Assembly: GCA_020847915.1 (NCBI GenBank) | Contig: JADLBE010000529.1 | Span: 21,417-85,416, forward strand | Reading direction: 5' to 3' | DNA: 64,000 nucleotides | DNA from: Saprospiraceae bacterium | GTDB lineage: Bacteria > Bacteroidota > Bacteroidia > Chitinophagales > Saprospiraceae | Part shown: positions 1-64,000 of the stretch, piece after piece | How the letters are laid out: every line of letters starts with the position of its first letter | Numbering within the stretch: the stretch's first letter is position 1 | Made by a program: the position numbers and the translations under genes | Notes under the pieces: generated by a model | Databases searched by the model: none | Told to the model about the DNA's origin: nothing | Seen by the model: the letters and a program-made list of their open reading frames with translations, nothing else

Positions 1-2265
1 ACTCAACCTTTTTACTTCGTTGTGTACCGTGGAAAGGATGAATCCGACGTTGTAGGAAAACCTTGATTTGGATTCACGCCAGTTCATCGACAAGTCGATG
101 CCGCGGTTCAAAACCTCAGCCTGGTTGATGACCGGGTTCGTTTGCGAACCAACGTAGGCTGGTATGGGCAAATCGGCCAGGATACCTTCCGTATAACGGT
201 TGTAAAAATCAATTTCGGTGGTCAGACGGCTGTTGAAAAAAGCCATTTCCACACCGATGTCGGCTTGTGTAACTTCTTCCCAACGTACGTCGGAATTGGC
301 GTAATTGATCAGTGTGGCGCCGTTGTTCAAACTTTCTCCGGGGCCAAGAATGACCGAAAGTCCGTTCGTGATGGCGCCAAGTGATGGATACAATTGTGTT
401 TTGTCGTTTCCGGAAATACCCCACGATGCGCGCAGTTTAAGCCGGTCGAAGATGCGCTGGTTTTCCATAAACGACTCCTGCGCAACGTTCCAGCCCACGG
501 CAAAAGAAGGAAAATAACCCCAACGGTTGTCCCGGTTGAACCTCGACGATCCGTCGGCACGCATGGACGCGGTGAAAAGGTAGCGGTCAAAAAGTGTGGT
601 ATTTACCCGGAAAAGATAGCTGACCATGGCCCAGTCTGAAGCACTCCCACTGTTGGTCATGGTGGTATCGTTGCCTGCGCTGAGGTAAAGCAATTCATCT
701 GCCCCGGACGGAAAACTGCGTCTACCGGCGCCGTAGAATTCACTGTAGGATTCCTGTGAAGTATAACCACCCAAAACGTTCAAACGAAGGTTTTCCCATT
801 CCTGAGCATAGGTGAGGGTGTTCTCCCACAGCCACGTCCGTTGCTGGTCGTAACCAAGGGTCAACTGGTCTTCCGGGTTGCGCTGGGAAATGGACACTTC
901 ATATTCGGGCAGGTAAAACTTGTTGTTCAGGTACGACAGGTCGAGACCAAAATTGCTTCTGAACGTAAAGTATTTGAAAAGTTTTATGTCGCCATAAACC
1001 GTTCCCACCATGCGGTTAACGAAGGTGTGGTTGTTTTTTCGGTAAAAAAGGTCGGCAGCGGCATTGCCCATGGCCGTTCCGTACGGATCGGTTGGGTCGG
1101 TAAAGTTCCCGGTGGAATCAAAAGGCTCCAGAACAGGCTGCATCCTGTAGGCGCCTTCCACGGAGTTGGAAGGATTTTGCGATTCCGATCGGGCAAAAGC
1201 GATGTTGTTGCCCAGGCGAATGAAGTTGTTGACCTCATACTCGTTGTTCAAACGCAAGGTGATGCGTTCGTACGACGATTCTTTAACAATGCCTTCCTGG
1301 TTGAAATAGTTGGCGGAAACGTTGTAAAGGTATTTGTTGCTGCCGCCACTGGCACTCAGTTGTACACTGCCTATGGGCGCTTGTTGAAAGAAATAATCCT
1401 GCCAATCGAAACCCGCACCCAACGAGGCAGGATCTGCAAAATAATTGCTGTTGGAGAATTCATTGTACATCTGTGCAAATTCGGAGGCATTGGCCATCGG
1501 AATTTTTCTGGTTACCTCCTGAGTGCCGTAATACGTGCTCAATGAAATCACCCCTTTGCCATCGGTACTTCCTTTTTTGGTCGTAATGATGATGACACCA
1601 TTGGCGCCACGGTTTCCGTAAATGGCCGTTGCGGAAGCGTCTTTCAACACTTCGATCGAGGCCACGTCCTGTGGATTTATGAAGGAAATGTTGTCGAGCA
1701 ACATACCATCCACAACGTACAACGGGTTGGCATTGTTCAGGGTTCCTGTACCGCGAATCCTGATGATGGCGCCTGCGCCCGGCTGTCCGCTGGACGGTGT
1801 TACGTACACACCGGCTATTTTTCCCTGCATGGCCTGCTCCAGCGAAGACGTCGGTATTTTTTCGATGTCCTTGCTTTTTAAGGTACCCACGGATCCTGTC
1901 AGGTCGCTTTTTTGCTGTACACCATAACCGATCACCACCACTTCGTCGATGAGGTTCACATTGGTGCCCATGGCCACCAGGATGTTGTTTCGGCCCGACA
2001 AAGCCTCTTCCACAGTTGTAAAACCGGTGTAATCAAACTGCAATACGGCATTCAAATCGGCCACTGAAAATCGAAAATTGCCATCGATGTCGGTGCTGGT
2101 ACCGTTGTTGGTGCCCTTTTCACGCACCGTAACACCAATGAGCCCGCTGCTGTCCGTTGAGTCGTAAACTCGCCCGGTTACGGTTACCTGGGCGACCATG
2201 GCTGTGGTCATCACACTGAAAATCAGCAGCCAAAACATTTTAGAAACTTGTATTCCTGGCTTCAT
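1..2265 (-). CDS. SusC/RagA-family TonB-dependent outer membrane receptor, N-terminal ~755 codons; 3' end lies outside the window
   Basis: The frame stays open to the window edge, so it is absent from the ORF track. Translation from ATG (complement 2265) is MKPGIQVSKMFWLLIFSVMTTAMVAQVTVTGRVYD.... It has a signal peptide, a carboxypeptidase-regulatory-like domain, the TonB box DEVVVIGYG and the plug motif NRGANGVIIITTKKG. Confidence 0.9.
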   Translation of the reverse strand, partial: MKPGIQVSKMFWLLIFSVMTTAMVAQVTVTGRVYDSTDSSGLIGVTVREKGTNNGTSTDIDGNFRFSVADLNAVLQFDYTGFTTVEEALSGRNNILVAMGTNVNLIDEVVVIGYGVQQKSDLTGSVGTLKSKDIEKIPTSSLEQAMQGKIAGVYVTPSSGQPGAGAIIRIRGTGTLNNANPLYVVDGMLLDNISFINPQDVASIEVLKDASATAIYGNRGANGVIIITTKKGSTDGKGVISLSTYYGTQEVTRKIPMANASEFAQMYNEFSNSNYFADPASLGAGFDWQDYFFQQAPIGSVQLSASGGSNKYLYNVSANYFNQEGIVKESSYERITLRLNNEYEVNNFIRLGNNIAFARSESQNPSNSVEGAYRMQPVLEPFDSTGNFTDPTDPYGTAMGNAAADLFYRKNNHTFVNRMVGTVYGDIKLFKYFTFRSNFGLDLSYLNNKFYLPEYEVSISQRNPEDQLTLGYDQQRTWLWENTLTYAQEWENLRLNVLGGYTSQESYSEFYGAGRRSFPSGADELLYLSAGNDTTMTNSGSASDWAMVSYLFRVNTTLFDRYLFTASMRADGSSRFNRDNRWGYFPSFAVGWNVAQESFMENQRIFDRLKLRASWGISGNDKTQLYPSLGAITNGLSVILGPGESLNNGATLINYANSDVRWEEVTQADIGVEMAFFNSRLTTEIDFYNRYTEGILADLPIPAYVGSQTNPVINQAEVLNRGIDLSMNWRESKSRFSYNVGFILSTVHNEVKRLS

Positions 2266-2283
2266 ACGGAAGGAAATTAGTTT

Positions 2284-2311
2284 GGAGTTCGAAGTTCGGA
2301 GTTCGGAATTC
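2284..2311. repeat. Degenerate tandem heptamer repeat (GGAGTTC/GAAGTTC/GGAGTTC/GGAATTC) between bglX stop and susC-like start
   Basis: Read directly: four consecutive 7-nt units GRARTTC in the 67-nt intergenic gap. Confidence 0.7.
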
Positions 2312-2332
2312 GAAACAAATGATTTTATAAAA

Positions 2333-4558
2333 TTAGGGTTTAAGCTGTACCCGAATGGTTTTTACCTGATCGGAGGAACCACCTACCATGAGGTCGAAAT
2401 CGCCTGGCTCGGTGCCATAGGTCATGTCTCGGCGGTAAAATTTAAGGTCATTTTCACCAATTTCAAAACTTACATCCCTGCTTTCGCCTGGCTTCAGGCG
2501 AATTTTCTGAAACCCTTTCAATTCTTTCACCGGCCTTGTGGACGAAGCTACCAGGTCGCGGATGTACAGTTGCACGGTTTCTTCGCCCTCGTATTTGCCG
2601 GTATTGGTCAGGCGAACACGCAAGGTGATTTTTTCACCGTTGCTGAAAGCTTTTTTATCCACCACCGGGTCGCCGTAGCTGAAGGTGGTGTAGCTAAGCC
2701 CATATCCAAAGGCATAAAGTGGTGCATTGGGCGAATCGATGTATTTGCTGGTCCATTTGGAATTGGGATCATAGGGCCTGCCGGTACTTTTTTCGTTGTA
2801 AAAAACAGGCACCTGACCTACGCTGCGTGGAAAAGTCATGGGAAGTTTGCCCGAAGGATTGTAAGCGCCGTACAGGATGTCGGCCAAAGCGTTGCCCGTC
2901 TCCGTGCCCAGCCACCAGGCTTCGAGGATGGAGGAAGCGTTTTCAGCCAACCATGGAATGGTGAGTGGCCGACCGTTCATCAAAACCACCACCATCGGTT
3001 TGCCGGTTGCCTTGAGTGCACGGGCGAGTTCTTCCTGGACACCCGGTAGGTTGATGTCGGCACGTGAAGCTGCTTCTCCGCTCATCCAGGCCATTTCACC
3101 TATGGCAAGGACGATTACATCGCTCTGTCGGGCAAGTGCTACTGCGGCATCGAAACCACTGCGGTCATCGCCTTCAACATTGCAACCTTTGCTGAAAGTA
3201 ACATTGCCTCCTGCATTGGTCAAACCCTGCAAAAGGCTGATGCAGTCGTTGCCGCTGCCGGAACCCGACCAGGCACCGATAAGTTCACTCTGGTTATCAC
3301 CAAGCGGACCGATCAGGGCGATTTTGGCTTTGGTATTCAGCGGAAGCGTTTGTCCTTCATTTTTTAAAAGCACCACCGATTTGCGGGCAACATCGCGTGC
3401 TTTGGCACGGTGGTCGGCGCTGAGGATCACGCGTTTTTCGCGTTCCGGATCGCAAAATTTGTAGGGATCTTCAAACAATCCCATGTCCATTTTGAGGGTG
3501 AGTATGCGGCGCACGGCATCGTCGATTTGCGATACGGGTACTTTCCCATCGCGCACCGATTGGGCCAAAAAACGCTGGTAAACAGCGCCTTGCATGTCCA
3601 TGTCCACACCGGCATTCGCGGCGAGTTCGCCTGCCGCTTTATCGTCGGCGGCCACGCCGTGGTTCACCATTTCGTTGATGGACGTATAATCCGTGACAAC
3701 AAACCCTGTAAAACCCCATTCCTTGCGCAGGATGTCGGTCAGCAAATGTTTGTTTCCGGAGGCAGGCATGCCGTCGTAGTCGTTGAATGACGTCATGACC
3801 GTTGCCGCGCCTGCACGCACCGCCGCTTCGTAGGGCGGCAGGTAAAAATCGCGGAAATAACGCTCGCTCATGTCCACGGTGTTGTAATCCCGTCCGCCCA
3901 TGGGTGCTCCATAACCTGCAAAGTGTTTCACACAGGCAATCATGGCGTCGGTATTGCCCAGTCCACGCCCCTGAAAGCCACGAACACGTGCTTCAGCAAA
4001 GCGGCTTCCCAGGTAAGTATCCTCCCCTGCGCCTTCCATTACGCGGCCCCAGCGGGGGTCGCGGCTGACGTCGCACATGGGTGCAAAGGTCCAGTGCAAT
4101 CCGGAAGCCGATGCTTCAACAGCAGCTACACGAGCCGATGTTTCGGCGGCGGCAGGATCCCAGCTGGCCGCCTCGCCCAGGGGTATGGGAAAAATGGTTT
4201 TGTAACCATGAATGACATCGTAGCCAAACAAAAGCGGAATTTTCAAACGCGATTCTTCCACGGCGATGCGCTGGAGTTCGCGGGTAAATGCAGTGGTATG
4301 GCTGTTGAACAATGCACCGCAGGCGCCCGAACGGATGTCGGTGCGGTACCCTTCCCGAATGGTTGGTCCGGTAGAACCCCAGTCTGTGGTATACAGGGTC
4401 ATTTGCCCAATTTTCTCCTCAAGGGTCATTTTGGCGAGCAACGCCTCAACTTTTTGCGTGTGTTTCGACGGTTGAGCGCTCAGGTGTATTTGCGCCAGCA
4501 AAAGGCACATAATCAGCAACGATGGTTGTAAAACTTTCATACAGCGAATGGATGACAT
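2333..4558 (-). CDS. bglX: Glycoside hydrolase family 3 periplasmic beta-glucosidase (BglX-type)
   Basis: 741-aa ORF with a signal peptide. It is collinear with E. coli BglX-type GH3 proteins through EKIGQM, SRDPRWGR, KHFAGYG, the GFVVTDY nucleophile region, NPSGKLP, FGYGLSYT and a C-terminal FnIII-like domain. Confidence 0.93.
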   Translation of the reverse strand: MSSIRCMKVLQPSLLIMCLLLAQIHLSAQPSKHTQKVEALLAKMTLEEKIGQMTLYTTDWGSTGPTIREGYRTDIRSGACGALFNSHTTAFTRELQRIAVEESRLKIPLLFGYDVIHGYKTIFPIPLGEAASWDPAAAETSARVAAVEASASGLHWTFAPMCDVSRDPRWGRVMEGAGEDTYLGSRFAEARVRGFQGRGLGNTDAMIACVKHFAGYGAPMGGRDYNTVDMSERYFRDFYLPPYEAAVRAGAATVMTSFNDYDGMPASGNKHLLTDILRKEWGFTGFVVTDYTSINEMVNHGVAADDKAAGELAANAGVDMDMQGAVYQRFLAQSVRDGKVPVSQIDDAVRRILTLKMDMGLFEDPYKFCDPEREKRVILSADHRAKARDVARKSVVLLKNEGQTLPLNTKAKIALIGPLGDNQSELIGAWSGSGSGNDCISLLQGLTNAGGNVTFSKGCNVEGDDRSGFDAAVALARQSDVIVLAIGEMAWMSGEAASRADINLPGVQEELARALKATGKPMVVVLMNGRPLTIPWLAENASSILEAWWLGTETGNALADILYGAYNPSGKLPMTFPRSVGQVPVFYNEKSTGRPYDPNSKWTSKYIDSPNAPLYAFGYGLSYTTFSYGDPVVDKKAFSNGEKITLRVRLTNTGKYEGEETVQLYIRDLVASSTRPVKELKGFQKIRLKPGESRDVSFEIGENDLKFYRRDMTYGTEPGDFDLMVGGSSDQVKTIRVQLKP

Positions 4559-4561
4559 TGA

Positions 4562-6727
4562 TCAACGGTGTTGGGAAAACAGCCAGTCCAAAACAGCAGG
4601 ATTGTAATAAGTTTCCTGCCACATGGAATGCCCGAGGGTACTGAATTCGGTGTATTTGACGCTGGAGCCCTTGTCTTTCAAAGCTTTATACATATTTCTT
4701 GAAAAAGCAGGCAGCACAACCTCATCAATTCCACCATGAAACAGCCAAATGGGTATGTTTTTGATTTTGTCAGTGTATTGAATGTCGCCGCCACCGCACA
4801 GGGGCATGGCCGCTGCAAACAATTCGGGACGGCGCATGAGCAAATCGATGGTGCCAAAACCACCCATCGACAAGCCGGTGATGTAAATTCTGTTGCGGTC
4901 GATGTCCGGATTTTCCTGAAGAACTTTGTCGAGCAATTCAAGGGCCAAACGGCCTGGCTCCGAAGGCGTTGAGGGATCAAATGTCACACTTTCAAGTCCA
5001 CGTTGCAGGCCTCCCCATTGCTGGCCGATTGGACATTGTGGAGCTATTAGGTAACAGGGGTATTTTTCAAGGTTTACGGTTTCACAAAAAGCATAAACGC
5101 CGTTTTTTGTTTGTGCATGGTTGTTATCACCACGTTCACCAGCGCCGTGTAAAAACAAAACCAACGGATATTTTACACCCTTTTTGGGACTTTCCGGTTT
5201 AAGCATTTGATAAGGCAGCTTTTTGCCGGAAGCGTCTTTGTATTCCAGTCGCTGGAAGTAACCAGCCGGATCCAGCGGGATGTCTGGGTTGGTAACAGCA
5301 CTTTTGCCGTAAGCAGGTGATTCTGCCGTGATGGCCTTGCTTTTATCCAACCAACCGCCTGTAAATCCCGCCTTTTTTAACCCCTGCACGATGTATGGAT
5401 TTTTTTTCATGATGTTCCACAACAGCTCGCTGCGGTGGTTTTCAAGCATGAGCAAAATGGGGCCCTGGTCGATGCCCAGGTAATCAACATCTACCCAGTA
5501 AGGGAAGCCGTCCTGTCCTTTGGCGCCTTCGTCTTTCCAGGTGTAACTTTCATTGTACCCGTCGTAAAAACCATACAAACCAACCGGAAAACGGTTCCAC
5601 ATGGCTTCCAGTGCGGGCAGGCAAACTTCAGGCGCAAACGGCACCGATCCTCCTACAGCTGTAGGTGCAATGGTGCCGTCGTCGTCGTGGTAATCGGCAG
5701 CAACGCCACGGGCTGCATAACCATTGAACCGGACTGTTCGTCCATTAAACTTTTTTTCGGCGTAGCCGGGACCGTCACCTGCGGTGAGACCCCAAATATT
5801 GGGACCGTAACCAGTAAAACCACCTGGGTTATCGATGCAATGTTGACGGTTGGCAAGCGTAGCACGGCGGCTGTTTTCAAAATAATCAATGCCCATACCG
5901 CGCATGTAATCGTCCTGGATGCCCCGAAAATCGATCCAAACATGGCTGTACTGGTGACCAAAAAGTGGACCGAAATTCACCATGTCCTGTCCTTTGTATT
6001 CCGTGCGGTAATATGTGTTACACCATTGGTCCCACATTTTTTTAGGCACCGGATGTGTGGGCGAACCCATGGCCATGACGAGTAAAACCATGGCTTCGTT
6101 GTAGCCGCGCCACTCGGCAGAAAGGAACCCTTTTTCAGGGTGCCAGCCCATGCTGAGCAGGTAACGGTCGTTCATAAACCAATCCCATTCTACCCGACGG
6201 TAAAGGAAATCAGATGTTTCGCGAATGGCTTTTTCGGTAGCATCGTTGCCGTCGAAATAACTCATACACGACAAAATGCCGGCCATAAGTAATCCGGTAT
6301 CGATGGAGGAAAGCTCGACTTTTTGATAACGATGTGCTTTCTGATTGTCGAGAAAATGGTAATAAAATCCCTTGTAACCCGAAACTCCCTGCGCTTGCGG
6401 TCCCTGGGGCAGGTCTTTCAAAACCTGCAGGGTTTTTAAAACGCGGTCAGCGGCTTGTTTGCGGGTAATCCAACCCCGTTCGACACCCACGAGGTAACTG
6501 CTTAAACCAAATCCTGTAGCTGCTATGCTGGAAAATGAAAGTGTCGGGTATCGGTCGGGGATTTGAAAGTTGGTTGTGTCCGCAAGTTCCCAAAACCAAT
6601 TAAACGTCCGGCGTTGAAGTTCGTCAATGCTGTAAGGTACAGGGTTGACCATGGGCGACTGTTGCGCCTGTGAAAAGGCCATTGGGAATAGTAAAAAACA
6701 AAAACAAAGGATGCAAATACGACCCAT
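4562..6727 (-). CDS. Secreted two-domain protein: GH144-like ('putative glucoamylase' PF10091-type) (alpha/alpha)6 glucanase domain fused to a C-terminal alpha/beta-hydrolase esterase domain
   Basis: 721-aa ORF with a signal peptide. The N-terminal ~470 aa shares ERGWITR, VEWDW, SPTH.VP, GPLF..YS, GTIAPTA, YGFYD and IDQGPI..M.ENHR with the 10132-11991 paralogue. The C-terminal ~220 aa has LFLHGAGERG, a GLSMGG nucleophile elbow and HGG.DEVV. The stop lies 3 nt from the bglX start. Confidence 0.75.
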   Translation of the reverse strand: MGRICILCFCFLLFPMAFSQAQQSPMVNPVPYSIDELQRRTFNWFWELADTTNFQIPDRYPTLSFSSIAATGFGLSSYLVGVERGWITRKQAADRVLKTLQVLKDLPQGPQAQGVSGYKGFYYHFLDNQKAHRYQKVELSSIDTGLLMAGILSCMSYFDGNDATEKAIRETSDFLYRRVEWDWFMNDRYLLSMGWHPEKGFLSAEWRGYNEAMVLLVMAMGSPTHPVPKKMWDQWCNTYYRTEYKGQDMVNFGPLFGHQYSHVWIDFRGIQDDYMRGMGIDYFENSRRATLANRQHCIDNPGGFTGYGPNIWGLTAGDGPGYAEKKFNGRTVRFNGYAARGVAADYHDDDGTIAPTAVGGSVPFAPEVCLPALEAMWNRFPVGLYGFYDGYNESYTWKDEGAKGQDGFPYWVDVDYLGIDQGPILLMLENHRSELLWNIMKKNPYIVQGLKKAGFTGGWLDKSKAITAESPAYGKSAVTNPDIPLDPAGYFQRLEYKDASGKKLPYQMLKPESPKKGVKYPLVLFLHGAGERGDNNHAQTKNGVYAFCETVNLEKYPCYLIAPQCPIGQQWGGLQRGLESVTFDPSTPSEPGRLALELLDKVLQENPDIDRNRIYITGLSMGGFGTIDLLMRRPELFAAAMPLCGGGDIQYTDKIKNIPIWLFHGGIDEVVLPAFSRNMYKALKDKGSSVKYTEFSTLGHSMWQETYYNPAVLDWLFSQHR

Positions 6728-6827
6728 GGCAGAAACGGTTTAAAAGAAAAAAGTGTCAACAGCCAGCAGCCAGTCAAATCAATAAACCAATCGAATGTTT
6801 TTTTTCAAGTGACATTCCATTGAAAAA

Positions 6828-6865
6828 CTGACTGCTGACTGCTGACTGCTGACTGCTGACTGCTG
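6828..6865. repeat. Perfect tandem heptamer repeat (ACTGCTG)x5 with partial leading unit, abutting the stop codon of the CBM-like gene
   Basis: Read directly: ctg(actgctg)5. An imperfect inverted heptamer partner (CAGCCAG)x2 lies at 6760-6776. The ~50-nt spacer contains the small hairpin tttcaa..ttgaaa with a T9 run. Confidence 0.85.
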
Positions 6866-6866
6866 T

Positions 6867-9800
6867 TTATTGTTTCACAAACTTGGCGTTGCCTATGAGC
6901 ATGCCTTGTTCGTTGAAAGCGCTGAGGGTGTAAACACCTGCTGGCAGACGGGTTACGTCAACTTCGCTGCGGTTGTTACCACCTGTAAGGATGCTGCTTA
7001 CTTTCTGACCGTAAAGGTTGAACACATCGAGACGTGCCGATTCGGGCAGGTTGGTTACACGCAGTCGATCCGTTACCGGGTTGGGTGAAACCTTGATGGC
7101 TTCAACGGTAGGCGGTGTGAAGGTGCTGATGCTGTTGCACATGCCGTTGCCGATCACGATGTCGTCGAAGTAGCTGATTACGTCGGTACCAGTTCCGGTC
7201 GTTGCGATGTCGAAGAAAATGGTGAAACGGTCGTATTTGGCAGCGTCGTCTACGGCGCTGAAATCAAAGGACAGTTCTTCCCACTGGTTTACAAGCGTGT
7301 TGGGTACGGTAATTTCCACTGGAGGAAATGGATTTCCGAAAATTTCCGCTTTTACCGTTACGGTACCAATGTGGTCCATGTGTACTTTCATACGCACCGT
7401 TTTGTTGCCCTGGAAATCGATGGCGGCATCCAGCTGGCTGAACATACCAAAGTAGATTCCTGCATCGGCAGCTGCAACAAATTTACCCACCGTATTGCTG
7501 GTGTTGATGCCCGAAGGATTCGGGTTGCTGATGGCTTCGAAAGGTTGGTTGAAAGAACCGTTGTTGAAGTACGTGAAGTTGTTGAACGACGTTGCAGGTG
7601 TTTCGTAGTCGCTTACACAACCGTTGTAACCTGCGCGTTTGAAACGCACATCGTCGATCCAGTACGTTCCGGCATCGTTGCTGCCTGCATTGGGGAAAAT
7701 CACCAACTGTTTGTTGTCGTTGTTGGCTACGCCGCTGAAATCGATTTCAAAGGTGTGCCATTCGTTGGCCACCGGAATGTTTTCTGTGATTTCAACTTGT
7801 GCACCGCCTTGTAATTTAAACAGGAAAGGCAGGTTGGCTACCGTGGAGTACACGCGTACCTGAAGAATGTTGTAAACGCTCAAATCGGGGGCCGTTGCAA
7901 ATTCGTAACCGAGGCCTGCGAAAGGTTCGTTGATCGGGTCGTCGTATTTGCCCACCTTGGTAGACGGGTTACCGGCGTTCAGGTAAGGGTTGTTGATGAC
8001 CGTCAGGTTGGTTCCTCCGTAGAAAATGGATTCGTAATTGCGCTGGCATTCGAAGTCATCAACGATTTTGTCATTGATGGTCACATCCACACATGGATCA
8101 ACGGTTGCATCGCTTTGACGCAGGTTGTCGATGCACCATGTGGTGCCAGGAGCAGCCGTACCCGAGTTGAAACGCAGGCTGATTTGTTGAATATCGTCGA
8201 CATCACTGGCCGTCGAAAAATCGAAACTCAGGGTTTCCCATTCTCCGGGTGTGGTTACTGTTGCTTCAAATTCCTTGTTGCCGGTGGCTGAATTGAGGAT
8301 CATCAATACCGTACCGCCACCTGCCGGGCTGCGTACATCAAGGTTGAATTGTGGGTAAAGCGTCAGATCAAATGGCGTTGCAGAAAATGCTTCCAAAGTG
8401 GAAAAAGCCGAGGTACCAAGTGTATAGCAGCCGGAATTGTCTGAGTCGTTTACACTGTTGGGGCCAGGGTTAGGCGCCGGGGCATTGAAGATTCCATGAA
8501 GGGCAACATTGCCACCCAGAGGCTGCCAGAAAAGCGACAAACCATCTTCAAAATCTTCCACAGGAGGCAATGCGGTAGGCTCTACCAATTTTACATTGTC
8601 GATGTAGTACACATCGCCAACTTCGCCATTTTGACCGGCATTGAAAAATATGACAAACCGTTTGTGTCCTTTGCCAACCTGGTCGGCAACATCAAAGGTG
8701 TAGGTTGTCCACTGGTTGGGCACCATGTCGAAAGGCACCTCTTTTTGGCCCATTCCACCTTCAATTTTTACCAAAACAGTACCTGCTTTGGCGGAATACA
8801 GTTGGAAAGTGAACTGGTTTCGAACAGACAAATCTATGGGATCTTCATAATCAAAAACCAATGGGTAATATTCGGATCCGGCACCGGTTTTATCGGCAAC
8901 GCGGCCTACCTGCAGCGAGTTGTTGTCGCCCGATGGGAACGGGTTGTCCACCACGGTAAGACTGTCCCAACCCAGGCCATAGGTAGCATTGCGGTTGCAA
9001 TCGTAATCGTCGATCACCAGCGGATCGAGTGTAGCTCCGGTACAAATTCCTTTGGCTTCGGCACGAATGTCGTCTACGTAAAACGTATCGTCTTCGCTGA
9101 CGGCAAACGGCGTGTAGGAAATCAGGATTTTGTTGATGTCAATAAGCGTGGAAGAGCCAGAGAAATCGACGGTATACTCCTGCCAAACATTGGCTACAGC
9201 AATATTGACGAATTTTTCCACACCACCGCCTGCGCCTTCAACTTTGAAAAGCAAACGTGTAGGATTGGGCGCCCAAAGTTTGAATTTGAACTGGTTAAAA
9301 ACAGCCAGATCAAAATTTTCCGGCGCTGTGCCGAGGAAAAAACTGAAATCCGAAGCTGGATTGTTTGTGAAACATCCTACGGTAGCTGAATTGTTTACCC
9401 AGTCCGGTGCGGGGTTAGCTACAGGACCGCTGTACAAACCGCCGTTAAACGTTACCCAATCGATGCCCGAAGGCACTTCAAAGGTTTCGTAAACTTCGTC
9501 CTTGTAAGCAACGATGTCGTCCCAATAATAGGTAGCGTTGTCGCCCAAAACAAACGAGTTGAACGAAATCAACACCTTGTTCATCAGGGTTTTGTTTTCA
9601 CCGGCCGACAAGTCGAAGGTATATTCTACCCATTCATTGGCGGTAGTAATGTTGACGACTTTTTCCTGACCCTGACCGCCGCCTTCAAATTTGAAAAGTG
9701 CGACTGCAGGAGCGGTCGGCGACCAGATTTTGATTTTAAAAACGTTGAACTCCGAAAGGTCAACCGTGCCGCCGGGAACATCGGCAATGGCGAAGTTGAA

Positions 9801-10013
9801 ATCAAATGCAGGGCTGTTGGTGTAAGAACCTACAAAACCGCTGGTGTTGATACCCGATTGATCGGGGTTGGCAATGGCGCCATTGTACGTGCCATTCACA
9901 CCAGACCATGCAATGTCGGCGGTGCCGCCCTCAAAATCTTCAAACGTTACCTGTGCGGTAACACTGAAGCATGCCAGTAAGGCAAGGCAACTTGTGAGAA
10001 GTAAATTTTTCAT
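6867..10013 (-). CDS. Secreted protein with six tandem ~150-aa CBM-like beta-sandwich modules and a T9SS (Por) C-terminal sorting domain
   Basis: 1048-aa ORF with a signal peptide. Six diverged repeats share the pattern F(E/D)DFE..W..ANP..N.S..VG...DLS.FN.F.FK.. then ..FK.EGG.., ANEW.EYTFDFS and YY.DD(I/V). The C-terminus reads VSPNPVTDRLRV...LPAGVYTL...FVKQ. Confidence 0.8.
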   Translation of the reverse strand: MKNLLLTSCLALLACFSVTAQVTFEDFEGGTADIAWSGVNGTYNGAIANPDQSGINTSGFVGSYTNSPAFDFNFAIADVPGGTVDLSEFNVFKIKIWSPTAPAVALFKFEGGGQGQEKVVNITTANEWVEYTFDLSAGENKTLMNKVLISFNSFVLGDNATYYWDDIVAYKDEVYETFEVPSGIDWVTFNGGLYSGPVANPAPDWVNNSATVGCFTNNPASDFSFFLGTAPENFDLAVFNQFKFKLWAPNPTRLLFKVEGAGGGVEKFVNIAVANVWQEYTVDFSGSSTLIDINKILISYTPFAVSEDDTFYVDDIRAEAKGICTGATLDPLVIDDYDCNRNATYGLGWDSLTVVDNPFPSGDNNSLQVGRVADKTGAGSEYYPLVFDYEDPIDLSVRNQFTFQLYSAKAGTVLVKIEGGMGQKEVPFDMVPNQWTTYTFDVADQVGKGHKRFVIFFNAGQNGEVGDVYYIDNVKLVEPTALPPVEDFEDGLSLFWQPLGGNVALHGIFNAPAPNPGPNSVNDSDNSGCYTLGTSAFSTLEAFSATPFDLTLYPQFNLDVRSPAGGGTVLMILNSATGNKEFEATVTTPGEWETLSFDFSTASDVDDIQQISLRFNSGTAAPGTTWCIDNLRQSDATVDPCVDVTINDKIVDDFECQRNYESIFYGGTNLTVINNPYLNAGNPSTKVGKYDDPINEPFAGLGYEFATAPDLSVYNILQVRVYSTVANLPFLFKLQGGAQVEITENIPVANEWHTFEIDFSGVANNDNKQLVIFPNAGSNDAGTYWIDDVRFKRAGYNGCVSDYETPATSFNNFTYFNNGSFNQPFEAISNPNPSGINTSNTVGKFVAAADAGIYFGMFSQLDAAIDFQGNKTVRMKVHMDHIGTVTVKAEIFGNPFPPVEITVPNTLVNQWEELSFDFSAVDDAAKYDRFTIFFDIATTGTGTDVISYFDDIVIGNGMCNSISTFTPPTVEAIKVSPNPVTDRLRVTNLPESARLDVFNLYGQKVSSILTGGNNRSEVDVTRLPAGVYTLSAFNEQGMLIGNAKFVKQ

Positions 10014-10131
10014 ACGTGCTTCTTTAAAAAAAGTTAGTGATTGAATTGTAATTCAGGATTTGAGATTTTCGGGACAGGTCCCGGATTGTTTGATGTACTC
10101 ATGGTTTTTGAAGGTTAAAAAATACATATAA

Positions 10132-11991
10132 TCATGGCGAAACGAGCAGCTTCACGCTGCGGGTTTTTCCATTTTCAGTTTTTACAGCTATAAAATACAT
10201 GCCGGGTTCGAGTCCTGCAGTTGCAATGGGGAGGTTGTAAATGCCTGGTTTAAAAGCCCTTGTGTTAACGGCAATTTGCCTCAATACTCCCTGCTTATCA
10301 ACAACTTCCACCTGAAATACACTACCGGTCAACACCTGCAATTCGAGTAGCGTCGTTTGTCCTGCTACCACCGGATTGGGCCGGAGCACAACATCAAACC
10401 CATACGACGTGCGTGAGGTTTCCTCCGTTGAACTGGCATCAGGTACAAAACCAACAGCCGCCACAGCCGATTGTATGCCAGGCGCCTGCATAAAAAGGTC
10501 CCAAAACAAACCGGTACGGTGGTTTTCGATCATGGCCACGATGGGTCCCTGGTCGATGGCAAGGTAGGAGGAGGCAAACCAGTTCTGATCGAGGTTGAAC
10601 GCATCGTAAAAACCATAACGTCCCCAAAGTTGCTCGCCGAGAACCCGGTAAAAATGCTTCAACGCCTTCATACTTTCCTGTGGGGTGTAAGGCATGGATG
10701 CAAGGGCCGCCGTTGGTGCAATGGTACCGTTGTCGTTTGCCGGAAACGGATCGTGCGCCTGGTAACCCCAGGGATTGTCGCTGGCCGTGAGACCCCAACA
10801 CTCATCGGAATAGCCTTCGTGGTTTTCAGGGTTTGAATTGCAATACGCCTGATGGATCAAGGCGTGGTTGCGGTTGCGCACAAAGTAATTGCAGTAAGCG
10901 TCTTTTTTGTTGCGCGGATCAAAACCCAGGAAGGAATAATGAGCAAAAAACAAAGGGCCGCCGGCGTATGGGCCGCAGCAAATCGGGTAACCATAATAGG
11001 AGGCGTTGTTGGTATAGCCGCCACCGGCCCATCCTGTCTGGTACAAACTGGCCGGTACGCCGTGTGTTGGTGACGCCACGGCAAGCAGGTAAGTTATCTG
11101 GGTTTCGTTGAAACCGCGAAGGGGAAAATTCATTTGCCACTGGTATTGCGGCGACCAGTGCCAATACAACACATTGCTGTTGTTGCGCCGGTACCAATCC
11201 CATTCCACGCCTTCCCACAAATCGGTGATCACATCGCGCAGGGTATTTTCCAGGGCATTGTTTTGATCAAAATATTCCCTGCAAATCAGCAGTCCCTGCA
11301 TCATAAACGCAGTTTCCACCAGGTCGCCGCCGTTGTCGAAAGTACTGAAAGGAATGGTTTGTCCCGTGGCGCCATTGATCCAGTGCGGCAGGGCGCCGTG
11401 GTACTTTTCACAAATCTGGAGAAACGAAACAATCTGAAGCATCCTGTCCACACCTTCCTGCCGGGTGATCCAGCCGCGTTCGATGCCGGTAACGATGGAC
11501 AAAAGTCCAAAACCCGAACCACCGGTTGTAACGGTGTTCCCGGAAGTATTGCGTTCACGTGCCATGCCGCTTTGCGGGTGGGCAAAATCCCAAAAATACC
11601 GGAAAGTGTATCGCTGCACCATCTCAAGCAATTCCTCATCGCTGAAGACATGTGTGGTTGCCGTCAGGGTATCGGAAAAGGGTCCGATCATGCCTCCTTC
11701 GGCGAGGGTACGTATGGCGTATTGTCTGGAAATGCCTGCTCCCTCATCACCTGTCCAGTCGATGTAGGTTTCGTTACCGGGTCCAAGCGCTTTAAGTAAA
11801 CTGAAACTTTGCCCGCCGTTGTCGGAGCGGAACAATTGGTAGCCGGTCACACTTGTGGCACCGGAACCTTGCCAGTGCAATTCAATGTGACTGTCGAATC
11901 CTTCAGCAGCAAAAGATGACGGAGGCGCCTGGGCAAAAAGGCATCCCAGCGGAAACAACAGCAGCGTACTCAGGTGTATGTTTGTTTTCAT
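10132..11991 (-). CDS. GH144-like ('putative glucoamylase' PF10091-type) glucanase with N-terminal FnIII-like segment and T9SS C-terminal sorting domain
   Basis: The track ORF is 10132-12066. I prefer the ATG at 11991 (MKTNIHLSTLLLFPLGCLFAQAPP, a signal peptide). It shares the catalytic-domain motifs of 4562-6727. The C-terminus is LRPNPVVAGQTTL...GMYFIAVKTENGKTRSVKLLVSP. Confidence 0.78.
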   Translation of the reverse strand: MKTNIHLSTLLLFPLGCLFAQAPPSSFAAEGFDSHIELHWQGSGATSVTGYQLFRSDNGGQSFSLLKALGPGNETYIDWTGDEGAGISRQYAIRTLAEGGMIGPFSDTLTATTHVFSDEELLEMVQRYTFRYFWDFAHPQSGMARERNTSGNTVTTGGSGFGLLSIVTGIERGWITRQEGVDRMLQIVSFLQICEKYHGALPHWINGATGQTIPFSTFDNGGDLVETAFMMQGLLICREYFDQNNALENTLRDVITDLWEGVEWDWYRRNNSNVLYWHWSPQYQWQMNFPLRGFNETQITYLLAVASPTHGVPASLYQTGWAGGGYTNNASYYGYPICCGPYAGGPLFFAHYSFLGFDPRNKKDAYCNYFVRNRNHALIHQAYCNSNPENHEGYSDECWGLTASDNPWGYQAHDPFPANDNGTIAPTAALASMPYTPQESMKALKHFYRVLGEQLWGRYGFYDAFNLDQNWFASSYLAIDQGPIVAMIENHRTGLFWDLFMQAPGIQSAVAAVGFVPDASSTEETSRTSYGFDVVLRPNPVVAGQTTLLELQVLTGSVFQVEVVDKQGVLRQIAVNTRAFKPGIYNLPIATAGLEPGMYFIAVKTENGKTRSVKLLVSP

Positions 11992-12147
11992 GTAATTCGT
12001 TGTGGCATGTTTACAACGGTTTCCAAAAAGAAAAAAATATTTTGGAACCATTATTTTTTCCAGCATGAAATTAGGCTAAAAAGCCAAGAGGTGTGTAAAA
12101 CAGCACCTCACCACTACTACACCACAACAAAAAAAAGCTGGAAAAGA

Positions 12148-14913
12148 TCAATAATTGATCATAAACTCGGTCAGATTGGCTTCTTCGGGCAACCCTAATT
12201 TTCGCCGAAGGCGGTAACGCTTGTTTTCTACGCCCCGAACGGAGATGTTCAGCAGCGGTGCAATCTCTTTTGACGCCAGGTTCATCTTTAAATAGGCCGC
12301 CAACCGGAGGTCGCCGGGTGTCATATCCGGGAAGTCGTGCATCAATCTTTTGAAAAAATCGTCGTGCACAGCATTAAACGACGTTTCAAAAATTTCCCAG
12401 TCGTGATCACTTTCAAGATGGGCGTCTATTTCCCGCACGATCCTGCTCATGGCACGCGGATCATTTTTGGATTCGAGCAACGTATCTTTCAAATGCTGCA
12501 ATACCTCATTTTTACGAATGAGGTTTAAAGCCGCGTTCGACAATTCCTTGCTCTTGTTGTCGACCTCCAAAGCCAGCATTTCCCGTTCTGCCTCGGTGCG
12601 TTGCCGTTCCAGTTCCCGACGATTTTCTGCCTCCAGTTTCTCGCGTTGTTTTTCGAGCCTTTTTTGGTTGATCTTTTCAATTTGGTAGATGATGCCCAAA
12701 AACAACAAAACATACACCACCCATGCCCCAAGGGAAAGGTACCATGGCGGCGCTATGCGAAAACGCACCGTTGTTTCGGGTCCGTCGGCACTGTTGCGTA
12801 CCCTGAATACATAGGCTCCCGGAGGCAGGTTGCTGAATTCTTTTTCAGGTTCGGTTTGTCCGTCAGACCATTCATCCGTCAAACCTTCCAGTTTCCAGAA
12901 ATACACGGGCGCCTGGTCGAACGAAGGTGTTGCAAACCGCAGTTTCAAAGAATTGTCGCGATACGGCAATGTATTGGTTTCCAGTTCGGATGTACTAAGT
13001 ACGCGTCCGCTAACCGGCAAATATACCCAGCGAATCAGCGCAGCTACGTCCGATTTTTTACCATTCTCCGGGGTAAAAGGGCGCATGTTTGCAAATCCGT
13101 TTTCCAGGCAAAAGAGGTAATCGCCGTTGCTTAGGACAACAATGTTTTCATACCCCGGAACCAGGGAAAGGTTCCAGTGGTTCACTACCCTCCCCTTTTG
13201 GACCAGACTTACGTTTTTGTTGTCGACTACAAAATAATCGCCCGTTTTTCCGGCAATCCACTTGACAGGTTTTCCTGATTGACCCAAGGGTTCGAAATGG
13301 GTTTTACCATCACTTCTTTCGCGCATCAGGTAGGGACCGGCTGCTGAATTCAGCACCAGCGAGTCGTTTAGTTTGCACAAATCCAGCTGGTAATCGCCGG
13401 GCAGACCTTCGTTTTTTGTAAACAATTGTATTTCCTCCACCCGCATCCAGTCGGCACTAAGTTTTAACCTGAACAGTCCGCGGTTGGGATGTACGCCCCA
13501 AATGTTTCCCCGTGTGTCGAAAGTAATTTCTTTCAAAGGCTCGCTGAACCCTTCCACCCTGGTTGCTGTTCCCCACATGCCTGCGGTGTTTTTCCGGTAG
13601 AGCACAATTCCGGTGTACGTGCTTTGCAAAAGCAGGTCTTCCCGGCCGGGTACGGGTTGAAAACACCAGCCTCCTGTAATGTCCGACAAAGAGACTGCCT
13701 TGTTGTTTTGAATGCGGAAGGTGCCGTTGTTGTGCCCGCACAACAATTGGCCATCGTATACCGCAAGTTGCCATACTTGTCCCTGGGTGCCTTCAATAGC
13801 TCTAAAACCATCCTGTTGTTGTACAAAAACACCCTGGTTGCTGCCCAAATACAGGGCGCCCTGCCAGTAGGCTGCCGTGTAAACCGTACCGATGCGTCCT
13901 GGAGGATCGTTAAAAAAACTCAGTGAAGCTTTCAATACAGCATAATCGATGCCCCTGTCGAGCCCGATCCAGAGGTTGTTGCTTTGGTCTTCCTGGAGCG
14001 ACAAAACCGTATTGTTTTGCAAACCGGAGGGCTGGTTGAGGTGAAAACGCAGCTTTCCGGCCTGGTCGAGTATGTAAACTCCGTTGCGGATGGTACCTAC
14101 TGCCCAACCGCCTTGTTTAAGCTCTACCGCTTTGTTGAGTTGGAAACGTTTGAAATCTTCATTCAATGGATTTTTCCATGCAATACATTGTTCGTTTTCA
14201 AAAGTATAAATGCCGAATCGGTCGGTACCTATCCACAATGCACCGTTCGGACCTCGTGTAATAAACTGTACAATGTTGCCTGCCAGGGTTTCACTGCCTT
14301 TTAAAAATCGGAATGTATTGTCCGGAAGCAGCTCGTACAGTCCCCGCCCAATCACAGGCAGGTATACGCGCCCATCTATGTTTTGGGCAAACATGATGGC
14401 TGCCGGAGGTTTGATCACCATCACGGTTTTGTAATCGTACCGATAAACGGTTGAAAAAGATTGGAAAAGTACGTAGCCGGGCATGGCCACGATGTGCCAT
14501 ATCTCCTCTTTATCAACCAGGTCGGCCTGTACGTTGCCCGACAGCGAGGTGTACACCAGTTTCCCTGTACCCAGTGAATCGAACCAATATCCGAACTCGG
14601 CAAAACCACCGCAAAAAATGCGGCCTTCAGGATCGATGGCCAGGGCGCGCAGGGTTTGTTTTTCAGGAAGGTTGTAAAGTTGCCAACGGGAGCCGTCGAA
14701 ACTGAGCAACCCGCTGTTGTTGCCGGCGTACAAAAAACCTTGAGGGGACTGGGCCAACGCCCAGTTTTGGTTTTGAGCGCCGTAAACATCGGGATTGAAA
14801 TGACGTACGAGTGGAGATTCCTGCGCCTGGGTAAGGTGTGGGAGCAGGATAAGCGACAAAGCAAGCAAAATGCTTGGCAGGTTGGGGATATTATGTTTGG
14901 AATGCTGCACCAT
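12148..14913 (-). CDS. Transmembrane one-component regulator: periplasmic beta-propeller (Reg_prop) repeats + Y_Y_Y domain, TM helix, coiled coil, LuxR/GerE-type HTH
   Basis: The track ORF is 12148-15063. I prefer the ATG at 14913 (MVQHSKHNIPNLPSILLALSLILLPHLTQAQ, a signal or anchor segment). It has the Y_Y_Y motif YFWKLEGLTDEWSD...YVFRVR, the TM segment WVVYVLLFLGIIYQI, and the C-terminal HTH LRLAAYLKMNLASKEIAPLLNISVRGVENKRYRLRRKLG. Confidence 0.8.
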   Translation of the reverse strand: MVQHSKHNIPNLPSILLALSLILLPHLTQAQESPLVRHFNPDVYGAQNQNWALAQSPQGFLYAGNNSGLLSFDGSRWQLYNLPEKQTLRALAIDPEGRIFCGGFAEFGYWFDSLGTGKLVYTSLSGNVQADLVDKEEIWHIVAMPGYVLFQSFSTVYRYDYKTVMVIKPPAAIMFAQNIDGRVYLPVIGRGLYELLPDNTFRFLKGSETLAGNIVQFITRGPNGALWIGTDRFGIYTFENEQCIAWKNPLNEDFKRFQLNKAVELKQGGWAVGTIRNGVYILDQAGKLRFHLNQPSGLQNNTVLSLQEDQSNNLWIGLDRGIDYAVLKASLSFFNDPPGRIGTVYTAAYWQGALYLGSNQGVFVQQQDGFRAIEGTQGQVWQLAVYDGQLLCGHNNGTFRIQNNKAVSLSDITGGWCFQPVPGREDLLLQSTYTGIVLYRKNTAGMWGTATRVEGFSEPLKEITFDTRGNIWGVHPNRGLFRLKLSADWMRVEEIQLFTKNEGLPGDYQLDLCKLNDSLVLNSAAGPYLMRERSDGKTHFEPLGQSGKPVKWIAGKTGDYFVVDNKNVSLVQKGRVVNHWNLSLVPGYENIVVLSNGDYLFCLENGFANMRPFTPENGKKSDVAALIRWVYLPVSGRVLSTSELETNTLPYRDNSLKLRFATPSFDQAPVYFWKLEGLTDEWSDGQTEPEKEFSNLPPGAYVFRVRNSADGPETTVRFRIAPPWYLSLGAWVVYVLLFLGIIYQIEKINQKRLEKQREKLEAENRRELERQRTEAEREMLALEVDNKSKELSNAALNLIRKNEVLQHLKDTLLESKNDPRAMSRIVREIDAHLESDHDWEIFETSFNAVHDDFFKRLMHDFPDMTPGDLRLAAYLKMNLASKEIAPLLNISVRGVENKRYRLRRKLGLPEEANLTEFMINY

Positions 14914-15059
14914 TTCAGGATCAATCAACACATGGGTGCAAATAAAGCCCTGAAAAAGCGAAATAGGACAGGTTTGATGTGATCTCATTCTGTCGTTTTT
15001 CGCCTTTTCAGGGCTTTTTTTCCAACGCTGTGTTGAGGATGCAAGGTAGAACTTCTCTT

Positions 15060-15953
15060 TCAACCCACCGCCAGCGTTTTTTGGTATTCCTGCCGGAAAA
15101 TTTCGGGTGACATGCTTGTATACTTTTTAAAGAACCGGGTGAAATACGCATTGTCTTCAAAATGAAGCATGTCTGCAATTTGGGTTACGGTGTAGTCCGA
15201 ATTGACGAGCAGGCGTTTGGCTTCCAGCACTACCCTCTCGCGGATGAGTTCGCCGGCAGGTTTGCCAAGCACCGAATTGCTGAGGGCATTGAGGTGGTTG
15301 GGTGTGATGTACAGCATTTCGGCATAATCGCGTGGAAGGCGTTTTTCCCGAAAGTTTTGCTCTATCAGTTTTTCAAAATTACGCAAAACGGTAAGTTGGT
15401 GACGGCTCACTTCCTGTTTGCTGTTTTGTGGCATGGCCCTCGACAAAAGCACCAGCATCTGCATCAGCAGGGCGCGTAAAAAATCGTTCCGAAAATCTGC
15501 ATCCAGGTGGTATTCGTCGAGCATGCGTTCCATCAAACCGTGTACCTCACTGCAACATTCGGTTTCCAAAACATTGACGGGTTGTCCGCTCACGGTGTTG
15601 AACAACGGAAACTCCGCGATGAAGTTGGGGTTGTGGCAGATGGCGGTGAAAAAGCTTTCGTTGAAGTTCACGATGTAGCCCTCCGTACCAGGCAAAAAAT
15701 GCCAGGAATGAATTTGTCCAGGCGCCATGTAATACACCTGATGCGGTTTTACCGCATACGACTCGAAATCGATGGTATGTTCTCCACCACCTTCCGTAAA
15801 CAAAACGATCTGGTAAAAGGCATGACGGTGCGGAAACAACAAATCGGGATGGGCACGCGTGAAATCGCTGATGCGCATCACAAGAAATTCAGCCACGCAC
15901 TGGTCGGCGCCAAGCAGGTTGCAAATGCTGTAGGTTGGGATCTTTTTTGCCAT
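15060..15953 (-). CDS. AraC-family transcriptional regulator (cupin-type ligand domain + HTH_18)
   Basis: 297-aa ORF. The N-terminal cupin-like region is HRHAFYQIVLFTEGGGEHTIDF. The C-terminal AraC HTH is YAEMLYITPNHLNALSNSVLGKPAGELIRERVVLEAKRLL..SDYTVTQIADMLHFEDNAYFTRFFKK. Confidence 0.9.
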   Translation of the reverse strand: MAKKIPTYSICNLLGADQCVAEFLVMRISDFTRAHPDLLFPHRHAFYQIVLFTEGGGEHTIDFESYAVKPHQVYYMAPGQIHSWHFLPGTEGYIVNFNESFFTAICHNPNFIAEFPLFNTVSGQPVNVLETECCSEVHGLMERMLDEYHLDADFRNDFLRALLMQMLVLLSRAMPQNSKQEVSRHQLTVLRNFEKLIEQNFREKRLPRDYAEMLYITPNHLNALSNSVLGKPAGELIRERVVLEAKRLLVNSDYTVTQIADMLHFEDNAYFTRFFKKYTSMSPEIFRQEYQKTLAVG

Positions 15954-15960
15954 GGCGGAA

Positions 15961-16019
15961 AAGTCGTAAGTCGTAAGTCGTAAGTCGTAAGTCCACTTAT
16001 GACTTACGACTTACGACTT
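15961..16019. repeat. Heptamer-built hairpin: (AAGTCGT)x4 followed by inverted (ACGACTT) units; 19-bp perfect stem 15975-15993/16001-16019, 7-nt loop
   Basis: Read directly: aagtcgtaagtcgtaagtcgtaagtcgtaagtc cacttat gacttacgacttacgactt. It fills the gap between the yeeE-like stop (16021) and the araC start (15953). No clean T-run follows, so I do not call it a canonical terminator. Confidence 0.85.
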
Positions 16020-16020
16020 G

Positions 16021-16431
16021 TTAGTGTGGTAATTTATTTCGGAGCAGTCCGTACACCCACGTGCCTGCGACCGCACTGATGATGGCGAGGACCATGATGG
16101 TAATGCCGGAGCCAACGAGTGCCATCATCGGGCCGGGGCAAGCGCCTGTGATACCCCAGCCTATGCCGAAGATCAGTCCACCAATGATGTTTCCTTTGTC
16201 GAATTTTTTCACTCCAAAGGTAAGTTCTTCACCATCAATGGATTTGGCGCCTGTTTTTTTCAAAATAAAAACGGAAAGCATGCCTACTACTACGGCGCTG
16301 CCGATGACACCATACATGTGGAACGACTGGAAACGAAACATTTCCTGGATACGCCACCAGGAGATGACCTCCGTTTTGGTAAGCACGACGCCGAAAAGAA
16401 CGCCGAACAGCAGATATTTAAGATTTTTCAT
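16021..16431 (-). CDS. Small YeeE/YedE-related membrane protein (second half of a split sulfur-transport pair)
   Basis: 136-aa hydrophobic ORF with about 4 TM segments and the glycine-rich motif GGLIFGIGWGITGACPGP. It lies 12 nt downstream of the YeeE/YedE ORF. Confidence 0.75.
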   Translation of the reverse strand: MKNLKYLLFGVLFGVVLTKTEVISWWRIQEMFRFQSFHMYGVIGSAVVVGMLSVFILKKTGAKSIDGEELTFGVKKFDKGNIIGGLIFGIGWGITGACPGPMMALVGSGITIMVLAIISAVAGTWVYGLLRNKLPH

Positions 16432-16443
16432 GACGGAGCAACT

Positions 16444-17007
16444 TTACAGGGCGAGCAAAATGGGGAGCAGAAAATGGGTGCAAAGGAAACCACCAACCAT
16501 AAAACTGATGGTTGCCACCAGGGATGGCCATTGCAGCGTGGACAGGCCAAAGATGGTATGACCACTGGTGCAGCCTCCGGCATAACGCGTACCGAAACCA
16601 ACCAGAAAGCCACCGACGATGACAAATACAATGGTTCGCAACGAACCCAGTTCACTCCAGTTGAAAATTTCCGACGGACCAAGTCCGCTGAACTCCGTAA
16701 GGCCAAGTGCCCTTAAATCTTCAATGGTTTGTGGATTGACGACCATTTCACCCGGATTGGCGAGCAAAACGCCACCCACAAAACCTCCGATCAGGATACC
16801 ACCGACGTAAAAGAGGTTCCAGGATTCTTTTTTCCAATCGTATTGGAAAAAATCAATGCCGGCTGGGAAACAGGATGCGCAAATGTGGCGCAGGGAGGAG
16901 GATATGCCAAGCGATTTGTTACCTGCAATAAGCAGCAAAGGAACAGCTAATCCAATAAGCGGCCCGCCTATGTACCAGGGCCAGGGTTGAGACAAAAATT
17001 CTAACAT
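16444..17007 (-). CDS. YeeE/YedE-family sulfur-compound transport membrane protein (first half)
   Basis: The track ORF starts at a TTG (17043). I prefer the ATG at 17007 ([19 protein letters not shown]). It carries the YAGGCTSGH motif characteristic of YeeE/YedE. Confidence 0.8.
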
Positions 17008-17062
17008 GACTTCAAAATGTTTGACGGTTCGATAACTTAGCAACGAAGTAACACAATTCTCT

Positions 17063-18271
17063 TTACATCATGCCTTTCAGGATAAAATTCCAGTAAAGCC
17101 GTGGTAAAACCTGTGTTTTGAGCAGGTACATGCTCAGTCGTTCCTTGCTTTGATCGAACGGGAAGGTCTCTACCCGTTTGTTTTCATAGTCAAATTCGGC
17201 CATCACCAGTTTGCCGTAACCGGTAACCAGTGGACAGGAGCCGTAGCCATGGTATTGATCCGGCGAAGGTTTCTGATGATAAATCTGACTAACCAGTTGC
17301 TCCACAAGTACGGGAACTTGTTTGCGTACGGCTGCTCCGGTTTTGGCATTGGGGGTACTGGAAGCGTCGCCCAGAGCATAAATGTTGGAGAAACGCACGT
17401 GCTGAAAAGTGAACTTGTCCACGTCGATCCAACCCAGTGGGTTGCCGGGCACTGCGAGTGGACTGCTTTTGATAAAGTCGGGTGCGCTTTGAGGCGGCGT
17501 GATGTGGATCATATCGTAGGTATCCTGTACCTGATCAACCACCTGACCATCTTTGTACACATCAAAAATGGCAATTTTTTCCTGCGCTTTGACCTCCACC
17601 AGGTTGTGAAAAAAGTGGGTTTGGATGCCGTAACGAGCAATGACTTTTTCCAGGGTTTCGCGGTATTCCTTGATGCCGAAGATCATACTTGCGGCGGAAT
17701 AAAAGTGGACCTGAACATCACCAAGTACGCCGTGTTTGCGCCAGTAATCGCTCGACAGGTACATGGCTTTTTGCGGAGCGCCGCCGCATTTGATGGGCGT
17801 ATTGGGATTGGTAAAAATCGCCTTGCCTTTTTTGAGGTTGCTTATCAGTTCAAAGGTATACGGAGCCGATTGGTAACTAAAATTCGATGTGATGCCGTAC
17901 TTGCCAAGGTTGCCTTCAAGGCCTTTGATTTTGTTCCAGTCCAGTTGAATGCCCGGAGCTACTACGAGGTAATCGTAGGAATAACGTTTTCCGGAAGCCG
18001 TTACGATGGTGTTGTTTTCAGGTTCAAAGGAAGCTGCCGCGTCGTGTATCCACTCAACTTTGGCAGGCATCACCGATGCTTCGGTGCGTTCGGTGTCGGT
18101 TTGATTGTAAACGCCGCCACCAACCAGCGTCCATGCGGGTTGGTAGTAGTGTTTTTCAGATGGTTCGACGATGGCGATGTCGAGTTTCCCGTCTTTGCGG
18201 AGCAATTGGGCTGACAAAGCGATGCCGGCGTTGCCGCCGCCGATGATGAGTATCTGGAAATGGGTTTTCAT
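17063..18271 (-). CDS. sqr: Sulfide:quinone oxidoreductase, type II (SQRDL-like FAD-dependent disulfide oxidoreductase)
   Basis: The track ORF starts at a TTG (18298). I prefer the ATG at 18271 (MKTHFQILIIGGGNAGIAL, a GxGxxG FAD fold). It has the KCGGAPQK cysteine motif and ALGDASSTPNAKTGAA. Its genomic context is YeeE/YedE and thioredoxin. Confidence 0.8.
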   Translation of the reverse strand: MKTHFQILIIGGGNAGIALSAQLLRKDGKLDIAIVEPSEKHYYQPAWTLVGGGVYNQTDTERTEASVMPAKVEWIHDAAASFEPENNTIVTASGKRYSYDYLVVAPGIQLDWNKIKGLEGNLGKYGITSNFSYQSAPYTFELISNLKKGKAIFTNPNTPIKCGGAPQKAMYLSSDYWRKHGVLGDVQVHFYSAASMIFGIKEYRETLEKVIARYGIQTHFFHNLVEVKAQEKIAIFDVYKDGQVVDQVQDTYDMIHITPPQSAPDFIKSSPLAVPGNPLGWIDVDKFTFQHVRFSNIYALGDASSTPNAKTGAAVRKQVPVLVEQLVSQIYHQKPSPDQYHGYGSCPLVTGYGKLVMAEFDYENKRVETFPFDQSKERLSMYLLKTQVLPRLYWNFILKGMM

Positions 18272-18345
18272 AAGTCGATCATTGAATTGATGGCTCAAAG
18301 GTGGGCAAGGTTACCTTTGCAACGTTATTCATAATCACCTTATGC

Positions 18346-18359
18346 GTGGTACTTTTCAA
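18346..18359 (-). promoter_or_regulatory. 14-nt motif TTGAAAAGTACCAC (minus-strand sense) ~75 nt upstream of sqr ATG; second exact copy upstream of trx
   Basis: An exact 14-mer occurs twice per arm (18346-18359 and 18824-18837). Each copy is preceded by TTTTTTA(A)CC and sits at a similar distance from the downstream ATG. Confidence 0.45.
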
Positions 18360-18439
18360 CGAAAAGGTAAAAAACACAGCAACCCTACGTTTTGTCCTTC
18401 AGAATGTTGGGTTTGTATCCAACATTGATGTTGATTACA

Positions 18440-18745
18440 TCAAGCTTCTTTTTTCACCAACTCATCCATAACACGTTGCAATTCAATGGCCGATGCCATG
18501 CCTGTTTTGCGCCACTGCGGTTTGCCGTTCTGGAATACGATCAGGGTCGGGATAGAACGCACGTTGAATGCGGAGGCAACCATCGGATTTTTGTCAACAT
18601 CCACCTTGTATATGGTAGCGGATTCGCCCATACGGCGTTTTACATCTTCAAGAATGGGCGCCATGGCTTTGCACGGACCACACCATTCGGCGAAGAAGTC
18701 TACGAGCACTGGTTTGTCGGAACTGATCAATTGTGTAAAGGTCAT
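18440..18745 (-). CDS. trxA: Thioredoxin
   Basis: The track ORF is 18440-18814. I prefer the ATG at 18745 (MTFTQLISSDKPVLVDFFAEWCGPCK), giving a 101-aa protein with the WCGPC active site and the PTLIVFQNG motif. Confidence 0.92.
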   Translation of the reverse strand: MTFTQLISSDKPVLVDFFAEWCGPCKAMAPILEDVKRRMGESATIYKVDVDKNPMVASAFNVRSIPTLIVFQNGKPQWRKTGMASAIELQRVMDELVKKEA

Positions 18746-18823
18746 AACTTTATTTTTTAGTTTAAACAGGGCACAAAGTTGAAGCTTTGGTGAAAATCCC
18801 GGGTAGGACAGCACAGCGACTTT

Positions 18824-18837
18824 GTGGTACTTTTCAA
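18824..18837 (-). promoter_or_regulatory. 14-nt motif TTGAAAAGTACCAC (minus-strand sense) ~79 nt upstream of trx ATG, within the trx/ccoI divergent region
   Basis: Exact repeat of the motif at 18346-18359. Confidence 0.45.
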
Positions 18838-18950
18838 AGAAGACAGGTTAAAAAACCATTTTGGTGACAAGTGTCAGACCTCCCGCTGACCTTGCTCATG
18901 CCTAAAATGCTGTCAAACCGGCCAATTTTACATCCGAATTCAACTCATCT

Positions 18951-21389
18951 ATGAAGCATACGACTGCCCTGTCTCCCGCCAAACCTGCGCCAGATGCTCA
19001 GTTGGCCTGTTACCATTGCCACGACGTTTGTCCAAACGATAAATTACACCTGGAGGACAAATACTTTTGTTGTGAAGGTTGTCAACTCGTTTACCAGATC
19101 CTCAACGAGAACGACATGTGTCAGTATTACAGGCTCGACGATCAACCGGGCCTGTCGCTGAAAAACCGGCGTGATGCACGTGCATACGCCTGGCTCGACG
19201 ACAAAGAAGTTCGCGACAAACTAATCCGCTACGCCGATGCGCAACAAACGCACGTCGTATTTTACCTGCCAACGATGCACTGCGCATCCTGCATCTGGTT
19301 GCTCGAACACCTCTACAAACTGGATGAAGGCGTGCACCACTCGTCCGTTAATTTTCTCAAAAAAGAGGTCACCATCCAGTTCGACGAGTCGGTAACCAAC
19401 CTTCGGAAGCTGGCTTCCCTGCTCGATAGCCTGGGTTACCCGCCCGAGATCAACCTTGGCGATGTAGAAGGCACAACCCAAACACGCATCGACCGCAGTT
19501 TGTACTACAAAATAGGTGTTGCAGGTTTTGCTTTCGGCAACATCATGCTGTTGAGCTTCCCGGAATACCTCGGTCTTGAAAAGGAACACGAAGCATGGTT
19601 TTTTAATGTTTTCGGATACCTCAATCTGGTCCTTGCGCTGCCGGTACTGTTGTACAGCTCCCGCGACTATTTCATTTCTGCCTGGAACGGCCTGCGCCAC
19701 GGACACCTCAACATCGACGTTCCTCTGGCCCTGGGTATGGTCATGCTTTTTGGCCGCTCGGCATGGGAAATCATCGGCGGAGATGGAGCCGGTTACATGG
19801 ATTCTTTCGCCGGATTGATCTTTTTCCTGCTTACAGGCAAGTGGTTTCAGCACAAAACCTACGACCACCTTTCATTTGAACGCGACTACCGCTCTTATTT
19901 CCCTGTGGCGGCAAGTGTAAAACAACCCGGCGGACAGGAACAAACCATACCGGTTCAAAAACTTTCGCCAGGCGACATCATCATCATACGCCATGGTGAA
20001 CTCATTCCTGCGGATGGTATTTTGCTGAAAGGCAATGCGCAGATCGATTACAGTTTCGTAACGGGGGAATCTTTGCCCGTAAGCGTAAACAGCGGCGAAC
20101 GCATGTTTGCCGGAGGCAAGCAACAAGGTGAAACCATAGAAATCAGCCTTACCCGCAAAGTTTCCACCAGTTACCTCACCCAACTGTGGAACGACGACGC
20201 TTTTAAAGATAAAAGCAAAAGCCACGCAAGCCTGCTCGCCGATCGTGCCGGAAGGTATTTCACCACCCTTATTTTGGGCGTAGCCAGCCTTGCTTTCCTG
20301 TATTGGGCGCCGCAAAACATCACCACGGCCGTAAACGCCTTTACCGCCGTACTCATCATCGCTTGTCCATGCGCGGTGGCCTTATCCATTCCCTTCACCA
20401 TGGGCAACGTGTTGCGTATCCTTGGCCGCAACCGTTTTTACGCCAAAAACACCCAGGTTTTGGAAAACCTGCATACCCCCGACAGGGTGGTTTTTGATAA
20501 AACGGGTACGATCACCAAAATTGCCACCAACAGCGTGCGGTTTAAACCCCTTGAAGGACAACCAGTTTTGAAAAACAGTGAAATGGCGCTGGTAAAAACC
20601 CTGGTGTTCCAAAGCAACCACCCTGCCAGCAGACAAATCGCTGAATCCATGGGCGACGTTCCGGTGGGTCAGGTGACCCACTTTGAAGAAACCAGCGGCA
20701 AAGGTATTCAGGCAGAAATTGAAGGCAAAAAATTGCTTCTTGGTTCCGCAGCTTTTGTTGTTCCCGAAATGAAAGAAAACCCTGGCGTTTTCGTTCAAAT
20801 AGATGGCGTAGTGCGTGGCTTTTTTGAAATCAACAACCGTTACCGCGAAGGATTGGACGGCGTGTTGCGTTATTTTGCCGGTAAAAATGTGGACGCGTCG
20901 CTGCTTTCGGGTGACAACGACCGTGAAGCCAAAGCACTCAGTCCGATGTTTAAAGGAAACATGCGTTTCAACCAGGCGCCGGGCGACAAATTGACCTATG
21001 TAAAAAGCCTTCGTGAAAACGGACACAACGTACTTATGTTCGGCGATGGACTAAACGACGCCGGCGCCCTGCAGCAAAGCAACATCGGTATTGTGGTGGC
21101 CGAAAACACCAACAACTTTACACCTGCCTGCGATGCCATCGTACACGCTGATGAATTCGAACGCTTGCCGGACTTTTTCGACCTCGCCAAATGGGGTGTC
21201 AACACCGTAAACAGAGCTTACCTTCTGGCAGGCGCCTACAACGTCGTTGGCCTGAGTTATGCTGTAACGGGCACCTTATCACCCGTCATAGCAGCCATCT
21301 TAATGCCGTTGAGTTCTGTGAGCATCATCCTGTTCGGCTACGGTATGACCTATTGGAAAGCCTGGAAAATGGGCTTGATGGAATCTTAA
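18951..21389 (+). CDS. ccoI: Heavy-metal (copper) translocating P1B-type ATPase, CcoI/FixI-like
   Basis: 812-aa ORF. It has the N-terminal Cys-rich CYHC..CCEGC domain typical of FixI/CcoI, an HMA-like MHCASC, the TM CPC motif (ACPCAV), the DKTGT phosphorylation site and the GDGLND hinge. Confidence 0.85.
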   Translation: MKHTTALSPAKPAPDAQLACYHCHDVCPNDKLHLEDKYFCCEGCQLVYQILNENDMCQYYRLDDQPGLSLKNRRDARAYAWLDDKEVRDKLIRYADAQQTHVVFYLPTMHCASCIWLLEHLYKLDEGVHHSSVNFLKKEVTIQFDESVTNLRKLASLLDSLGYPPEINLGDVEGTTQTRIDRSLYYKIGVAGFAFGNIMLLSFPEYLGLEKEHEAWFFNVFGYLNLVLALPVLLYSSRDYFISAWNGLRHGHLNIDVPLALGMVMLFGRSAWEIIGGDGAGYMDSFAGLIFFLLTGKWFQHKTYDHLSFERDYRSYFPVAASVKQPGGQEQTIPVQKLSPGDIIIIRHGELIPADGILLKGNAQIDYSFVTGESLPVSVNSGERMFAGGKQQGETIEISLTRKVSTSYLTQLWNDDAFKDKSKSHASLLADRAGRYFTTLILGVASLAFLYWAPQNITTAVNAFTAVLIIACPCAVALSIPFTMGNVLRILGRNRFYAKNTQVLENLHTPDRVVFDKTGTITKIATNSVRFKPLEGQPVLKNSEMALVKTLVFQSNHPASRQIAESMGDVPVGQVTHFEETSGKGIQAEIEGKKLLLGSAAFVVPEMKENPGVFVQIDGVVRGFFEINNRYREGLDGVLRYFAGKNVDASLLSGDNDREAKALSPMFKGNMRFNQAPGDKLTYVKSLRENGHNVLMFGDGLNDAGALQQSNIGIVVAENTNNFTPACDAIVHADEFERLPDFFDLAKWGVNTVNRAYLLAGAYNVVGLSYAVTGTLSPVIAAILMPLSSVSIILFGYGMTYWKAWKMGLMES

Positions 21390-21412
21390 AACTTGCCAAA
21401 AACTACATCAAA

Positions 21413-21823
21413 ATGAAACTTGCAATATTGCCCGAAATGCAGCTCAGCGAACTTCAAAACGCTTTCAGTCAGCAATTCCCTTACCTGAATCTGATGTTTT
21501 TTACCAAACCGCACGAAGCATACAAAGCAAGTCCGGCCAAATTTATGATCACAGACCAGGACACGAAGCTTTCTGTCCTTGAAAACATAGATGCGCCTGA
21601 AGCCATTTACCTCGAGCCAGAAATGCCTACCTGGCAGGTCGAACGTCTTTTTGAAGAACTTTTCGGACTGCATGTACAGGTTTTTCGCAAATCGGGAAGC
21701 ACCTGGCTTGCAACCAGCAAAAGCGATGACCTGAGCCTCGAACAACAAAACGCCAAAGGGCGCGCGAGCGAACATGTAGACTTTTTACCCCCCGATGAAA
21801 TGGATTATCGGGATAAGGATTAA
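21413..21823 (+). CDS. Hypothetical protein (136 aa)
   Basis: This is the in-frame ATG at 21413, just after the ccoI stop. The longer track ORF (21191) overlaps ccoI. I recognise no motif. Confidence 0.5.
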   Translation: MKLAILPEMQLSELQNAFSQQFPYLNLMFFTKPHEAYKASPAKFMITDQDTKLSVLENIDAPEAIYLEPEMPTWQVERLFEELFGLHVQVFRKSGSTWLATSKSDDLSLEQQNAKGRASEHVDFLPPDEMDYRDKD

Positions 21824-21936
21824 GAGCCTGGAATCTAAGCTATACCAAAACTTAACTCCGCAACCACGCCCGAAACGTTGGGTTTTTCGTAAATAGCGTC
21901 TTCTTTTTCTTTTACCTGCCATTCAAATGCAAGGCC

Positions 21937-22764
21937 ATGAAAACCATTCTTTTTCCCACCGATTTTTCGCAATGCGCATCCAACGCCATGACACACGCCC
22001 TGGAACTGGCATCACGCCAAGGTGCTGAGTTGATCGTGTTGCACGTCGTTTTTCCGAACGAAGGCGTCGACAACAACGTTTACAACGCTTTCTGGACCGA
22101 CGATTATCTGGTTCAGCGTGAAAAGGGTTTGAAAGACTGGATCCGTAGAAAACAACGCAAGCCGGAATACAAAAAAGTAAAAATCACACCCATGACACAA
22201 ATTGGTTTTCCTGTTGCGTCCATCAGTGAAACGGCAGAAAACCACAAAGTCGACCTGATCATCATGGGTACTACTGGGGCAACGGGCATGCGTGATGTTT
22301 TGCTTGGCAGTGTAGCCGCAGGTGTTATGGGCAAATCACCCACGCCTGTACTGGTCATTCCCAAAAAGTCGACCTATACCCCCATGCGCAATGTGGTTAT
22401 GGCCACCGATATGAACATGCGCATCAGCGATGCTTCCAAGGAGATGTTGCACAAATGGCTCAAGCTTAATAAGAGTCAATTACACATGGTGCATATCCTG
22501 GACAAGCCAGGTGAGCATACGGATAAAAACCGCGAAAAAATCCTGATCGAAAAGCTGGGTGTCACACCCAAAGATTTCCACTACCTGCACGATCGCGATG
22601 TACCTCAGGCCATTTCCGTTTTTATGGAGTCCCTTGATGCACAGGCACTTGTTTCAGTTGCACGCGACCACAGCCTGCTCCACCGATTGTTCTTCGACAG
22701 TGTTACACGCAAGCTGGCCCACCGTGTTCGAACGCCCATGCTCGTGTTGCACGAGCATGCCTGA
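21937..22764 (+). CDS. Universal stress protein, tandem UspA domains
   Basis: 275-aa ORF with two Usp-like halves: ILFPTDFS...DLIIMGTTGATGMRDVLLGSVAAGVMGKSPTPVLVIP and NVVMATDMN...SLLHRLFFDSVTRKLAHRVRTPMLVLH. Confidence 0.88.
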   Translation: MKTILFPTDFSQCASNAMTHALELASRQGAELIVLHVVFPNEGVDNNVYNAFWTDDYLVQREKGLKDWIRRKQRKPEYKKVKITPMTQIGFPVASISETAENHKVDLIIMGTTGATGMRDVLLGSVAAGVMGKSPTPVLVIPKKSTYTPMRNVVMATDMNMRISDASKEMLHKWLKLNKSQLHMVHILDKPGEHTDKNREKILIEKLGVTPKDFHYLHDRDVPQAISVFMESLDAQALVSVARDHSLLHRLFFDSVTRKLAHRVRTPMLVLHEHA

Positions 22765-22927
22765 TGAACAACATCTTTTGGCATGATGTAGGTCATGGTA
22801 CAGCCTGAAAACAGCCTTTATCTTTGAACCATTGAAAGAACAAAGTTAAACCAGACACCGTCAAAGGATGATGGTTACAACATAAAAGACAAGACAAAAG
22901 AGAATAAGGGTAGTTTTTCTGTTATTC

Positions 22928-22964
22928 AATGCTCCGACTGCAACAGCCGGGGCATTTTTTATTT
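22928..22964 (+). terminator. Rho-independent terminator-like hairpin with T-run
   Basis: aatgctccg-actgcaacagc-cggggcatt forms a 9-bp stem (one G.U) with an inner ctg/cag extension, followed by tttttatttaa. It lies downstream of usp and adjacent to the stop of the convergent 109-aa ORF. Confidence 0.6.
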
Positions 22965-22975
22965 AAGAGCATGCT

Positions 22976-23305
22976 CTAAGCAACCTGCCTGTCGCCTGTG
23001 ATTTGCCTTCCCGGACGACGGTCCATCGGGAACAACCTTCTTACCAGTTGGAGCGGCGAAAAAGGCGCCAATGGGTCCATAACTTCTACAAATACCAGTT
23101 TCATGTTGCGAACAACACTTGAAACAGCAATGACCAAAACAATGGTTTTTTTTCCATCTCCACGAATTTGCATCACCCTGTCCAGGCGCCAGTCGTCCGA
23201 CTGCAAGGCATCGTTTGAAAGTTCAGCGATGCGGGTATCGGCCAGGCGGTAACCATATTGCGTTAGGGATTCAAGTATTTCCGGAAGCGATTTGTTGTTT
23301 ATCAT
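22976..23305 (-). CDS. Hypothetical protein (109 aa)
   Basis: ATG-initiated ORF divergent from tetR. It has no recognisable motif, so coding status is uncertain. Confidence 0.4.
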   Translation of the reverse strand: MINNKSLPEILESLTQYGYRLADTRIAELSNDALQSDDWRLDRVMQIRGDGKKTIVLVIAVSSVVRNMKLVFVEVMDPLAPFSPLQLVRRLFPMDRRPGRQITGDRQVA

Positions 23306-23470
23306 AGGTGCAAAAGTGGATGTTGATTGATCAAACGACCACAGTAAACTGAACGTTGCTGTTGTCGGGAATATTACCTTTTAGAGAAAAAAGAATTTAA
23401 AAGTAATACTATTATTCACTTAAACAAGGTTGACCCTAAAGTAGTTTAACTATCATTGCGTTTTTTGTGT

Positions 23471-23478
23471 TACTTTTG
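23471..23478 (+). promoter_or_regulatory. Bacteroidota-type -7 promoter box (TACTTTTG = TAnnTTTG) for tetR-family gene
   Basis: It matches the TAnnTTTG consensus 19 nt upstream of the ATG at 23497. It lies inside the GTG-extended track ORF, which argues for the shorter start. Confidence 0.4.
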
Positions 23479-23496
23479 ACTTCAAATAGCAAATAC

Positions 23497-24171
23497 ATGC
23501 AATTCCAGATAAGAATTCAGGCGGGCGAAAGGTTGGCGCTTCGGGATCCGGAAGACACCACGCTGGGCCGCAACATTGTGCGCCAGGGACTGGTCCTTAT
23601 GCACCAGCTTGGTTTTGAACACTTTACATTTAAAAAGCTGGCAGAGGCCATCAACACTACCGAAGCCAGCATTTACCGCTATTTCGAAAACAAACACCGC
23701 CTGCTCCTGTACATTTTAACCTGGTATTGGAATTATCTGGAATATCTGGTCGTGTTTACCCTGCAAAATCTTCAAGACCCGGAGCAAAAAATCAAAAAAG
23801 TAATCGAACTGCTGGTCAACGAACTTCCAGACGAAATGGACCAGTCCGGGCTCGACAAACAAGCTCTTTACCACATCGTTATTGCCGAAAGCAGCAAGGT
23901 TTACCTGACCCGCGAGGTGGAAGAAATCAATAAAAACCAACTTTTTAAGCCTTACAAAGACCTTTGCGCCCGCATAGCCACTCTTTTCCAGGAATACAAC
24001 CCCGCTTACCCCTACCCCCACTCTCTTGCAAGTACGGTGGTTGAAACTGCACACTTTCAGTATTTTTTCATGAAACACCTCCCTCGCCTTACGGATTTCA
24101 ACACTGATCCTAAGGTCAGCAACATTGAAGCATTTTTGGAAAATTTGGTTTTTTCAGCGATTAGGAAATAG
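23497..24171 (+). CDS. TetR/AcrR-family transcriptional regulator
   Basis: N-terminal HTH LGRNIVRQGLVLMHQLGFEHFTFKKLAEAINTTEASIYRYFENKHRLLLY. The track ORF starts at a GTG (23467). Confidence 0.88.
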   Translation: MQFQIRIQAGERLALRDPEDTTLGRNIVRQGLVLMHQLGFEHFTFKKLAEAINTTEASIYRYFENKHRLLLYILTWYWNYLEYLVVFTLQNLQDPEQKIKKVIELLVNELPDEMDQSGLDKQALYHIVIAESSKVYLTREVEEINKNQLFKPYKDLCARIATLFQEYNPAYPYPHSLASTVVETAHFQYFFMKHLPRLTDFNTDPKVSNIEAFLENLVFSAIRK

Positions 24172-24175
24172 CAGG

Positions 24176-24210
24176 CAGTGGTCAGTGACCACTGACCACT
24201 GATCACTGAT
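24176..24210. repeat. Heptamer-periodic palindrome (CAGTGGT CAGTGAC CACTGAC CACTGAT CACTGAT) between convergent tetR and peptidase genes
   Basis: Read directly. cagtggtcagtg (24176-24187) pairs perfectly with cactgaccactg (24190-24201). The element overlaps the peptidase stop codon. Confidence 0.8.
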
Positions 24211-25762
24211 TTATCCACCACTTCCTCAGCTGCGCCTGCTCGGGCGTTGGGTTGCGTACCAGGGAAACGTTGAACTTTTGACTGTCGACCACGATGCCTG
24301 CCTTAAGCAAGGCTTCTTCCAGAGGCAGCCGTTCCGAACCTTCAACATAACGACTGAAAAATTCGCGTATTTCCGGGTAGGTCATGTCGGCAATCACCTG
24401 GTAAAGGTCTGCATCAACGAAAGGTTTGTCGGGTCCGTAACGGGCCGACAAATCGCGCATCAGATCCCTTGTACCGTATTTGCCATGTGAGCGCTGGCGA
24501 AGTTCCAGGTCGAGCAACAAACACACAAAAGTACCTTTCAGGTATACGTTGTAGTACTGATCCTGACGTTCCATGGCCTCAAGACTAAGTTTTTCCAAAG
24601 GCAACGCATCGTCGAATTTGCTCATTTGTTGTAGCTTGTCAGCAATTTTCTGAAGGAAACTTCGAAACCCGTCATCCATACCCTGCCACACCGGCATGTG
24701 TATGGTGGCGTACTCCGTCATGCCTTCGTACAACCACAAATGGCGCGACATGGTGGGCTGTACAAAGTCGTATTCCTGGATGTTTTCGGAGTGAATGTTC
24801 AGGGGGGTAACAATGTGGAAAAACTCATGACTGGCCAGTCCGTATACAAAATCGCCCACAGCACCCGAATCGAGCGGACATTGCAAAAGACATAAGGTAG
24901 AGGTAGCGTGTTCAAGCCCGTCGCCTGAGTAACTGTTCGGGCTGCCCAGTGCGTGGTACATCATGAAACAATATGCATCCACAGGAAGCTTTCCACCCAG
25001 GTAAGCAGCCTGGTTGCGCAGGAGGGGCTCTATGTTGTTGGCAATACCTCGCGCCAGTTTTTGGCCCGTGTTGGAAAAAGCAGCAACACAAACATCCGTT
25101 TCGCCGATGTGCAACCACACGGTATCGGGGCGTGTGTACAGAATGGGGTTGTCCACCAGTTCCCGGTAACTGTCGGCCCGAAAAACATCCATGTTGTACG
25201 TGCTTTTTCCCCGGTGCAGGGTTGTGGCGCCGTACCAGTCTCCCGGCCTGTAAACATCCAGTTGCACCGGCAGGTTGGACTGGCCTTCAAAGTACCCGAT
25301 AAGGCTGTTGTGGTTGATGACCGCAAAGGAATCGAAATGGAACGAACTCTCGGCCGAGCGGTAAAATCCCTCACGGTATTTTTCGTCAAATTCATCCCAG
25401 CCATCGTCCACATGGTACCTGATTTGTGCCAGTTCATCGGCATTGCGGATTCGGAAACGGTGCGGTTCCGGACGTTCCACCTCAAGCGCCCTGCCGCTGG
25501 CATCGTAAGCTTTCAGGTTGTTTACGTTTTCTGCAAAATGCATGGTACCGTAAATGCCGGGCACGATGCGGGGAAACAAAAAATCGATCACTTCCTTATC
25601 CTGTTTGGGTGTTTCCAATTGTACGTACACCTTATCGTTTACGATGGTCAAAAGGTCGATTTTGTAATGCATCAACGGTTTCGGAGCCTGTGCAACGGTC
25701 GCTGTGATGTTTAAAAGAAATAAACAGAAGATGTTTGTTGCTCTCACTTTTGATAAAATCAT
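24203..25762 (-). CDS. Secreted zinc metallopeptidase (HEXXH gluzincin, M61-like)
   Basis: The track ORF starts at a TTG (25789). I prefer the ATG at 25762 (MILSKVRATNIFCLFLLNITATVAQAP, a signal peptide). It has HEFFH followed by LWLYEGMTEYA. The M61 family assignment rests on motif spacing only. Confidence 0.7.
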   Translation of the reverse strand: MILSKVRATNIFCLFLLNITATVAQAPKPLMHYKIDLLTIVNDKVYVQLETPKQDKEVIDFLFPRIVPGIYGTMHFAENVNNLKAYDASGRALEVERPEPHRFRIRNADELAQIRYHVDDGWDEFDEKYREGFYRSAESSFHFDSFAVINHNSLIGYFEGQSNLPVQLDVYRPGDWYGATTLHRGKSTYNMDVFRADSYRELVDNPILYTRPDTVWLHIGETDVCVAAFSNTGQKLARGIANNIEPLLRNQAAYLGGKLPVDAYCFMMYHALGSPNSYSGDGLEHATSTLCLLQCPLDSGAVGDFVYGLASHEFFHIVTPLNIHSENIQEYDFVQPTMSRHLWLYEGMTEYATIHMPVWQGMDDGFRSFLQKIADKLQQMSKFDDALPLEKLSLEAMERQDQYYNVYLKGTFVCLLLDLELRQRSHGKYGTRDLMRDLSARYGPDKPFVDADLYQVIADMTYPEIREFFSRYVEGSERLPLEEALLKAGIVVDSQKFNVSLVRNPTPEQAQLRKWWINQ

Positions 25763-25785
25763 TTTAAAATTTCTGAAAATCAGGA

Positions 25786-28419
25786 TCAAAATTTGCCCAC
25801 CACAGCCACCGTTTTTTTCACTTTTTGCACCTCTCCTTCGGGTGAAAAAATTTCCATAAACAAGACGTAAATACCCGGCCGGACCAAAGCGCCGGCGTCG
25901 TCATCGCCGTCCCAGCGCAATTGCCCGGCTGTGTTTACCAAAGACTGGCGGATAAGCTGCCGCACCGGTATGCCCCAACTGTCAAAAACCGTCAAGGTTG
26001 CAGCGTATCCACTGGAGGGGGTGTTGTATTGTATTTCCAAAAAATCCTCCCTGCCGTCGCCATCGGGTGACAGTCGGTTGACCGGCAAAACCACAAGTTC
26101 GTTGCTGTTTGTAGTTGGACTACTTTTTTGACTGTTGGGTTGCGTAGGTGTGCCCGGGAGCCCGGAAACAAATTGAGCTGCCGAGGTCCAGTTGGATGCA
26201 AGATTGGTCTGCTGCTCCATATCAAGCCGCTCCAACGGCACGCCTTCGCGATCGCTGCCGCCAAGCAGGTTGTTGTGGTATGCCTCGTCGTAATCAAACC
26301 CGTCCACAACCAAGTTGTCAGAACCATCGCTCCACAACAAAGCGATGTTGCCCTTTTCATCGGGTAAAGAAGGCAGGTTTTGTTCAAAAAGACGGTTTGG
26401 ATCCACATTGGCATACCGGTCGAGCACATACGAACGGTCGGAACTCAAAGCCATGTAATCTCCCGGCAAAAACAAACGTTCGTGGTGCAGGGGCGTTGCA
26501 CCGTTGGCATCGCCGGAGTTGTCCAGAAAAAAGCCGTTCCAGGAGAAAATCTTTTCGCTTCGGTTGTACAACTCCACATAATCCGAACCACCCGAAAGAG
26601 GATTAAACAGGATTTCACTAAAAACAACATCACCTGCTTCCGGTTTTTCAGGCAATCCAAACAAAAGGGTATCGGAGACGAGGGAGGCATTTCCAGCGCA
26701 GTCGACCAAACCATTCAGGATGATCAGGCGGTACACGATGCCTGTTTGAAGATCTTCACCCACGGACAGGGTCAACTGGCTTTTATCCTCCGCCGATAAA
26801 GCAACCGACACCACGACCATCGCAGGTTCAAGCTCGTATTGCCCGGTAAGCACAGCTGAAGATTGGTCGAGACCTTCGCTGAAACGCAGGGAAAGTTCGG
26901 TTGTAGAGGTTGTAAAAACCGACAAAGCCTTTGGTGGCACTGTATCGGAAAAACCATCAAACGAAGCGTTGACCATCCCCGGTGTACCGCCTCCGATGGA
27001 CAAGGAACAGGAACGCCAGTTGGCAGCGCCGAGGCAAGGTGAGGTTGGATCGATGCGTTCGAGCGACCAGCCGCCATCCTGTTTGGATGCGTCGTCGTGC
27101 CAACTGCCGGTGTAAGCCACCTGGTCGATGATGGAGCCGTCGGCAAGGTAGATCCTGATCAAATCTCCGTCGTTGTTCAAAGATGGCAAACCCGGCACGG
27201 CAAGTGCCTGAATACCCGCGGCAACCAGTACTGCCGCATTTGTTGGGGAAGCCAAAACCACAAAAGAGCCAGGAGTGAGTACGCCGGCAGGCAAAGTCAG
27301 CGGACCTGAGCCATCGTCCAAAAGTAGGTTTGAAAGTTCAAGGTATTTTGCAGAACGGTTGTAAAGCTCAATCCACTCCACCTCGGGCAATCCGGCAGAA
27401 GGTGATGGATCGGCCATGATTTCGTTGATCAATACGTCGTATTCCACCGCCTTCTCAACGGCGACATGGTCAAAAGACAACGTTTGTAATGCGGCTACGT
27501 TTCCGGAAGGATCGGTCATGCCCTCGCAATGGATGGTGTAACTGCCTGTGTAAAAAGGTTGATTAAACGTCAGTTGAACGGTTTTCCCATCGCCCTGAAG
27601 GACGGCTTGTAAGGGCATATCGCCTTGGGGCAACAAAATGTAACGGGATTCGTCGGTGGCCACCGTTGTATCGGGCAGCTCATTAAAGGTTAGTAAAAGT
27701 TGCTGTTGTCCAGAAACAGCAACCGATTCTAACACAGGCGGCATTACATCGGGCAAATCCGCTTCGATACTCAGGTTATCAAAATGAAATTTGGTGGTAC
27801 GCGTCGCCGTGTAAACGCATCCAATACCGAAGTACCTGTTGGCGCCCGCACCGTAGGTTGCATCCGTTGCAAAAAGTTCGGAGGTGTAGGTTGGTCCACC
27901 GGAAGGTTCAAAATCCACAGACCACTCCCCCAGCCCACTGCGCCGGATGATCAACGAGCATGAAAGCGTGTCGGCAGCTACGAGTCCGGGCGTACCGGTG
28001 GCCAGCAACGTGGCTGTTCCGCCATCCTGCCTGAACAATTTCAAAGCATCGGCGCTGCCGTTTTCACCTATTTCCAAAAAATACCCGTTGGCAACGGACA
28101 AATCGGGGGCATCAGCCAGAAGGTACAACCGAAGGCGGTTGGTTGCCGATGGCGCAAAACCCAGTTGCACCCCGAGCCGCCAAACTGCGCTGTCGGGCAT
28201 TGCCAGGGGCACCACAACCGCCGAATTGCCGGCGGCCGGAGCATTTAATTGCAGTTTTTTTAAGGAATTTACCTGAAAATGGGAAAGGTCTCCGGACCAG
28301 GCGGGGTTGCTCGTAATTTCGCCGTCGGAAAAATCGTCGGAAACCTGTGCCGTCAACATGTTGCCCCAAAAGAAGCAAATGGACAGGCAATAAATTAGAC
28401 TGCGCTTGAGTTTGCACAT
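25786..28419 (-). CDS. Large secreted lamin-tail-domain (LTD) protein with C-terminal SPDGDG..D-type Ig-like sorting or anchoring domain
   Basis: The track ORF starts at a TTG (28449). I prefer the ATG at 28419 (MCKLKRSLIYCLSICFFWGNMLTAQV). It has two LTD-like segments (VLINEIMADPSP..EWIELYNRS and VVFSEILFNPLSGGSDYVELYNRS) and the C-terminal LSPDGDGREDFLEIQY...GIYVLFMEI. Confidence 0.75.
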   Translation of the reverse strand: MCKLKRSLIYCLSICFFWGNMLTAQVSDDFSDGEITSNPAWSGDLSHFQVNSLKKLQLNAPAAGNSAVVVPLAMPDSAVWRLGVQLGFAPSATNRLRLYLLADAPDLSVANGYFLEIGENGSADALKLFRQDGGTATLLATGTPGLVAADTLSCSLIIRRSGLGEWSVDFEPSGGPTYTSELFATDATYGAGANRYFGIGCVYTATRTTKFHFDNLSIEADLPDVMPPVLESVAVSGQQQLLLTFNELPDTTVATDESRYILLPQGDMPLQAVLQGDGKTVQLTFNQPFYTGSYTIHCEGMTDPSGNVAALQTLSFDHVAVEKAVEYDVLINEIMADPSPSAGLPEVEWIELYNRSAKYLELSNLLLDDGSGPLTLPAGVLTPGSFVVLASPTNAAVLVAAGIQALAVPGLPSLNNDGDLIRIYLADGSIIDQVAYTGSWHDDASKQDGGWSLERIDPTSPCLGAANWRSCSLSIGGGTPGMVNASFDGFSDTVPPKALSVFTTSTTELSLRFSEGLDQSSAVLTGQYELEPAMVVVSVALSAEDKSQLTLSVGEDLQTGIVYRLIILNGLVDCAGNASLVSDTLLFGLPEKPEAGDVVFSEILFNPLSGGSDYVELYNRSEKIFSWNGFFLDNSGDANGATPLHHERLFLPGDYMALSSDRSYVLDRYANVDPNRLFEQNLPSLPDEKGNIALLWSDGSDNLVVDGFDYDEAYHNNLLGGSDREGVPLERLDMEQQTNLASNWTSAAQFVSGLPGTPTQPNSQKSSPTTNSNELVVLPVNRLSPDGDGREDFLEIQYNTPSSGYAATLTVFDSWGIPVRQLIRQSLVNTAGQLRWDGDDDAGALVRPGIYVLFMEIFSPEGEVQKVKKTVAVVGKF

Positions 28420-28446
28420 GCCGATATGGTGTTTTTGTTTTCGATT

Positions 28447-28454
28447 CAAATATA
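28447..28454 (-). promoter_or_regulatory. Bacteroidota-type -7 promoter box (TATATTTG on minus strand) for the LTD gene
   Basis: It matches TAnnTTTG about 28 nt upstream of the ATG at 28419, inside the 44-nt divergent gap. Confidence 0.4.
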
Positions 28455-28463
28455 CAAAAAATC

Positions 28464-29495
28464 ATGCGTTATACTTTGTTGATTCCCCTCCTGTTTTTCC
28501 TTTTTTGCAAACGGGAAGTTTTCGACGTACACGTAACGTCCCCCGCGGCGGGGTTGCTGGAAAAACCTTCTCCCGGCAGCCGGGTAGTTGCCAATTTATC
28601 CCTGGATGACGGATTGACGGACCTCGGCGAGGTAAGTGGTTTTGAATCGTCGCTTGGCACCGGACAAACCGAAAAAACCATGCCCTGGATCGAAGTGGAA
28701 AACCGGCAGGGACAAAAGGGCTGGGTTTGGATGGGTTGGGTAAGTCCGTTACAGGGCGACAGCGCCGCCTGGGTCCGGAACAAAAGGTTGCTGTGCTACC
28801 TCGGAAAGGAGGTTTACAAACAATACCAGCAGGTTCAAGAGTTGCACGGACAACTTACACCGGCGCTCCACTACCAACGCTCGATGCAATTGCGCGACAG
28901 CATGGTTTACGCTTTGCACCACAGACCCGATGCGGGCAAAACCACGTCGTCGGCCAATTGGGTTTGGCTTACGGAGGCCATGCCTGGTTTTGTGTTGCAA
29001 CGCATTGACCAGGGCTCCCGACCGTACCTTTTTGCCGATTACAAGTACTGGCGTCGGCGGGCTTTAAACACGGCTGAAACCACCGACGATCTGTTTTTTG
29101 AAACCATGTTCGCCATGTTCCCAGCCGACAGCATCGAGTCGTTTTTTCCGGTTTGGACCATTCAAACCGACGAAAACGCTGGTTGCAGCCAACTGGGTTT
29201 GGGCAACCACATCAGCATGCTTCAACGTATCGATGAAGCTTTGACAGCATGTCCTGAATTTGAACCGGAGCTGATCAAAGTGAAAAACCTTTTGCTGGAA
29301 GATATGCTTGGTAAGGATGTTTGTTATTGGCAAACTGAAAAGAAAATTTTAACTGAGTTAAATTTAATAATAGAAAATAACTACAAATGCCTCACCTCCC
29401 GCGATGTATTGGCGCTTAAAGCCCGGAAACCGATGTTTGAAAACCCTCTGGCCAACGGTATTCGTGTGAATTTGCGTGCAGGAGAAGTAGATTAA
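28464..29495 (+). CDS. Hypothetical secreted or lipoprotein-like protein (343 aa), possible N-terminal SH3b-like domain
   Basis: The N-terminus MRYTLLIPLLFFLFCKRE is signal- or lipobox-like. I recognise no catalytic motif. Confidence 0.6.
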   Translation: MRYTLLIPLLFFLFCKREVFDVHVTSPAAGLLEKPSPGSRVVANLSLDDGLTDLGEVSGFESSLGTGQTEKTMPWIEVENRQGQKGWVWMGWVSPLQGDSAAWVRNKRLLCYLGKEVYKQYQQVQELHGQLTPALHYQRSMQLRDSMVYALHHRPDAGKTTSSANWVWLTEAMPGFVLQRIDQGSRPYLFADYKYWRRRALNTAETTDDLFFETMFAMFPADSIESFFPVWTIQTDENAGCSQLGLGNHISMLQRIDEALTACPEFEPELIKVKNLLLEDMLGKDVCYWQTEKKILTELNLIIENNYKCLTSRDVLALKARKPMFENPLANGIRVNLRAGEVD

Positions 29496-29523
29496 AGTTA
29501 GTTTTGCCGCAAACAACCCAACT

Positions 29524-30510
29524 ATGGACAAAATGATAGCACGCTTCTCCACCCAATTGGAAGAAGCCCTCGGTATTGCCGAAAAAACGACCATCAAAAA
29601 ACATACTTCACCCTACCGCTCCATTTTCATATCCGGACTTGGCGGCAGCGGCATCGGTGGCAATTTTGTGCAGGAACTCACACGTGAACACTGCAAACTG
29701 CCCATCGTGGTCAGCAAAGGTTACCAGGCACCTGCCTGGGTGAACAAACATACCCTCGCCATCTGTTCCTCCTACAGCGGCAACACGGAAGAAACACTCA
29801 GTACTTTCCACCAACTGCTCGGAACCGGCGCACACATCGTGTGTGTATCCTCGGGAGGTAAACTGATCGAACTTGCAAAGCAGCACAACCTCGATTACGT
29901 TCAGTTGCCCGGTGGCTGGAGCAGTCCGCGCGCCTGCCTCGGCTACTCCGTCGTAGCCCAACTTGGCGTTTTGCGTGCGCTTCGCCTCATTCCCGGCAAA
30001 CTGCTTTCGCAAATCAAAGGCGCCCAAAAACTCATCGTTAAAGAGGAAGCCGATCTGAAAAAGAAGGCATTAAAAATTGCCCAGTTCCTGGTGGAAAAAA
30101 CGCCAGTGTTGTACACGGCCGACCACAACGAAGCCGTCGCCATACGCTGGCGCCAGCAAATCAACGAAAACGCCAAAATGCTGTGCTGGCACCACGTCGT
30201 GCCCGAAATGAACCACAACGAACTCGTCGGCTGGCGCAACAACCGTCCGGAAATCGCCGTGATCTGGTTGAGGAACAAAGACGATTACGAGCGTACTTCC
30301 ATCCGCATGAACATCAACAAGGAAATTGTGGAACATTTCACTTCAACGTCCATCGAAGTGTGGTCCAAGGGCAAAAACCAGATCGAAAGGGCGTTTTACC
30401 TTGTTCATTTCGGCGACTGGGTTTCTTACTTCCTCGCCGACGTACGCAACGTGGATTCCATCGAAATCAAGGTCATCGAGTACCTCAAGGGTGAACTGGC
30501 CAAAGTTTAA
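29524..30510 (+). CDS. SIS-domain bifunctional phosphoglucose/phosphomannose isomerase family protein
   Basis: 328-aa ORF with SIS motifs: IFISGLGGSGIGG, AICSSYSGNTEET, and the C-terminal PGI/PMI-type region PEMNHNELVGW. Confidence 0.8.
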   Translation: MDKMIARFSTQLEEALGIAEKTTIKKHTSPYRSIFISGLGGSGIGGNFVQELTREHCKLPIVVSKGYQAPAWVNKHTLAICSSYSGNTEETLSTFHQLLGTGAHIVCVSSGGKLIELAKQHNLDYVQLPGGWSSPRACLGYSVVAQLGVLRALRLIPGKLLSQIKGAQKLIVKEEADLKKKALKIAQFLVEKTPVLYTADHNEAVAIRWRQQINENAKMLCWHHVVPEMNHNELVGWRNNRPEIAVIWLRNKDDYERTSIRMNINKEIVEHFTSTSIEVWSKGKNQIERAFYLVHFGDWVSYFLADVRNVDSIEIKVIEYLKGELAKV

Positions 30511-30591
30511 TCCGTCGATTCCAGACTTCGGTTATCTTAAAAATGATGTTTGTTTACCTTTGGGTCGAACAAACACTTAAGAAGTATTTTC

Positions 30592-31926
30592 ATGGGTATG
30601 AACCAAATCACCTTTGACACAAGAGCTGCAGCACAGTTCATTCAACCATCCGAATGGTCGGCCATCGAACCTCAGGTCAGCGCCGCAGCAAAGCTTCTTG
30701 AACGCCGCAAAGGCCCCGGTAACGAGTTTTTGGGCTGGCTTGACCTGCCGGTAAAATACGACCGCGCCGAATACCGCCGCGTTTTGGCTGCCGCCAAAAG
30801 GATTCAAAAACAAGCGGAAGTTTTGGTAGTTATCGGCATCGGAGGCTCCTATCTTGGTGCAAAAGCCGCGCTTGATTTTTGCGGACATCACTTTTACAAC
30901 AACCTCACGTCCAAGGGCCGCCGGCAGTGGTTGGGAAAAAACCTTCCGGAAATTTATTTTGCCGGCACCAACCTCAGCAGCGCTTACCTCACGCACCTGA
31001 TCGAACTCATCGGCGATCGTTCGTTCGCGATCAACGTCATTTCCAAATCGGGTACCACCACCGAACCCGCCATTGCTTTCAGGCTTTTTAAAAAAATCCT
31101 GGAGTCCAAATACGGCGTCGAAGAAGCCCGCAAACGTATCTACGCCACCACCGACAGTCACAAAGGCGCCTTAAAAACCCTTGCCGATCAGGAAGGTTAC
31201 GAAACGTTTGTAGTACCCGACGATGTTGGCGGACGGTTTTCCGTGCTCACACCCGTGGGTCTGCTGCCCGTCGCGGCAGCAGGCATCGATACCAACGAAT
31301 TGTTGCGCGGTGCAGCCGATGCGAGGGCTCGTTACAAATCTGCCCCTTTCGAAAGCAACGATGTGTTGCAATACGTAGCTGCGCGCAACATTTTGCTGCG
31401 CAAAGGCAAGGAAATTGAACTGATGGTGAATTACGAACCACGCCTGCACTATGTCGCCGAATGGTGGAAACAACTTTTTGGTGAAAGTGAAGGCAAAGAC
31501 GGCAAGGGCATTTTTCCAGCCAGCGTCGATTTCACCTCTGACCTGCACTCCATGGGACAATACATTCAGGACGGGCGACGGCACCTGTTCGAAACCGTAC
31601 TCGAAATCACGGACCCAGGTGCAGAAATTGTGTTGGAAAAAGAAACCAGCGACCTCGACGGACTTAATTACCTCGCCGGACTCACCCTCGACGAAGTAAA
31701 CAAAAAAGCCGCTGAAGGAACAAGGCAAGCCCACCTCGACGGCGGCGTACCCAACCTCACCCTGCACCTTCCGGCAGGCACACCCTACCACCTGGGTGAA
31801 CTGTTTTACTTTTTTGAAAAAGCCTGCGCCATCAGCGGCTACCTGCTGGGTGTGAATCCTTTTGACCAGCCGGGAGTGGAGGCGTATAAGAAGAATATGT
31901 TCAGGCTGTTGGGGAAAAAATCCTGA
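30592..31926 (+). CDS. pgi: Glucose-6-phosphate isomerase (short ~445-aa bacterial type)
   Basis: The track ORF is 30550-31926. I prefer the ATG at 30592 or 30598 (MGMNQITFD). It has [34 protein letters not shown] and [12 protein letters not shown]. Confidence 0.93.
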
Positions 31927-31953
31927 CGTTTTGATTCAGGGTTGACTAAAATG

Positions 31954-31985
31954 AAAAAACCAAGCGGCTAGCCGCTTGGTTTTTT
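31954..31985. terminator. Terminator-like hairpin (A6-ccaagcggc ta gccgcttgg-T6) that is also the exact centre of the 64-kb palindrome
   Basis: A GC-rich stem at 31960-31968/31971-31979 is flanked by an A-run and a T-run, starting 34 nt after the pgi stop. Because it is the symmetry centre, the native 3' half cannot be separated from the mirrored copy. Confidence 0.5.
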
Positions 31986-32012
31986 CATTTTAGTCAACCC
32001 TGAATCAAAACG

Positions 32013-33347
32013 TCAGGATTTTTTCCCCAACAGCCTGAACATATTCTTCTTATACGCCTCCACTCCCGGCTGGTCAAAAGGATTCACACCCAGCAGGTAG
32101 CCGCTGATGGCGCAGGCTTTTTCAAAAAAGTAAAACAGTTCACCCAGGTGGTAGGGTGTGCCTGCCGGAAGGTGCAGGGTGAGGTTGGGTACGCCGCCGT
32201 CGAGGTGGGCTTGCCTTGTTCCTTCAGCGGCTTTTTTGTTTACTTCGTCGAGGGTGAGTCCGGCGAGGTAATTAAGTCCGTCGAGGTCGCTGGTTTCTTT
32301 TTCCAACACAATTTCTGCACCTGGGTCCGTGATTTCGAGTACGGTTTCGAACAGGTGCCGTCGCCCGTCCTGAATGTATTGTCCCATGGAGTGCAGGTCA
32401 GAGGTGAAATCGACGCTGGCTGGAAAAATGCCCTTGCCGTCTTTGCCTTCACTTTCACCAAAAAGTTGTTTCCACCATTCGGCGACATAGTGCAGGCGTG
32501 GTTCGTAATTCACCATCAGTTCAATTTCCTTGCCTTTGCGCAGCAAAATGTTGCGCGCAGCTACGTATTGCAACACATCGTTGCTTTCGAAAGGGGCAGA
32601 TTTGTAACGAGCCCTCGCATCGGCTGCACCGCGCAACAATTCGTTGGTATCGATGCCTGCTGCCGCGACGGGCAGCAGACCCACGGGTGTGAGCACGGAA
32701 AACCGTCCGCCAACATCGTCGGGTACTACAAACGTTTCGTAACCTTCCTGATCGGCAAGGGTTTTTAAGGCGCCTTTGTGACTGTCGGTGGTGGCGTAGA
32801 TACGTTTGCGGGCTTCTTCGACGCCGTATTTGGACTCCAGGATTTTTTTAAAAAGCCTGAAAGCAATGGCGGGTTCGGTGGTGGTACCCGATTTGGAAAT
32901 GACGTTGATCGCGAACGAACGATCGCCGATGAGTTCGATCAGGTGCGTGAGGTAAGCGCTGCTGAGGTTGGTGCCGGCAAAATAAATTTCCGGAAGGTTT
33001 TTTCCCAACCACTGCCGGCGGCCCTTGGACGTGAGGTTGTTGTAAAAGTGATGTCCGCAAAAATCAAGCGCGGCTTTTGCACCAAGATAGGAGCCTCCGA
33101 TGCCGATAACTACCAAAACTTCCGCTTGTTTTTGAATCCTTTTGGCGGCAGCCAAAACGCGGCGGTATTCGGCGCGGTCGTATTTTACCGGCAGGTCAAG
33201 CCAGCCCAAAAACTCGTTACCGGGGCCTTTGCGGCGTTCAAGAAGCTTTGCTGCGGCGCTGACCTGAGGTTCGATGGCCGACCATTCGGATGGTTGAATG
33301 AACTGTGCTGCAGCTCTTGTGTCAAAGGTGATTTGGTTCATACCCAT
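32013..33347 (-). CDS. pgi: Glucose-6-phosphate isomerase (mirror copy)
   Basis: Mirror (x -> 63939-x) of 30592-31926. The ORF-track translation is identical. Confidence 0.93.
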
Positions 33348-33428
33348 GAAAATACTTCTTAAGTGTTTGTTCGACCCAAAGGTAAACAAACATCATTTTT
33401 AAGATAACCGAAGTCTGGAATCGACGGA

Positions 33429-34415
33429 TTAAACTTTGGCCAGTTCACCCTTGAGGTACTCGATGACCTTGATTTCGATGGAATCCACGTTGCGTACGTC
33501 GGCGAGGAAGTAAGAAACCCAGTCGCCGAAATGAACAAGGTAAAACGCCCTTTCGATCTGGTTTTTGCCCTTGGACCACACTTCGATGGACGTTGAAGTG
33601 AAATGTTCCACAATTTCCTTGTTGATGTTCATGCGGATGGAAGTACGCTCGTAATCGTCTTTGTTCCTCAACCAGATCACGGCGATTTCCGGACGGTTGT
33701 TGCGCCAGCCGACGAGTTCGTTGTGGTTCATTTCGGGCACGACGTGGTGCCAGCACAGCATTTTGGCGTTTTCGTTGATTTGCTGGCGCCAGCGTATGGC
33801 GACGGCTTCGTTGTGGTCGGCCGTGTACAACACTGGCGTTTTTTCCACCAGGAACTGGGCAATTTTTAATGCCTTCTTTTTCAGATCGGCTTCCTCTTTA
33901 ACGATGAGTTTTTGGGCGCCTTTGATTTGCGAAAGCAGTTTGCCGGGAATGAGGCGAAGCGCACGCAAAACGCCAAGTTGGGCTACGACGGAGTAGCCGA
34001 GGCAGGCGCGCGGACTGCTCCAGCCACCGGGCAACTGAACGTAATCGAGGTTGTGCTGCTTTGCAAGTTCGATCAGTTTACCTCCCGAGGATACACACAC
34101 GATGTGTGCGCCGGTTCCGAGCAGTTGGTGGAAAGTACTGAGTGTTTCTTCCGTGTTGCCGCTGTAGGAGGAACAGATGGCGAGGGTATGTTTGTTCACC
34201 CAGGCAGGTGCCTGGTAACCTTTGCTGACCACGATGGGCAGTTTGCAGTGTTCACGTGTGAGTTCCTGCACAAAATTGCCACCGATGCCGCTGCCGCCAA
34301 GTCCGGATATGAAAATGGAGCGGTAGGGTGAAGTATGTTTTTTGATGGTCGTTTTTTCGGCAATACCGAGGGCTTCTTCCAATTGGGTGGAGAAGCGTGC
34401 TATCATTTTGTCCAT
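33429..34415 (-). CDS. SIS-domain PGI/PMI family isomerase (mirror copy)
   Basis: Mirror of 29524-30510 with an identical translation. Confidence 0.8.
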   Translation of the reverse strand: MDKMIARFSTQLEEALGIAEKTTIKKHTSPYRSIFISGLGGSGIGGNFVQELTREHCKLPIVVSKGYQAPAWVNKHTLAICSSYSGNTEETLSTFHQLLGTGAHIVCVSSGGKLIELAKQHNLDYVQLPGGWSSPRACLGYSVVAQLGVLRALRLIPGKLLSQIKGAQKLIVKEEADLKKKALKIAQFLVEKTPVLYTADHNEAVAIRWRQQINENAKMLCWHHVVPEMNHNELVGWRNNRPEIAVIWLRNKDDYERTSIRMNINKEIVEHFTSTSIEVWSKGKNQIERAFYLVHFGDWVSYFLADVRNVDSIEIKVIEYLKGELAKV

Positions 34416-34443
34416 AGTTGGGTTGTTTGCGGCAAAACTAACT

Positions 34444-35475
34444 TTAATCTACTTCTCCTGCACGCAAATTCACACGAATACCGTTGGCCAGAGGGTTTTC
34501 AAACATCGGTTTCCGGGCTTTAAGCGCCAATACATCGCGGGAGGTGAGGCATTTGTAGTTATTTTCTATTATTAAATTTAACTCAGTTAAAATTTTCTTT
34601 TCAGTTTGCCAATAACAAACATCCTTACCAAGCATATCTTCCAGCAAAAGGTTTTTCACTTTGATCAGCTCCGGTTCAAATTCAGGACATGCTGTCAAAG
34701 CTTCATCGATACGTTGAAGCATGCTGATGTGGTTGCCCAAACCCAGTTGGCTGCAACCAGCGTTTTCGTCGGTTTGAATGGTCCAAACCGGAAAAAACGA
34801 CTCGATGCTGTCGGCTGGGAACATGGCGAACATGGTTTCAAAAAACAGATCGTCGGTGGTTTCAGCCGTGTTTAAAGCCCGCCGACGCCAGTACTTGTAA
34901 TCGGCAAAAAGGTACGGTCGGGAGCCCTGGTCAATGCGTTGCAACACAAAACCAGGCATGGCCTCCGTAAGCCAAACCCAATTGGCCGACGACGTGGTTT
35001 TGCCCGCATCGGGTCTGTGGTGCAAAGCGTAAACCATGCTGTCGCGCAATTGCATCGAGCGTTGGTAGTGGAGCGCCGGTGTAAGTTGTCCGTGCAACTC
35101 TTGAACCTGCTGGTATTGTTTGTAAACCTCCTTTCCGAGGTAGCACAGCAACCTTTTGTTCCGGACCCAGGCGGCGCTGTCGCCCTGTAACGGACTTACC
35201 CAACCCATCCAAACCCAGCCCTTTTGTCCCTGCCGGTTTTCCACTTCGATCCAGGGCATGGTTTTTTCGGTTTGTCCGGTGCCAAGCGACGATTCAAAAC
35301 CACTTACCTCGCCGAGGTCCGTCAATCCGTCATCCAGGGATAAATTGGCAACTACCCGGCTGCCGGGAGAAGGTTTTTCCAGCAACCCCGCCGCGGGGGA
35401 CGTTACGTGTACGTCGAAAACTTCCCGTTTGCAAAAAAGGAAAAACAGGAGGGGAATCAACAAAGTATAACGCAT
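34444..35475 (-). CDS. Hypothetical secreted or lipoprotein-like protein (mirror copy)
   Basis: Mirror of 28464-29495 with an identical translation. Confidence 0.6.
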   Translation of the reverse strand: MRYTLLIPLLFFLFCKREVFDVHVTSPAAGLLEKPSPGSRVVANLSLDDGLTDLGEVSGFESSLGTGQTEKTMPWIEVENRQGQKGWVWMGWVSPLQGDSAAWVRNKRLLCYLGKEVYKQYQQVQELHGQLTPALHYQRSMQLRDSMVYALHHRPDAGKTTSSANWVWLTEAMPGFVLQRIDQGSRPYLFADYKYWRRRALNTAETTDDLFFETMFAMFPADSIESFFPVWTIQTDENAGCSQLGLGNHISMLQRIDEALTACPEFEPELIKVKNLLLEDMLGKDVCYWQTEKKILTELNLIIENNYKCLTSRDVLALKARKPMFENPLANGIRVNLRAGEVD

Positions 35476-35484
35476 GATTTTTTG

Positions 35485-35492
35485 TATATTTG
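35485..35492 (+). promoter_or_regulatory. -7 promoter box TATATTTG for LTD gene (mirror copy)
   Basis: Mirror of 28447-28454. Confidence 0.4.
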
Positions 35493-35519
35493 AATCGAAA
35501 ACAAAAACACCATATCGGC

Positions 35520-38153
35520 ATGTGCAAACTCAAGCGCAGTCTAATTTATTGCCTGTCCATTTGCTTCTTTTGGGGCAACATGTTGACGGCACAGGTTTCC
35601 GACGATTTTTCCGACGGCGAAATTACGAGCAACCCCGCCTGGTCCGGAGACCTTTCCCATTTTCAGGTAAATTCCTTAAAAAAACTGCAATTAAATGCTC
35701 CGGCCGCCGGCAATTCGGCGGTTGTGGTGCCCCTGGCAATGCCCGACAGCGCAGTTTGGCGGCTCGGGGTGCAACTGGGTTTTGCGCCATCGGCAACCAA
35801 CCGCCTTCGGTTGTACCTTCTGGCTGATGCCCCCGATTTGTCCGTTGCCAACGGGTATTTTTTGGAAATAGGTGAAAACGGCAGCGCCGATGCTTTGAAA
35901 TTGTTCAGGCAGGATGGCGGAACAGCCACGTTGCTGGCCACCGGTACGCCCGGACTCGTAGCTGCCGACACGCTTTCATGCTCGTTGATCATCCGGCGCA
36001 GTGGGCTGGGGGAGTGGTCTGTGGATTTTGAACCTTCCGGTGGACCAACCTACACCTCCGAACTTTTTGCAACGGATGCAACCTACGGTGCGGGCGCCAA
36101 CAGGTACTTCGGTATTGGATGCGTTTACACGGCGACGCGTACCACCAAATTTCATTTTGATAACCTGAGTATCGAAGCGGATTTGCCCGATGTAATGCCG
36201 CCTGTGTTAGAATCGGTTGCTGTTTCTGGACAACAGCAACTTTTACTAACCTTTAATGAGCTGCCCGATACAACGGTGGCCACCGACGAATCCCGTTACA
36301 TTTTGTTGCCCCAAGGCGATATGCCCTTACAAGCCGTCCTTCAGGGCGATGGGAAAACCGTTCAACTGACGTTTAATCAACCTTTTTACACAGGCAGTTA
36401 CACCATCCATTGCGAGGGCATGACCGATCCTTCCGGAAACGTAGCCGCATTACAAACGTTGTCTTTTGACCATGTCGCCGTTGAGAAGGCGGTGGAATAC
36501 GACGTATTGATCAACGAAATCATGGCCGATCCATCACCTTCTGCCGGATTGCCCGAGGTGGAGTGGATTGAGCTTTACAACCGTTCTGCAAAATACCTTG
36601 AACTTTCAAACCTACTTTTGGACGATGGCTCAGGTCCGCTGACTTTGCCTGCCGGCGTACTCACTCCTGGCTCTTTTGTGGTTTTGGCTTCCCCAACAAA
36701 TGCGGCAGTACTGGTTGCCGCGGGTATTCAGGCACTTGCCGTGCCGGGTTTGCCATCTTTGAACAACGACGGAGATTTGATCAGGATCTACCTTGCCGAC
36801 GGCTCCATCATCGACCAGGTGGCTTACACCGGCAGTTGGCACGACGACGCATCCAAACAGGATGGCGGCTGGTCGCTCGAACGCATCGATCCAACCTCAC
36901 CTTGCCTCGGCGCTGCCAACTGGCGTTCCTGTTCCTTGTCCATCGGAGGCGGTACACCGGGGATGGTCAACGCTTCGTTTGATGGTTTTTCCGATACAGT
37001 GCCACCAAAGGCTTTGTCGGTTTTTACAACCTCTACAACCGAACTTTCCCTGCGTTTCAGCGAAGGTCTCGACCAATCTTCAGCTGTGCTTACCGGGCAA
37101 TACGAGCTTGAACCTGCGATGGTCGTGGTGTCGGTTGCTTTATCGGCGGAGGATAAAAGCCAGTTGACCCTGTCCGTGGGTGAAGATCTTCAAACAGGCA
37201 TCGTGTACCGCCTGATCATCCTGAATGGTTTGGTCGACTGCGCTGGAAATGCCTCCCTCGTCTCCGATACCCTTTTGTTTGGATTGCCTGAAAAACCGGA
37301 AGCAGGTGATGTTGTTTTTAGTGAAATCCTGTTTAATCCTCTTTCGGGTGGTTCGGATTATGTGGAGTTGTACAACCGAAGCGAAAAGATTTTCTCCTGG
37401 AACGGCTTTTTTCTGGACAACTCCGGCGATGCCAACGGTGCAACGCCCCTGCACCACGAACGTTTGTTTTTGCCGGGAGATTACATGGCTTTGAGTTCCG
37501 ACCGTTCGTATGTGCTCGACCGGTATGCCAATGTGGATCCAAACCGTCTTTTTGAACAAAACCTGCCTTCTTTACCCGATGAAAAGGGCAACATCGCTTT
37601 GTTGTGGAGCGATGGTTCTGACAACTTGGTTGTGGACGGGTTTGATTACGACGAGGCATACCACAACAACCTGCTTGGCGGCAGCGATCGCGAAGGCGTG
37701 CCGTTGGAGCGGCTTGATATGGAGCAGCAGACCAATCTTGCATCCAACTGGACCTCGGCAGCTCAATTTGTTTCCGGGCTCCCGGGCACACCTACGCAAC
37801 CCAACAGTCAAAAAAGTAGTCCAACTACAAACAGCAACGAACTTGTGGTTTTGCCGGTCAACCGACTGTCACCCGATGGCGACGGCAGGGAGGATTTTTT
37901 GGAAATACAATACAACACCCCCTCCAGTGGATACGCTGCAACCTTGACGGTTTTTGACAGTTGGGGCATACCGGTGCGGCAGCTTATCCGCCAGTCTTTG
38001 GTAAACACAGCCGGGCAATTGCGCTGGGACGGCGATGACGACGCCGGCGCTTTGGTCCGGCCGGGTATTTACGTCTTGTTTATGGAAATTTTTTCACCCG
38101 AAGGAGAGGTGCAAAAAGTGAAAAAAACGGTGGCTGTGGTGGGCAAATTTTGA
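35520..38153 (+). CDS. Lamin-tail-domain secreted protein (mirror copy)
   Basis: Mirror of 25786-28419 with an identical translation. Confidence 0.75.
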   Translation: MCKLKRSLIYCLSICFFWGNMLTAQVSDDFSDGEITSNPAWSGDLSHFQVNSLKKLQLNAPAAGNSAVVVPLAMPDSAVWRLGVQLGFAPSATNRLRLYLLADAPDLSVANGYFLEIGENGSADALKLFRQDGGTATLLATGTPGLVAADTLSCSLIIRRSGLGEWSVDFEPSGGPTYTSELFATDATYGAGANRYFGIGCVYTATRTTKFHFDNLSIEADLPDVMPPVLESVAVSGQQQLLLTFNELPDTTVATDESRYILLPQGDMPLQAVLQGDGKTVQLTFNQPFYTGSYTIHCEGMTDPSGNVAALQTLSFDHVAVEKAVEYDVLINEIMADPSPSAGLPEVEWIELYNRSAKYLELSNLLLDDGSGPLTLPAGVLTPGSFVVLASPTNAAVLVAAGIQALAVPGLPSLNNDGDLIRIYLADGSIIDQVAYTGSWHDDASKQDGGWSLERIDPTSPCLGAANWRSCSLSIGGGTPGMVNASFDGFSDTVPPKALSVFTTSTTELSLRFSEGLDQSSAVLTGQYELEPAMVVVSVALSAEDKSQLTLSVGEDLQTGIVYRLIILNGLVDCAGNASLVSDTLLFGLPEKPEAGDVVFSEILFNPLSGGSDYVELYNRSEKIFSWNGFFLDNSGDANGATPLHHERLFLPGDYMALSSDRSYVLDRYANVDPNRLFEQNLPSLPDEKGNIALLWSDGSDNLVVDGFDYDEAYHNNLLGGSDREGVPLERLDMEQQTNLASNWTSAAQFVSGLPGTPTQPNSQKSSPTTNSNELVVLPVNRLSPDGDGREDFLEIQYNTPSSGYAATLTVFDSWGIPVRQLIRQSLVNTAGQLRWDGDDDAGALVRPGIYVLFMEIFSPEGEVQKVKKTVAVVGKF

Positions 38154-38176
38154 TCCTGATTTTCAGAAATTTTAAA

Positions 38177-39736
38177 ATGATTTTATCAAAAGTGAGAGCA
38201 ACAAACATCTTCTGTTTATTTCTTTTAAACATCACAGCGACCGTTGCACAGGCTCCGAAACCGTTGATGCATTACAAAATCGACCTTTTGACCATCGTAA
38301 ACGATAAGGTGTACGTACAATTGGAAACACCCAAACAGGATAAGGAAGTGATCGATTTTTTGTTTCCCCGCATCGTGCCCGGCATTTACGGTACCATGCA
38401 TTTTGCAGAAAACGTAAACAACCTGAAAGCTTACGATGCCAGCGGCAGGGCGCTTGAGGTGGAACGTCCGGAACCGCACCGTTTCCGAATCCGCAATGCC
38501 GATGAACTGGCACAAATCAGGTACCATGTGGACGATGGCTGGGATGAATTTGACGAAAAATACCGTGAGGGATTTTACCGCTCGGCCGAGAGTTCGTTCC
38601 ATTTCGATTCCTTTGCGGTCATCAACCACAACAGCCTTATCGGGTACTTTGAAGGCCAGTCCAACCTGCCGGTGCAACTGGATGTTTACAGGCCGGGAGA
38701 CTGGTACGGCGCCACAACCCTGCACCGGGGAAAAAGCACGTACAACATGGATGTTTTTCGGGCCGACAGTTACCGGGAACTGGTGGACAACCCCATTCTG
38801 TACACACGCCCCGATACCGTGTGGTTGCACATCGGCGAAACGGATGTTTGTGTTGCTGCTTTTTCCAACACGGGCCAAAAACTGGCGCGAGGTATTGCCA
38901 ACAACATAGAGCCCCTCCTGCGCAACCAGGCTGCTTACCTGGGTGGAAAGCTTCCTGTGGATGCATATTGTTTCATGATGTACCACGCACTGGGCAGCCC
39001 GAACAGTTACTCAGGCGACGGGCTTGAACACGCTACCTCTACCTTATGTCTTTTGCAATGTCCGCTCGATTCGGGTGCTGTGGGCGATTTTGTATACGGA
39101 CTGGCCAGTCATGAGTTTTTCCACATTGTTACCCCCCTGAACATTCACTCCGAAAACATCCAGGAATACGACTTTGTACAGCCCACCATGTCGCGCCATT
39201 TGTGGTTGTACGAAGGCATGACGGAGTACGCCACCATACACATGCCGGTGTGGCAGGGTATGGATGACGGGTTTCGAAGTTTCCTTCAGAAAATTGCTGA
39301 CAAGCTACAACAAATGAGCAAATTCGACGATGCGTTGCCTTTGGAAAAACTTAGTCTTGAGGCCATGGAACGTCAGGATCAGTACTACAACGTATACCTG
39401 AAAGGTACTTTTGTGTGTTTGTTGCTCGACCTGGAACTTCGCCAGCGCTCACATGGCAAATACGGTACAAGGGATCTGATGCGCGATTTGTCGGCCCGTT
39501 ACGGACCCGACAAACCTTTCGTTGATGCAGACCTTTACCAGGTGATTGCCGACATGACCTACCCGGAAATACGCGAATTTTTCAGTCGTTATGTTGAAGG
39601 TTCGGAACGGCTGCCTCTGGAAGAAGCCTTGCTTAAGGCAGGCATCGTGGTCGACAGTCAAAAGTTCAACGTTTCCCTGGTACGCAACCCAACGCCCGAG
39701 CAGGCGCAGCTGAGGAAGTGGTGGATAAATCAGTGA
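38177..39736 (+). CDS. HEXXH zinc metallopeptidase, M61-like (mirror copy)
   Basis: Mirror of 24203-25762 with an identical translation. Confidence 0.7.
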   Translation: MILSKVRATNIFCLFLLNITATVAQAPKPLMHYKIDLLTIVNDKVYVQLETPKQDKEVIDFLFPRIVPGIYGTMHFAENVNNLKAYDASGRALEVERPEPHRFRIRNADELAQIRYHVDDGWDEFDEKYREGFYRSAESSFHFDSFAVINHNSLIGYFEGQSNLPVQLDVYRPGDWYGATTLHRGKSTYNMDVFRADSYRELVDNPILYTRPDTVWLHIGETDVCVAAFSNTGQKLARGIANNIEPLLRNQAAYLGGKLPVDAYCFMMYHALGSPNSYSGDGLEHATSTLCLLQCPLDSGAVGDFVYGLASHEFFHIVTPLNIHSENIQEYDFVQPTMSRHLWLYEGMTEYATIHMPVWQGMDDGFRSFLQKIADKLQQMSKFDDALPLEKLSLEAMERQDQYYNVYLKGTFVCLLLDLELRQRSHGKYGTRDLMRDLSARYGPDKPFVDADLYQVIADMTYPEIREFFSRYVEGSERLPLEEALLKAGIVVDSQKFNVSLVRNPTPEQAQLRKWWINQ

Positions 39737-39763
39737 TCAGTGGTCAGTGGTCACTGACCACTG
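39729..39763. repeat. Heptamer-periodic palindrome (mirror copy)
   Basis: Mirror of 24176-24210. Confidence 0.8.
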
Positions 39764-39767
39764 CCTG

Positions 39768-40442
39768 CTATTTCCTAATCGCTGAAAAAACCAAATTTTC
39801 CAAAAATGCTTCAATGTTGCTGACCTTAGGATCAGTGTTGAAATCCGTAAGGCGAGGGAGGTGTTTCATGAAAAAATACTGAAAGTGTGCAGTTTCAACC
39901 ACCGTACTTGCAAGAGAGTGGGGGTAGGGGTAAGCGGGGTTGTATTCCTGGAAAAGAGTGGCTATGCGGGCGCAAAGGTCTTTGTAAGGCTTAAAAAGTT
40001 GGTTTTTATTGATTTCTTCCACCTCGCGGGTCAGGTAAACCTTGCTGCTTTCGGCAATAACGATGTGGTAAAGAGCTTGTTTGTCGAGCCCGGACTGGTC
40101 CATTTCGTCTGGAAGTTCGTTGACCAGCAGTTCGATTACTTTTTTGATTTTTTGCTCCGGGTCTTGAAGATTTTGCAGGGTAAACACGACCAGATATTCC
40201 AGATAATTCCAATACCAGGTTAAAATGTACAGGAGCAGGCGGTGTTTGTTTTCGAAATAGCGGTAAATGCTGGCTTCGGTAGTGTTGATGGCCTCTGCCA
40301 GCTTTTTAAATGTAAAGTGTTCAAAACCAAGCTGGTGCATAAGGACCAGTCCCTGGCGCACAATGTTGCGGCCCAGCGTGGTGTCTTCCGGATCCCGAAG
40401 CGCCAACCTTTCGCCCGCCTGAATTCTTATCTGGAATTGCAT
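39768..40442 (-). CDS. TetR/AcrR-family regulator (mirror copy)
   Basis: Mirror of 23497-24171 with an identical translation. Confidence 0.88.
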   Translation of the reverse strand: MQFQIRIQAGERLALRDPEDTTLGRNIVRQGLVLMHQLGFEHFTFKKLAEAINTTEASIYRYFENKHRLLLYILTWYWNYLEYLVVFTLQNLQDPEQKIKKVIELLVNELPDEMDQSGLDKQALYHIVIAESSKVYLTREVEEINKNQLFKPYKDLCARIATLFQEYNPAYPYPHSLASTVVETAHFQYFFMKHLPRLTDFNTDPKVSNIEAFLENLVFSAIRK

Positions 40443-40460
40443 GTATTTGCTATTTGAAGT

Positions 40461-40468
40461 CAAAAGTA
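40461..40468 (-). promoter_or_regulatory. -7 promoter box TACTTTTG for tetR-family gene (mirror copy)
   Basis: Mirror of 23471-23478. Confidence 0.4.
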
Positions 40469-40633
40469 ACACAAAAAACGCAATGATAGTTAAACTACTT
40501 TAGGGTCAACCTTGTTTAAGTGAATAATAGTATTACTTTTAAATTCTTTTTTCTCTAAAAGGTAATATTCCCGACAACAGCAACGTTCAGTTTACTGTGG
40601 TCGTTTGATCAATCAACATCCACTTTTGCACCT

Positions 40634-40963
40634 ATGATAAACAACAAATCGCTTCCGGAAATACTTGAATCCCTAACGCAATATGGTTACCGCCTGGCCG
40701 ATACCCGCATCGCTGAACTTTCAAACGATGCCTTGCAGTCGGACGACTGGCGCCTGGACAGGGTGATGCAAATTCGTGGAGATGGAAAAAAAACCATTGT
40801 TTTGGTCATTGCTGTTTCAAGTGTTGTTCGCAACATGAAACTGGTATTTGTAGAAGTTATGGACCCATTGGCGCCTTTTTCGCCGCTCCAACTGGTAAGA
40901 AGGTTGTTCCCGATGGACCGTCGTCCGGGAAGGCAAATCACAGGCGACAGGCAGGTTGCTTAG
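40634..40963 (+). CDS. Hypothetical protein, 109 aa (mirror copy)
   Basis: Mirror of 22976-23305 with an identical translation. Confidence 0.4.
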   Translation: MINNKSLPEILESLTQYGYRLADTRIAELSNDALQSDDWRLDRVMQIRGDGKKTIVLVIAVSSVVRNMKLVFVEVMDPLAPFSPLQLVRRLFPMDRRPGRQITGDRQVA

Positions 40964-40974
40964 AGCATGCTCTT

Positions 40975-41011
40975 AAATAAAAAATGCCCCGGCTGTTGCA
41001 GTCGGAGCATT
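40975..41011 (-). terminator. Rho-independent terminator-like hairpin (mirror copy)
   Basis: Mirror of 22928-22964. Confidence 0.6.
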
Positions 41012-41174
41012 GAATAACAGAAAAACTACCCTTATTCTCTTTTGTCTTGTCTTTTATGTTGTAACCATCATCCTTTGACGGTGTCTGGTTTAACTTTGTT
41101 CTTTCAATGGTTCAAAGATAAAGGCTGTTTTCAGGCTGTACCATGACCTACATCATGCCAAAAGATGTTGTTCA

Positions 41175-42002
41175 TCAGGCATGCTCGTGCAACACGAGCA
41201 TGGGCGTTCGAACACGGTGGGCCAGCTTGCGTGTAACACTGTCGAAGAACAATCGGTGGAGCAGGCTGTGGTCGCGTGCAACTGAAACAAGTGCCTGTGC
41301 ATCAAGGGACTCCATAAAAACGGAAATGGCCTGAGGTACATCGCGATCGTGCAGGTAGTGGAAATCTTTGGGTGTGACACCCAGCTTTTCGATCAGGATT
41401 TTTTCGCGGTTTTTATCCGTATGCTCACCTGGCTTGTCCAGGATATGCACCATGTGTAATTGACTCTTATTAAGCTTGAGCCATTTGTGCAACATCTCCT
41501 TGGAAGCATCGCTGATGCGCATGTTCATATCGGTGGCCATAACCACATTGCGCATGGGGGTATAGGTCGACTTTTTGGGAATGACCAGTACAGGCGTGGG
41601 TGATTTGCCCATAACACCTGCGGCTACACTGCCAAGCAAAACATCACGCATGCCCGTTGCCCCAGTAGTACCCATGATGATCAGGTCGACTTTGTGGTTT
41701 TCTGCCGTTTCACTGATGGACGCAACAGGAAAACCAATTTGTGTCATGGGTGTGATTTTTACTTTTTTGTATTCCGGCTTGCGTTGTTTTCTACGGATCC
41801 AGTCTTTCAAACCCTTTTCACGCTGAACCAGATAATCGTCGGTCCAGAAAGCGTTGTAAACGTTGTTGTCGACGCCTTCGTTCGGAAAAACGACGTGCAA
41901 CACGATCAACTCAGCACCTTGGCGTGATGCCAGTTCCAGGGCGTGTGTCATGGCGTTGGATGCGCATTGCGAAAAATCGGTGGGAAAAAGAATGGTTTTC
42001 AT
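41175..42002 (-). CDS. Universal stress protein, tandem UspA domains (mirror copy)
   Basis: Mirror of 21937-22764 with an identical translation. Confidence 0.88.
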   Translation of the reverse strand: MKTILFPTDFSQCASNAMTHALELASRQGAELIVLHVVFPNEGVDNNVYNAFWTDDYLVQREKGLKDWIRRKQRKPEYKKVKITPMTQIGFPVASISETAENHKVDLIIMGTTGATGMRDVLLGSVAAGVMGKSPTPVLVIPKKSTYTPMRNVVMATDMNMRISDASKEMLHKWLKLNKSQLHMVHILDKPGEHTDKNREKILIEKLGVTPKDFHYLHDRDVPQAISVFMESLDAQALVSVARDHSLLHRLFFDSVTRKLAHRVRTPMLVLHEHA

Positions 42003-42115
42003 GGCCTTGCATTTGAATGGCAGGTAAAAGAAAAAGAAGACGCTATTTACGAAAAACCCAACGTTTCGGGCGTGGTTGCGGAGTTAAGTTTTGGTATAGC
42101 TTAGATTCCAGGCTC

Positions 42116-42526
42116 TTAATCCTTATCCCGATAATCCATTTCATCGGGGGGTAAAAAGTCTACATGTTCGCTCGCGCGCCCTTTGGCGTTTTGTTGTTCG
42201 AGGCTCAGGTCATCGCTTTTGCTGGTTGCAAGCCAGGTGCTTCCCGATTTGCGAAAAACCTGTACATGCAGTCCGAAAAGTTCTTCAAAAAGACGTTCGA
42301 CCTGCCAGGTAGGCATTTCTGGCTCGAGGTAAATGGCTTCAGGCGCATCTATGTTTTCAAGGACAGAAAGCTTCGTGTCCTGGTCTGTGATCATAAATTT
42401 GGCCGGACTTGCTTTGTATGCTTCGTGCGGTTTGGTAAAAAACATCAGATTCAGGTAAGGGAATTGCTGACTGAAAGCGTTTTGAAGTTCGCTGAGCTGC
42501 ATTTCGGGCAATATTGCAAGTTTCAT
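42116..42526 (-). CDS. Hypothetical protein, 136 aa (mirror copy)
   Basis: Mirror of 21413-21823. Confidence 0.5.
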   Translation of the reverse strand: MKLAILPEMQLSELQNAFSQQFPYLNLMFFTKPHEAYKASPAKFMITDQDTKLSVLENIDAPEAIYLEPEMPTWQVERLFEELFGLHVQVFRKSGSTWLATSKSDDLSLEQQNAKGRASEHVDFLPPDEMDYRDKD

Positions 42527-42549
42527 TTTGATGTAGTTTTTGGCAAGTT

Positions 42550-44988
42550 TTAAGATTCCATCAAGCCCATTTTCCAGGCTTTCCAATAGGTCATACCGTA
42601 GCCGAACAGGATGATGCTCACAGAACTCAACGGCATTAAGATGGCTGCTATGACGGGTGATAAGGTGCCCGTTACAGCATAACTCAGGCCAACGACGTTG
42701 TAGGCGCCTGCCAGAAGGTAAGCTCTGTTTACGGTGTTGACACCCCATTTGGCGAGGTCGAAAAAGTCCGGCAAGCGTTCGAATTCATCAGCGTGTACGA
42801 TGGCATCGCAGGCAGGTGTAAAGTTGTTGGTGTTTTCGGCCACCACAATACCGATGTTGCTTTGCTGCAGGGCGCCGGCGTCGTTTAGTCCATCGCCGAA
42901 CATAAGTACGTTGTGTCCGTTTTCACGAAGGCTTTTTACATAGGTCAATTTGTCGCCCGGCGCCTGGTTGAAACGCATGTTTCCTTTAAACATCGGACTG
43001 AGTGCTTTGGCTTCACGGTCGTTGTCACCCGAAAGCAGCGACGCGTCCACATTTTTACCGGCAAAATAACGCAACACGCCGTCCAATCCTTCGCGGTAAC
43101 GGTTGTTGATTTCAAAAAAGCCACGCACTACGCCATCTATTTGAACGAAAACGCCAGGGTTTTCTTTCATTTCGGGAACAACAAAAGCTGCGGAACCAAG
43201 AAGCAATTTTTTGCCTTCAATTTCTGCCTGAATACCTTTGCCGCTGGTTTCTTCAAAGTGGGTCACCTGACCCACCGGAACGTCGCCCATGGATTCAGCG
43301 ATTTGTCTGCTGGCAGGGTGGTTGCTTTGGAACACCAGGGTTTTTACCAGCGCCATTTCACTGTTTTTCAAAACTGGTTGTCCTTCAAGGGGTTTAAACC
43401 GCACGCTGTTGGTGGCAATTTTGGTGATCGTACCCGTTTTATCAAAAACCACCCTGTCGGGGGTATGCAGGTTTTCCAAAACCTGGGTGTTTTTGGCGTA
43501 AAAACGGTTGCGGCCAAGGATACGCAACACGTTGCCCATGGTGAAGGGAATGGATAAGGCCACCGCGCATGGACAAGCGATGATGAGTACGGCGGTAAAG
43601 GCGTTTACGGCCGTGGTGATGTTTTGCGGCGCCCAATACAGGAAAGCAAGGCTGGCTACGCCCAAAATAAGGGTGGTGAAATACCTTCCGGCACGATCGG
43701 CGAGCAGGCTTGCGTGGCTTTTGCTTTTATCTTTAAAAGCGTCGTCGTTCCACAGTTGGGTGAGGTAACTGGTGGAAACTTTGCGGGTAAGGCTGATTTC
43801 TATGGTTTCACCTTGTTGCTTGCCTCCGGCAAACATGCGTTCGCCGCTGTTTACGCTTACGGGCAAAGATTCCCCCGTTACGAAACTGTAATCGATCTGC
43901 GCATTGCCTTTCAGCAAAATACCATCCGCAGGAATGAGTTCACCATGGCGTATGATGATGATGTCGCCTGGCGAAAGTTTTTGAACCGGTATGGTTTGTT
44001 CCTGTCCGCCGGGTTGTTTTACACTTGCCGCCACAGGGAAATAAGAGCGGTAGTCGCGTTCAAATGAAAGGTGGTCGTAGGTTTTGTGCTGAAACCACTT
44101 GCCTGTAAGCAGGAAAAAGATCAATCCGGCGAAAGAATCCATGTAACCGGCTCCATCTCCGCCGATGATTTCCCATGCCGAGCGGCCAAAAAGCATGACC
44201 ATACCCAGGGCCAGAGGAACGTCGATGTTGAGGTGTCCGTGGCGCAGGCCGTTCCAGGCAGAAATGAAATAGTCGCGGGAGCTGTACAACAGTACCGGCA
44301 GCGCAAGGACCAGATTGAGGTATCCGAAAACATTAAAAAACCATGCTTCGTGTTCCTTTTCAAGACCGAGGTATTCCGGGAAGCTCAACAGCATGATGTT
44401 GCCGAAAGCAAAACCTGCAACACCTATTTTGTAGTACAAACTGCGGTCGATGCGTGTTTGGGTTGTGCCTTCTACATCGCCAAGGTTGATCTCGGGCGGG
44501 TAACCCAGGCTATCGAGCAGGGAAGCCAGCTTCCGAAGGTTGGTTACCGACTCGTCGAACTGGATGGTGACCTCTTTTTTGAGAAAATTAACGGACGAGT
44601 GGTGCACGCCTTCATCCAGTTTGTAGAGGTGTTCGAGCAACCAGATGCAGGATGCGCAGTGCATCGTTGGCAGGTAAAATACGACGTGCGTTTGTTGCGC
44701 ATCGGCGTAGCGGATTAGTTTGTCGCGAACTTCTTTGTCGTCGAGCCAGGCGTATGCACGTGCATCACGCCGGTTTTTCAGCGACAGGCCCGGTTGATCG
44801 TCGAGCCTGTAATACTGACACATGTCGTTCTCGTTGAGGATCTGGTAAACGAGTTGACAACCTTCACAACAAAAGTATTTGTCCTCCAGGTGTAATTTAT
44901 CGTTTGGACAAACGTCGTGGCAATGGTAACAGGCCAACTGAGCATCTGGCGCAGGTTTGGCGGGAGACAGGGCAGTCGTATGCTTCAT
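42550..44988 (-). CDS. ccoI: Copper-translocating P1B-type ATPase, CcoI/FixI-like (mirror copy)
   Basis: Mirror of 18951-21389 with an identical translation. Confidence 0.85.
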   Translation of the reverse strand: MKHTTALSPAKPAPDAQLACYHCHDVCPNDKLHLEDKYFCCEGCQLVYQILNENDMCQYYRLDDQPGLSLKNRRDARAYAWLDDKEVRDKLIRYADAQQTHVVFYLPTMHCASCIWLLEHLYKLDEGVHHSSVNFLKKEVTIQFDESVTNLRKLASLLDSLGYPPEINLGDVEGTTQTRIDRSLYYKIGVAGFAFGNIMLLSFPEYLGLEKEHEAWFFNVFGYLNLVLALPVLLYSSRDYFISAWNGLRHGHLNIDVPLALGMVMLFGRSAWEIIGGDGAGYMDSFAGLIFFLLTGKWFQHKTYDHLSFERDYRSYFPVAASVKQPGGQEQTIPVQKLSPGDIIIIRHGELIPADGILLKGNAQIDYSFVTGESLPVSVNSGERMFAGGKQQGETIEISLTRKVSTSYLTQLWNDDAFKDKSKSHASLLADRAGRYFTTLILGVASLAFLYWAPQNITTAVNAFTAVLIIACPCAVALSIPFTMGNVLRILGRNRFYAKNTQVLENLHTPDRVVFDKTGTITKIATNSVRFKPLEGQPVLKNSEMALVKTLVFQSNHPASRQIAESMGDVPVGQVTHFEETSGKGIQAEIEGKKLLLGSAAFVVPEMKENPGVFVQIDGVVRGFFEINNRYREGLDGVLRYFAGKNVDASLLSGDNDREAKALSPMFKGNMRFNQAPGDKLTYVKSLRENGHNVLMFGDGLNDAGALQQSNIGIVVAENTNNFTPACDAIVHADEFERLPDFFDLAKWGVNTVNRAYLLAGAYNVVGLSYAVTGTLSPVIAAILMPLSSVSIILFGYGMTYWKAWKMGLMES

Positions 44989-45101
44989 AGATGAGTTGAA
45001 TTCGGATGTAAAATTGGCCGGTTTGACAGCATTTTAGGCATGAGCAAGGTCAGCGGGAGGTCTGACACTTGTCACCAAAATGGTTTTTTAACCTGTCTTC
45101 T

Positions 45102-45115
45102 TTGAAAAGTACCAC
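45102..45115 (+). promoter_or_regulatory. TTGAAAAGTACCAC motif upstream of trx (mirror copy)
   Basis: Mirror of 18824-18837. It ends 79 nt before the ATG at 45194. Confidence 0.45.
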
Positions 45116-45193
45116 AAAGTCGCTGTGCTGTCCTACCCGGGATTTTCACCAAAGCTTCAACTTTGTGCCCTGTTTAAACTAAAAAATAAAGTT

Positions 45194-45499
45194 ATGACCT
45201 TTACACAATTGATCAGTTCCGACAAACCAGTGCTCGTAGACTTCTTCGCCGAATGGTGTGGTCCGTGCAAAGCCATGGCGCCCATTCTTGAAGATGTAAA
45301 ACGCCGTATGGGCGAATCCGCTACCATATACAAGGTGGATGTTGACAAAAATCCGATGGTTGCCTCCGCATTCAACGTGCGTTCTATCCCGACCCTGATC
45401 GTATTCCAGAACGGCAAACCGCAGTGGCGCAAAACAGGCATGGCATCGGCCATTGAATTGCAACGTGTTATGGATGAGTTGGTGAAAAAAGAAGCTTGA
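45194..45499 (+). CDS. trxA: Thioredoxin (mirror copy)
   Basis: Mirror of 18440-18745. Confidence 0.92.
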   Translation: MTFTQLISSDKPVLVDFFAEWCGPCKAMAPILEDVKRRMGESATIYKVDVDKNPMVASAFNVRSIPTLIVFQNGKPQWRKTGMASAIELQRVMDELVKKEA

Positions 45500-45579
45500 T
45501 GTAATCAACATCAATGTTGGATACAAACCCAACATTCTGAAGGACAAAACGTAGGGTTGCTGTGTTTTTTACCTTTTCG

Positions 45580-45593
45580 TTGAAAAGTACCAC
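45580..45593 (+). promoter_or_regulatory. TTGAAAAGTACCAC motif upstream of sqr (mirror copy)
   Basis: Mirror of 18346-18359. It ends 75 nt before the ATG at 45668. Confidence 0.45.
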
Positions 45594-45667
45594 GCATAAG
45601 GTGATTATGAATAACGTTGCAAAGGTAACCTTGCCCACCTTTGAGCCATCAATTCAATGATCGACTT

Positions 45668-46876
45668 ATGAAAACCCATTTCCAGATACTCATCATCGGC
45701 GGCGGCAACGCCGGCATCGCTTTGTCAGCCCAATTGCTCCGCAAAGACGGGAAACTCGACATCGCCATCGTCGAACCATCTGAAAAACACTACTACCAAC
45801 CCGCATGGACGCTGGTTGGTGGCGGCGTTTACAATCAAACCGACACCGAACGCACCGAAGCATCGGTGATGCCTGCCAAAGTTGAGTGGATACACGACGC
45901 GGCAGCTTCCTTTGAACCTGAAAACAACACCATCGTAACGGCTTCCGGAAAACGTTATTCCTACGATTACCTCGTAGTAGCTCCGGGCATTCAACTGGAC
46001 TGGAACAAAATCAAAGGCCTTGAAGGCAACCTTGGCAAGTACGGCATCACATCGAATTTTAGTTACCAATCGGCTCCGTATACCTTTGAACTGATAAGCA
46101 ACCTCAAAAAAGGCAAGGCGATTTTTACCAATCCCAATACGCCCATCAAATGCGGCGGCGCTCCGCAAAAAGCCATGTACCTGTCGAGCGATTACTGGCG
46201 CAAACACGGCGTACTTGGTGATGTTCAGGTCCACTTTTATTCCGCCGCAAGTATGATCTTCGGCATCAAGGAATACCGCGAAACCCTGGAAAAAGTCATT
46301 GCTCGTTACGGCATCCAAACCCACTTTTTTCACAACCTGGTGGAGGTCAAAGCGCAGGAAAAAATTGCCATTTTTGATGTGTACAAAGATGGTCAGGTGG
46401 TTGATCAGGTACAGGATACCTACGATATGATCCACATCACGCCGCCTCAAAGCGCACCCGACTTTATCAAAAGCAGTCCACTCGCAGTGCCCGGCAACCC
46501 ACTGGGTTGGATCGACGTGGACAAGTTCACTTTTCAGCACGTGCGTTTCTCCAACATTTATGCTCTGGGCGACGCTTCCAGTACCCCCAATGCCAAAACC
46601 GGAGCAGCCGTACGCAAACAAGTTCCCGTACTTGTGGAGCAACTGGTTAGTCAGATTTATCATCAGAAACCTTCGCCGGATCAATACCATGGCTACGGCT
46701 CCTGTCCACTGGTTACCGGTTACGGCAAACTGGTGATGGCCGAATTTGACTATGAAAACAAACGGGTAGAGACCTTCCCGTTCGATCAAAGCAAGGAACG
46801 ACTGAGCATGTACCTGCTCAAAACACAGGTTTTACCACGGCTTTACTGGAATTTTATCCTGAAAGGCATGATGTAA
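45668..46876 (+). CDS. sqr: Type II sulfide:quinone oxidoreductase (mirror copy)
   Basis: Mirror of 17063-18271. Confidence 0.8.
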   Translation: MKTHFQILIIGGGNAGIALSAQLLRKDGKLDIAIVEPSEKHYYQPAWTLVGGGVYNQTDTERTEASVMPAKVEWIHDAAASFEPENNTIVTASGKRYSYDYLVVAPGIQLDWNKIKGLEGNLGKYGITSNFSYQSAPYTFELISNLKKGKAIFTNPNTPIKCGGAPQKAMYLSSDYWRKHGVLGDVQVHFYSAASMIFGIKEYRETLEKVIARYGIQTHFFHNLVEVKAQEKIAIFDVYKDGQVVDQVQDTYDMIHITPPQSAPDFIKSSPLAVPGNPLGWIDVDKFTFQHVRFSNIYALGDASSTPNAKTGAAVRKQVPVLVEQLVSQIYHQKPSPDQYHGYGSCPLVTGYGKLVMAEFDYENKRVETFPFDQSKERLSMYLLKTQVLPRLYWNFILKGMM

Positions 46877-46931
46877 AGAGAATTGTGTTACTTCGTTGCT
46901 AAGTTATCGAACCGTCAAACATTTTGAAGTC

Positions 46932-47495
46932 ATGTTAGAATTTTTGTCTCAACCCTGGCCCTGGTACATAGGCGGGCCGCTTATTGGATTAGCTGTTCCT
47001 TTGCTGCTTATTGCAGGTAACAAATCGCTTGGCATATCCTCCTCCCTGCGCCACATTTGCGCATCCTGTTTCCCAGCCGGCATTGATTTTTTCCAATACG
47101 ATTGGAAAAAAGAATCCTGGAACCTCTTTTACGTCGGTGGTATCCTGATCGGAGGTTTTGTGGGTGGCGTTTTGCTCGCCAATCCGGGTGAAATGGTCGT
47201 CAATCCACAAACCATTGAAGATTTAAGGGCACTTGGCCTTACGGAGTTCAGCGGACTTGGTCCGTCGGAAATTTTCAACTGGAGTGAACTGGGTTCGTTG
47301 CGAACCATTGTATTTGTCATCGTCGGTGGCTTTCTGGTTGGTTTCGGTACGCGTTATGCCGGAGGCTGCACCAGTGGTCATACCATCTTTGGCCTGTCCA
47401 CGCTGCAATGGCCATCCCTGGTGGCAACCATCAGTTTTATGGTTGGTGGTTTCCTTTGCACCCATTTTCTGCTCCCCATTTTGCTCGCCCTGTAA
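46932..47495 (+). CDS. YeeE/YedE-family membrane protein (mirror copy)
   Basis: Mirror of 16444-17007. Confidence 0.8.
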
Positions 47496-47507
47496 AGTTG
47501 CTCCGTC

Positions 47508-47918
47508 ATGAAAAATCTTAAATATCTGCTGTTCGGCGTTCTTTTCGGCGTCGTGCTTACCAAAACGGAGGTCATCTCCTGGTGGCGTATCCAGGAAATG
47601 TTTCGTTTCCAGTCGTTCCACATGTATGGTGTCATCGGCAGCGCCGTAGTAGTAGGCATGCTTTCCGTTTTTATTTTGAAAAAAACAGGCGCCAAATCCA
47701 TTGATGGTGAAGAACTTACCTTTGGAGTGAAAAAATTCGACAAAGGAAACATCATTGGTGGACTGATCTTCGGCATAGGCTGGGGTATCACAGGCGCTTG
47801 CCCCGGCCCGATGATGGCACTCGTTGGCTCCGGCATTACCATCATGGTCCTCGCCATCATCAGTGCGGTCGCAGGCACGTGGGTGTACGGACTGCTCCGA
47901 AATAAATTACCACACTAA
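47508..47918 (+). CDS. Small YeeE/YedE-related membrane protein (mirror copy)
   Basis: Mirror of 16021-16431 with an identical translation. Confidence 0.75.
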   Translation: MKNLKYLLFGVLFGVVLTKTEVISWWRIQEMFRFQSFHMYGVIGSAVVVGMLSVFILKKTGAKSIDGEELTFGVKKFDKGNIIGGLIFGIGWGITGACPGPMMALVGSGITIMVLAIISAVAGTWVYGLLRNKLPH

Positions 47919-47919
47919 C

Positions 47920-47978
47920 AAGTCGTAAGTCGTAAGTCATAAGTGGACTTACGACTTACGACTTACGACTTACGACTT
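47920..47978. repeat. Heptamer-built 19-bp-stem hairpin (mirror copy)
   Basis: Mirror of 15961-16019. Confidence 0.85.
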
Positions 47979-47985
47979 TTCCGCC

Positions 47986-48879
47986 ATGGCAAAAAAGATC
48001 CCAACCTACAGCATTTGCAACCTGCTTGGCGCCGACCAGTGCGTGGCTGAATTTCTTGTGATGCGCATCAGCGATTTCACGCGTGCCCATCCCGATTTGT
48101 TGTTTCCGCACCGTCATGCCTTTTACCAGATCGTTTTGTTTACGGAAGGTGGTGGAGAACATACCATCGATTTCGAGTCGTATGCGGTAAAACCGCATCA
48201 GGTGTATTACATGGCGCCTGGACAAATTCATTCCTGGCATTTTTTGCCTGGTACGGAGGGCTACATCGTGAACTTCAACGAAAGCTTTTTCACCGCCATC
48301 TGCCACAACCCCAACTTCATCGCGGAGTTTCCGTTGTTCAACACCGTGAGCGGACAACCCGTCAATGTTTTGGAAACCGAATGTTGCAGTGAGGTACACG
48401 GTTTGATGGAACGCATGCTCGACGAATACCACCTGGATGCAGATTTTCGGAACGATTTTTTACGCGCCCTGCTGATGCAGATGCTGGTGCTTTTGTCGAG
48501 GGCCATGCCACAAAACAGCAAACAGGAAGTGAGCCGTCACCAACTTACCGTTTTGCGTAATTTTGAAAAACTGATAGAGCAAAACTTTCGGGAAAAACGC
48601 CTTCCACGCGATTATGCCGAAATGCTGTACATCACACCCAACCACCTCAATGCCCTCAGCAATTCGGTGCTTGGCAAACCTGCCGGCGAACTCATCCGCG
48701 AGAGGGTAGTGCTGGAAGCCAAACGCCTGCTCGTCAATTCGGACTACACCGTAACCCAAATTGCAGACATGCTTCATTTTGAAGACAATGCGTATTTCAC
48801 CCGGTTCTTTAAAAAGTATACAAGCATGTCACCCGAAATTTTCCGGCAGGAATACCAAAAAACGCTGGCGGTGGGTTGA
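47986..48879 (+). CDS. AraC-family transcriptional regulator (mirror copy)
   Basis: Mirror of 15060-15953 with an identical translation. Confidence 0.9.
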   Translation: MAKKIPTYSICNLLGADQCVAEFLVMRISDFTRAHPDLLFPHRHAFYQIVLFTEGGGEHTIDFESYAVKPHQVYYMAPGQIHSWHFLPGTEGYIVNFNESFFTAICHNPNFIAEFPLFNTVSGQPVNVLETECCSEVHGLMERMLDEYHLDADFRNDFLRALLMQMLVLLSRAMPQNSKQEVSRHQLTVLRNFEKLIEQNFREKRLPRDYAEMLYITPNHLNALSNSVLGKPAGELIRERVVLEAKRLLVNSDYTVTQIADMLHFEDNAYFTRFFKKYTSMSPEIFRQEYQKTLAVG

Positions 48880-49025
48880 AAGAGAAGTTCTACCTTGCAT
48901 CCTCAACACAGCGTTGGAAAAAAAGCCCTGAAAAGGCGAAAAACGACAGAATGAGATCACATCAAACCTGTCCTATTTCGCTTTTTCAGGGCTTTATTTG
49001 CACCCATGTGTTGATTGATCCTGAA

Positions 49026-51791
49026 ATGGTGCAGCATTCCAAACATAATATCCCCAACCTGCCAAGCATTTTGCTTGCTTTGTCGCTTATCCTGCTCCCA
49101 CACCTTACCCAGGCGCAGGAATCTCCACTCGTACGTCATTTCAATCCCGATGTTTACGGCGCTCAAAACCAAAACTGGGCGTTGGCCCAGTCCCCTCAAG
49201 GTTTTTTGTACGCCGGCAACAACAGCGGGTTGCTCAGTTTCGACGGCTCCCGTTGGCAACTTTACAACCTTCCTGAAAAACAAACCCTGCGCGCCCTGGC
49301 CATCGATCCTGAAGGCCGCATTTTTTGCGGTGGTTTTGCCGAGTTCGGATATTGGTTCGATTCACTGGGTACAGGGAAACTGGTGTACACCTCGCTGTCG
49401 GGCAACGTACAGGCCGACCTGGTTGATAAAGAGGAGATATGGCACATCGTGGCCATGCCCGGCTACGTACTTTTCCAATCTTTTTCAACCGTTTATCGGT
49501 ACGATTACAAAACCGTGATGGTGATCAAACCTCCGGCAGCCATCATGTTTGCCCAAAACATAGATGGGCGCGTATACCTGCCTGTGATTGGGCGGGGACT
49601 GTACGAGCTGCTTCCGGACAATACATTCCGATTTTTAAAAGGCAGTGAAACCCTGGCAGGCAACATTGTACAGTTTATTACACGAGGTCCGAACGGTGCA
49701 TTGTGGATAGGTACCGACCGATTCGGCATTTATACTTTTGAAAACGAACAATGTATTGCATGGAAAAATCCATTGAATGAAGATTTCAAACGTTTCCAAC
49801 TCAACAAAGCGGTAGAGCTTAAACAAGGCGGTTGGGCAGTAGGTACCATCCGCAACGGAGTTTACATACTCGACCAGGCCGGAAAGCTGCGTTTTCACCT
49901 CAACCAGCCCTCCGGTTTGCAAAACAATACGGTTTTGTCGCTCCAGGAAGACCAAAGCAACAACCTCTGGATCGGGCTCGACAGGGGCATCGATTATGCT
50001 GTATTGAAAGCTTCACTGAGTTTTTTTAACGATCCTCCAGGACGCATCGGTACGGTTTACACGGCAGCCTACTGGCAGGGCGCCCTGTATTTGGGCAGCA
50101 ACCAGGGTGTTTTTGTACAACAACAGGATGGTTTTAGAGCTATTGAAGGCACCCAGGGACAAGTATGGCAACTTGCGGTATACGATGGCCAATTGTTGTG
50201 CGGGCACAACAACGGCACCTTCCGCATTCAAAACAACAAGGCAGTCTCTTTGTCGGACATTACAGGAGGCTGGTGTTTTCAACCCGTACCCGGCCGGGAA
50301 GACCTGCTTTTGCAAAGCACGTACACCGGAATTGTGCTCTACCGGAAAAACACCGCAGGCATGTGGGGAACAGCAACCAGGGTGGAAGGGTTCAGCGAGC
50401 CTTTGAAAGAAATTACTTTCGACACACGGGGAAACATTTGGGGCGTACATCCCAACCGCGGACTGTTCAGGTTAAAACTTAGTGCCGACTGGATGCGGGT
50501 GGAGGAAATACAATTGTTTACAAAAAACGAAGGTCTGCCCGGCGATTACCAGCTGGATTTGTGCAAACTAAACGACTCGCTGGTGCTGAATTCAGCAGCC
50601 GGTCCCTACCTGATGCGCGAAAGAAGTGATGGTAAAACCCATTTCGAACCCTTGGGTCAATCAGGAAAACCTGTCAAGTGGATTGCCGGAAAAACGGGCG
50701 ATTATTTTGTAGTCGACAACAAAAACGTAAGTCTGGTCCAAAAGGGGAGGGTAGTGAACCACTGGAACCTTTCCCTGGTTCCGGGGTATGAAAACATTGT
50801 TGTCCTAAGCAACGGCGATTACCTCTTTTGCCTGGAAAACGGATTTGCAAACATGCGCCCTTTTACCCCGGAGAATGGTAAAAAATCGGACGTAGCTGCG
50901 CTGATTCGCTGGGTATATTTGCCGGTTAGCGGACGCGTACTTAGTACATCCGAACTGGAAACCAATACATTGCCGTATCGCGACAATTCTTTGAAACTGC
51001 GGTTTGCAACACCTTCGTTCGACCAGGCGCCCGTGTATTTCTGGAAACTGGAAGGTTTGACGGATGAATGGTCTGACGGACAAACCGAACCTGAAAAAGA
51101 ATTCAGCAACCTGCCTCCGGGAGCCTATGTATTCAGGGTACGCAACAGTGCCGACGGACCCGAAACAACGGTGCGTTTTCGCATAGCGCCGCCATGGTAC
51201 CTTTCCCTTGGGGCATGGGTGGTGTATGTTTTGTTGTTTTTGGGCATCATCTACCAAATTGAAAAGATCAACCAAAAAAGGCTCGAAAAACAACGCGAGA
51301 AACTGGAGGCAGAAAATCGTCGGGAACTGGAACGGCAACGCACCGAGGCAGAACGGGAAATGCTGGCTTTGGAGGTCGACAACAAGAGCAAGGAATTGTC
51401 GAACGCGGCTTTAAACCTCATTCGTAAAAATGAGGTATTGCAGCATTTGAAAGATACGTTGCTCGAATCCAAAAATGATCCGCGTGCCATGAGCAGGATC
51501 GTGCGGGAAATAGACGCCCATCTTGAAAGTGATCACGACTGGGAAATTTTTGAAACGTCGTTTAATGCTGTGCACGACGATTTTTTCAAAAGATTGATGC
51601 ACGACTTCCCGGATATGACACCCGGCGACCTCCGGTTGGCGGCCTATTTAAAGATGAACCTGGCGTCAAAAGAGATTGCACCGCTGCTGAACATCTCCGT
51701 TCGGGGCGTAGAAAACAAGCGTTACCGCCTTCGGCGAAAATTAGGGTTGCCCGAAGAAGCCAATCTGACCGAGTTTATGATCAATTATTGA
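49026..51791 (+). CDS. Propeller/Y_Y_Y-TM-LuxR one-component regulator (mirror copy)
   Basis: Mirror of 12148-14913. Confidence 0.8.
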   Translation: MVQHSKHNIPNLPSILLALSLILLPHLTQAQESPLVRHFNPDVYGAQNQNWALAQSPQGFLYAGNNSGLLSFDGSRWQLYNLPEKQTLRALAIDPEGRIFCGGFAEFGYWFDSLGTGKLVYTSLSGNVQADLVDKEEIWHIVAMPGYVLFQSFSTVYRYDYKTVMVIKPPAAIMFAQNIDGRVYLPVIGRGLYELLPDNTFRFLKGSETLAGNIVQFITRGPNGALWIGTDRFGIYTFENEQCIAWKNPLNEDFKRFQLNKAVELKQGGWAVGTIRNGVYILDQAGKLRFHLNQPSGLQNNTVLSLQEDQSNNLWIGLDRGIDYAVLKASLSFFNDPPGRIGTVYTAAYWQGALYLGSNQGVFVQQQDGFRAIEGTQGQVWQLAVYDGQLLCGHNNGTFRIQNNKAVSLSDITGGWCFQPVPGREDLLLQSTYTGIVLYRKNTAGMWGTATRVEGFSEPLKEITFDTRGNIWGVHPNRGLFRLKLSADWMRVEEIQLFTKNEGLPGDYQLDLCKLNDSLVLNSAAGPYLMRERSDGKTHFEPLGQSGKPVKWIAGKTGDYFVVDNKNVSLVQKGRVVNHWNLSLVPGYENIVVLSNGDYLFCLENGFANMRPFTPENGKKSDVAALIRWVYLPVSGRVLSTSELETNTLPYRDNSLKLRFATPSFDQAPVYFWKLEGLTDEWSDGQTEPEKEFSNLPPGAYVFRVRNSADGPETTVRFRIAPPWYLSLGAWVVYVLLFLGIIYQIEKINQKRLEKQREKLEAENRRELERQRTEAEREMLALEVDNKSKELSNAALNLIRKNEVLQHLKDTLLESKNDPRAMSRIVREIDAHLESDHDWEIFETSFNAVHDDFFKRLMHDFPDMTPGDLRLAAYLKMNLASKEIAPLLNISVRGVENKRYRLRRKLGLPEEANLTEFMINY

Positions 51792-51947
51792 TCTTTTCCA
51801 GCTTTTTTTTGTTGTGGTGTAGTAGTGGTGAGGTGCTGTTTTACACACCTCTTGGCTTTTTAGCCTAATTTCATGCTGGAAAAAATAATGGTTCCAAAAT
51901 ATTTTTTTCTTTTTGGAAACCGTTGTAAACATGCCACAACGAATTAC

Positions 51948-53807
51948 ATGAAAACAAACATACACCTGAGTACGCTGCTGTTGTTTCCGCTGGGATGCCT
52001 TTTTGCCCAGGCGCCTCCGTCATCTTTTGCTGCTGAAGGATTCGACAGTCACATTGAATTGCACTGGCAAGGTTCCGGTGCCACAAGTGTGACCGGCTAC
52101 CAATTGTTCCGCTCCGACAACGGCGGGCAAAGTTTCAGTTTACTTAAAGCGCTTGGACCCGGTAACGAAACCTACATCGACTGGACAGGTGATGAGGGAG
52201 CAGGCATTTCCAGACAATACGCCATACGTACCCTCGCCGAAGGAGGCATGATCGGACCCTTTTCCGATACCCTGACGGCAACCACACATGTCTTCAGCGA
52301 TGAGGAATTGCTTGAGATGGTGCAGCGATACACTTTCCGGTATTTTTGGGATTTTGCCCACCCGCAAAGCGGCATGGCACGTGAACGCAATACTTCCGGG
52401 AACACCGTTACAACCGGTGGTTCGGGTTTTGGACTTTTGTCCATCGTTACCGGCATCGAACGCGGCTGGATCACCCGGCAGGAAGGTGTGGACAGGATGC
52501 TTCAGATTGTTTCGTTTCTCCAGATTTGTGAAAAGTACCACGGCGCCCTGCCGCACTGGATCAATGGCGCCACGGGACAAACCATTCCTTTCAGTACTTT
52601 CGACAACGGCGGCGACCTGGTGGAAACTGCGTTTATGATGCAGGGACTGCTGATTTGCAGGGAATATTTTGATCAAAACAATGCCCTGGAAAATACCCTG
52701 CGCGATGTGATCACCGATTTGTGGGAAGGCGTGGAATGGGATTGGTACCGGCGCAACAACAGCAATGTGTTGTATTGGCACTGGTCGCCGCAATACCAGT
52801 GGCAAATGAATTTTCCCCTTCGCGGTTTCAACGAAACCCAGATAACTTACCTGCTTGCCGTGGCGTCACCAACACACGGCGTACCGGCCAGTTTGTACCA
52901 GACAGGATGGGCCGGTGGCGGCTATACCAACAACGCCTCCTATTATGGTTACCCGATTTGCTGCGGCCCATACGCCGGCGGCCCTTTGTTTTTTGCTCAT
53001 TATTCCTTCCTGGGTTTTGATCCGCGCAACAAAAAAGACGCTTACTGCAATTACTTTGTGCGCAACCGCAACCACGCCTTGATCCATCAGGCGTATTGCA
53101 ATTCAAACCCTGAAAACCACGAAGGCTATTCCGATGAGTGTTGGGGTCTCACGGCCAGCGACAATCCCTGGGGTTACCAGGCGCACGATCCGTTTCCGGC
53201 AAACGACAACGGTACCATTGCACCAACGGCGGCCCTTGCATCCATGCCTTACACCCCACAGGAAAGTATGAAGGCGTTGAAGCATTTTTACCGGGTTCTC
53301 GGCGAGCAACTTTGGGGACGTTATGGTTTTTACGATGCGTTCAACCTCGATCAGAACTGGTTTGCCTCCTCCTACCTTGCCATCGACCAGGGACCCATCG
53401 TGGCCATGATCGAAAACCACCGTACCGGTTTGTTTTGGGACCTTTTTATGCAGGCGCCTGGCATACAATCGGCTGTGGCGGCTGTTGGTTTTGTACCTGA
53501 TGCCAGTTCAACGGAGGAAACCTCACGCACGTCGTATGGGTTTGATGTTGTGCTCCGGCCCAATCCGGTGGTAGCAGGACAAACGACGCTACTCGAATTG
53601 CAGGTGTTGACCGGTAGTGTATTTCAGGTGGAAGTTGTTGATAAGCAGGGAGTATTGAGGCAAATTGCCGTTAACACAAGGGCTTTTAAACCAGGCATTT
53701 ACAACCTCCCCATTGCAACTGCAGGACTCGAACCCGGCATGTATTTTATAGCTGTAAAAACTGAAAATGGAAAAACCCGCAGCGTGAAGCTGCTCGTTTC
53801 GCCATGA
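51948..53807 (+). CDS. GH144-like glucanase with T9SS C-terminal domain (mirror copy)
   Basis: Mirror of 10132-11991. Confidence 0.78.
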   Translation: MKTNIHLSTLLLFPLGCLFAQAPPSSFAAEGFDSHIELHWQGSGATSVTGYQLFRSDNGGQSFSLLKALGPGNETYIDWTGDEGAGISRQYAIRTLAEGGMIGPFSDTLTATTHVFSDEELLEMVQRYTFRYFWDFAHPQSGMARERNTSGNTVTTGGSGFGLLSIVTGIERGWITRQEGVDRMLQIVSFLQICEKYHGALPHWINGATGQTIPFSTFDNGGDLVETAFMMQGLLICREYFDQNNALENTLRDVITDLWEGVEWDWYRRNNSNVLYWHWSPQYQWQMNFPLRGFNETQITYLLAVASPTHGVPASLYQTGWAGGGYTNNASYYGYPICCGPYAGGPLFFAHYSFLGFDPRNKKDAYCNYFVRNRNHALIHQAYCNSNPENHEGYSDECWGLTASDNPWGYQAHDPFPANDNGTIAPTAALASMPYTPQESMKALKHFYRVLGEQLWGRYGFYDAFNLDQNWFASSYLAIDQGPIVAMIENHRTGLFWDLFMQAPGIQSAVAAVGFVPDASSTEETSRTSYGFDVVLRPNPVVAGQTTLLELQVLTGSVFQVEVVDKQGVLRQIAVNTRAFKPGIYNLPIATAGLEPGMYFIAVKTENGKTRSVKLLVSP

Positions 53808-53925
53808 TTATATGTATTTTTTAACCTTCAAAAACCATGAGTACATCAAACAATCCGGGACCTGTCCCGAAAATCTCAAATCCTGAATTACAATTCAATC
53901 ACTAACTTTTTTTAAAGAAGCACGT

Positions 53926-56900
53926 ATGAAAAATTTACTTCTCACAAGTTGCCTTGCCTTACTGGCATGCTTCAGTGTTACCGCACAGGTAACGTTTGAA
54001 GATTTTGAGGGCGGCACCGCCGACATTGCATGGTCTGGTGTGAATGGCACGTACAATGGCGCCATTGCCAACCCCGATCAATCGGGTATCAACACCAGCG
54101 GTTTTGTAGGTTCTTACACCAACAGCCCTGCATTTGATTTCAACTTCGCCATTGCCGATGTTCCCGGCGGCACGGTTGACCTTTCGGAGTTCAACGTTTT
54201 TAAAATCAAAATCTGGTCGCCGACCGCTCCTGCAGTCGCACTTTTCAAATTTGAAGGCGGCGGTCAGGGTCAGGAAAAAGTCGTCAACATTACTACCGCC
54301 AATGAATGGGTAGAATATACCTTCGACTTGTCGGCCGGTGAAAACAAAACCCTGATGAACAAGGTGTTGATTTCGTTCAACTCGTTTGTTTTGGGCGACA
54401 ACGCTACCTATTATTGGGACGACATCGTTGCTTACAAGGACGAAGTTTACGAAACCTTTGAAGTGCCTTCGGGCATCGATTGGGTAACGTTTAACGGCGG
54501 TTTGTACAGCGGTCCTGTAGCTAACCCCGCACCGGACTGGGTAAACAATTCAGCTACCGTAGGATGTTTCACAAACAATCCAGCTTCGGATTTCAGTTTT
54601 TTCCTCGGCACAGCGCCGGAAAATTTTGATCTGGCTGTTTTTAACCAGTTCAAATTCAAACTTTGGGCGCCCAATCCTACACGTTTGCTTTTCAAAGTTG
54701 AAGGCGCAGGCGGTGGTGTGGAAAAATTCGTCAATATTGCTGTAGCCAATGTTTGGCAGGAGTATACCGTCGATTTCTCTGGCTCTTCCACGCTTATTGA
54801 CATCAACAAAATCCTGATTTCCTACACGCCGTTTGCCGTCAGCGAAGACGATACGTTTTACGTAGACGACATTCGTGCCGAAGCCAAAGGAATTTGTACC
54901 GGAGCTACACTCGATCCGCTGGTGATCGACGATTACGATTGCAACCGCAATGCTACCTATGGCCTGGGTTGGGACAGTCTTACCGTGGTGGACAACCCGT
55001 TCCCATCGGGCGACAACAACTCGCTGCAGGTAGGCCGCGTTGCCGATAAAACCGGTGCCGGATCCGAATATTACCCATTGGTTTTTGATTATGAAGATCC
55101 CATAGATTTGTCTGTTCGAAACCAGTTCACTTTCCAACTGTATTCCGCCAAAGCAGGTACTGTTTTGGTAAAAATTGAAGGTGGAATGGGCCAAAAAGAG
55201 GTGCCTTTCGACATGGTGCCCAACCAGTGGACAACCTACACCTTTGATGTTGCCGACCAGGTTGGCAAAGGACACAAACGGTTTGTCATATTTTTCAATG
55301 CCGGTCAAAATGGCGAAGTTGGCGATGTGTACTACATCGACAATGTAAAATTGGTAGAGCCTACCGCATTGCCTCCTGTGGAAGATTTTGAAGATGGTTT
55401 GTCGCTTTTCTGGCAGCCTCTGGGTGGCAATGTTGCCCTTCATGGAATCTTCAATGCCCCGGCGCCTAACCCTGGCCCCAACAGTGTAAACGACTCAGAC
55501 AATTCCGGCTGCTATACACTTGGTACCTCGGCTTTTTCCACTTTGGAAGCATTTTCTGCAACGCCATTTGATCTGACGCTTTACCCACAATTCAACCTTG
55601 ATGTACGCAGCCCGGCAGGTGGCGGTACGGTATTGATGATCCTCAATTCAGCCACCGGCAACAAGGAATTTGAAGCAACAGTAACCACACCCGGAGAATG
55701 GGAAACCCTGAGTTTCGATTTTTCGACGGCCAGTGATGTCGACGATATTCAACAAATCAGCCTGCGTTTCAACTCGGGTACGGCTGCTCCTGGCACCACA
55801 TGGTGCATCGACAACCTGCGTCAAAGCGATGCAACCGTTGATCCATGTGTGGATGTGACCATCAATGACAAAATCGTTGATGACTTCGAATGCCAGCGCA
55901 ATTACGAATCCATTTTCTACGGAGGAACCAACCTGACGGTCATCAACAACCCTTACCTGAACGCCGGTAACCCGTCTACCAAGGTGGGCAAATACGACGA
56001 CCCGATCAACGAACCTTTCGCAGGCCTCGGTTACGAATTTGCAACGGCCCCCGATTTGAGCGTTTACAACATTCTTCAGGTACGCGTGTACTCCACGGTA
56101 GCCAACCTGCCTTTCCTGTTTAAATTACAAGGCGGTGCACAAGTTGAAATCACAGAAAACATTCCGGTGGCCAACGAATGGCACACCTTTGAAATCGATT
56201 TCAGCGGCGTAGCCAACAACGACAACAAACAGTTGGTGATTTTCCCCAATGCAGGCAGCAACGATGCCGGAACGTACTGGATCGACGATGTGCGTTTCAA
56301 ACGCGCAGGTTACAACGGTTGTGTAAGCGACTACGAAACACCTGCAACGTCGTTCAACAACTTCACGTACTTCAACAACGGTTCTTTCAACCAACCTTTC
56401 GAAGCCATCAGCAACCCGAATCCTTCGGGCATCAACACCAGCAATACGGTGGGTAAATTTGTTGCAGCTGCCGATGCAGGAATCTACTTTGGTATGTTCA
56501 GCCAGCTGGATGCCGCCATCGATTTCCAGGGCAACAAAACGGTGCGTATGAAAGTACACATGGACCACATTGGTACCGTAACGGTAAAAGCGGAAATTTT
56601 CGGAAATCCATTTCCTCCAGTGGAAATTACCGTACCCAACACGCTTGTAAACCAGTGGGAAGAACTGTCCTTTGATTTCAGCGCCGTAGACGACGCTGCC
56701 AAATACGACCGTTTCACCATTTTCTTCGACATCGCAACGACCGGAACTGGTACCGACGTAATCAGCTACTTCGACGACATCGTGATCGGCAACGGCATGT
56801 GCAACAGCATCAGCACCTTCACACCGCCTACCGTTGAAGCCATCAAGGTTTCACCCAACCCGGTAACGGATCGACTGCGTGTAACCAACCTGCCCGAATC

Positions 56901-57072
56901 GGCACGTCTCGATGTGTTCAACCTTTACGGTCAGAAAGTAAGCAGCATCCTTACAGGTGGTAACAACCGCAGCGAAGTTGACGTAACCCGTCTGCCAGCA
57001 GGTGTTTACACCCTCAGCGCTTTCAACGAACAAGGCATGCTCATAGGCAACGCCAAGTTTGTGAAACAATAA
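53926..57072 (+). CDS. Six-module CBM-like T9SS-sorted protein (mirror copy)
   Basis: Mirror of 6867-10013 with an identical translation. Confidence 0.8.
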   Translation: MKNLLLTSCLALLACFSVTAQVTFEDFEGGTADIAWSGVNGTYNGAIANPDQSGINTSGFVGSYTNSPAFDFNFAIADVPGGTVDLSEFNVFKIKIWSPTAPAVALFKFEGGGQGQEKVVNITTANEWVEYTFDLSAGENKTLMNKVLISFNSFVLGDNATYYWDDIVAYKDEVYETFEVPSGIDWVTFNGGLYSGPVANPAPDWVNNSATVGCFTNNPASDFSFFLGTAPENFDLAVFNQFKFKLWAPNPTRLLFKVEGAGGGVEKFVNIAVANVWQEYTVDFSGSSTLIDINKILISYTPFAVSEDDTFYVDDIRAEAKGICTGATLDPLVIDDYDCNRNATYGLGWDSLTVVDNPFPSGDNNSLQVGRVADKTGAGSEYYPLVFDYEDPIDLSVRNQFTFQLYSAKAGTVLVKIEGGMGQKEVPFDMVPNQWTTYTFDVADQVGKGHKRFVIFFNAGQNGEVGDVYYIDNVKLVEPTALPPVEDFEDGLSLFWQPLGGNVALHGIFNAPAPNPGPNSVNDSDNSGCYTLGTSAFSTLEAFSATPFDLTLYPQFNLDVRSPAGGGTVLMILNSATGNKEFEATVTTPGEWETLSFDFSTASDVDDIQQISLRFNSGTAAPGTTWCIDNLRQSDATVDPCVDVTINDKIVDDFECQRNYESIFYGGTNLTVINNPYLNAGNPSTKVGKYDDPINEPFAGLGYEFATAPDLSVYNILQVRVYSTVANLPFLFKLQGGAQVEITENIPVANEWHTFEIDFSGVANNDNKQLVIFPNAGSNDAGTYWIDDVRFKRAGYNGCVSDYETPATSFNNFTYFNNGSFNQPFEAISNPNPSGINTSNTVGKFVAAADAGIYFGMFSQLDAAIDFQGNKTVRMKVHMDHIGTVTVKAEIFGNPFPPVEITVPNTLVNQWEELSFDFSAVDDAAKYDRFTIFFDIATTGTGTDVISYFDDIVIGNGMCNSISTFTPPTVEAIKVSPNPVTDRLRVTNLPESARLDVFNLYGQKVSSILTGGNNRSEVDVTRLPAGVYTLSAFNEQGMLIGNAKFVKQ

Positions 57073-57073
57073 A

Positions 57074-57111
57074 CAGCAGTCAGCAGTCAGCAGTCAGCAG
57101 TCAGCAGTCAG
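57074..57111. repeat. (CAGCAGT)x5 tandem heptamer repeat (mirror copy)
   Basis: Mirror of 6828-6865. Confidence 0.85.
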
Positions 57112-57211
57112 TTTTTCAATGGAATGTCACTTGAAAAAAAACATTCGATTGGTTTATTGATTTGACTGGCTGCTGGCTGTTGACACTTTTTTCTTTTAAA
57201 CCGTTTCTGCC

Positions 57212-59377
57212 ATGGGTCGTATTTGCATCCTTTGTTTTTGTTTTTTACTATTCCCAATGGCCTTTTCACAGGCGCAACAGTCGCCCATGGTCAACCCTGT
57301 ACCTTACAGCATTGACGAACTTCAACGCCGGACGTTTAATTGGTTTTGGGAACTTGCGGACACAACCAACTTTCAAATCCCCGACCGATACCCGACACTT
57401 TCATTTTCCAGCATAGCAGCTACAGGATTTGGTTTAAGCAGTTACCTCGTGGGTGTCGAACGGGGTTGGATTACCCGCAAACAAGCCGCTGACCGCGTTT
57501 TAAAAACCCTGCAGGTTTTGAAAGACCTGCCCCAGGGACCGCAAGCGCAGGGAGTTTCGGGTTACAAGGGATTTTATTACCATTTTCTCGACAATCAGAA
57601 AGCACATCGTTATCAAAAAGTCGAGCTTTCCTCCATCGATACCGGATTACTTATGGCCGGCATTTTGTCGTGTATGAGTTATTTCGACGGCAACGATGCT
57701 ACCGAAAAAGCCATTCGCGAAACATCTGATTTCCTTTACCGTCGGGTAGAATGGGATTGGTTTATGAACGACCGTTACCTGCTCAGCATGGGCTGGCACC
57801 CTGAAAAAGGGTTCCTTTCTGCCGAGTGGCGCGGCTACAACGAAGCCATGGTTTTACTCGTCATGGCCATGGGTTCGCCCACACATCCGGTGCCTAAAAA
57901 AATGTGGGACCAATGGTGTAACACATATTACCGCACGGAATACAAAGGACAGGACATGGTGAATTTCGGTCCACTTTTTGGTCACCAGTACAGCCATGTT
58001 TGGATCGATTTTCGGGGCATCCAGGACGATTACATGCGCGGTATGGGCATTGATTATTTTGAAAACAGCCGCCGTGCTACGCTTGCCAACCGTCAACATT
58101 GCATCGATAACCCAGGTGGTTTTACTGGTTACGGTCCCAATATTTGGGGTCTCACCGCAGGTGACGGTCCCGGCTACGCCGAAAAAAAGTTTAATGGACG
58201 AACAGTCCGGTTCAATGGTTATGCAGCCCGTGGCGTTGCTGCCGATTACCACGACGACGACGGCACCATTGCACCTACAGCTGTAGGAGGATCGGTGCCG
58301 TTTGCGCCTGAAGTTTGCCTGCCCGCACTGGAAGCCATGTGGAACCGTTTTCCGGTTGGTTTGTATGGTTTTTACGACGGGTACAATGAAAGTTACACCT
58401 GGAAAGACGAAGGCGCCAAAGGACAGGACGGCTTCCCTTACTGGGTAGATGTTGATTACCTGGGCATCGACCAGGGCCCCATTTTGCTCATGCTTGAAAA
58501 CCACCGCAGCGAGCTGTTGTGGAACATCATGAAAAAAAATCCATACATCGTGCAGGGGTTAAAAAAGGCGGGATTTACAGGCGGTTGGTTGGATAAAAGC
58601 AAGGCCATCACGGCAGAATCACCTGCTTACGGCAAAAGTGCTGTTACCAACCCAGACATCCCGCTGGATCCGGCTGGTTACTTCCAGCGACTGGAATACA
58701 AAGACGCTTCCGGCAAAAAGCTGCCTTATCAAATGCTTAAACCGGAAAGTCCCAAAAAGGGTGTAAAATATCCGTTGGTTTTGTTTTTACACGGCGCTGG
58801 TGAACGTGGTGATAACAACCATGCACAAACAAAAAACGGCGTTTATGCTTTTTGTGAAACCGTAAACCTTGAAAAATACCCCTGTTACCTAATAGCTCCA
58901 CAATGTCCAATCGGCCAGCAATGGGGAGGCCTGCAACGTGGACTTGAAAGTGTGACATTTGATCCCTCAACGCCTTCGGAGCCAGGCCGTTTGGCCCTTG
59001 AATTGCTCGACAAAGTTCTTCAGGAAAATCCGGACATCGACCGCAACAGAATTTACATCACCGGCTTGTCGATGGGTGGTTTTGGCACCATCGATTTGCT
59101 CATGCGCCGTCCCGAATTGTTTGCAGCGGCCATGCCCCTGTGCGGTGGCGGCGACATTCAATACACTGACAAAATCAAAAACATACCCATTTGGCTGTTT
59201 CATGGTGGAATTGATGAGGTTGTGCTGCCTGCTTTTTCAAGAAATATGTATAAAGCTTTGAAAGACAAGGGCTCCAGCGTCAAATACACCGAATTCAGTA
59301 CCCTCGGGCATTCCATGTGGCAGGAAACTTATTACAATCCTGCTGTTTTGGACTGGCTGTTTTCCCAACACCGTTGA
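57212..59377 (+). CDS. GH144-like glucanase domain fused to alpha/beta-hydrolase esterase (mirror copy)
   Basis: Mirror of 4562-6727 with an identical translation. Confidence 0.75.
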   Translation: MGRICILCFCFLLFPMAFSQAQQSPMVNPVPYSIDELQRRTFNWFWELADTTNFQIPDRYPTLSFSSIAATGFGLSSYLVGVERGWITRKQAADRVLKTLQVLKDLPQGPQAQGVSGYKGFYYHFLDNQKAHRYQKVELSSIDTGLLMAGILSCMSYFDGNDATEKAIRETSDFLYRRVEWDWFMNDRYLLSMGWHPEKGFLSAEWRGYNEAMVLLVMAMGSPTHPVPKKMWDQWCNTYYRTEYKGQDMVNFGPLFGHQYSHVWIDFRGIQDDYMRGMGIDYFENSRRATLANRQHCIDNPGGFTGYGPNIWGLTAGDGPGYAEKKFNGRTVRFNGYAARGVAADYHDDDGTIAPTAVGGSVPFAPEVCLPALEAMWNRFPVGLYGFYDGYNESYTWKDEGAKGQDGFPYWVDVDYLGIDQGPILLMLENHRSELLWNIMKKNPYIVQGLKKAGFTGGWLDKSKAITAESPAYGKSAVTNPDIPLDPAGYFQRLEYKDASGKKLPYQMLKPESPKKGVKYPLVLFLHGAGERGDNNHAQTKNGVYAFCETVNLEKYPCYLIAPQCPIGQQWGGLQRGLESVTFDPSTPSEPGRLALELLDKVLQENPDIDRNRIYITGLSMGGFGTIDLLMRRPELFAAAMPLCGGGDIQYTDKIKNIPIWLFHGGIDEVVLPAFSRNMYKALKDKGSSVKYTEFSTLGHSMWQETYYNPAVLDWLFSQHR

Positions 59378-59380
59378 TCA

Positions 59381-61606
59381 ATGTCATCCATTCGCTGTAT
59401 GAAAGTTTTACAACCATCGTTGCTGATTATGTGCCTTTTGCTGGCGCAAATACACCTGAGCGCTCAACCGTCGAAACACACGCAAAAAGTTGAGGCGTTG
59501 CTCGCCAAAATGACCCTTGAGGAGAAAATTGGGCAAATGACCCTGTATACCACAGACTGGGGTTCTACCGGACCAACCATTCGGGAAGGGTACCGCACCG
59601 ACATCCGTTCGGGCGCCTGCGGTGCATTGTTCAACAGCCATACCACTGCATTTACCCGCGAACTCCAGCGCATCGCCGTGGAAGAATCGCGTTTGAAAAT
59701 TCCGCTTTTGTTTGGCTACGATGTCATTCATGGTTACAAAACCATTTTTCCCATACCCCTGGGCGAGGCGGCCAGCTGGGATCCTGCCGCCGCCGAAACA
59801 TCGGCTCGTGTAGCTGCTGTTGAAGCATCGGCTTCCGGATTGCACTGGACCTTTGCACCCATGTGCGACGTCAGCCGCGACCCCCGCTGGGGCCGCGTAA
59901 TGGAAGGCGCAGGGGAGGATACTTACCTGGGAAGCCGCTTTGCTGAAGCACGTGTTCGTGGCTTTCAGGGGCGTGGACTGGGCAATACCGACGCCATGAT
60001 TGCCTGTGTGAAACACTTTGCAGGTTATGGAGCACCCATGGGCGGACGGGATTACAACACCGTGGACATGAGCGAGCGTTATTTCCGCGATTTTTACCTG
60101 CCGCCCTACGAAGCGGCGGTGCGTGCAGGCGCGGCAACGGTCATGACGTCATTCAACGACTACGACGGCATGCCTGCCTCCGGAAACAAACATTTGCTGA
60201 CCGACATCCTGCGCAAGGAATGGGGTTTTACAGGGTTTGTTGTCACGGATTATACGTCCATCAACGAAATGGTGAACCACGGCGTGGCCGCCGACGATAA
60301 AGCGGCAGGCGAACTCGCCGCGAATGCCGGTGTGGACATGGACATGCAAGGCGCTGTTTACCAGCGTTTTTTGGCCCAATCGGTGCGCGATGGGAAAGTA
60401 CCCGTATCGCAAATCGACGATGCCGTGCGCCGCATACTCACCCTCAAAATGGACATGGGATTGTTTGAAGATCCCTACAAATTTTGCGATCCGGAACGCG
60501 AAAAACGCGTGATCCTCAGCGCCGACCACCGTGCCAAAGCACGCGATGTTGCCCGCAAATCGGTGGTGCTTTTAAAAAATGAAGGACAAACGCTTCCGCT
60601 GAATACCAAAGCCAAAATCGCCCTGATCGGTCCGCTTGGTGATAACCAGAGTGAACTTATCGGTGCCTGGTCGGGTTCCGGCAGCGGCAACGACTGCATC
60701 AGCCTTTTGCAGGGTTTGACCAATGCAGGAGGCAATGTTACTTTCAGCAAAGGTTGCAATGTTGAAGGCGATGACCGCAGTGGTTTCGATGCCGCAGTAG
60801 CACTTGCCCGACAGAGCGATGTAATCGTCCTTGCCATAGGTGAAATGGCCTGGATGAGCGGAGAAGCAGCTTCACGTGCCGACATCAACCTACCGGGTGT
60901 CCAGGAAGAACTCGCCCGTGCACTCAAGGCAACCGGCAAACCGATGGTGGTGGTTTTGATGAACGGTCGGCCACTCACCATTCCATGGTTGGCTGAAAAC
61001 GCTTCCTCCATCCTCGAAGCCTGGTGGCTGGGCACGGAGACGGGCAACGCTTTGGCCGACATCCTGTACGGCGCTTACAATCCTTCGGGCAAACTTCCCA
61101 TGACTTTTCCACGCAGCGTAGGTCAGGTGCCTGTTTTTTACAACGAAAAAAGTACCGGCAGGCCCTATGATCCCAATTCCAAATGGACCAGCAAATACAT
61201 CGATTCGCCCAATGCACCACTTTATGCCTTTGGATATGGGCTTAGCTACACCACCTTCAGCTACGGCGACCCGGTGGTGGATAAAAAAGCTTTCAGCAAC
61301 GGTGAAAAAATCACCTTGCGTGTTCGCCTGACCAATACCGGCAAATACGAGGGCGAAGAAACCGTGCAACTGTACATCCGCGACCTGGTAGCTTCGTCCA
61401 CAAGGCCGGTGAAAGAATTGAAAGGGTTTCAGAAAATTCGCCTGAAGCCAGGCGAAAGCAGGGATGTAAGTTTTGAAATTGGTGAAAATGACCTTAAATT
61501 TTACCGCCGAGACATGACCTATGGCACCGAGCCAGGCGATTTCGACCTCATGGTAGGTGGTTCCTCCGATCAGGTAAAAACCATTCGGGTACAGCTTAAA
61601 CCCTAA
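59381..61606 (+). CDS. bglX: GH3 beta-glucosidase BglX-type (mirror copy)
   Basis: Mirror of 2333-4558 with an identical translation. Confidence 0.93.
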   Translation: MSSIRCMKVLQPSLLIMCLLLAQIHLSAQPSKHTQKVEALLAKMTLEEKIGQMTLYTTDWGSTGPTIREGYRTDIRSGACGALFNSHTTAFTRELQRIAVEESRLKIPLLFGYDVIHGYKTIFPIPLGEAASWDPAAAETSARVAAVEASASGLHWTFAPMCDVSRDPRWGRVMEGAGEDTYLGSRFAEARVRGFQGRGLGNTDAMIACVKHFAGYGAPMGGRDYNTVDMSERYFRDFYLPPYEAAVRAGAATVMTSFNDYDGMPASGNKHLLTDILRKEWGFTGFVVTDYTSINEMVNHGVAADDKAAGELAANAGVDMDMQGAVYQRFLAQSVRDGKVPVSQIDDAVRRILTLKMDMGLFEDPYKFCDPEREKRVILSADHRAKARDVARKSVVLLKNEGQTLPLNTKAKIALIGPLGDNQSELIGAWSGSGSGNDCISLLQGLTNAGGNVTFSKGCNVEGDDRSGFDAAVALARQSDVIVLAIGEMAWMSGEAASRADINLPGVQEELARALKATGKPMVVVLMNGRPLTIPWLAENASSILEAWWLGTETGNALADILYGAYNPSGKLPMTFPRSVGQVPVFYNEKSTGRPYDPNSKWTSKYIDSPNAPLYAFGYGLSYTTFSYGDPVVDKKAFSNGEKITLRVRLTNTGKYEGEETVQLYIRDLVASSTRPVKELKGFQKIRLKPGESRDVSFEIGENDLKFYRRDMTYGTEPGDFDLMVGGSSDQVKTIRVQLKP

Positions 61607-61627
61607 TTTTATAAAATCATTTGTTTC

Positions 61628-61655
61628 GAATTCCGAACTCCGAACTTCGAACTCC
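61628..61655. repeat. Degenerate tandem heptamer repeat (mirror copy)
   Basis: Mirror of 2284-2311. Confidence 0.7.
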
Positions 61656-61673
61656 AAACTAATTTCCTTCCGT

Positions 61674-64000
61674 ATGAAGCCAGGAATACAAGTTTCTAAA
61701 ATGTTTTGGCTGCTGATTTTCAGTGTGATGACCACAGCCATGGTCGCCCAGGTAACCGTAACCGGGCGAGTTTACGACTCAACGGACAGCAGCGGGCTCA
61801 TTGGTGTTACGGTGCGTGAAAAGGGCACCAACAACGGTACCAGCACCGACATCGATGGCAATTTTCGATTTTCAGTGGCCGATTTGAATGCCGTATTGCA
61901 GTTTGATTACACCGGTTTTACAACTGTGGAAGAGGCTTTGTCGGGCCGAAACAACATCCTGGTGGCCATGGGCACCAATGTGAACCTCATCGACGAAGTG
62001 GTGGTGATCGGTTATGGTGTACAGCAAAAAAGCGACCTGACAGGATCCGTGGGTACCTTAAAAAGCAAGGACATCGAAAAAATACCGACGTCTTCGCTGG
62101 AGCAGGCCATGCAGGGAAAAATAGCCGGTGTGTACGTAACACCGTCCAGCGGACAGCCGGGCGCAGGCGCCATCATCAGGATTCGCGGTACAGGAACCCT
62201 GAACAATGCCAACCCGTTGTACGTTGTGGATGGTATGTTGCTCGACAACATTTCCTTCATAAATCCACAGGACGTGGCCTCGATCGAAGTGTTGAAAGAC
62301 GCTTCCGCAACGGCCATTTACGGAAACCGTGGCGCCAATGGTGTCATCATCATTACGACCAAAAAAGGAAGTACCGATGGCAAAGGGGTGATTTCATTGA
62401 GCACGTATTACGGCACTCAGGAGGTAACCAGAAAAATTCCGATGGCCAATGCCTCCGAATTTGCACAGATGTACAATGAATTCTCCAACAGCAATTATTT
62501 TGCAGATCCTGCCTCGTTGGGTGCGGGTTTCGATTGGCAGGATTATTTCTTTCAACAAGCGCCCATAGGCAGTGTACAACTGAGTGCCAGTGGCGGCAGC
62601 AACAAATACCTTTACAACGTTTCCGCCAACTATTTCAACCAGGAAGGCATTGTTAAAGAATCGTCGTACGAACGCATCACCTTGCGTTTGAACAACGAGT
62701 ATGAGGTCAACAACTTCATTCGCCTGGGCAACAACATCGCTTTTGCCCGATCGGAATCGCAAAATCCTTCCAACTCCGTGGAAGGCGCCTACAGGATGCA
62801 GCCTGTTCTGGAGCCTTTTGATTCCACCGGGAACTTTACCGACCCAACCGATCCGTACGGAACGGCCATGGGCAATGCCGCTGCCGACCTTTTTTACCGA
62901 AAAAACAACCACACCTTCGTTAACCGCATGGTGGGAACGGTTTATGGCGACATAAAACTTTTCAAATACTTTACGTTCAGAAGCAATTTTGGTCTCGACC
63001 TGTCGTACCTGAACAACAAGTTTTACCTGCCCGAATATGAAGTGTCCATTTCCCAGCGCAACCCGGAAGACCAGTTGACCCTTGGTTACGACCAGCAACG
63101 GACGTGGCTGTGGGAGAACACCCTCACCTATGCTCAGGAATGGGAAAACCTTCGTTTGAACGTTTTGGGTGGTTATACTTCACAGGAATCCTACAGTGAA
63201 TTCTACGGCGCCGGTAGACGCAGTTTTCCGTCCGGGGCAGATGAATTGCTTTACCTCAGCGCAGGCAACGATACCACCATGACCAACAGTGGGAGTGCTT
63301 CAGACTGGGCCATGGTCAGCTATCTTTTCCGGGTAAATACCACACTTTTTGACCGCTACCTTTTCACCGCGTCCATGCGTGCCGACGGATCGTCGAGGTT
63401 CAACCGGGACAACCGTTGGGGTTATTTTCCTTCTTTTGCCGTGGGCTGGAACGTTGCGCAGGAGTCGTTTATGGAAAACCAGCGCATCTTCGACCGGCTT
63501 AAACTGCGCGCATCGTGGGGTATTTCCGGAAACGACAAAACACAATTGTATCCATCACTTGGCGCCATCACGAACGGACTTTCGGTCATTCTTGGCCCCG
63601 GAGAAAGTTTGAACAACGGCGCCACACTGATCAATTACGCCAATTCCGACGTACGTTGGGAAGAAGTTACACAAGCCGACATCGGTGTGGAAATGGCTTT
63701 TTTCAACAGCCGTCTGACCACCGAAATTGATTTTTACAACCGTTATACGGAAGGTATCCTGGCCGATTTGCCCATACCAGCCTACGTTGGTTCGCAAACG
63801 AACCCGGTCATCAACCAGGCTGAGGTTTTGAACCGCGGCATCGACTTGTCGATGAACTGGCGTGAATCCAAATCAAGGTTTTCCTACAACGTCGGATTCA
63901 TCCTTTCCACGGTACACAACGAAGTAAAAAGGTTGAGTCTGGGACGTTCAGAGATTTTTTCCGGAGGTACAGGACAAGGCGATCAGGCTTCCAGGACTGT
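61674..64000 (+). CDS. SusC/RagA-family TonB-dependent receptor, N-terminal ~775 codons; runs off the window end (mirror copy plus 62 extra nt)
   Basis: The ATG is at 61674 and the frame stays open to 64000. Motifs are as for complement(1..2265). Confidence 0.9.
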   Translation, partial: MKPGIQVSKMFWLLIFSVMTTAMVAQVTVTGRVYDSTDSSGLIGVTVREKGTNNGTSTDIDGNFRFSVADLNAVLQFDYTGFTTVEEALSGRNNILVAMGTNVNLIDEVVVIGYGVQQKSDLTGSVGTLKSKDIEKIPTSSLEQAMQGKIAGVYVTPSSGQPGAGAIIRIRGTGTLNNANPLYVVDGMLLDNISFINPQDVASIEVLKDASATAIYGNRGANGVIIITTKKGSTDGKGVISLSTYYGTQEVTRKIPMANASEFAQMYNEFSNSNYFADPASLGAGFDWQDYFFQQAPIGSVQLSASGGSNKYLYNVSANYFNQEGIVKESSYERITLRLNNEYEVNNFIRLGNNIAFARSESQNPSNSVEGAYRMQPVLEPFDSTGNFTDPTDPYGTAMGNAAADLFYRKNNHTFVNRMVGTVYGDIKLFKYFTFRSNFGLDLSYLNNKFYLPEYEVSISQRNPEDQLTLGYDQQRTWLWENTLTYAQEWENLRLNVLGGYTSQESYSEFYGAGRRSFPSGADELLYLSAGNDTTMTNSGSASDWAMVSYLFRVNTTLFDRYLFTASMRADGSSRFNRDNRWGYFPSFAVGWNVAQESFMENQRIFDRLKLRASWGISGNDKTQLYPSLGAITNGLSVILGPGESLNNGATLINYANSDVRWEEVTQADIGVEMAFFNSRLTTEIDFYNRYTEGILADLPIPAYVGSQTNPVINQAEVLNRGIDLSMNWRESKSRFSYNVGFILSTVHNEVKRLSLGRSEIFSGGTGQGDQASRT

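What the first reader, a model, noticed from the sequence alone, without database searches (positions are those of the whole stretch)
1..63938. The whole window is one zero-spacer, apparently perfect 2 x 31,969-bp palindrome
Seen in sequence:
- Every ORF in the six-frame track has a partner with the same translation on the opposite strand. Coordinates sum to 63939 at both the outer ends and the centre, so there is no net indel.
- The ends, the centre and several intergenic stretches I checked by eye are exact reverse complements, and no unique spacer lies between the arms.
- The symmetry is cut off only by the window edge (63939-64000 continues the susC-like gene), so the structure may extend further.

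Established knowledge: long perfect palindromes are strongly unstable in bacteria (hairpin or cruciform formation, SbcCD cleavage, replication slippage). Housekeeping genes such as pgi are normally single copy.

Inference: the most parsimonious explanation is a fold-back chimeric molecule carried into the assembly. Possible sources are a long-read library molecule missing one adapter, template/complement read-through, or an inverted chimera from strand-displacement amplification. Biological alternatives are a covalently closed hairpin telomere of a linear replicon read around the turn, or a genuine palindromic duplication or amplification. Either would be remarkable for a Bacteroidota-like chromosome.
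Basis: partly seen in the sequence, partly recalled or inferred. Interest (0 to 1): 0.85.

Follow-up and report, generated by a model that had tools for sequence, protein, structure and literature searches.

The report
Fold-back misassembly at a natural hairpin
The window really is a perfect giant DNA palindrome, but it is almost certainly a mirror-image assembly or library artefact that folded back at a natural 90-base hairpin behind the pgi gene, not a real chromosome structure.

Summary
Window 1..63938 is an exact reverse-complement palindrome with 0 mismatches and no indel, centred at 31969|31970. It also runs past both window edges. In the public record (NCBI MAG 'Saprospiraceae bacterium', 106,770-bp contig), 14 proteins carry two accession numbers in mirrored order. 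That gives arms of at least ~36 kb.

New finding: the centre is not arbitrary. It sits in the 4-nt loop (CTAG) of a 43-bp-stem hairpin (31925..32014) that starts in the pgi stop codon. Four related lineages have a homologous, perfectly paired 36-43-bp hairpin at this spot, followed by a convergent thiolase gene. Their contigs cross it or enter it from both flanks. The window has mirrored pgi in place of thiolase. The same MAG appears to carry the orthologous thiolase on a separate 2,674-bp contig.

The best reading (~0.85) is a fold-back join nucleated at the natural palindrome, either a chimeric molecule or a graph mis-traversal. A hairpin telomere is contradicted by the relatives. A real in-vivo inverted duplication has precedent but is unlikely. 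Interest is low; the main value is curation of the public record.

The parts
1..31969 (.). Left arm of the palindrome as visible in the window. Gene order: SusC-like (partial), GH3, two PF10091 glycoamylase-like proteins, T9SS-tailed proteins, Reg_prop/Y_Y_Y regulator, AraC, sulphur-transport proteins, P-type ATPase, Usp, TetR, M61 peptidase, LTD/Big_5 protein, SH3-like protein, PGI/PMI, pgi.
   Evidence: exact mirror of 31970..63938. (Pfam); the relative L163 is collinear with window 19635..31954.
31970..63938 (.). Right arm, the exact reverse complement of 1..31969. One of the two arms is the redundant, non-native copy. Which one cannot be told, because they are identical.
   Evidence: 0 mismatches; each protein has two NCBI accessions in mirrored order.
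31925..32014 (.). Native-type 90-bp perfect palindrome: a 43-bp stem plus the loop CTAG. It begins at the 'GA' of the pgi TGA stop codon. The inner part has the shape of a bidirectional intrinsic terminator (A6-CCAAGCGG-loop-CCGCTTGG-T6). This is the nucleation site of the fold-back.
   Evidence: DNA fold -51.7 kcal/mol, z = -19.7. Homologous hairpins lie at the same position in L174 (43-bp stem, loop ATTG), L164-L167 (36-bp stem, loop CTAC) and L163+L168 (outer 30 nt).
31968..31971 (.). Centre of symmetry: the hairpin loop CTAG. The axis lies between 31969 and 31970.
30598..31926 (+). pgi (glucose-6-phosphate isomerase, 442 aa as annotated by NCBI, MCC6414226.1).
   Evidence: PF00342. (the exact sequence carries accessions MCC6414226.1 and MCC6414227.1).
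32013..33341 (-). Mirrored second copy of pgi (MCC6414227.1). It occupies the place where relatives have a convergent thiolase gene.
   Evidence: Relatives. No thiolase anywhere in the window.
1..2265 (-). N-terminal 755 codons of the SusC-like TonB-dependent receptor, which runs off the left window edge.
   Evidence: the full-length 996-aa protein P0367 = MCC6414206.1 / MCC6414247.1.
61674..64000 (+). Mirrored SusC-like gene. Positions 63939..64000 are its continuation; their mirror lies just outside the left window edge.

Best explanation
The true chromosome of this Saprospiraceae organism most likely reads ...SusC...PGI/PMI - pgi - [90-bp palindromic hairpin] - thiolase (convergent) - rhodanese..., as in its relatives.

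The hairpin has a 43-bp perfect stem and a self-complementary CTAG loop, so it is its own reverse complement. A path that enters it from the pgi side can therefore leave it back along the pgi side on the other strand. This fold-back could have happened in one of two ways:

- In a physical library or amplification molecule. A strand ending in or near the hairpin snaps back and is extended on itself, or a strand-displacing polymerase switches template at the hairpin.
- In the assembly graph. There the palindrome is a node identical to its own reverse complement, with both the pgi flank and the thiolase flank attached to the same end.

The assembler then extended both mirrored arms with ordinary reads. 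Polishing with reads that map equally to both arms made the arms identical. The thiolase flank was left behind as a short orphan contig.

Shown: the perfect mirror, its extension beyond the window, the natural hairpin at its centre, the native junction in relatives, and the absence of thiolase from the window. Inferred: that the same MAG's 2,674-bp thiolase contig is the orphaned flank, and that the fold-back is not present in the organism's DNA.
For: - Exact identity over 63,938 bp, continuing over four more genes per side. This is what one consensus written twice looks like.
- The axis falls in the loop of the only long perfect hairpin of the arm.
- Native pgi-hairpin-thiolase junctions occur in every relative examined.
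  - Contigs L164-L167 (pgi 89% identical) and L174 run through the hairpin.
  - In sample SRR24908239 (pgi 92% identical), the pgi contig L163 and the thiolase contig L168 both end in the same 30-nt arm, GACGTATTGATTCAGGCCAGCGTAAAATGA. That is the expected break of a k=31 graph at an inverted repeat (k value from my own knowledge of Logan).
- Homology to the relative L164 stops at window 31930, near the outer edge of the hairpin, and L163 itself ends at 31954, 30 nt into the arm. There is no thiolase in the window.
- Thiolase P0130 = MCC6411499.1 differs from the hairpin-adjacent thiolases of the relatives at only a few positions on reading the sequences. It sits on a 2,674-bp contig of a Saprospiraceae MAG. 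MCC6414204.1 carries locus tag IT270_21540, roughly the 4,308th gene, and the thiolase accession is 2,705 lower. It therefore falls inside the same assembly (inference from NCBI numbering practice).
- Such artefacts are documented.
  - Exactly mirrored palindromic contigs were removed as assembly artefacts from single-cell assemblies (PMC12755884).
  - Fold-back reads make up about 0.55-0.6% of nanopore gDNA reads and can tangle assembly graphs (PMC12870357).
  - Whole-genome amplification makes artificial palindromic sequences (Pacasus abstract).
Against: - No reads, depths or assembly method are available, so the fold-back has not been shown to be absent from genomic DNA.
- A centre on a pre-existing short palindrome is also the signature of genuine palindrome-induced inverted duplication (PMC3315005).
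- The thiolase contig's DNA could not be retrieved. Neither its end in the hairpin arm nor its membership of the same MAG has been read directly.
- It is unknown whether the mirror runs to a contig end. Only at least ~72 of 106.8 kb is accounted for.
- Perfect symmetry of the loop needs the native loop to be CTAG, or needs symmetrisation by polishing.
Confidence: 0.85

Rival explanations
1. Real but transient molecules. In some cells a double-strand break on the thiolase side was resected up to the natural 90-bp palindrome. The single strand folded into a hairpin-capped end, and replication of that end gave an inverted chromosome duplication centred on the hairpin. Sequencing sampled these dead-end or minority molecules and the assembler preferred them.
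For: - The centre lies exactly on a natural palindrome with the loop retained.
- In E. coli, 246-bp and 85-bp interrupted palindromes produce hairpin-capped ends and inverted chromosome duplications centred on themselves (PMC3315005).
- Short inverted repeats start large palindromes in mammalian cells (title of Tanaka et al. 2002, in the reference list seen).
- The native thiolase flank is still present in the MAG, which would fit a mixed population.
Against: - In E. coli the reaction is seen only without SbcCD and RecA.
- A minority product would seldom win an assembly.
- In-vitro snap-back at the same hairpin gives the same sequence outcome.
- There is no read or depth evidence.
Confidence: 0.09
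2. A stable, heritable giant inverted duplication in the chromosome, comparable to the 38-76-kb inverted repeats at the replication terminus of Lactobacillus delbrueckii ssp. bulgaricus and some other bacteria.
For: - Large inverted repeats do exist in a few circular bacterial chromosomes (PMC5345009).
- The record was deposited and annotated with both arms.
Against: - Those natural repeats are separated by 1-8.8 kb of unique sequence. Here the gap is 4 nt.
- 0 differences in at least 72 kb means no evolutionary age.
- No relative has the duplication.
- Long, nearly spacer-free palindromes are unstable in bacteria (established knowledge; PMC4245961 abstract).
- Thiolase is orphaned on a short contig.
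Confidence: 0.03
3. A covalently closed hairpin telomere of a linear replicon, read around the turn.
For: A read going round a hairpin end would give a palindrome centred on the turn. The centre is a strong hairpin.
Against: - In relatives the same hairpin is internal, with thiolase, rhodanese, a PAS histidine kinase and other genes continuing beyond it on the same contigs.
- No protelomerase-like or phage/plasmid gene appears among the arm's 20 proteins. The content is chromosomal housekeeping genes and a polysaccharide-utilisation locus.
- A thiolase ortholog exists in the same MAG.
Confidence: 0.02

Closest known systems
Palindromic (fold-back) contigs and reads as sequencing or assembly artefacts: exactly mirrored contigs in MDA-based single-cell assemblies (PMC12755884), fold-back reads in nanopore gDNA (PMC12870357), and WGA palindromes (Pacasus, PMC6218980).
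   Same: [quoted passage not shown] Housekeeping genes are duplicated. The relatives lack the duplication.
   Different: - The turn here sits precisely in the loop of a natural 43-bp-stem hairpin, so the event was sequence-driven and not at a random fragment end.
- The arms are at least 36 kb, far longer than a single chimeric read needs to be.
- The technology and assembler used for this MAG are unknown.
Palindrome-induced inverted chromosome duplication in E. coli (Darmon et al. 2010, PMC3315005), and large palindromes started by short inverted repeats (Tanaka et al. 2002).
   Same: - A pre-existing palindrome of about 85-250 bp lies at the exact centre.
- The predicted product is flank-palindrome-mirrored flank with the native loop retained.
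- The other flank is lost from that molecule.
   Different: - It was demonstrated only in sbcCD recA mutants and by Southern blotting or microscopy.
- Here nothing shows that the molecule exists in cells.
- The same product arises in vitro by snap-back at the hairpin.
Very large inverted repeats at the replication terminus of Lactobacillus delbrueckii ssp. bulgaricus (PMC5345009).
   Same: Tens of kilobases of inverted duplication in a bacterial chromosome record.
   Different: - Those have a 1-8.8-kb unique centre, are conserved among strains, show divergence and decay, and include dif.
- This one has a 4-nt centre and zero divergence, and is absent from all relatives.
Bidirectional intrinsic terminator between convergent genes (applies to the natural 90-bp hairpin only).
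   Same: The inner part is A6 - GC-rich stem - loop - stem - T6. It lies between convergent pgi and thiolase in relatives.
   Different: The stem is 36-43 bp and perfectly paired in every lineage, several times longer than an ordinary terminator stem. Arm differences between lineages are always compensated.

Membership tests
Fold-back palindromic contig (artefact) | The two halves are exact reverse complements with no divergence. | tested here: met
   0 mismatches in 63,938 positions; identical protein sequences with paired accessions beyond the window.
Fold-back palindromic contig (artefact) | The native, non-mirrored junction exists for the same locus. | tested here: inconclusive
   Met in four related lineages. 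For the window's own genome there is only an inference: thiolase MCC6411499.1 sits on a 2,674-bp contig of the same assembly. Its DNA is not retrievable.
Fold-back palindromic contig (artefact) | The mirror runs to at least one contig end, with no unique flanks on both sides. | not testable with these tools
   Only at least ~72 kb of the 106,770-bp contig could be traced through paired accessions.
Fold-back palindromic contig (artefact) | Read evidence: the turn is supported only by chimeric reads, and arm depth is half when multi-mapped. | not testable with these tools
   No reads are available. Only two short, 100%-identical Logan contigs from SRR11294035 and SRR11294036 were found, and they lie away from the centre.
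Hairpin telomere of a linear replicon | The site is a physical end of the replicon. | tested here: not met
   Contigs of relatives continue through the homologous hairpin into thiolase and further genes.
Hairpin telomere of a linear replicon | A telomere resolvase (protelomerase) is encoded. | tested here: not met
   None of the 20 proteins of the arm has such a Pfam domain. The rest of the genome was not examined.
Palindrome-induced inverted chromosome duplication (in vivo) | Centred on a pre-existing short palindrome, with the loop retained. | tested here: met
   the axis lies in the loop of the conserved 43-bp-stem hairpin.
Palindrome-induced inverted chromosome duplication (in vivo) | The duplicated molecule is physically present in cellular DNA. 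| not testable with these tools
   Needs reads, Southern blotting, or a snap-back assay.
Natural terminus-associated large inverted repeats (L. delbrueckii type) | Arms separated by kilobases of unique sequence, and conserved among strains. | tested here: not met
   The spacer is 4 nt. The duplication is absent in all relatives. The criteria come from PMC5345009.
Intrinsic (bidirectional) terminator, for the 90-bp hairpin only | A GC-rich stem flanked by an A-tract and a T-tract, between convergent genes. | tested here: met
   The scan did not list it, because in the window the paired region continues past the scan's stem limits.
Intrinsic (bidirectional) terminator, for the 90-bp hairpin only | A stem of ordinary size (roughly 5-15 bp). 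| tested here: not met
   43 bp in the window and L174, 36 bp in L164.

The most novel reading that the evidence does not exclude
The fold-back molecules are real. The conserved 90-bp perfect palindrome behind pgi would then be a natural fragile site that produces hairpin-capped chromosome ends, or inverted chromosome duplications, in a wild Saprospiraceae population. The assembly would have captured that product. Until now this reaction has been shown only in engineered E. coli sbcCD recA mutants.
Probability: 0.09. Interest if true: 0.6.

Novelty: not a real feature. Interest (0 to 1): 0.14.

Why it matters
**Curation.** A public NCBI MAG (locus-tag prefix IT270, 106,770-bp contig) carries at least 72 kb of mirrored sequence. 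At least 24 genes, pgi included, are annotated twice in it. That inflates genome size, gene copy numbers and duplication or contamination estimates. It also hides the true pgi-thiolase junction.

**Method.** The case shows that a natural perfect palindrome shorter than 100 bp is enough to turn an assembly back on itself. It also shows that the position of the turn, natural hairpin versus random point, tells sequence-driven fold-backs from adapter or read-through errors.

**If the molecules were real.** This would be a natural example of palindrome-induced inverted chromosome duplication in an environmental bacterium.

**The hairpin itself.** It has a 36-43-bp stem, is perfectly paired in each lineage, and shows compensated changes between lineages. 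It is a modest real curiosity.

Tried and rejected
- Exact look-ups of pgi with starts 30598 and 30592, and of a guessed C-terminal fragment from 31081, found nothing in the contig index. So no contig of the same strain covering the centre could be retrieved.
- Thiolase P0130 (MCC6411499.1) is not on record in the contig index. The decisive check, whether the 2,674-bp contig ends in the hairpin arm, therefore could not be made.
- P0128-type thiolases (L169-L173) turned out to have a different downstream region without pgi, so they are uninformative.
- The Rfam scan of the centre gave only sub-threshold hits to long-hairpin miRNA precursors and sRNAs. These are generic hairpin matches, not a family assignment.
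- Literature searches for the run, protein and locus-tag identifiers found no paper. The sequencing platform and assembler remain unknown.
- GC skew is symmetric by construction and says nothing about a replication terminus.
- Repeat element: the hairpin arms occur nowhere else in the window, so it is not a dispersed REP-like element within this 32 kb.
- tRNA or integration-site ideas: there are no tRNAs in the window.
Full report
**1. Observation**

A base-by-base test shows that every position i of 1..63938 is the complement of position 63939-i, with 0 mismatches. Shifting the axis by even one base gives about 75% mismatches. The window therefore holds a perfect palindrome of 2 x 31,969 bp with its axis between 31969 and 31970. 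No chance model applies. The sequence at the axis is ...AAAATGAAAAAACCAAGCGGCT|AGCCGCTTGGTTTTTTCATTTT..., 43 nt after the TGA of a pgi gene.

**2. What the arms are**

The arm is ordinary Bacteroidota (Saprospiraceae-like) chromosome.
- It carries a SusC-like receptor, GH3, two PF10091 'glycoamylase' proteins, T9SS-tailed proteins, a Reg_prop/Y_Y_Y regulator and AraC.
- It also carries sulphur-transport proteins, a heavy-metal P-type ATPase, Usp, TetR, an M61 peptidase, an LTD/Big_5 protein, an SH3-like protein, a bifunctional PGI/PMI and pgi.
- There are no tRNAs, and no phage, plasmid or telomere-resolvase domain.

**3. Where it comes from, and how far it extends**

Exact-sequence look-ups place the window's proteins in an NCBI record, 'MAG: Saprospiraceae bacterium', on a contig of 106,770 bp. 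Each protein has two accession numbers, and the pairs are mirrored:

| Protein | Accession pair |
|---|---|
| pgi | MCC6414226 / 227 |
| PGI/PMI | 225 / 228 |
| SH3 | 224 / 229 |
| Usp | 219 / 234 |
| ATPase | 217 / 236 |
| AraC | 212 / 241 |
| Further pairs | 210 / 243, 209 / 244, 208 / 245 |

The SusC-like protein is cut by both window edges. Its full length (996 aa) carries MCC6414206 / 247.

I then took the neighbours of the 91%-identical SusC in a relative's contig (L175) and looked up their 90% clusters. The MAG's SusD (205/248), a 460-aa protein (204/249, locus tag IT270_21540) and a cobalamin adenosyltransferase (203/250) are also paired. The mirror thus extends at least ~4.2 kb beyond each window edge. 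That gives arms of at least ~36.2 kb, or at least 72 kb of the 106.8-kb contig (spacing inferred from L175). The palindrome is in the deposited record, not something made when the window was cut.

**4. The centre is a natural hairpin**

The closest pgi relatives found were 92% identical (P0001) and 89% identical (P0002). Their contigs gave three lines of evidence.
- **P0002 group (L164-L167, ENA/JGI).** pgi is followed at once by a 36-bp perfect inverted repeat with loop CTAC. Then comes a convergent thiolase, then rhodanese, a PAS histidine kinase and further genes.
- **L174 (JGI, 1,633 bp).** The contig spans the pgi 3' end, a 43-bp perfect stem with loop ATTG, 13 nt, and the thiolase stop.
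- **Sample SRR24908239 (the 92% relative).**
  - The pgi contig L163 shares the window's gene order from the ATPase to pgi. It ends 28 nt after the stop codon.
  - The thiolase contig L168 ends 43 nt after its stop codon.
  - Both contigs end in the same 30-nt sequence, GACGTATTGATTCAGGCCAGCGTAAAATGA, read inward. Both flanks therefore enter one inverted repeat. This is what a k=31 graph does at an inverted repeat whose arms exceed k (the k value is my knowledge of the Logan assemblies).

The window's central 90 bp (31925..32014) is the homologue of these hairpins. It starts at the 'GA' of the stop codon and has a 43-bp stem. Its inner 21 nt are identical to L174, and its loop is CTAG. As single-stranded DNA it folds at -51.7 kcal/mol, with z = -19.7 against shuffles.

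Outside this element the relatives diverge from the window. Homology of L164 stops at window 31930, near the outer edge of the hairpin, and L163 ends at 31954, 30 nt into the arm. The window then has mirrored pgi where the relatives have thiolase, and no thiolase is found anywhere in the 64 kb.

**5. The missing flank**

A search with the relatives' thiolase found P0130 = MCC6411499.1, 'MAG: Saprospiraceae bacterium', on a 2,674-bp contig. It differs from the hairpin-adjacent thiolases P0126, P0127 and P0129 at only a few positions. Locus tag IT270_21540 marks MCC6414204.1 as roughly the 4,308th gene of its assembly, and the thiolase accession is 2,705 lower. The thiolase therefore falls within the same assembly (inference from NCBI's consecutive numbering). 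The MAG thus seems to contain the native right-hand flank as an orphan short contig. I could not read its DNA.

**6. Mechanism**

A 90-bp sequence that is its own reverse complement lets a path entering from pgi leave towards pgi on the other strand. Two routes give the same product.
- **(a) A physical fold-back molecule.** A strand ending at the hairpin snaps back and is extended, or a strand-displacing polymerase switches template there.
- **(b) An assembly-graph turn.** The palindrome is one node with both flanks on the same side, which any k below 90 leaves unresolved.

Either way, ordinary reads then extend both arms. Polishing makes the arms identical, and the thiolase flank is stranded.

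All routes retain the native loop. The 'zero spacer' therefore only requires the loop to be CTAG, or a loop symmetrised by polishing with reads that map in both orientations.

A missing adapter or template/complement read-through would put the turn at a random fragment end.

Precedents for such artefacts:
- Exactly mirrored contigs were discarded as artefacts (PMC12755884).
- Fold-back reads make up about 0.55-0.6% of nanopore gDNA reads, and their authors warn that they tangle assembly graphs (PMC12870357).
- Whole-genome amplification makes artificial palindromes (Pacasus).

**7. Rivals**

- **Real in-vivo molecules.**
  - In E. coli, 246-bp and 85-bp palindromes give hairpin-capped ends and inverted chromosome duplications centred on themselves. 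This happens only without SbcCD and RecA (PMC3315005).
  - The geometry here is identical, so minority or dead-end molecules cannot be excluded (~0.09).
- **A stable giant inverted repeat.**
  - Known natural cases have 1-8.8 kb of unique centre, are conserved among strains and are diverging (PMC5345009).
  - Here the centre is 4 nt, divergence is zero and the relatives lack the duplication (~0.03).
- **A hairpin telomere.** It is contradicted by relatives whose contigs run through the site, by the chromosomal gene content, and by the thiolase in the same MAG (~0.02).

**8. Limits**

There are no reads, depth figures or assembler information. The source contig itself was not retrievable. Two Logan contigs from SRR11294035 and SRR11294036 are 100% identical to window 28345..29588 and 29508..31109, so the strain is present in those runs. 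They do not reach the centre. Whether the mirror runs to the contig ends is unknown.

**9. Verdict**

The interpretation as a non-native fold-back is the best-supported reading (0.85). What I add is that it was nucleated by a conserved natural 90-bp palindromic hairpin between pgi and thiolase. This is not a real genomic feature of interest beyond record curation. The natural hairpin, with its unusually long and always perfect stem and its compensated arm changes between lineages, is the only biologically real oddity, and a modest one.

Noticed in passing
window 31925-32014; also L174 (reverse strand), L164:3595-3670, and the ends of L163 and L168: A natural hairpin directly after the pgi stop codon has a 36-43-bp stem that is perfectly paired in every lineage. 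The arm sequences nevertheless differ between lineages: 7 of 43 positions between the window and L174, and 6 of 30 against L163. All differences are mirrored in the other arm. L165 has a single 1-nt bulge. The stem is much longer than an ordinary terminator. This suggests either selection for pairing or templated correction of the arms (quasipalindrome-type template switching).
   Followed up: partly
window 15961-16019 (mirror 47920-47978): Four tandem copies of the heptamer AAGTCGT are followed at once by the inverted copies (ACTTACG)n. They form a 19-25-bp hairpin in the intergenic space between the AraC-like gene and the DUF6691/sulphur-transport genes.
   Followed up: no
window 14925-15036 (mirror 48903-49014): An imperfect inverted repeat with 47-nt arms (83% complementary, 18-nt spacer) lies at the junction of the AraC-like gene and the Reg_prop/Y_Y_Y regulator gene. 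It is possibly a terminator or a regulatory structure.
   Followed up: no
window 1-15063, continuing outside the left edge: The arm carries a polysaccharide-utilisation-type cluster: SusC/SusD, GH3, two PF10091 'putative glucoamylase' proteins (one fused to an S9/esterase domain), T9SS-sorted proteins and a Reg_prop/Y_Y_Y regulator. From memory, PF10091 corresponds to beta-1,2-glucanase-type enzymes, so this may be a beta-glucan locus. I did not test that.
   Followed up: no
window 29524-31926: A bifunctional PGI/PMI (bact-PGI_C, 328 aa) sits directly upstream of the canonical pgi (442 aa). So there are two phosphoglucose isomerase-type genes in tandem, and the arrangement is conserved in the relatives L163-L166.
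   Followed up: no
L171, L172, L173 (ends), compared with L169 and L170: Three independent Logan contigs of another thiolase lineage all stop at the same base, 53 nt after the thiolase stop codon, while the ENA scaffolds continue. This is probably another inverted-repeat-induced graph break.
   Followed up: no
NCBI record (MAG Saprospiraceae bacterium, locus-tag prefix IT270, 106,770-bp contig): The public annotation lists every gene of the mirrored region twice (accessions MCC6414203-MCC6414250 at least). The record would benefit from being flagged or trimmed.
   Followed up: partly
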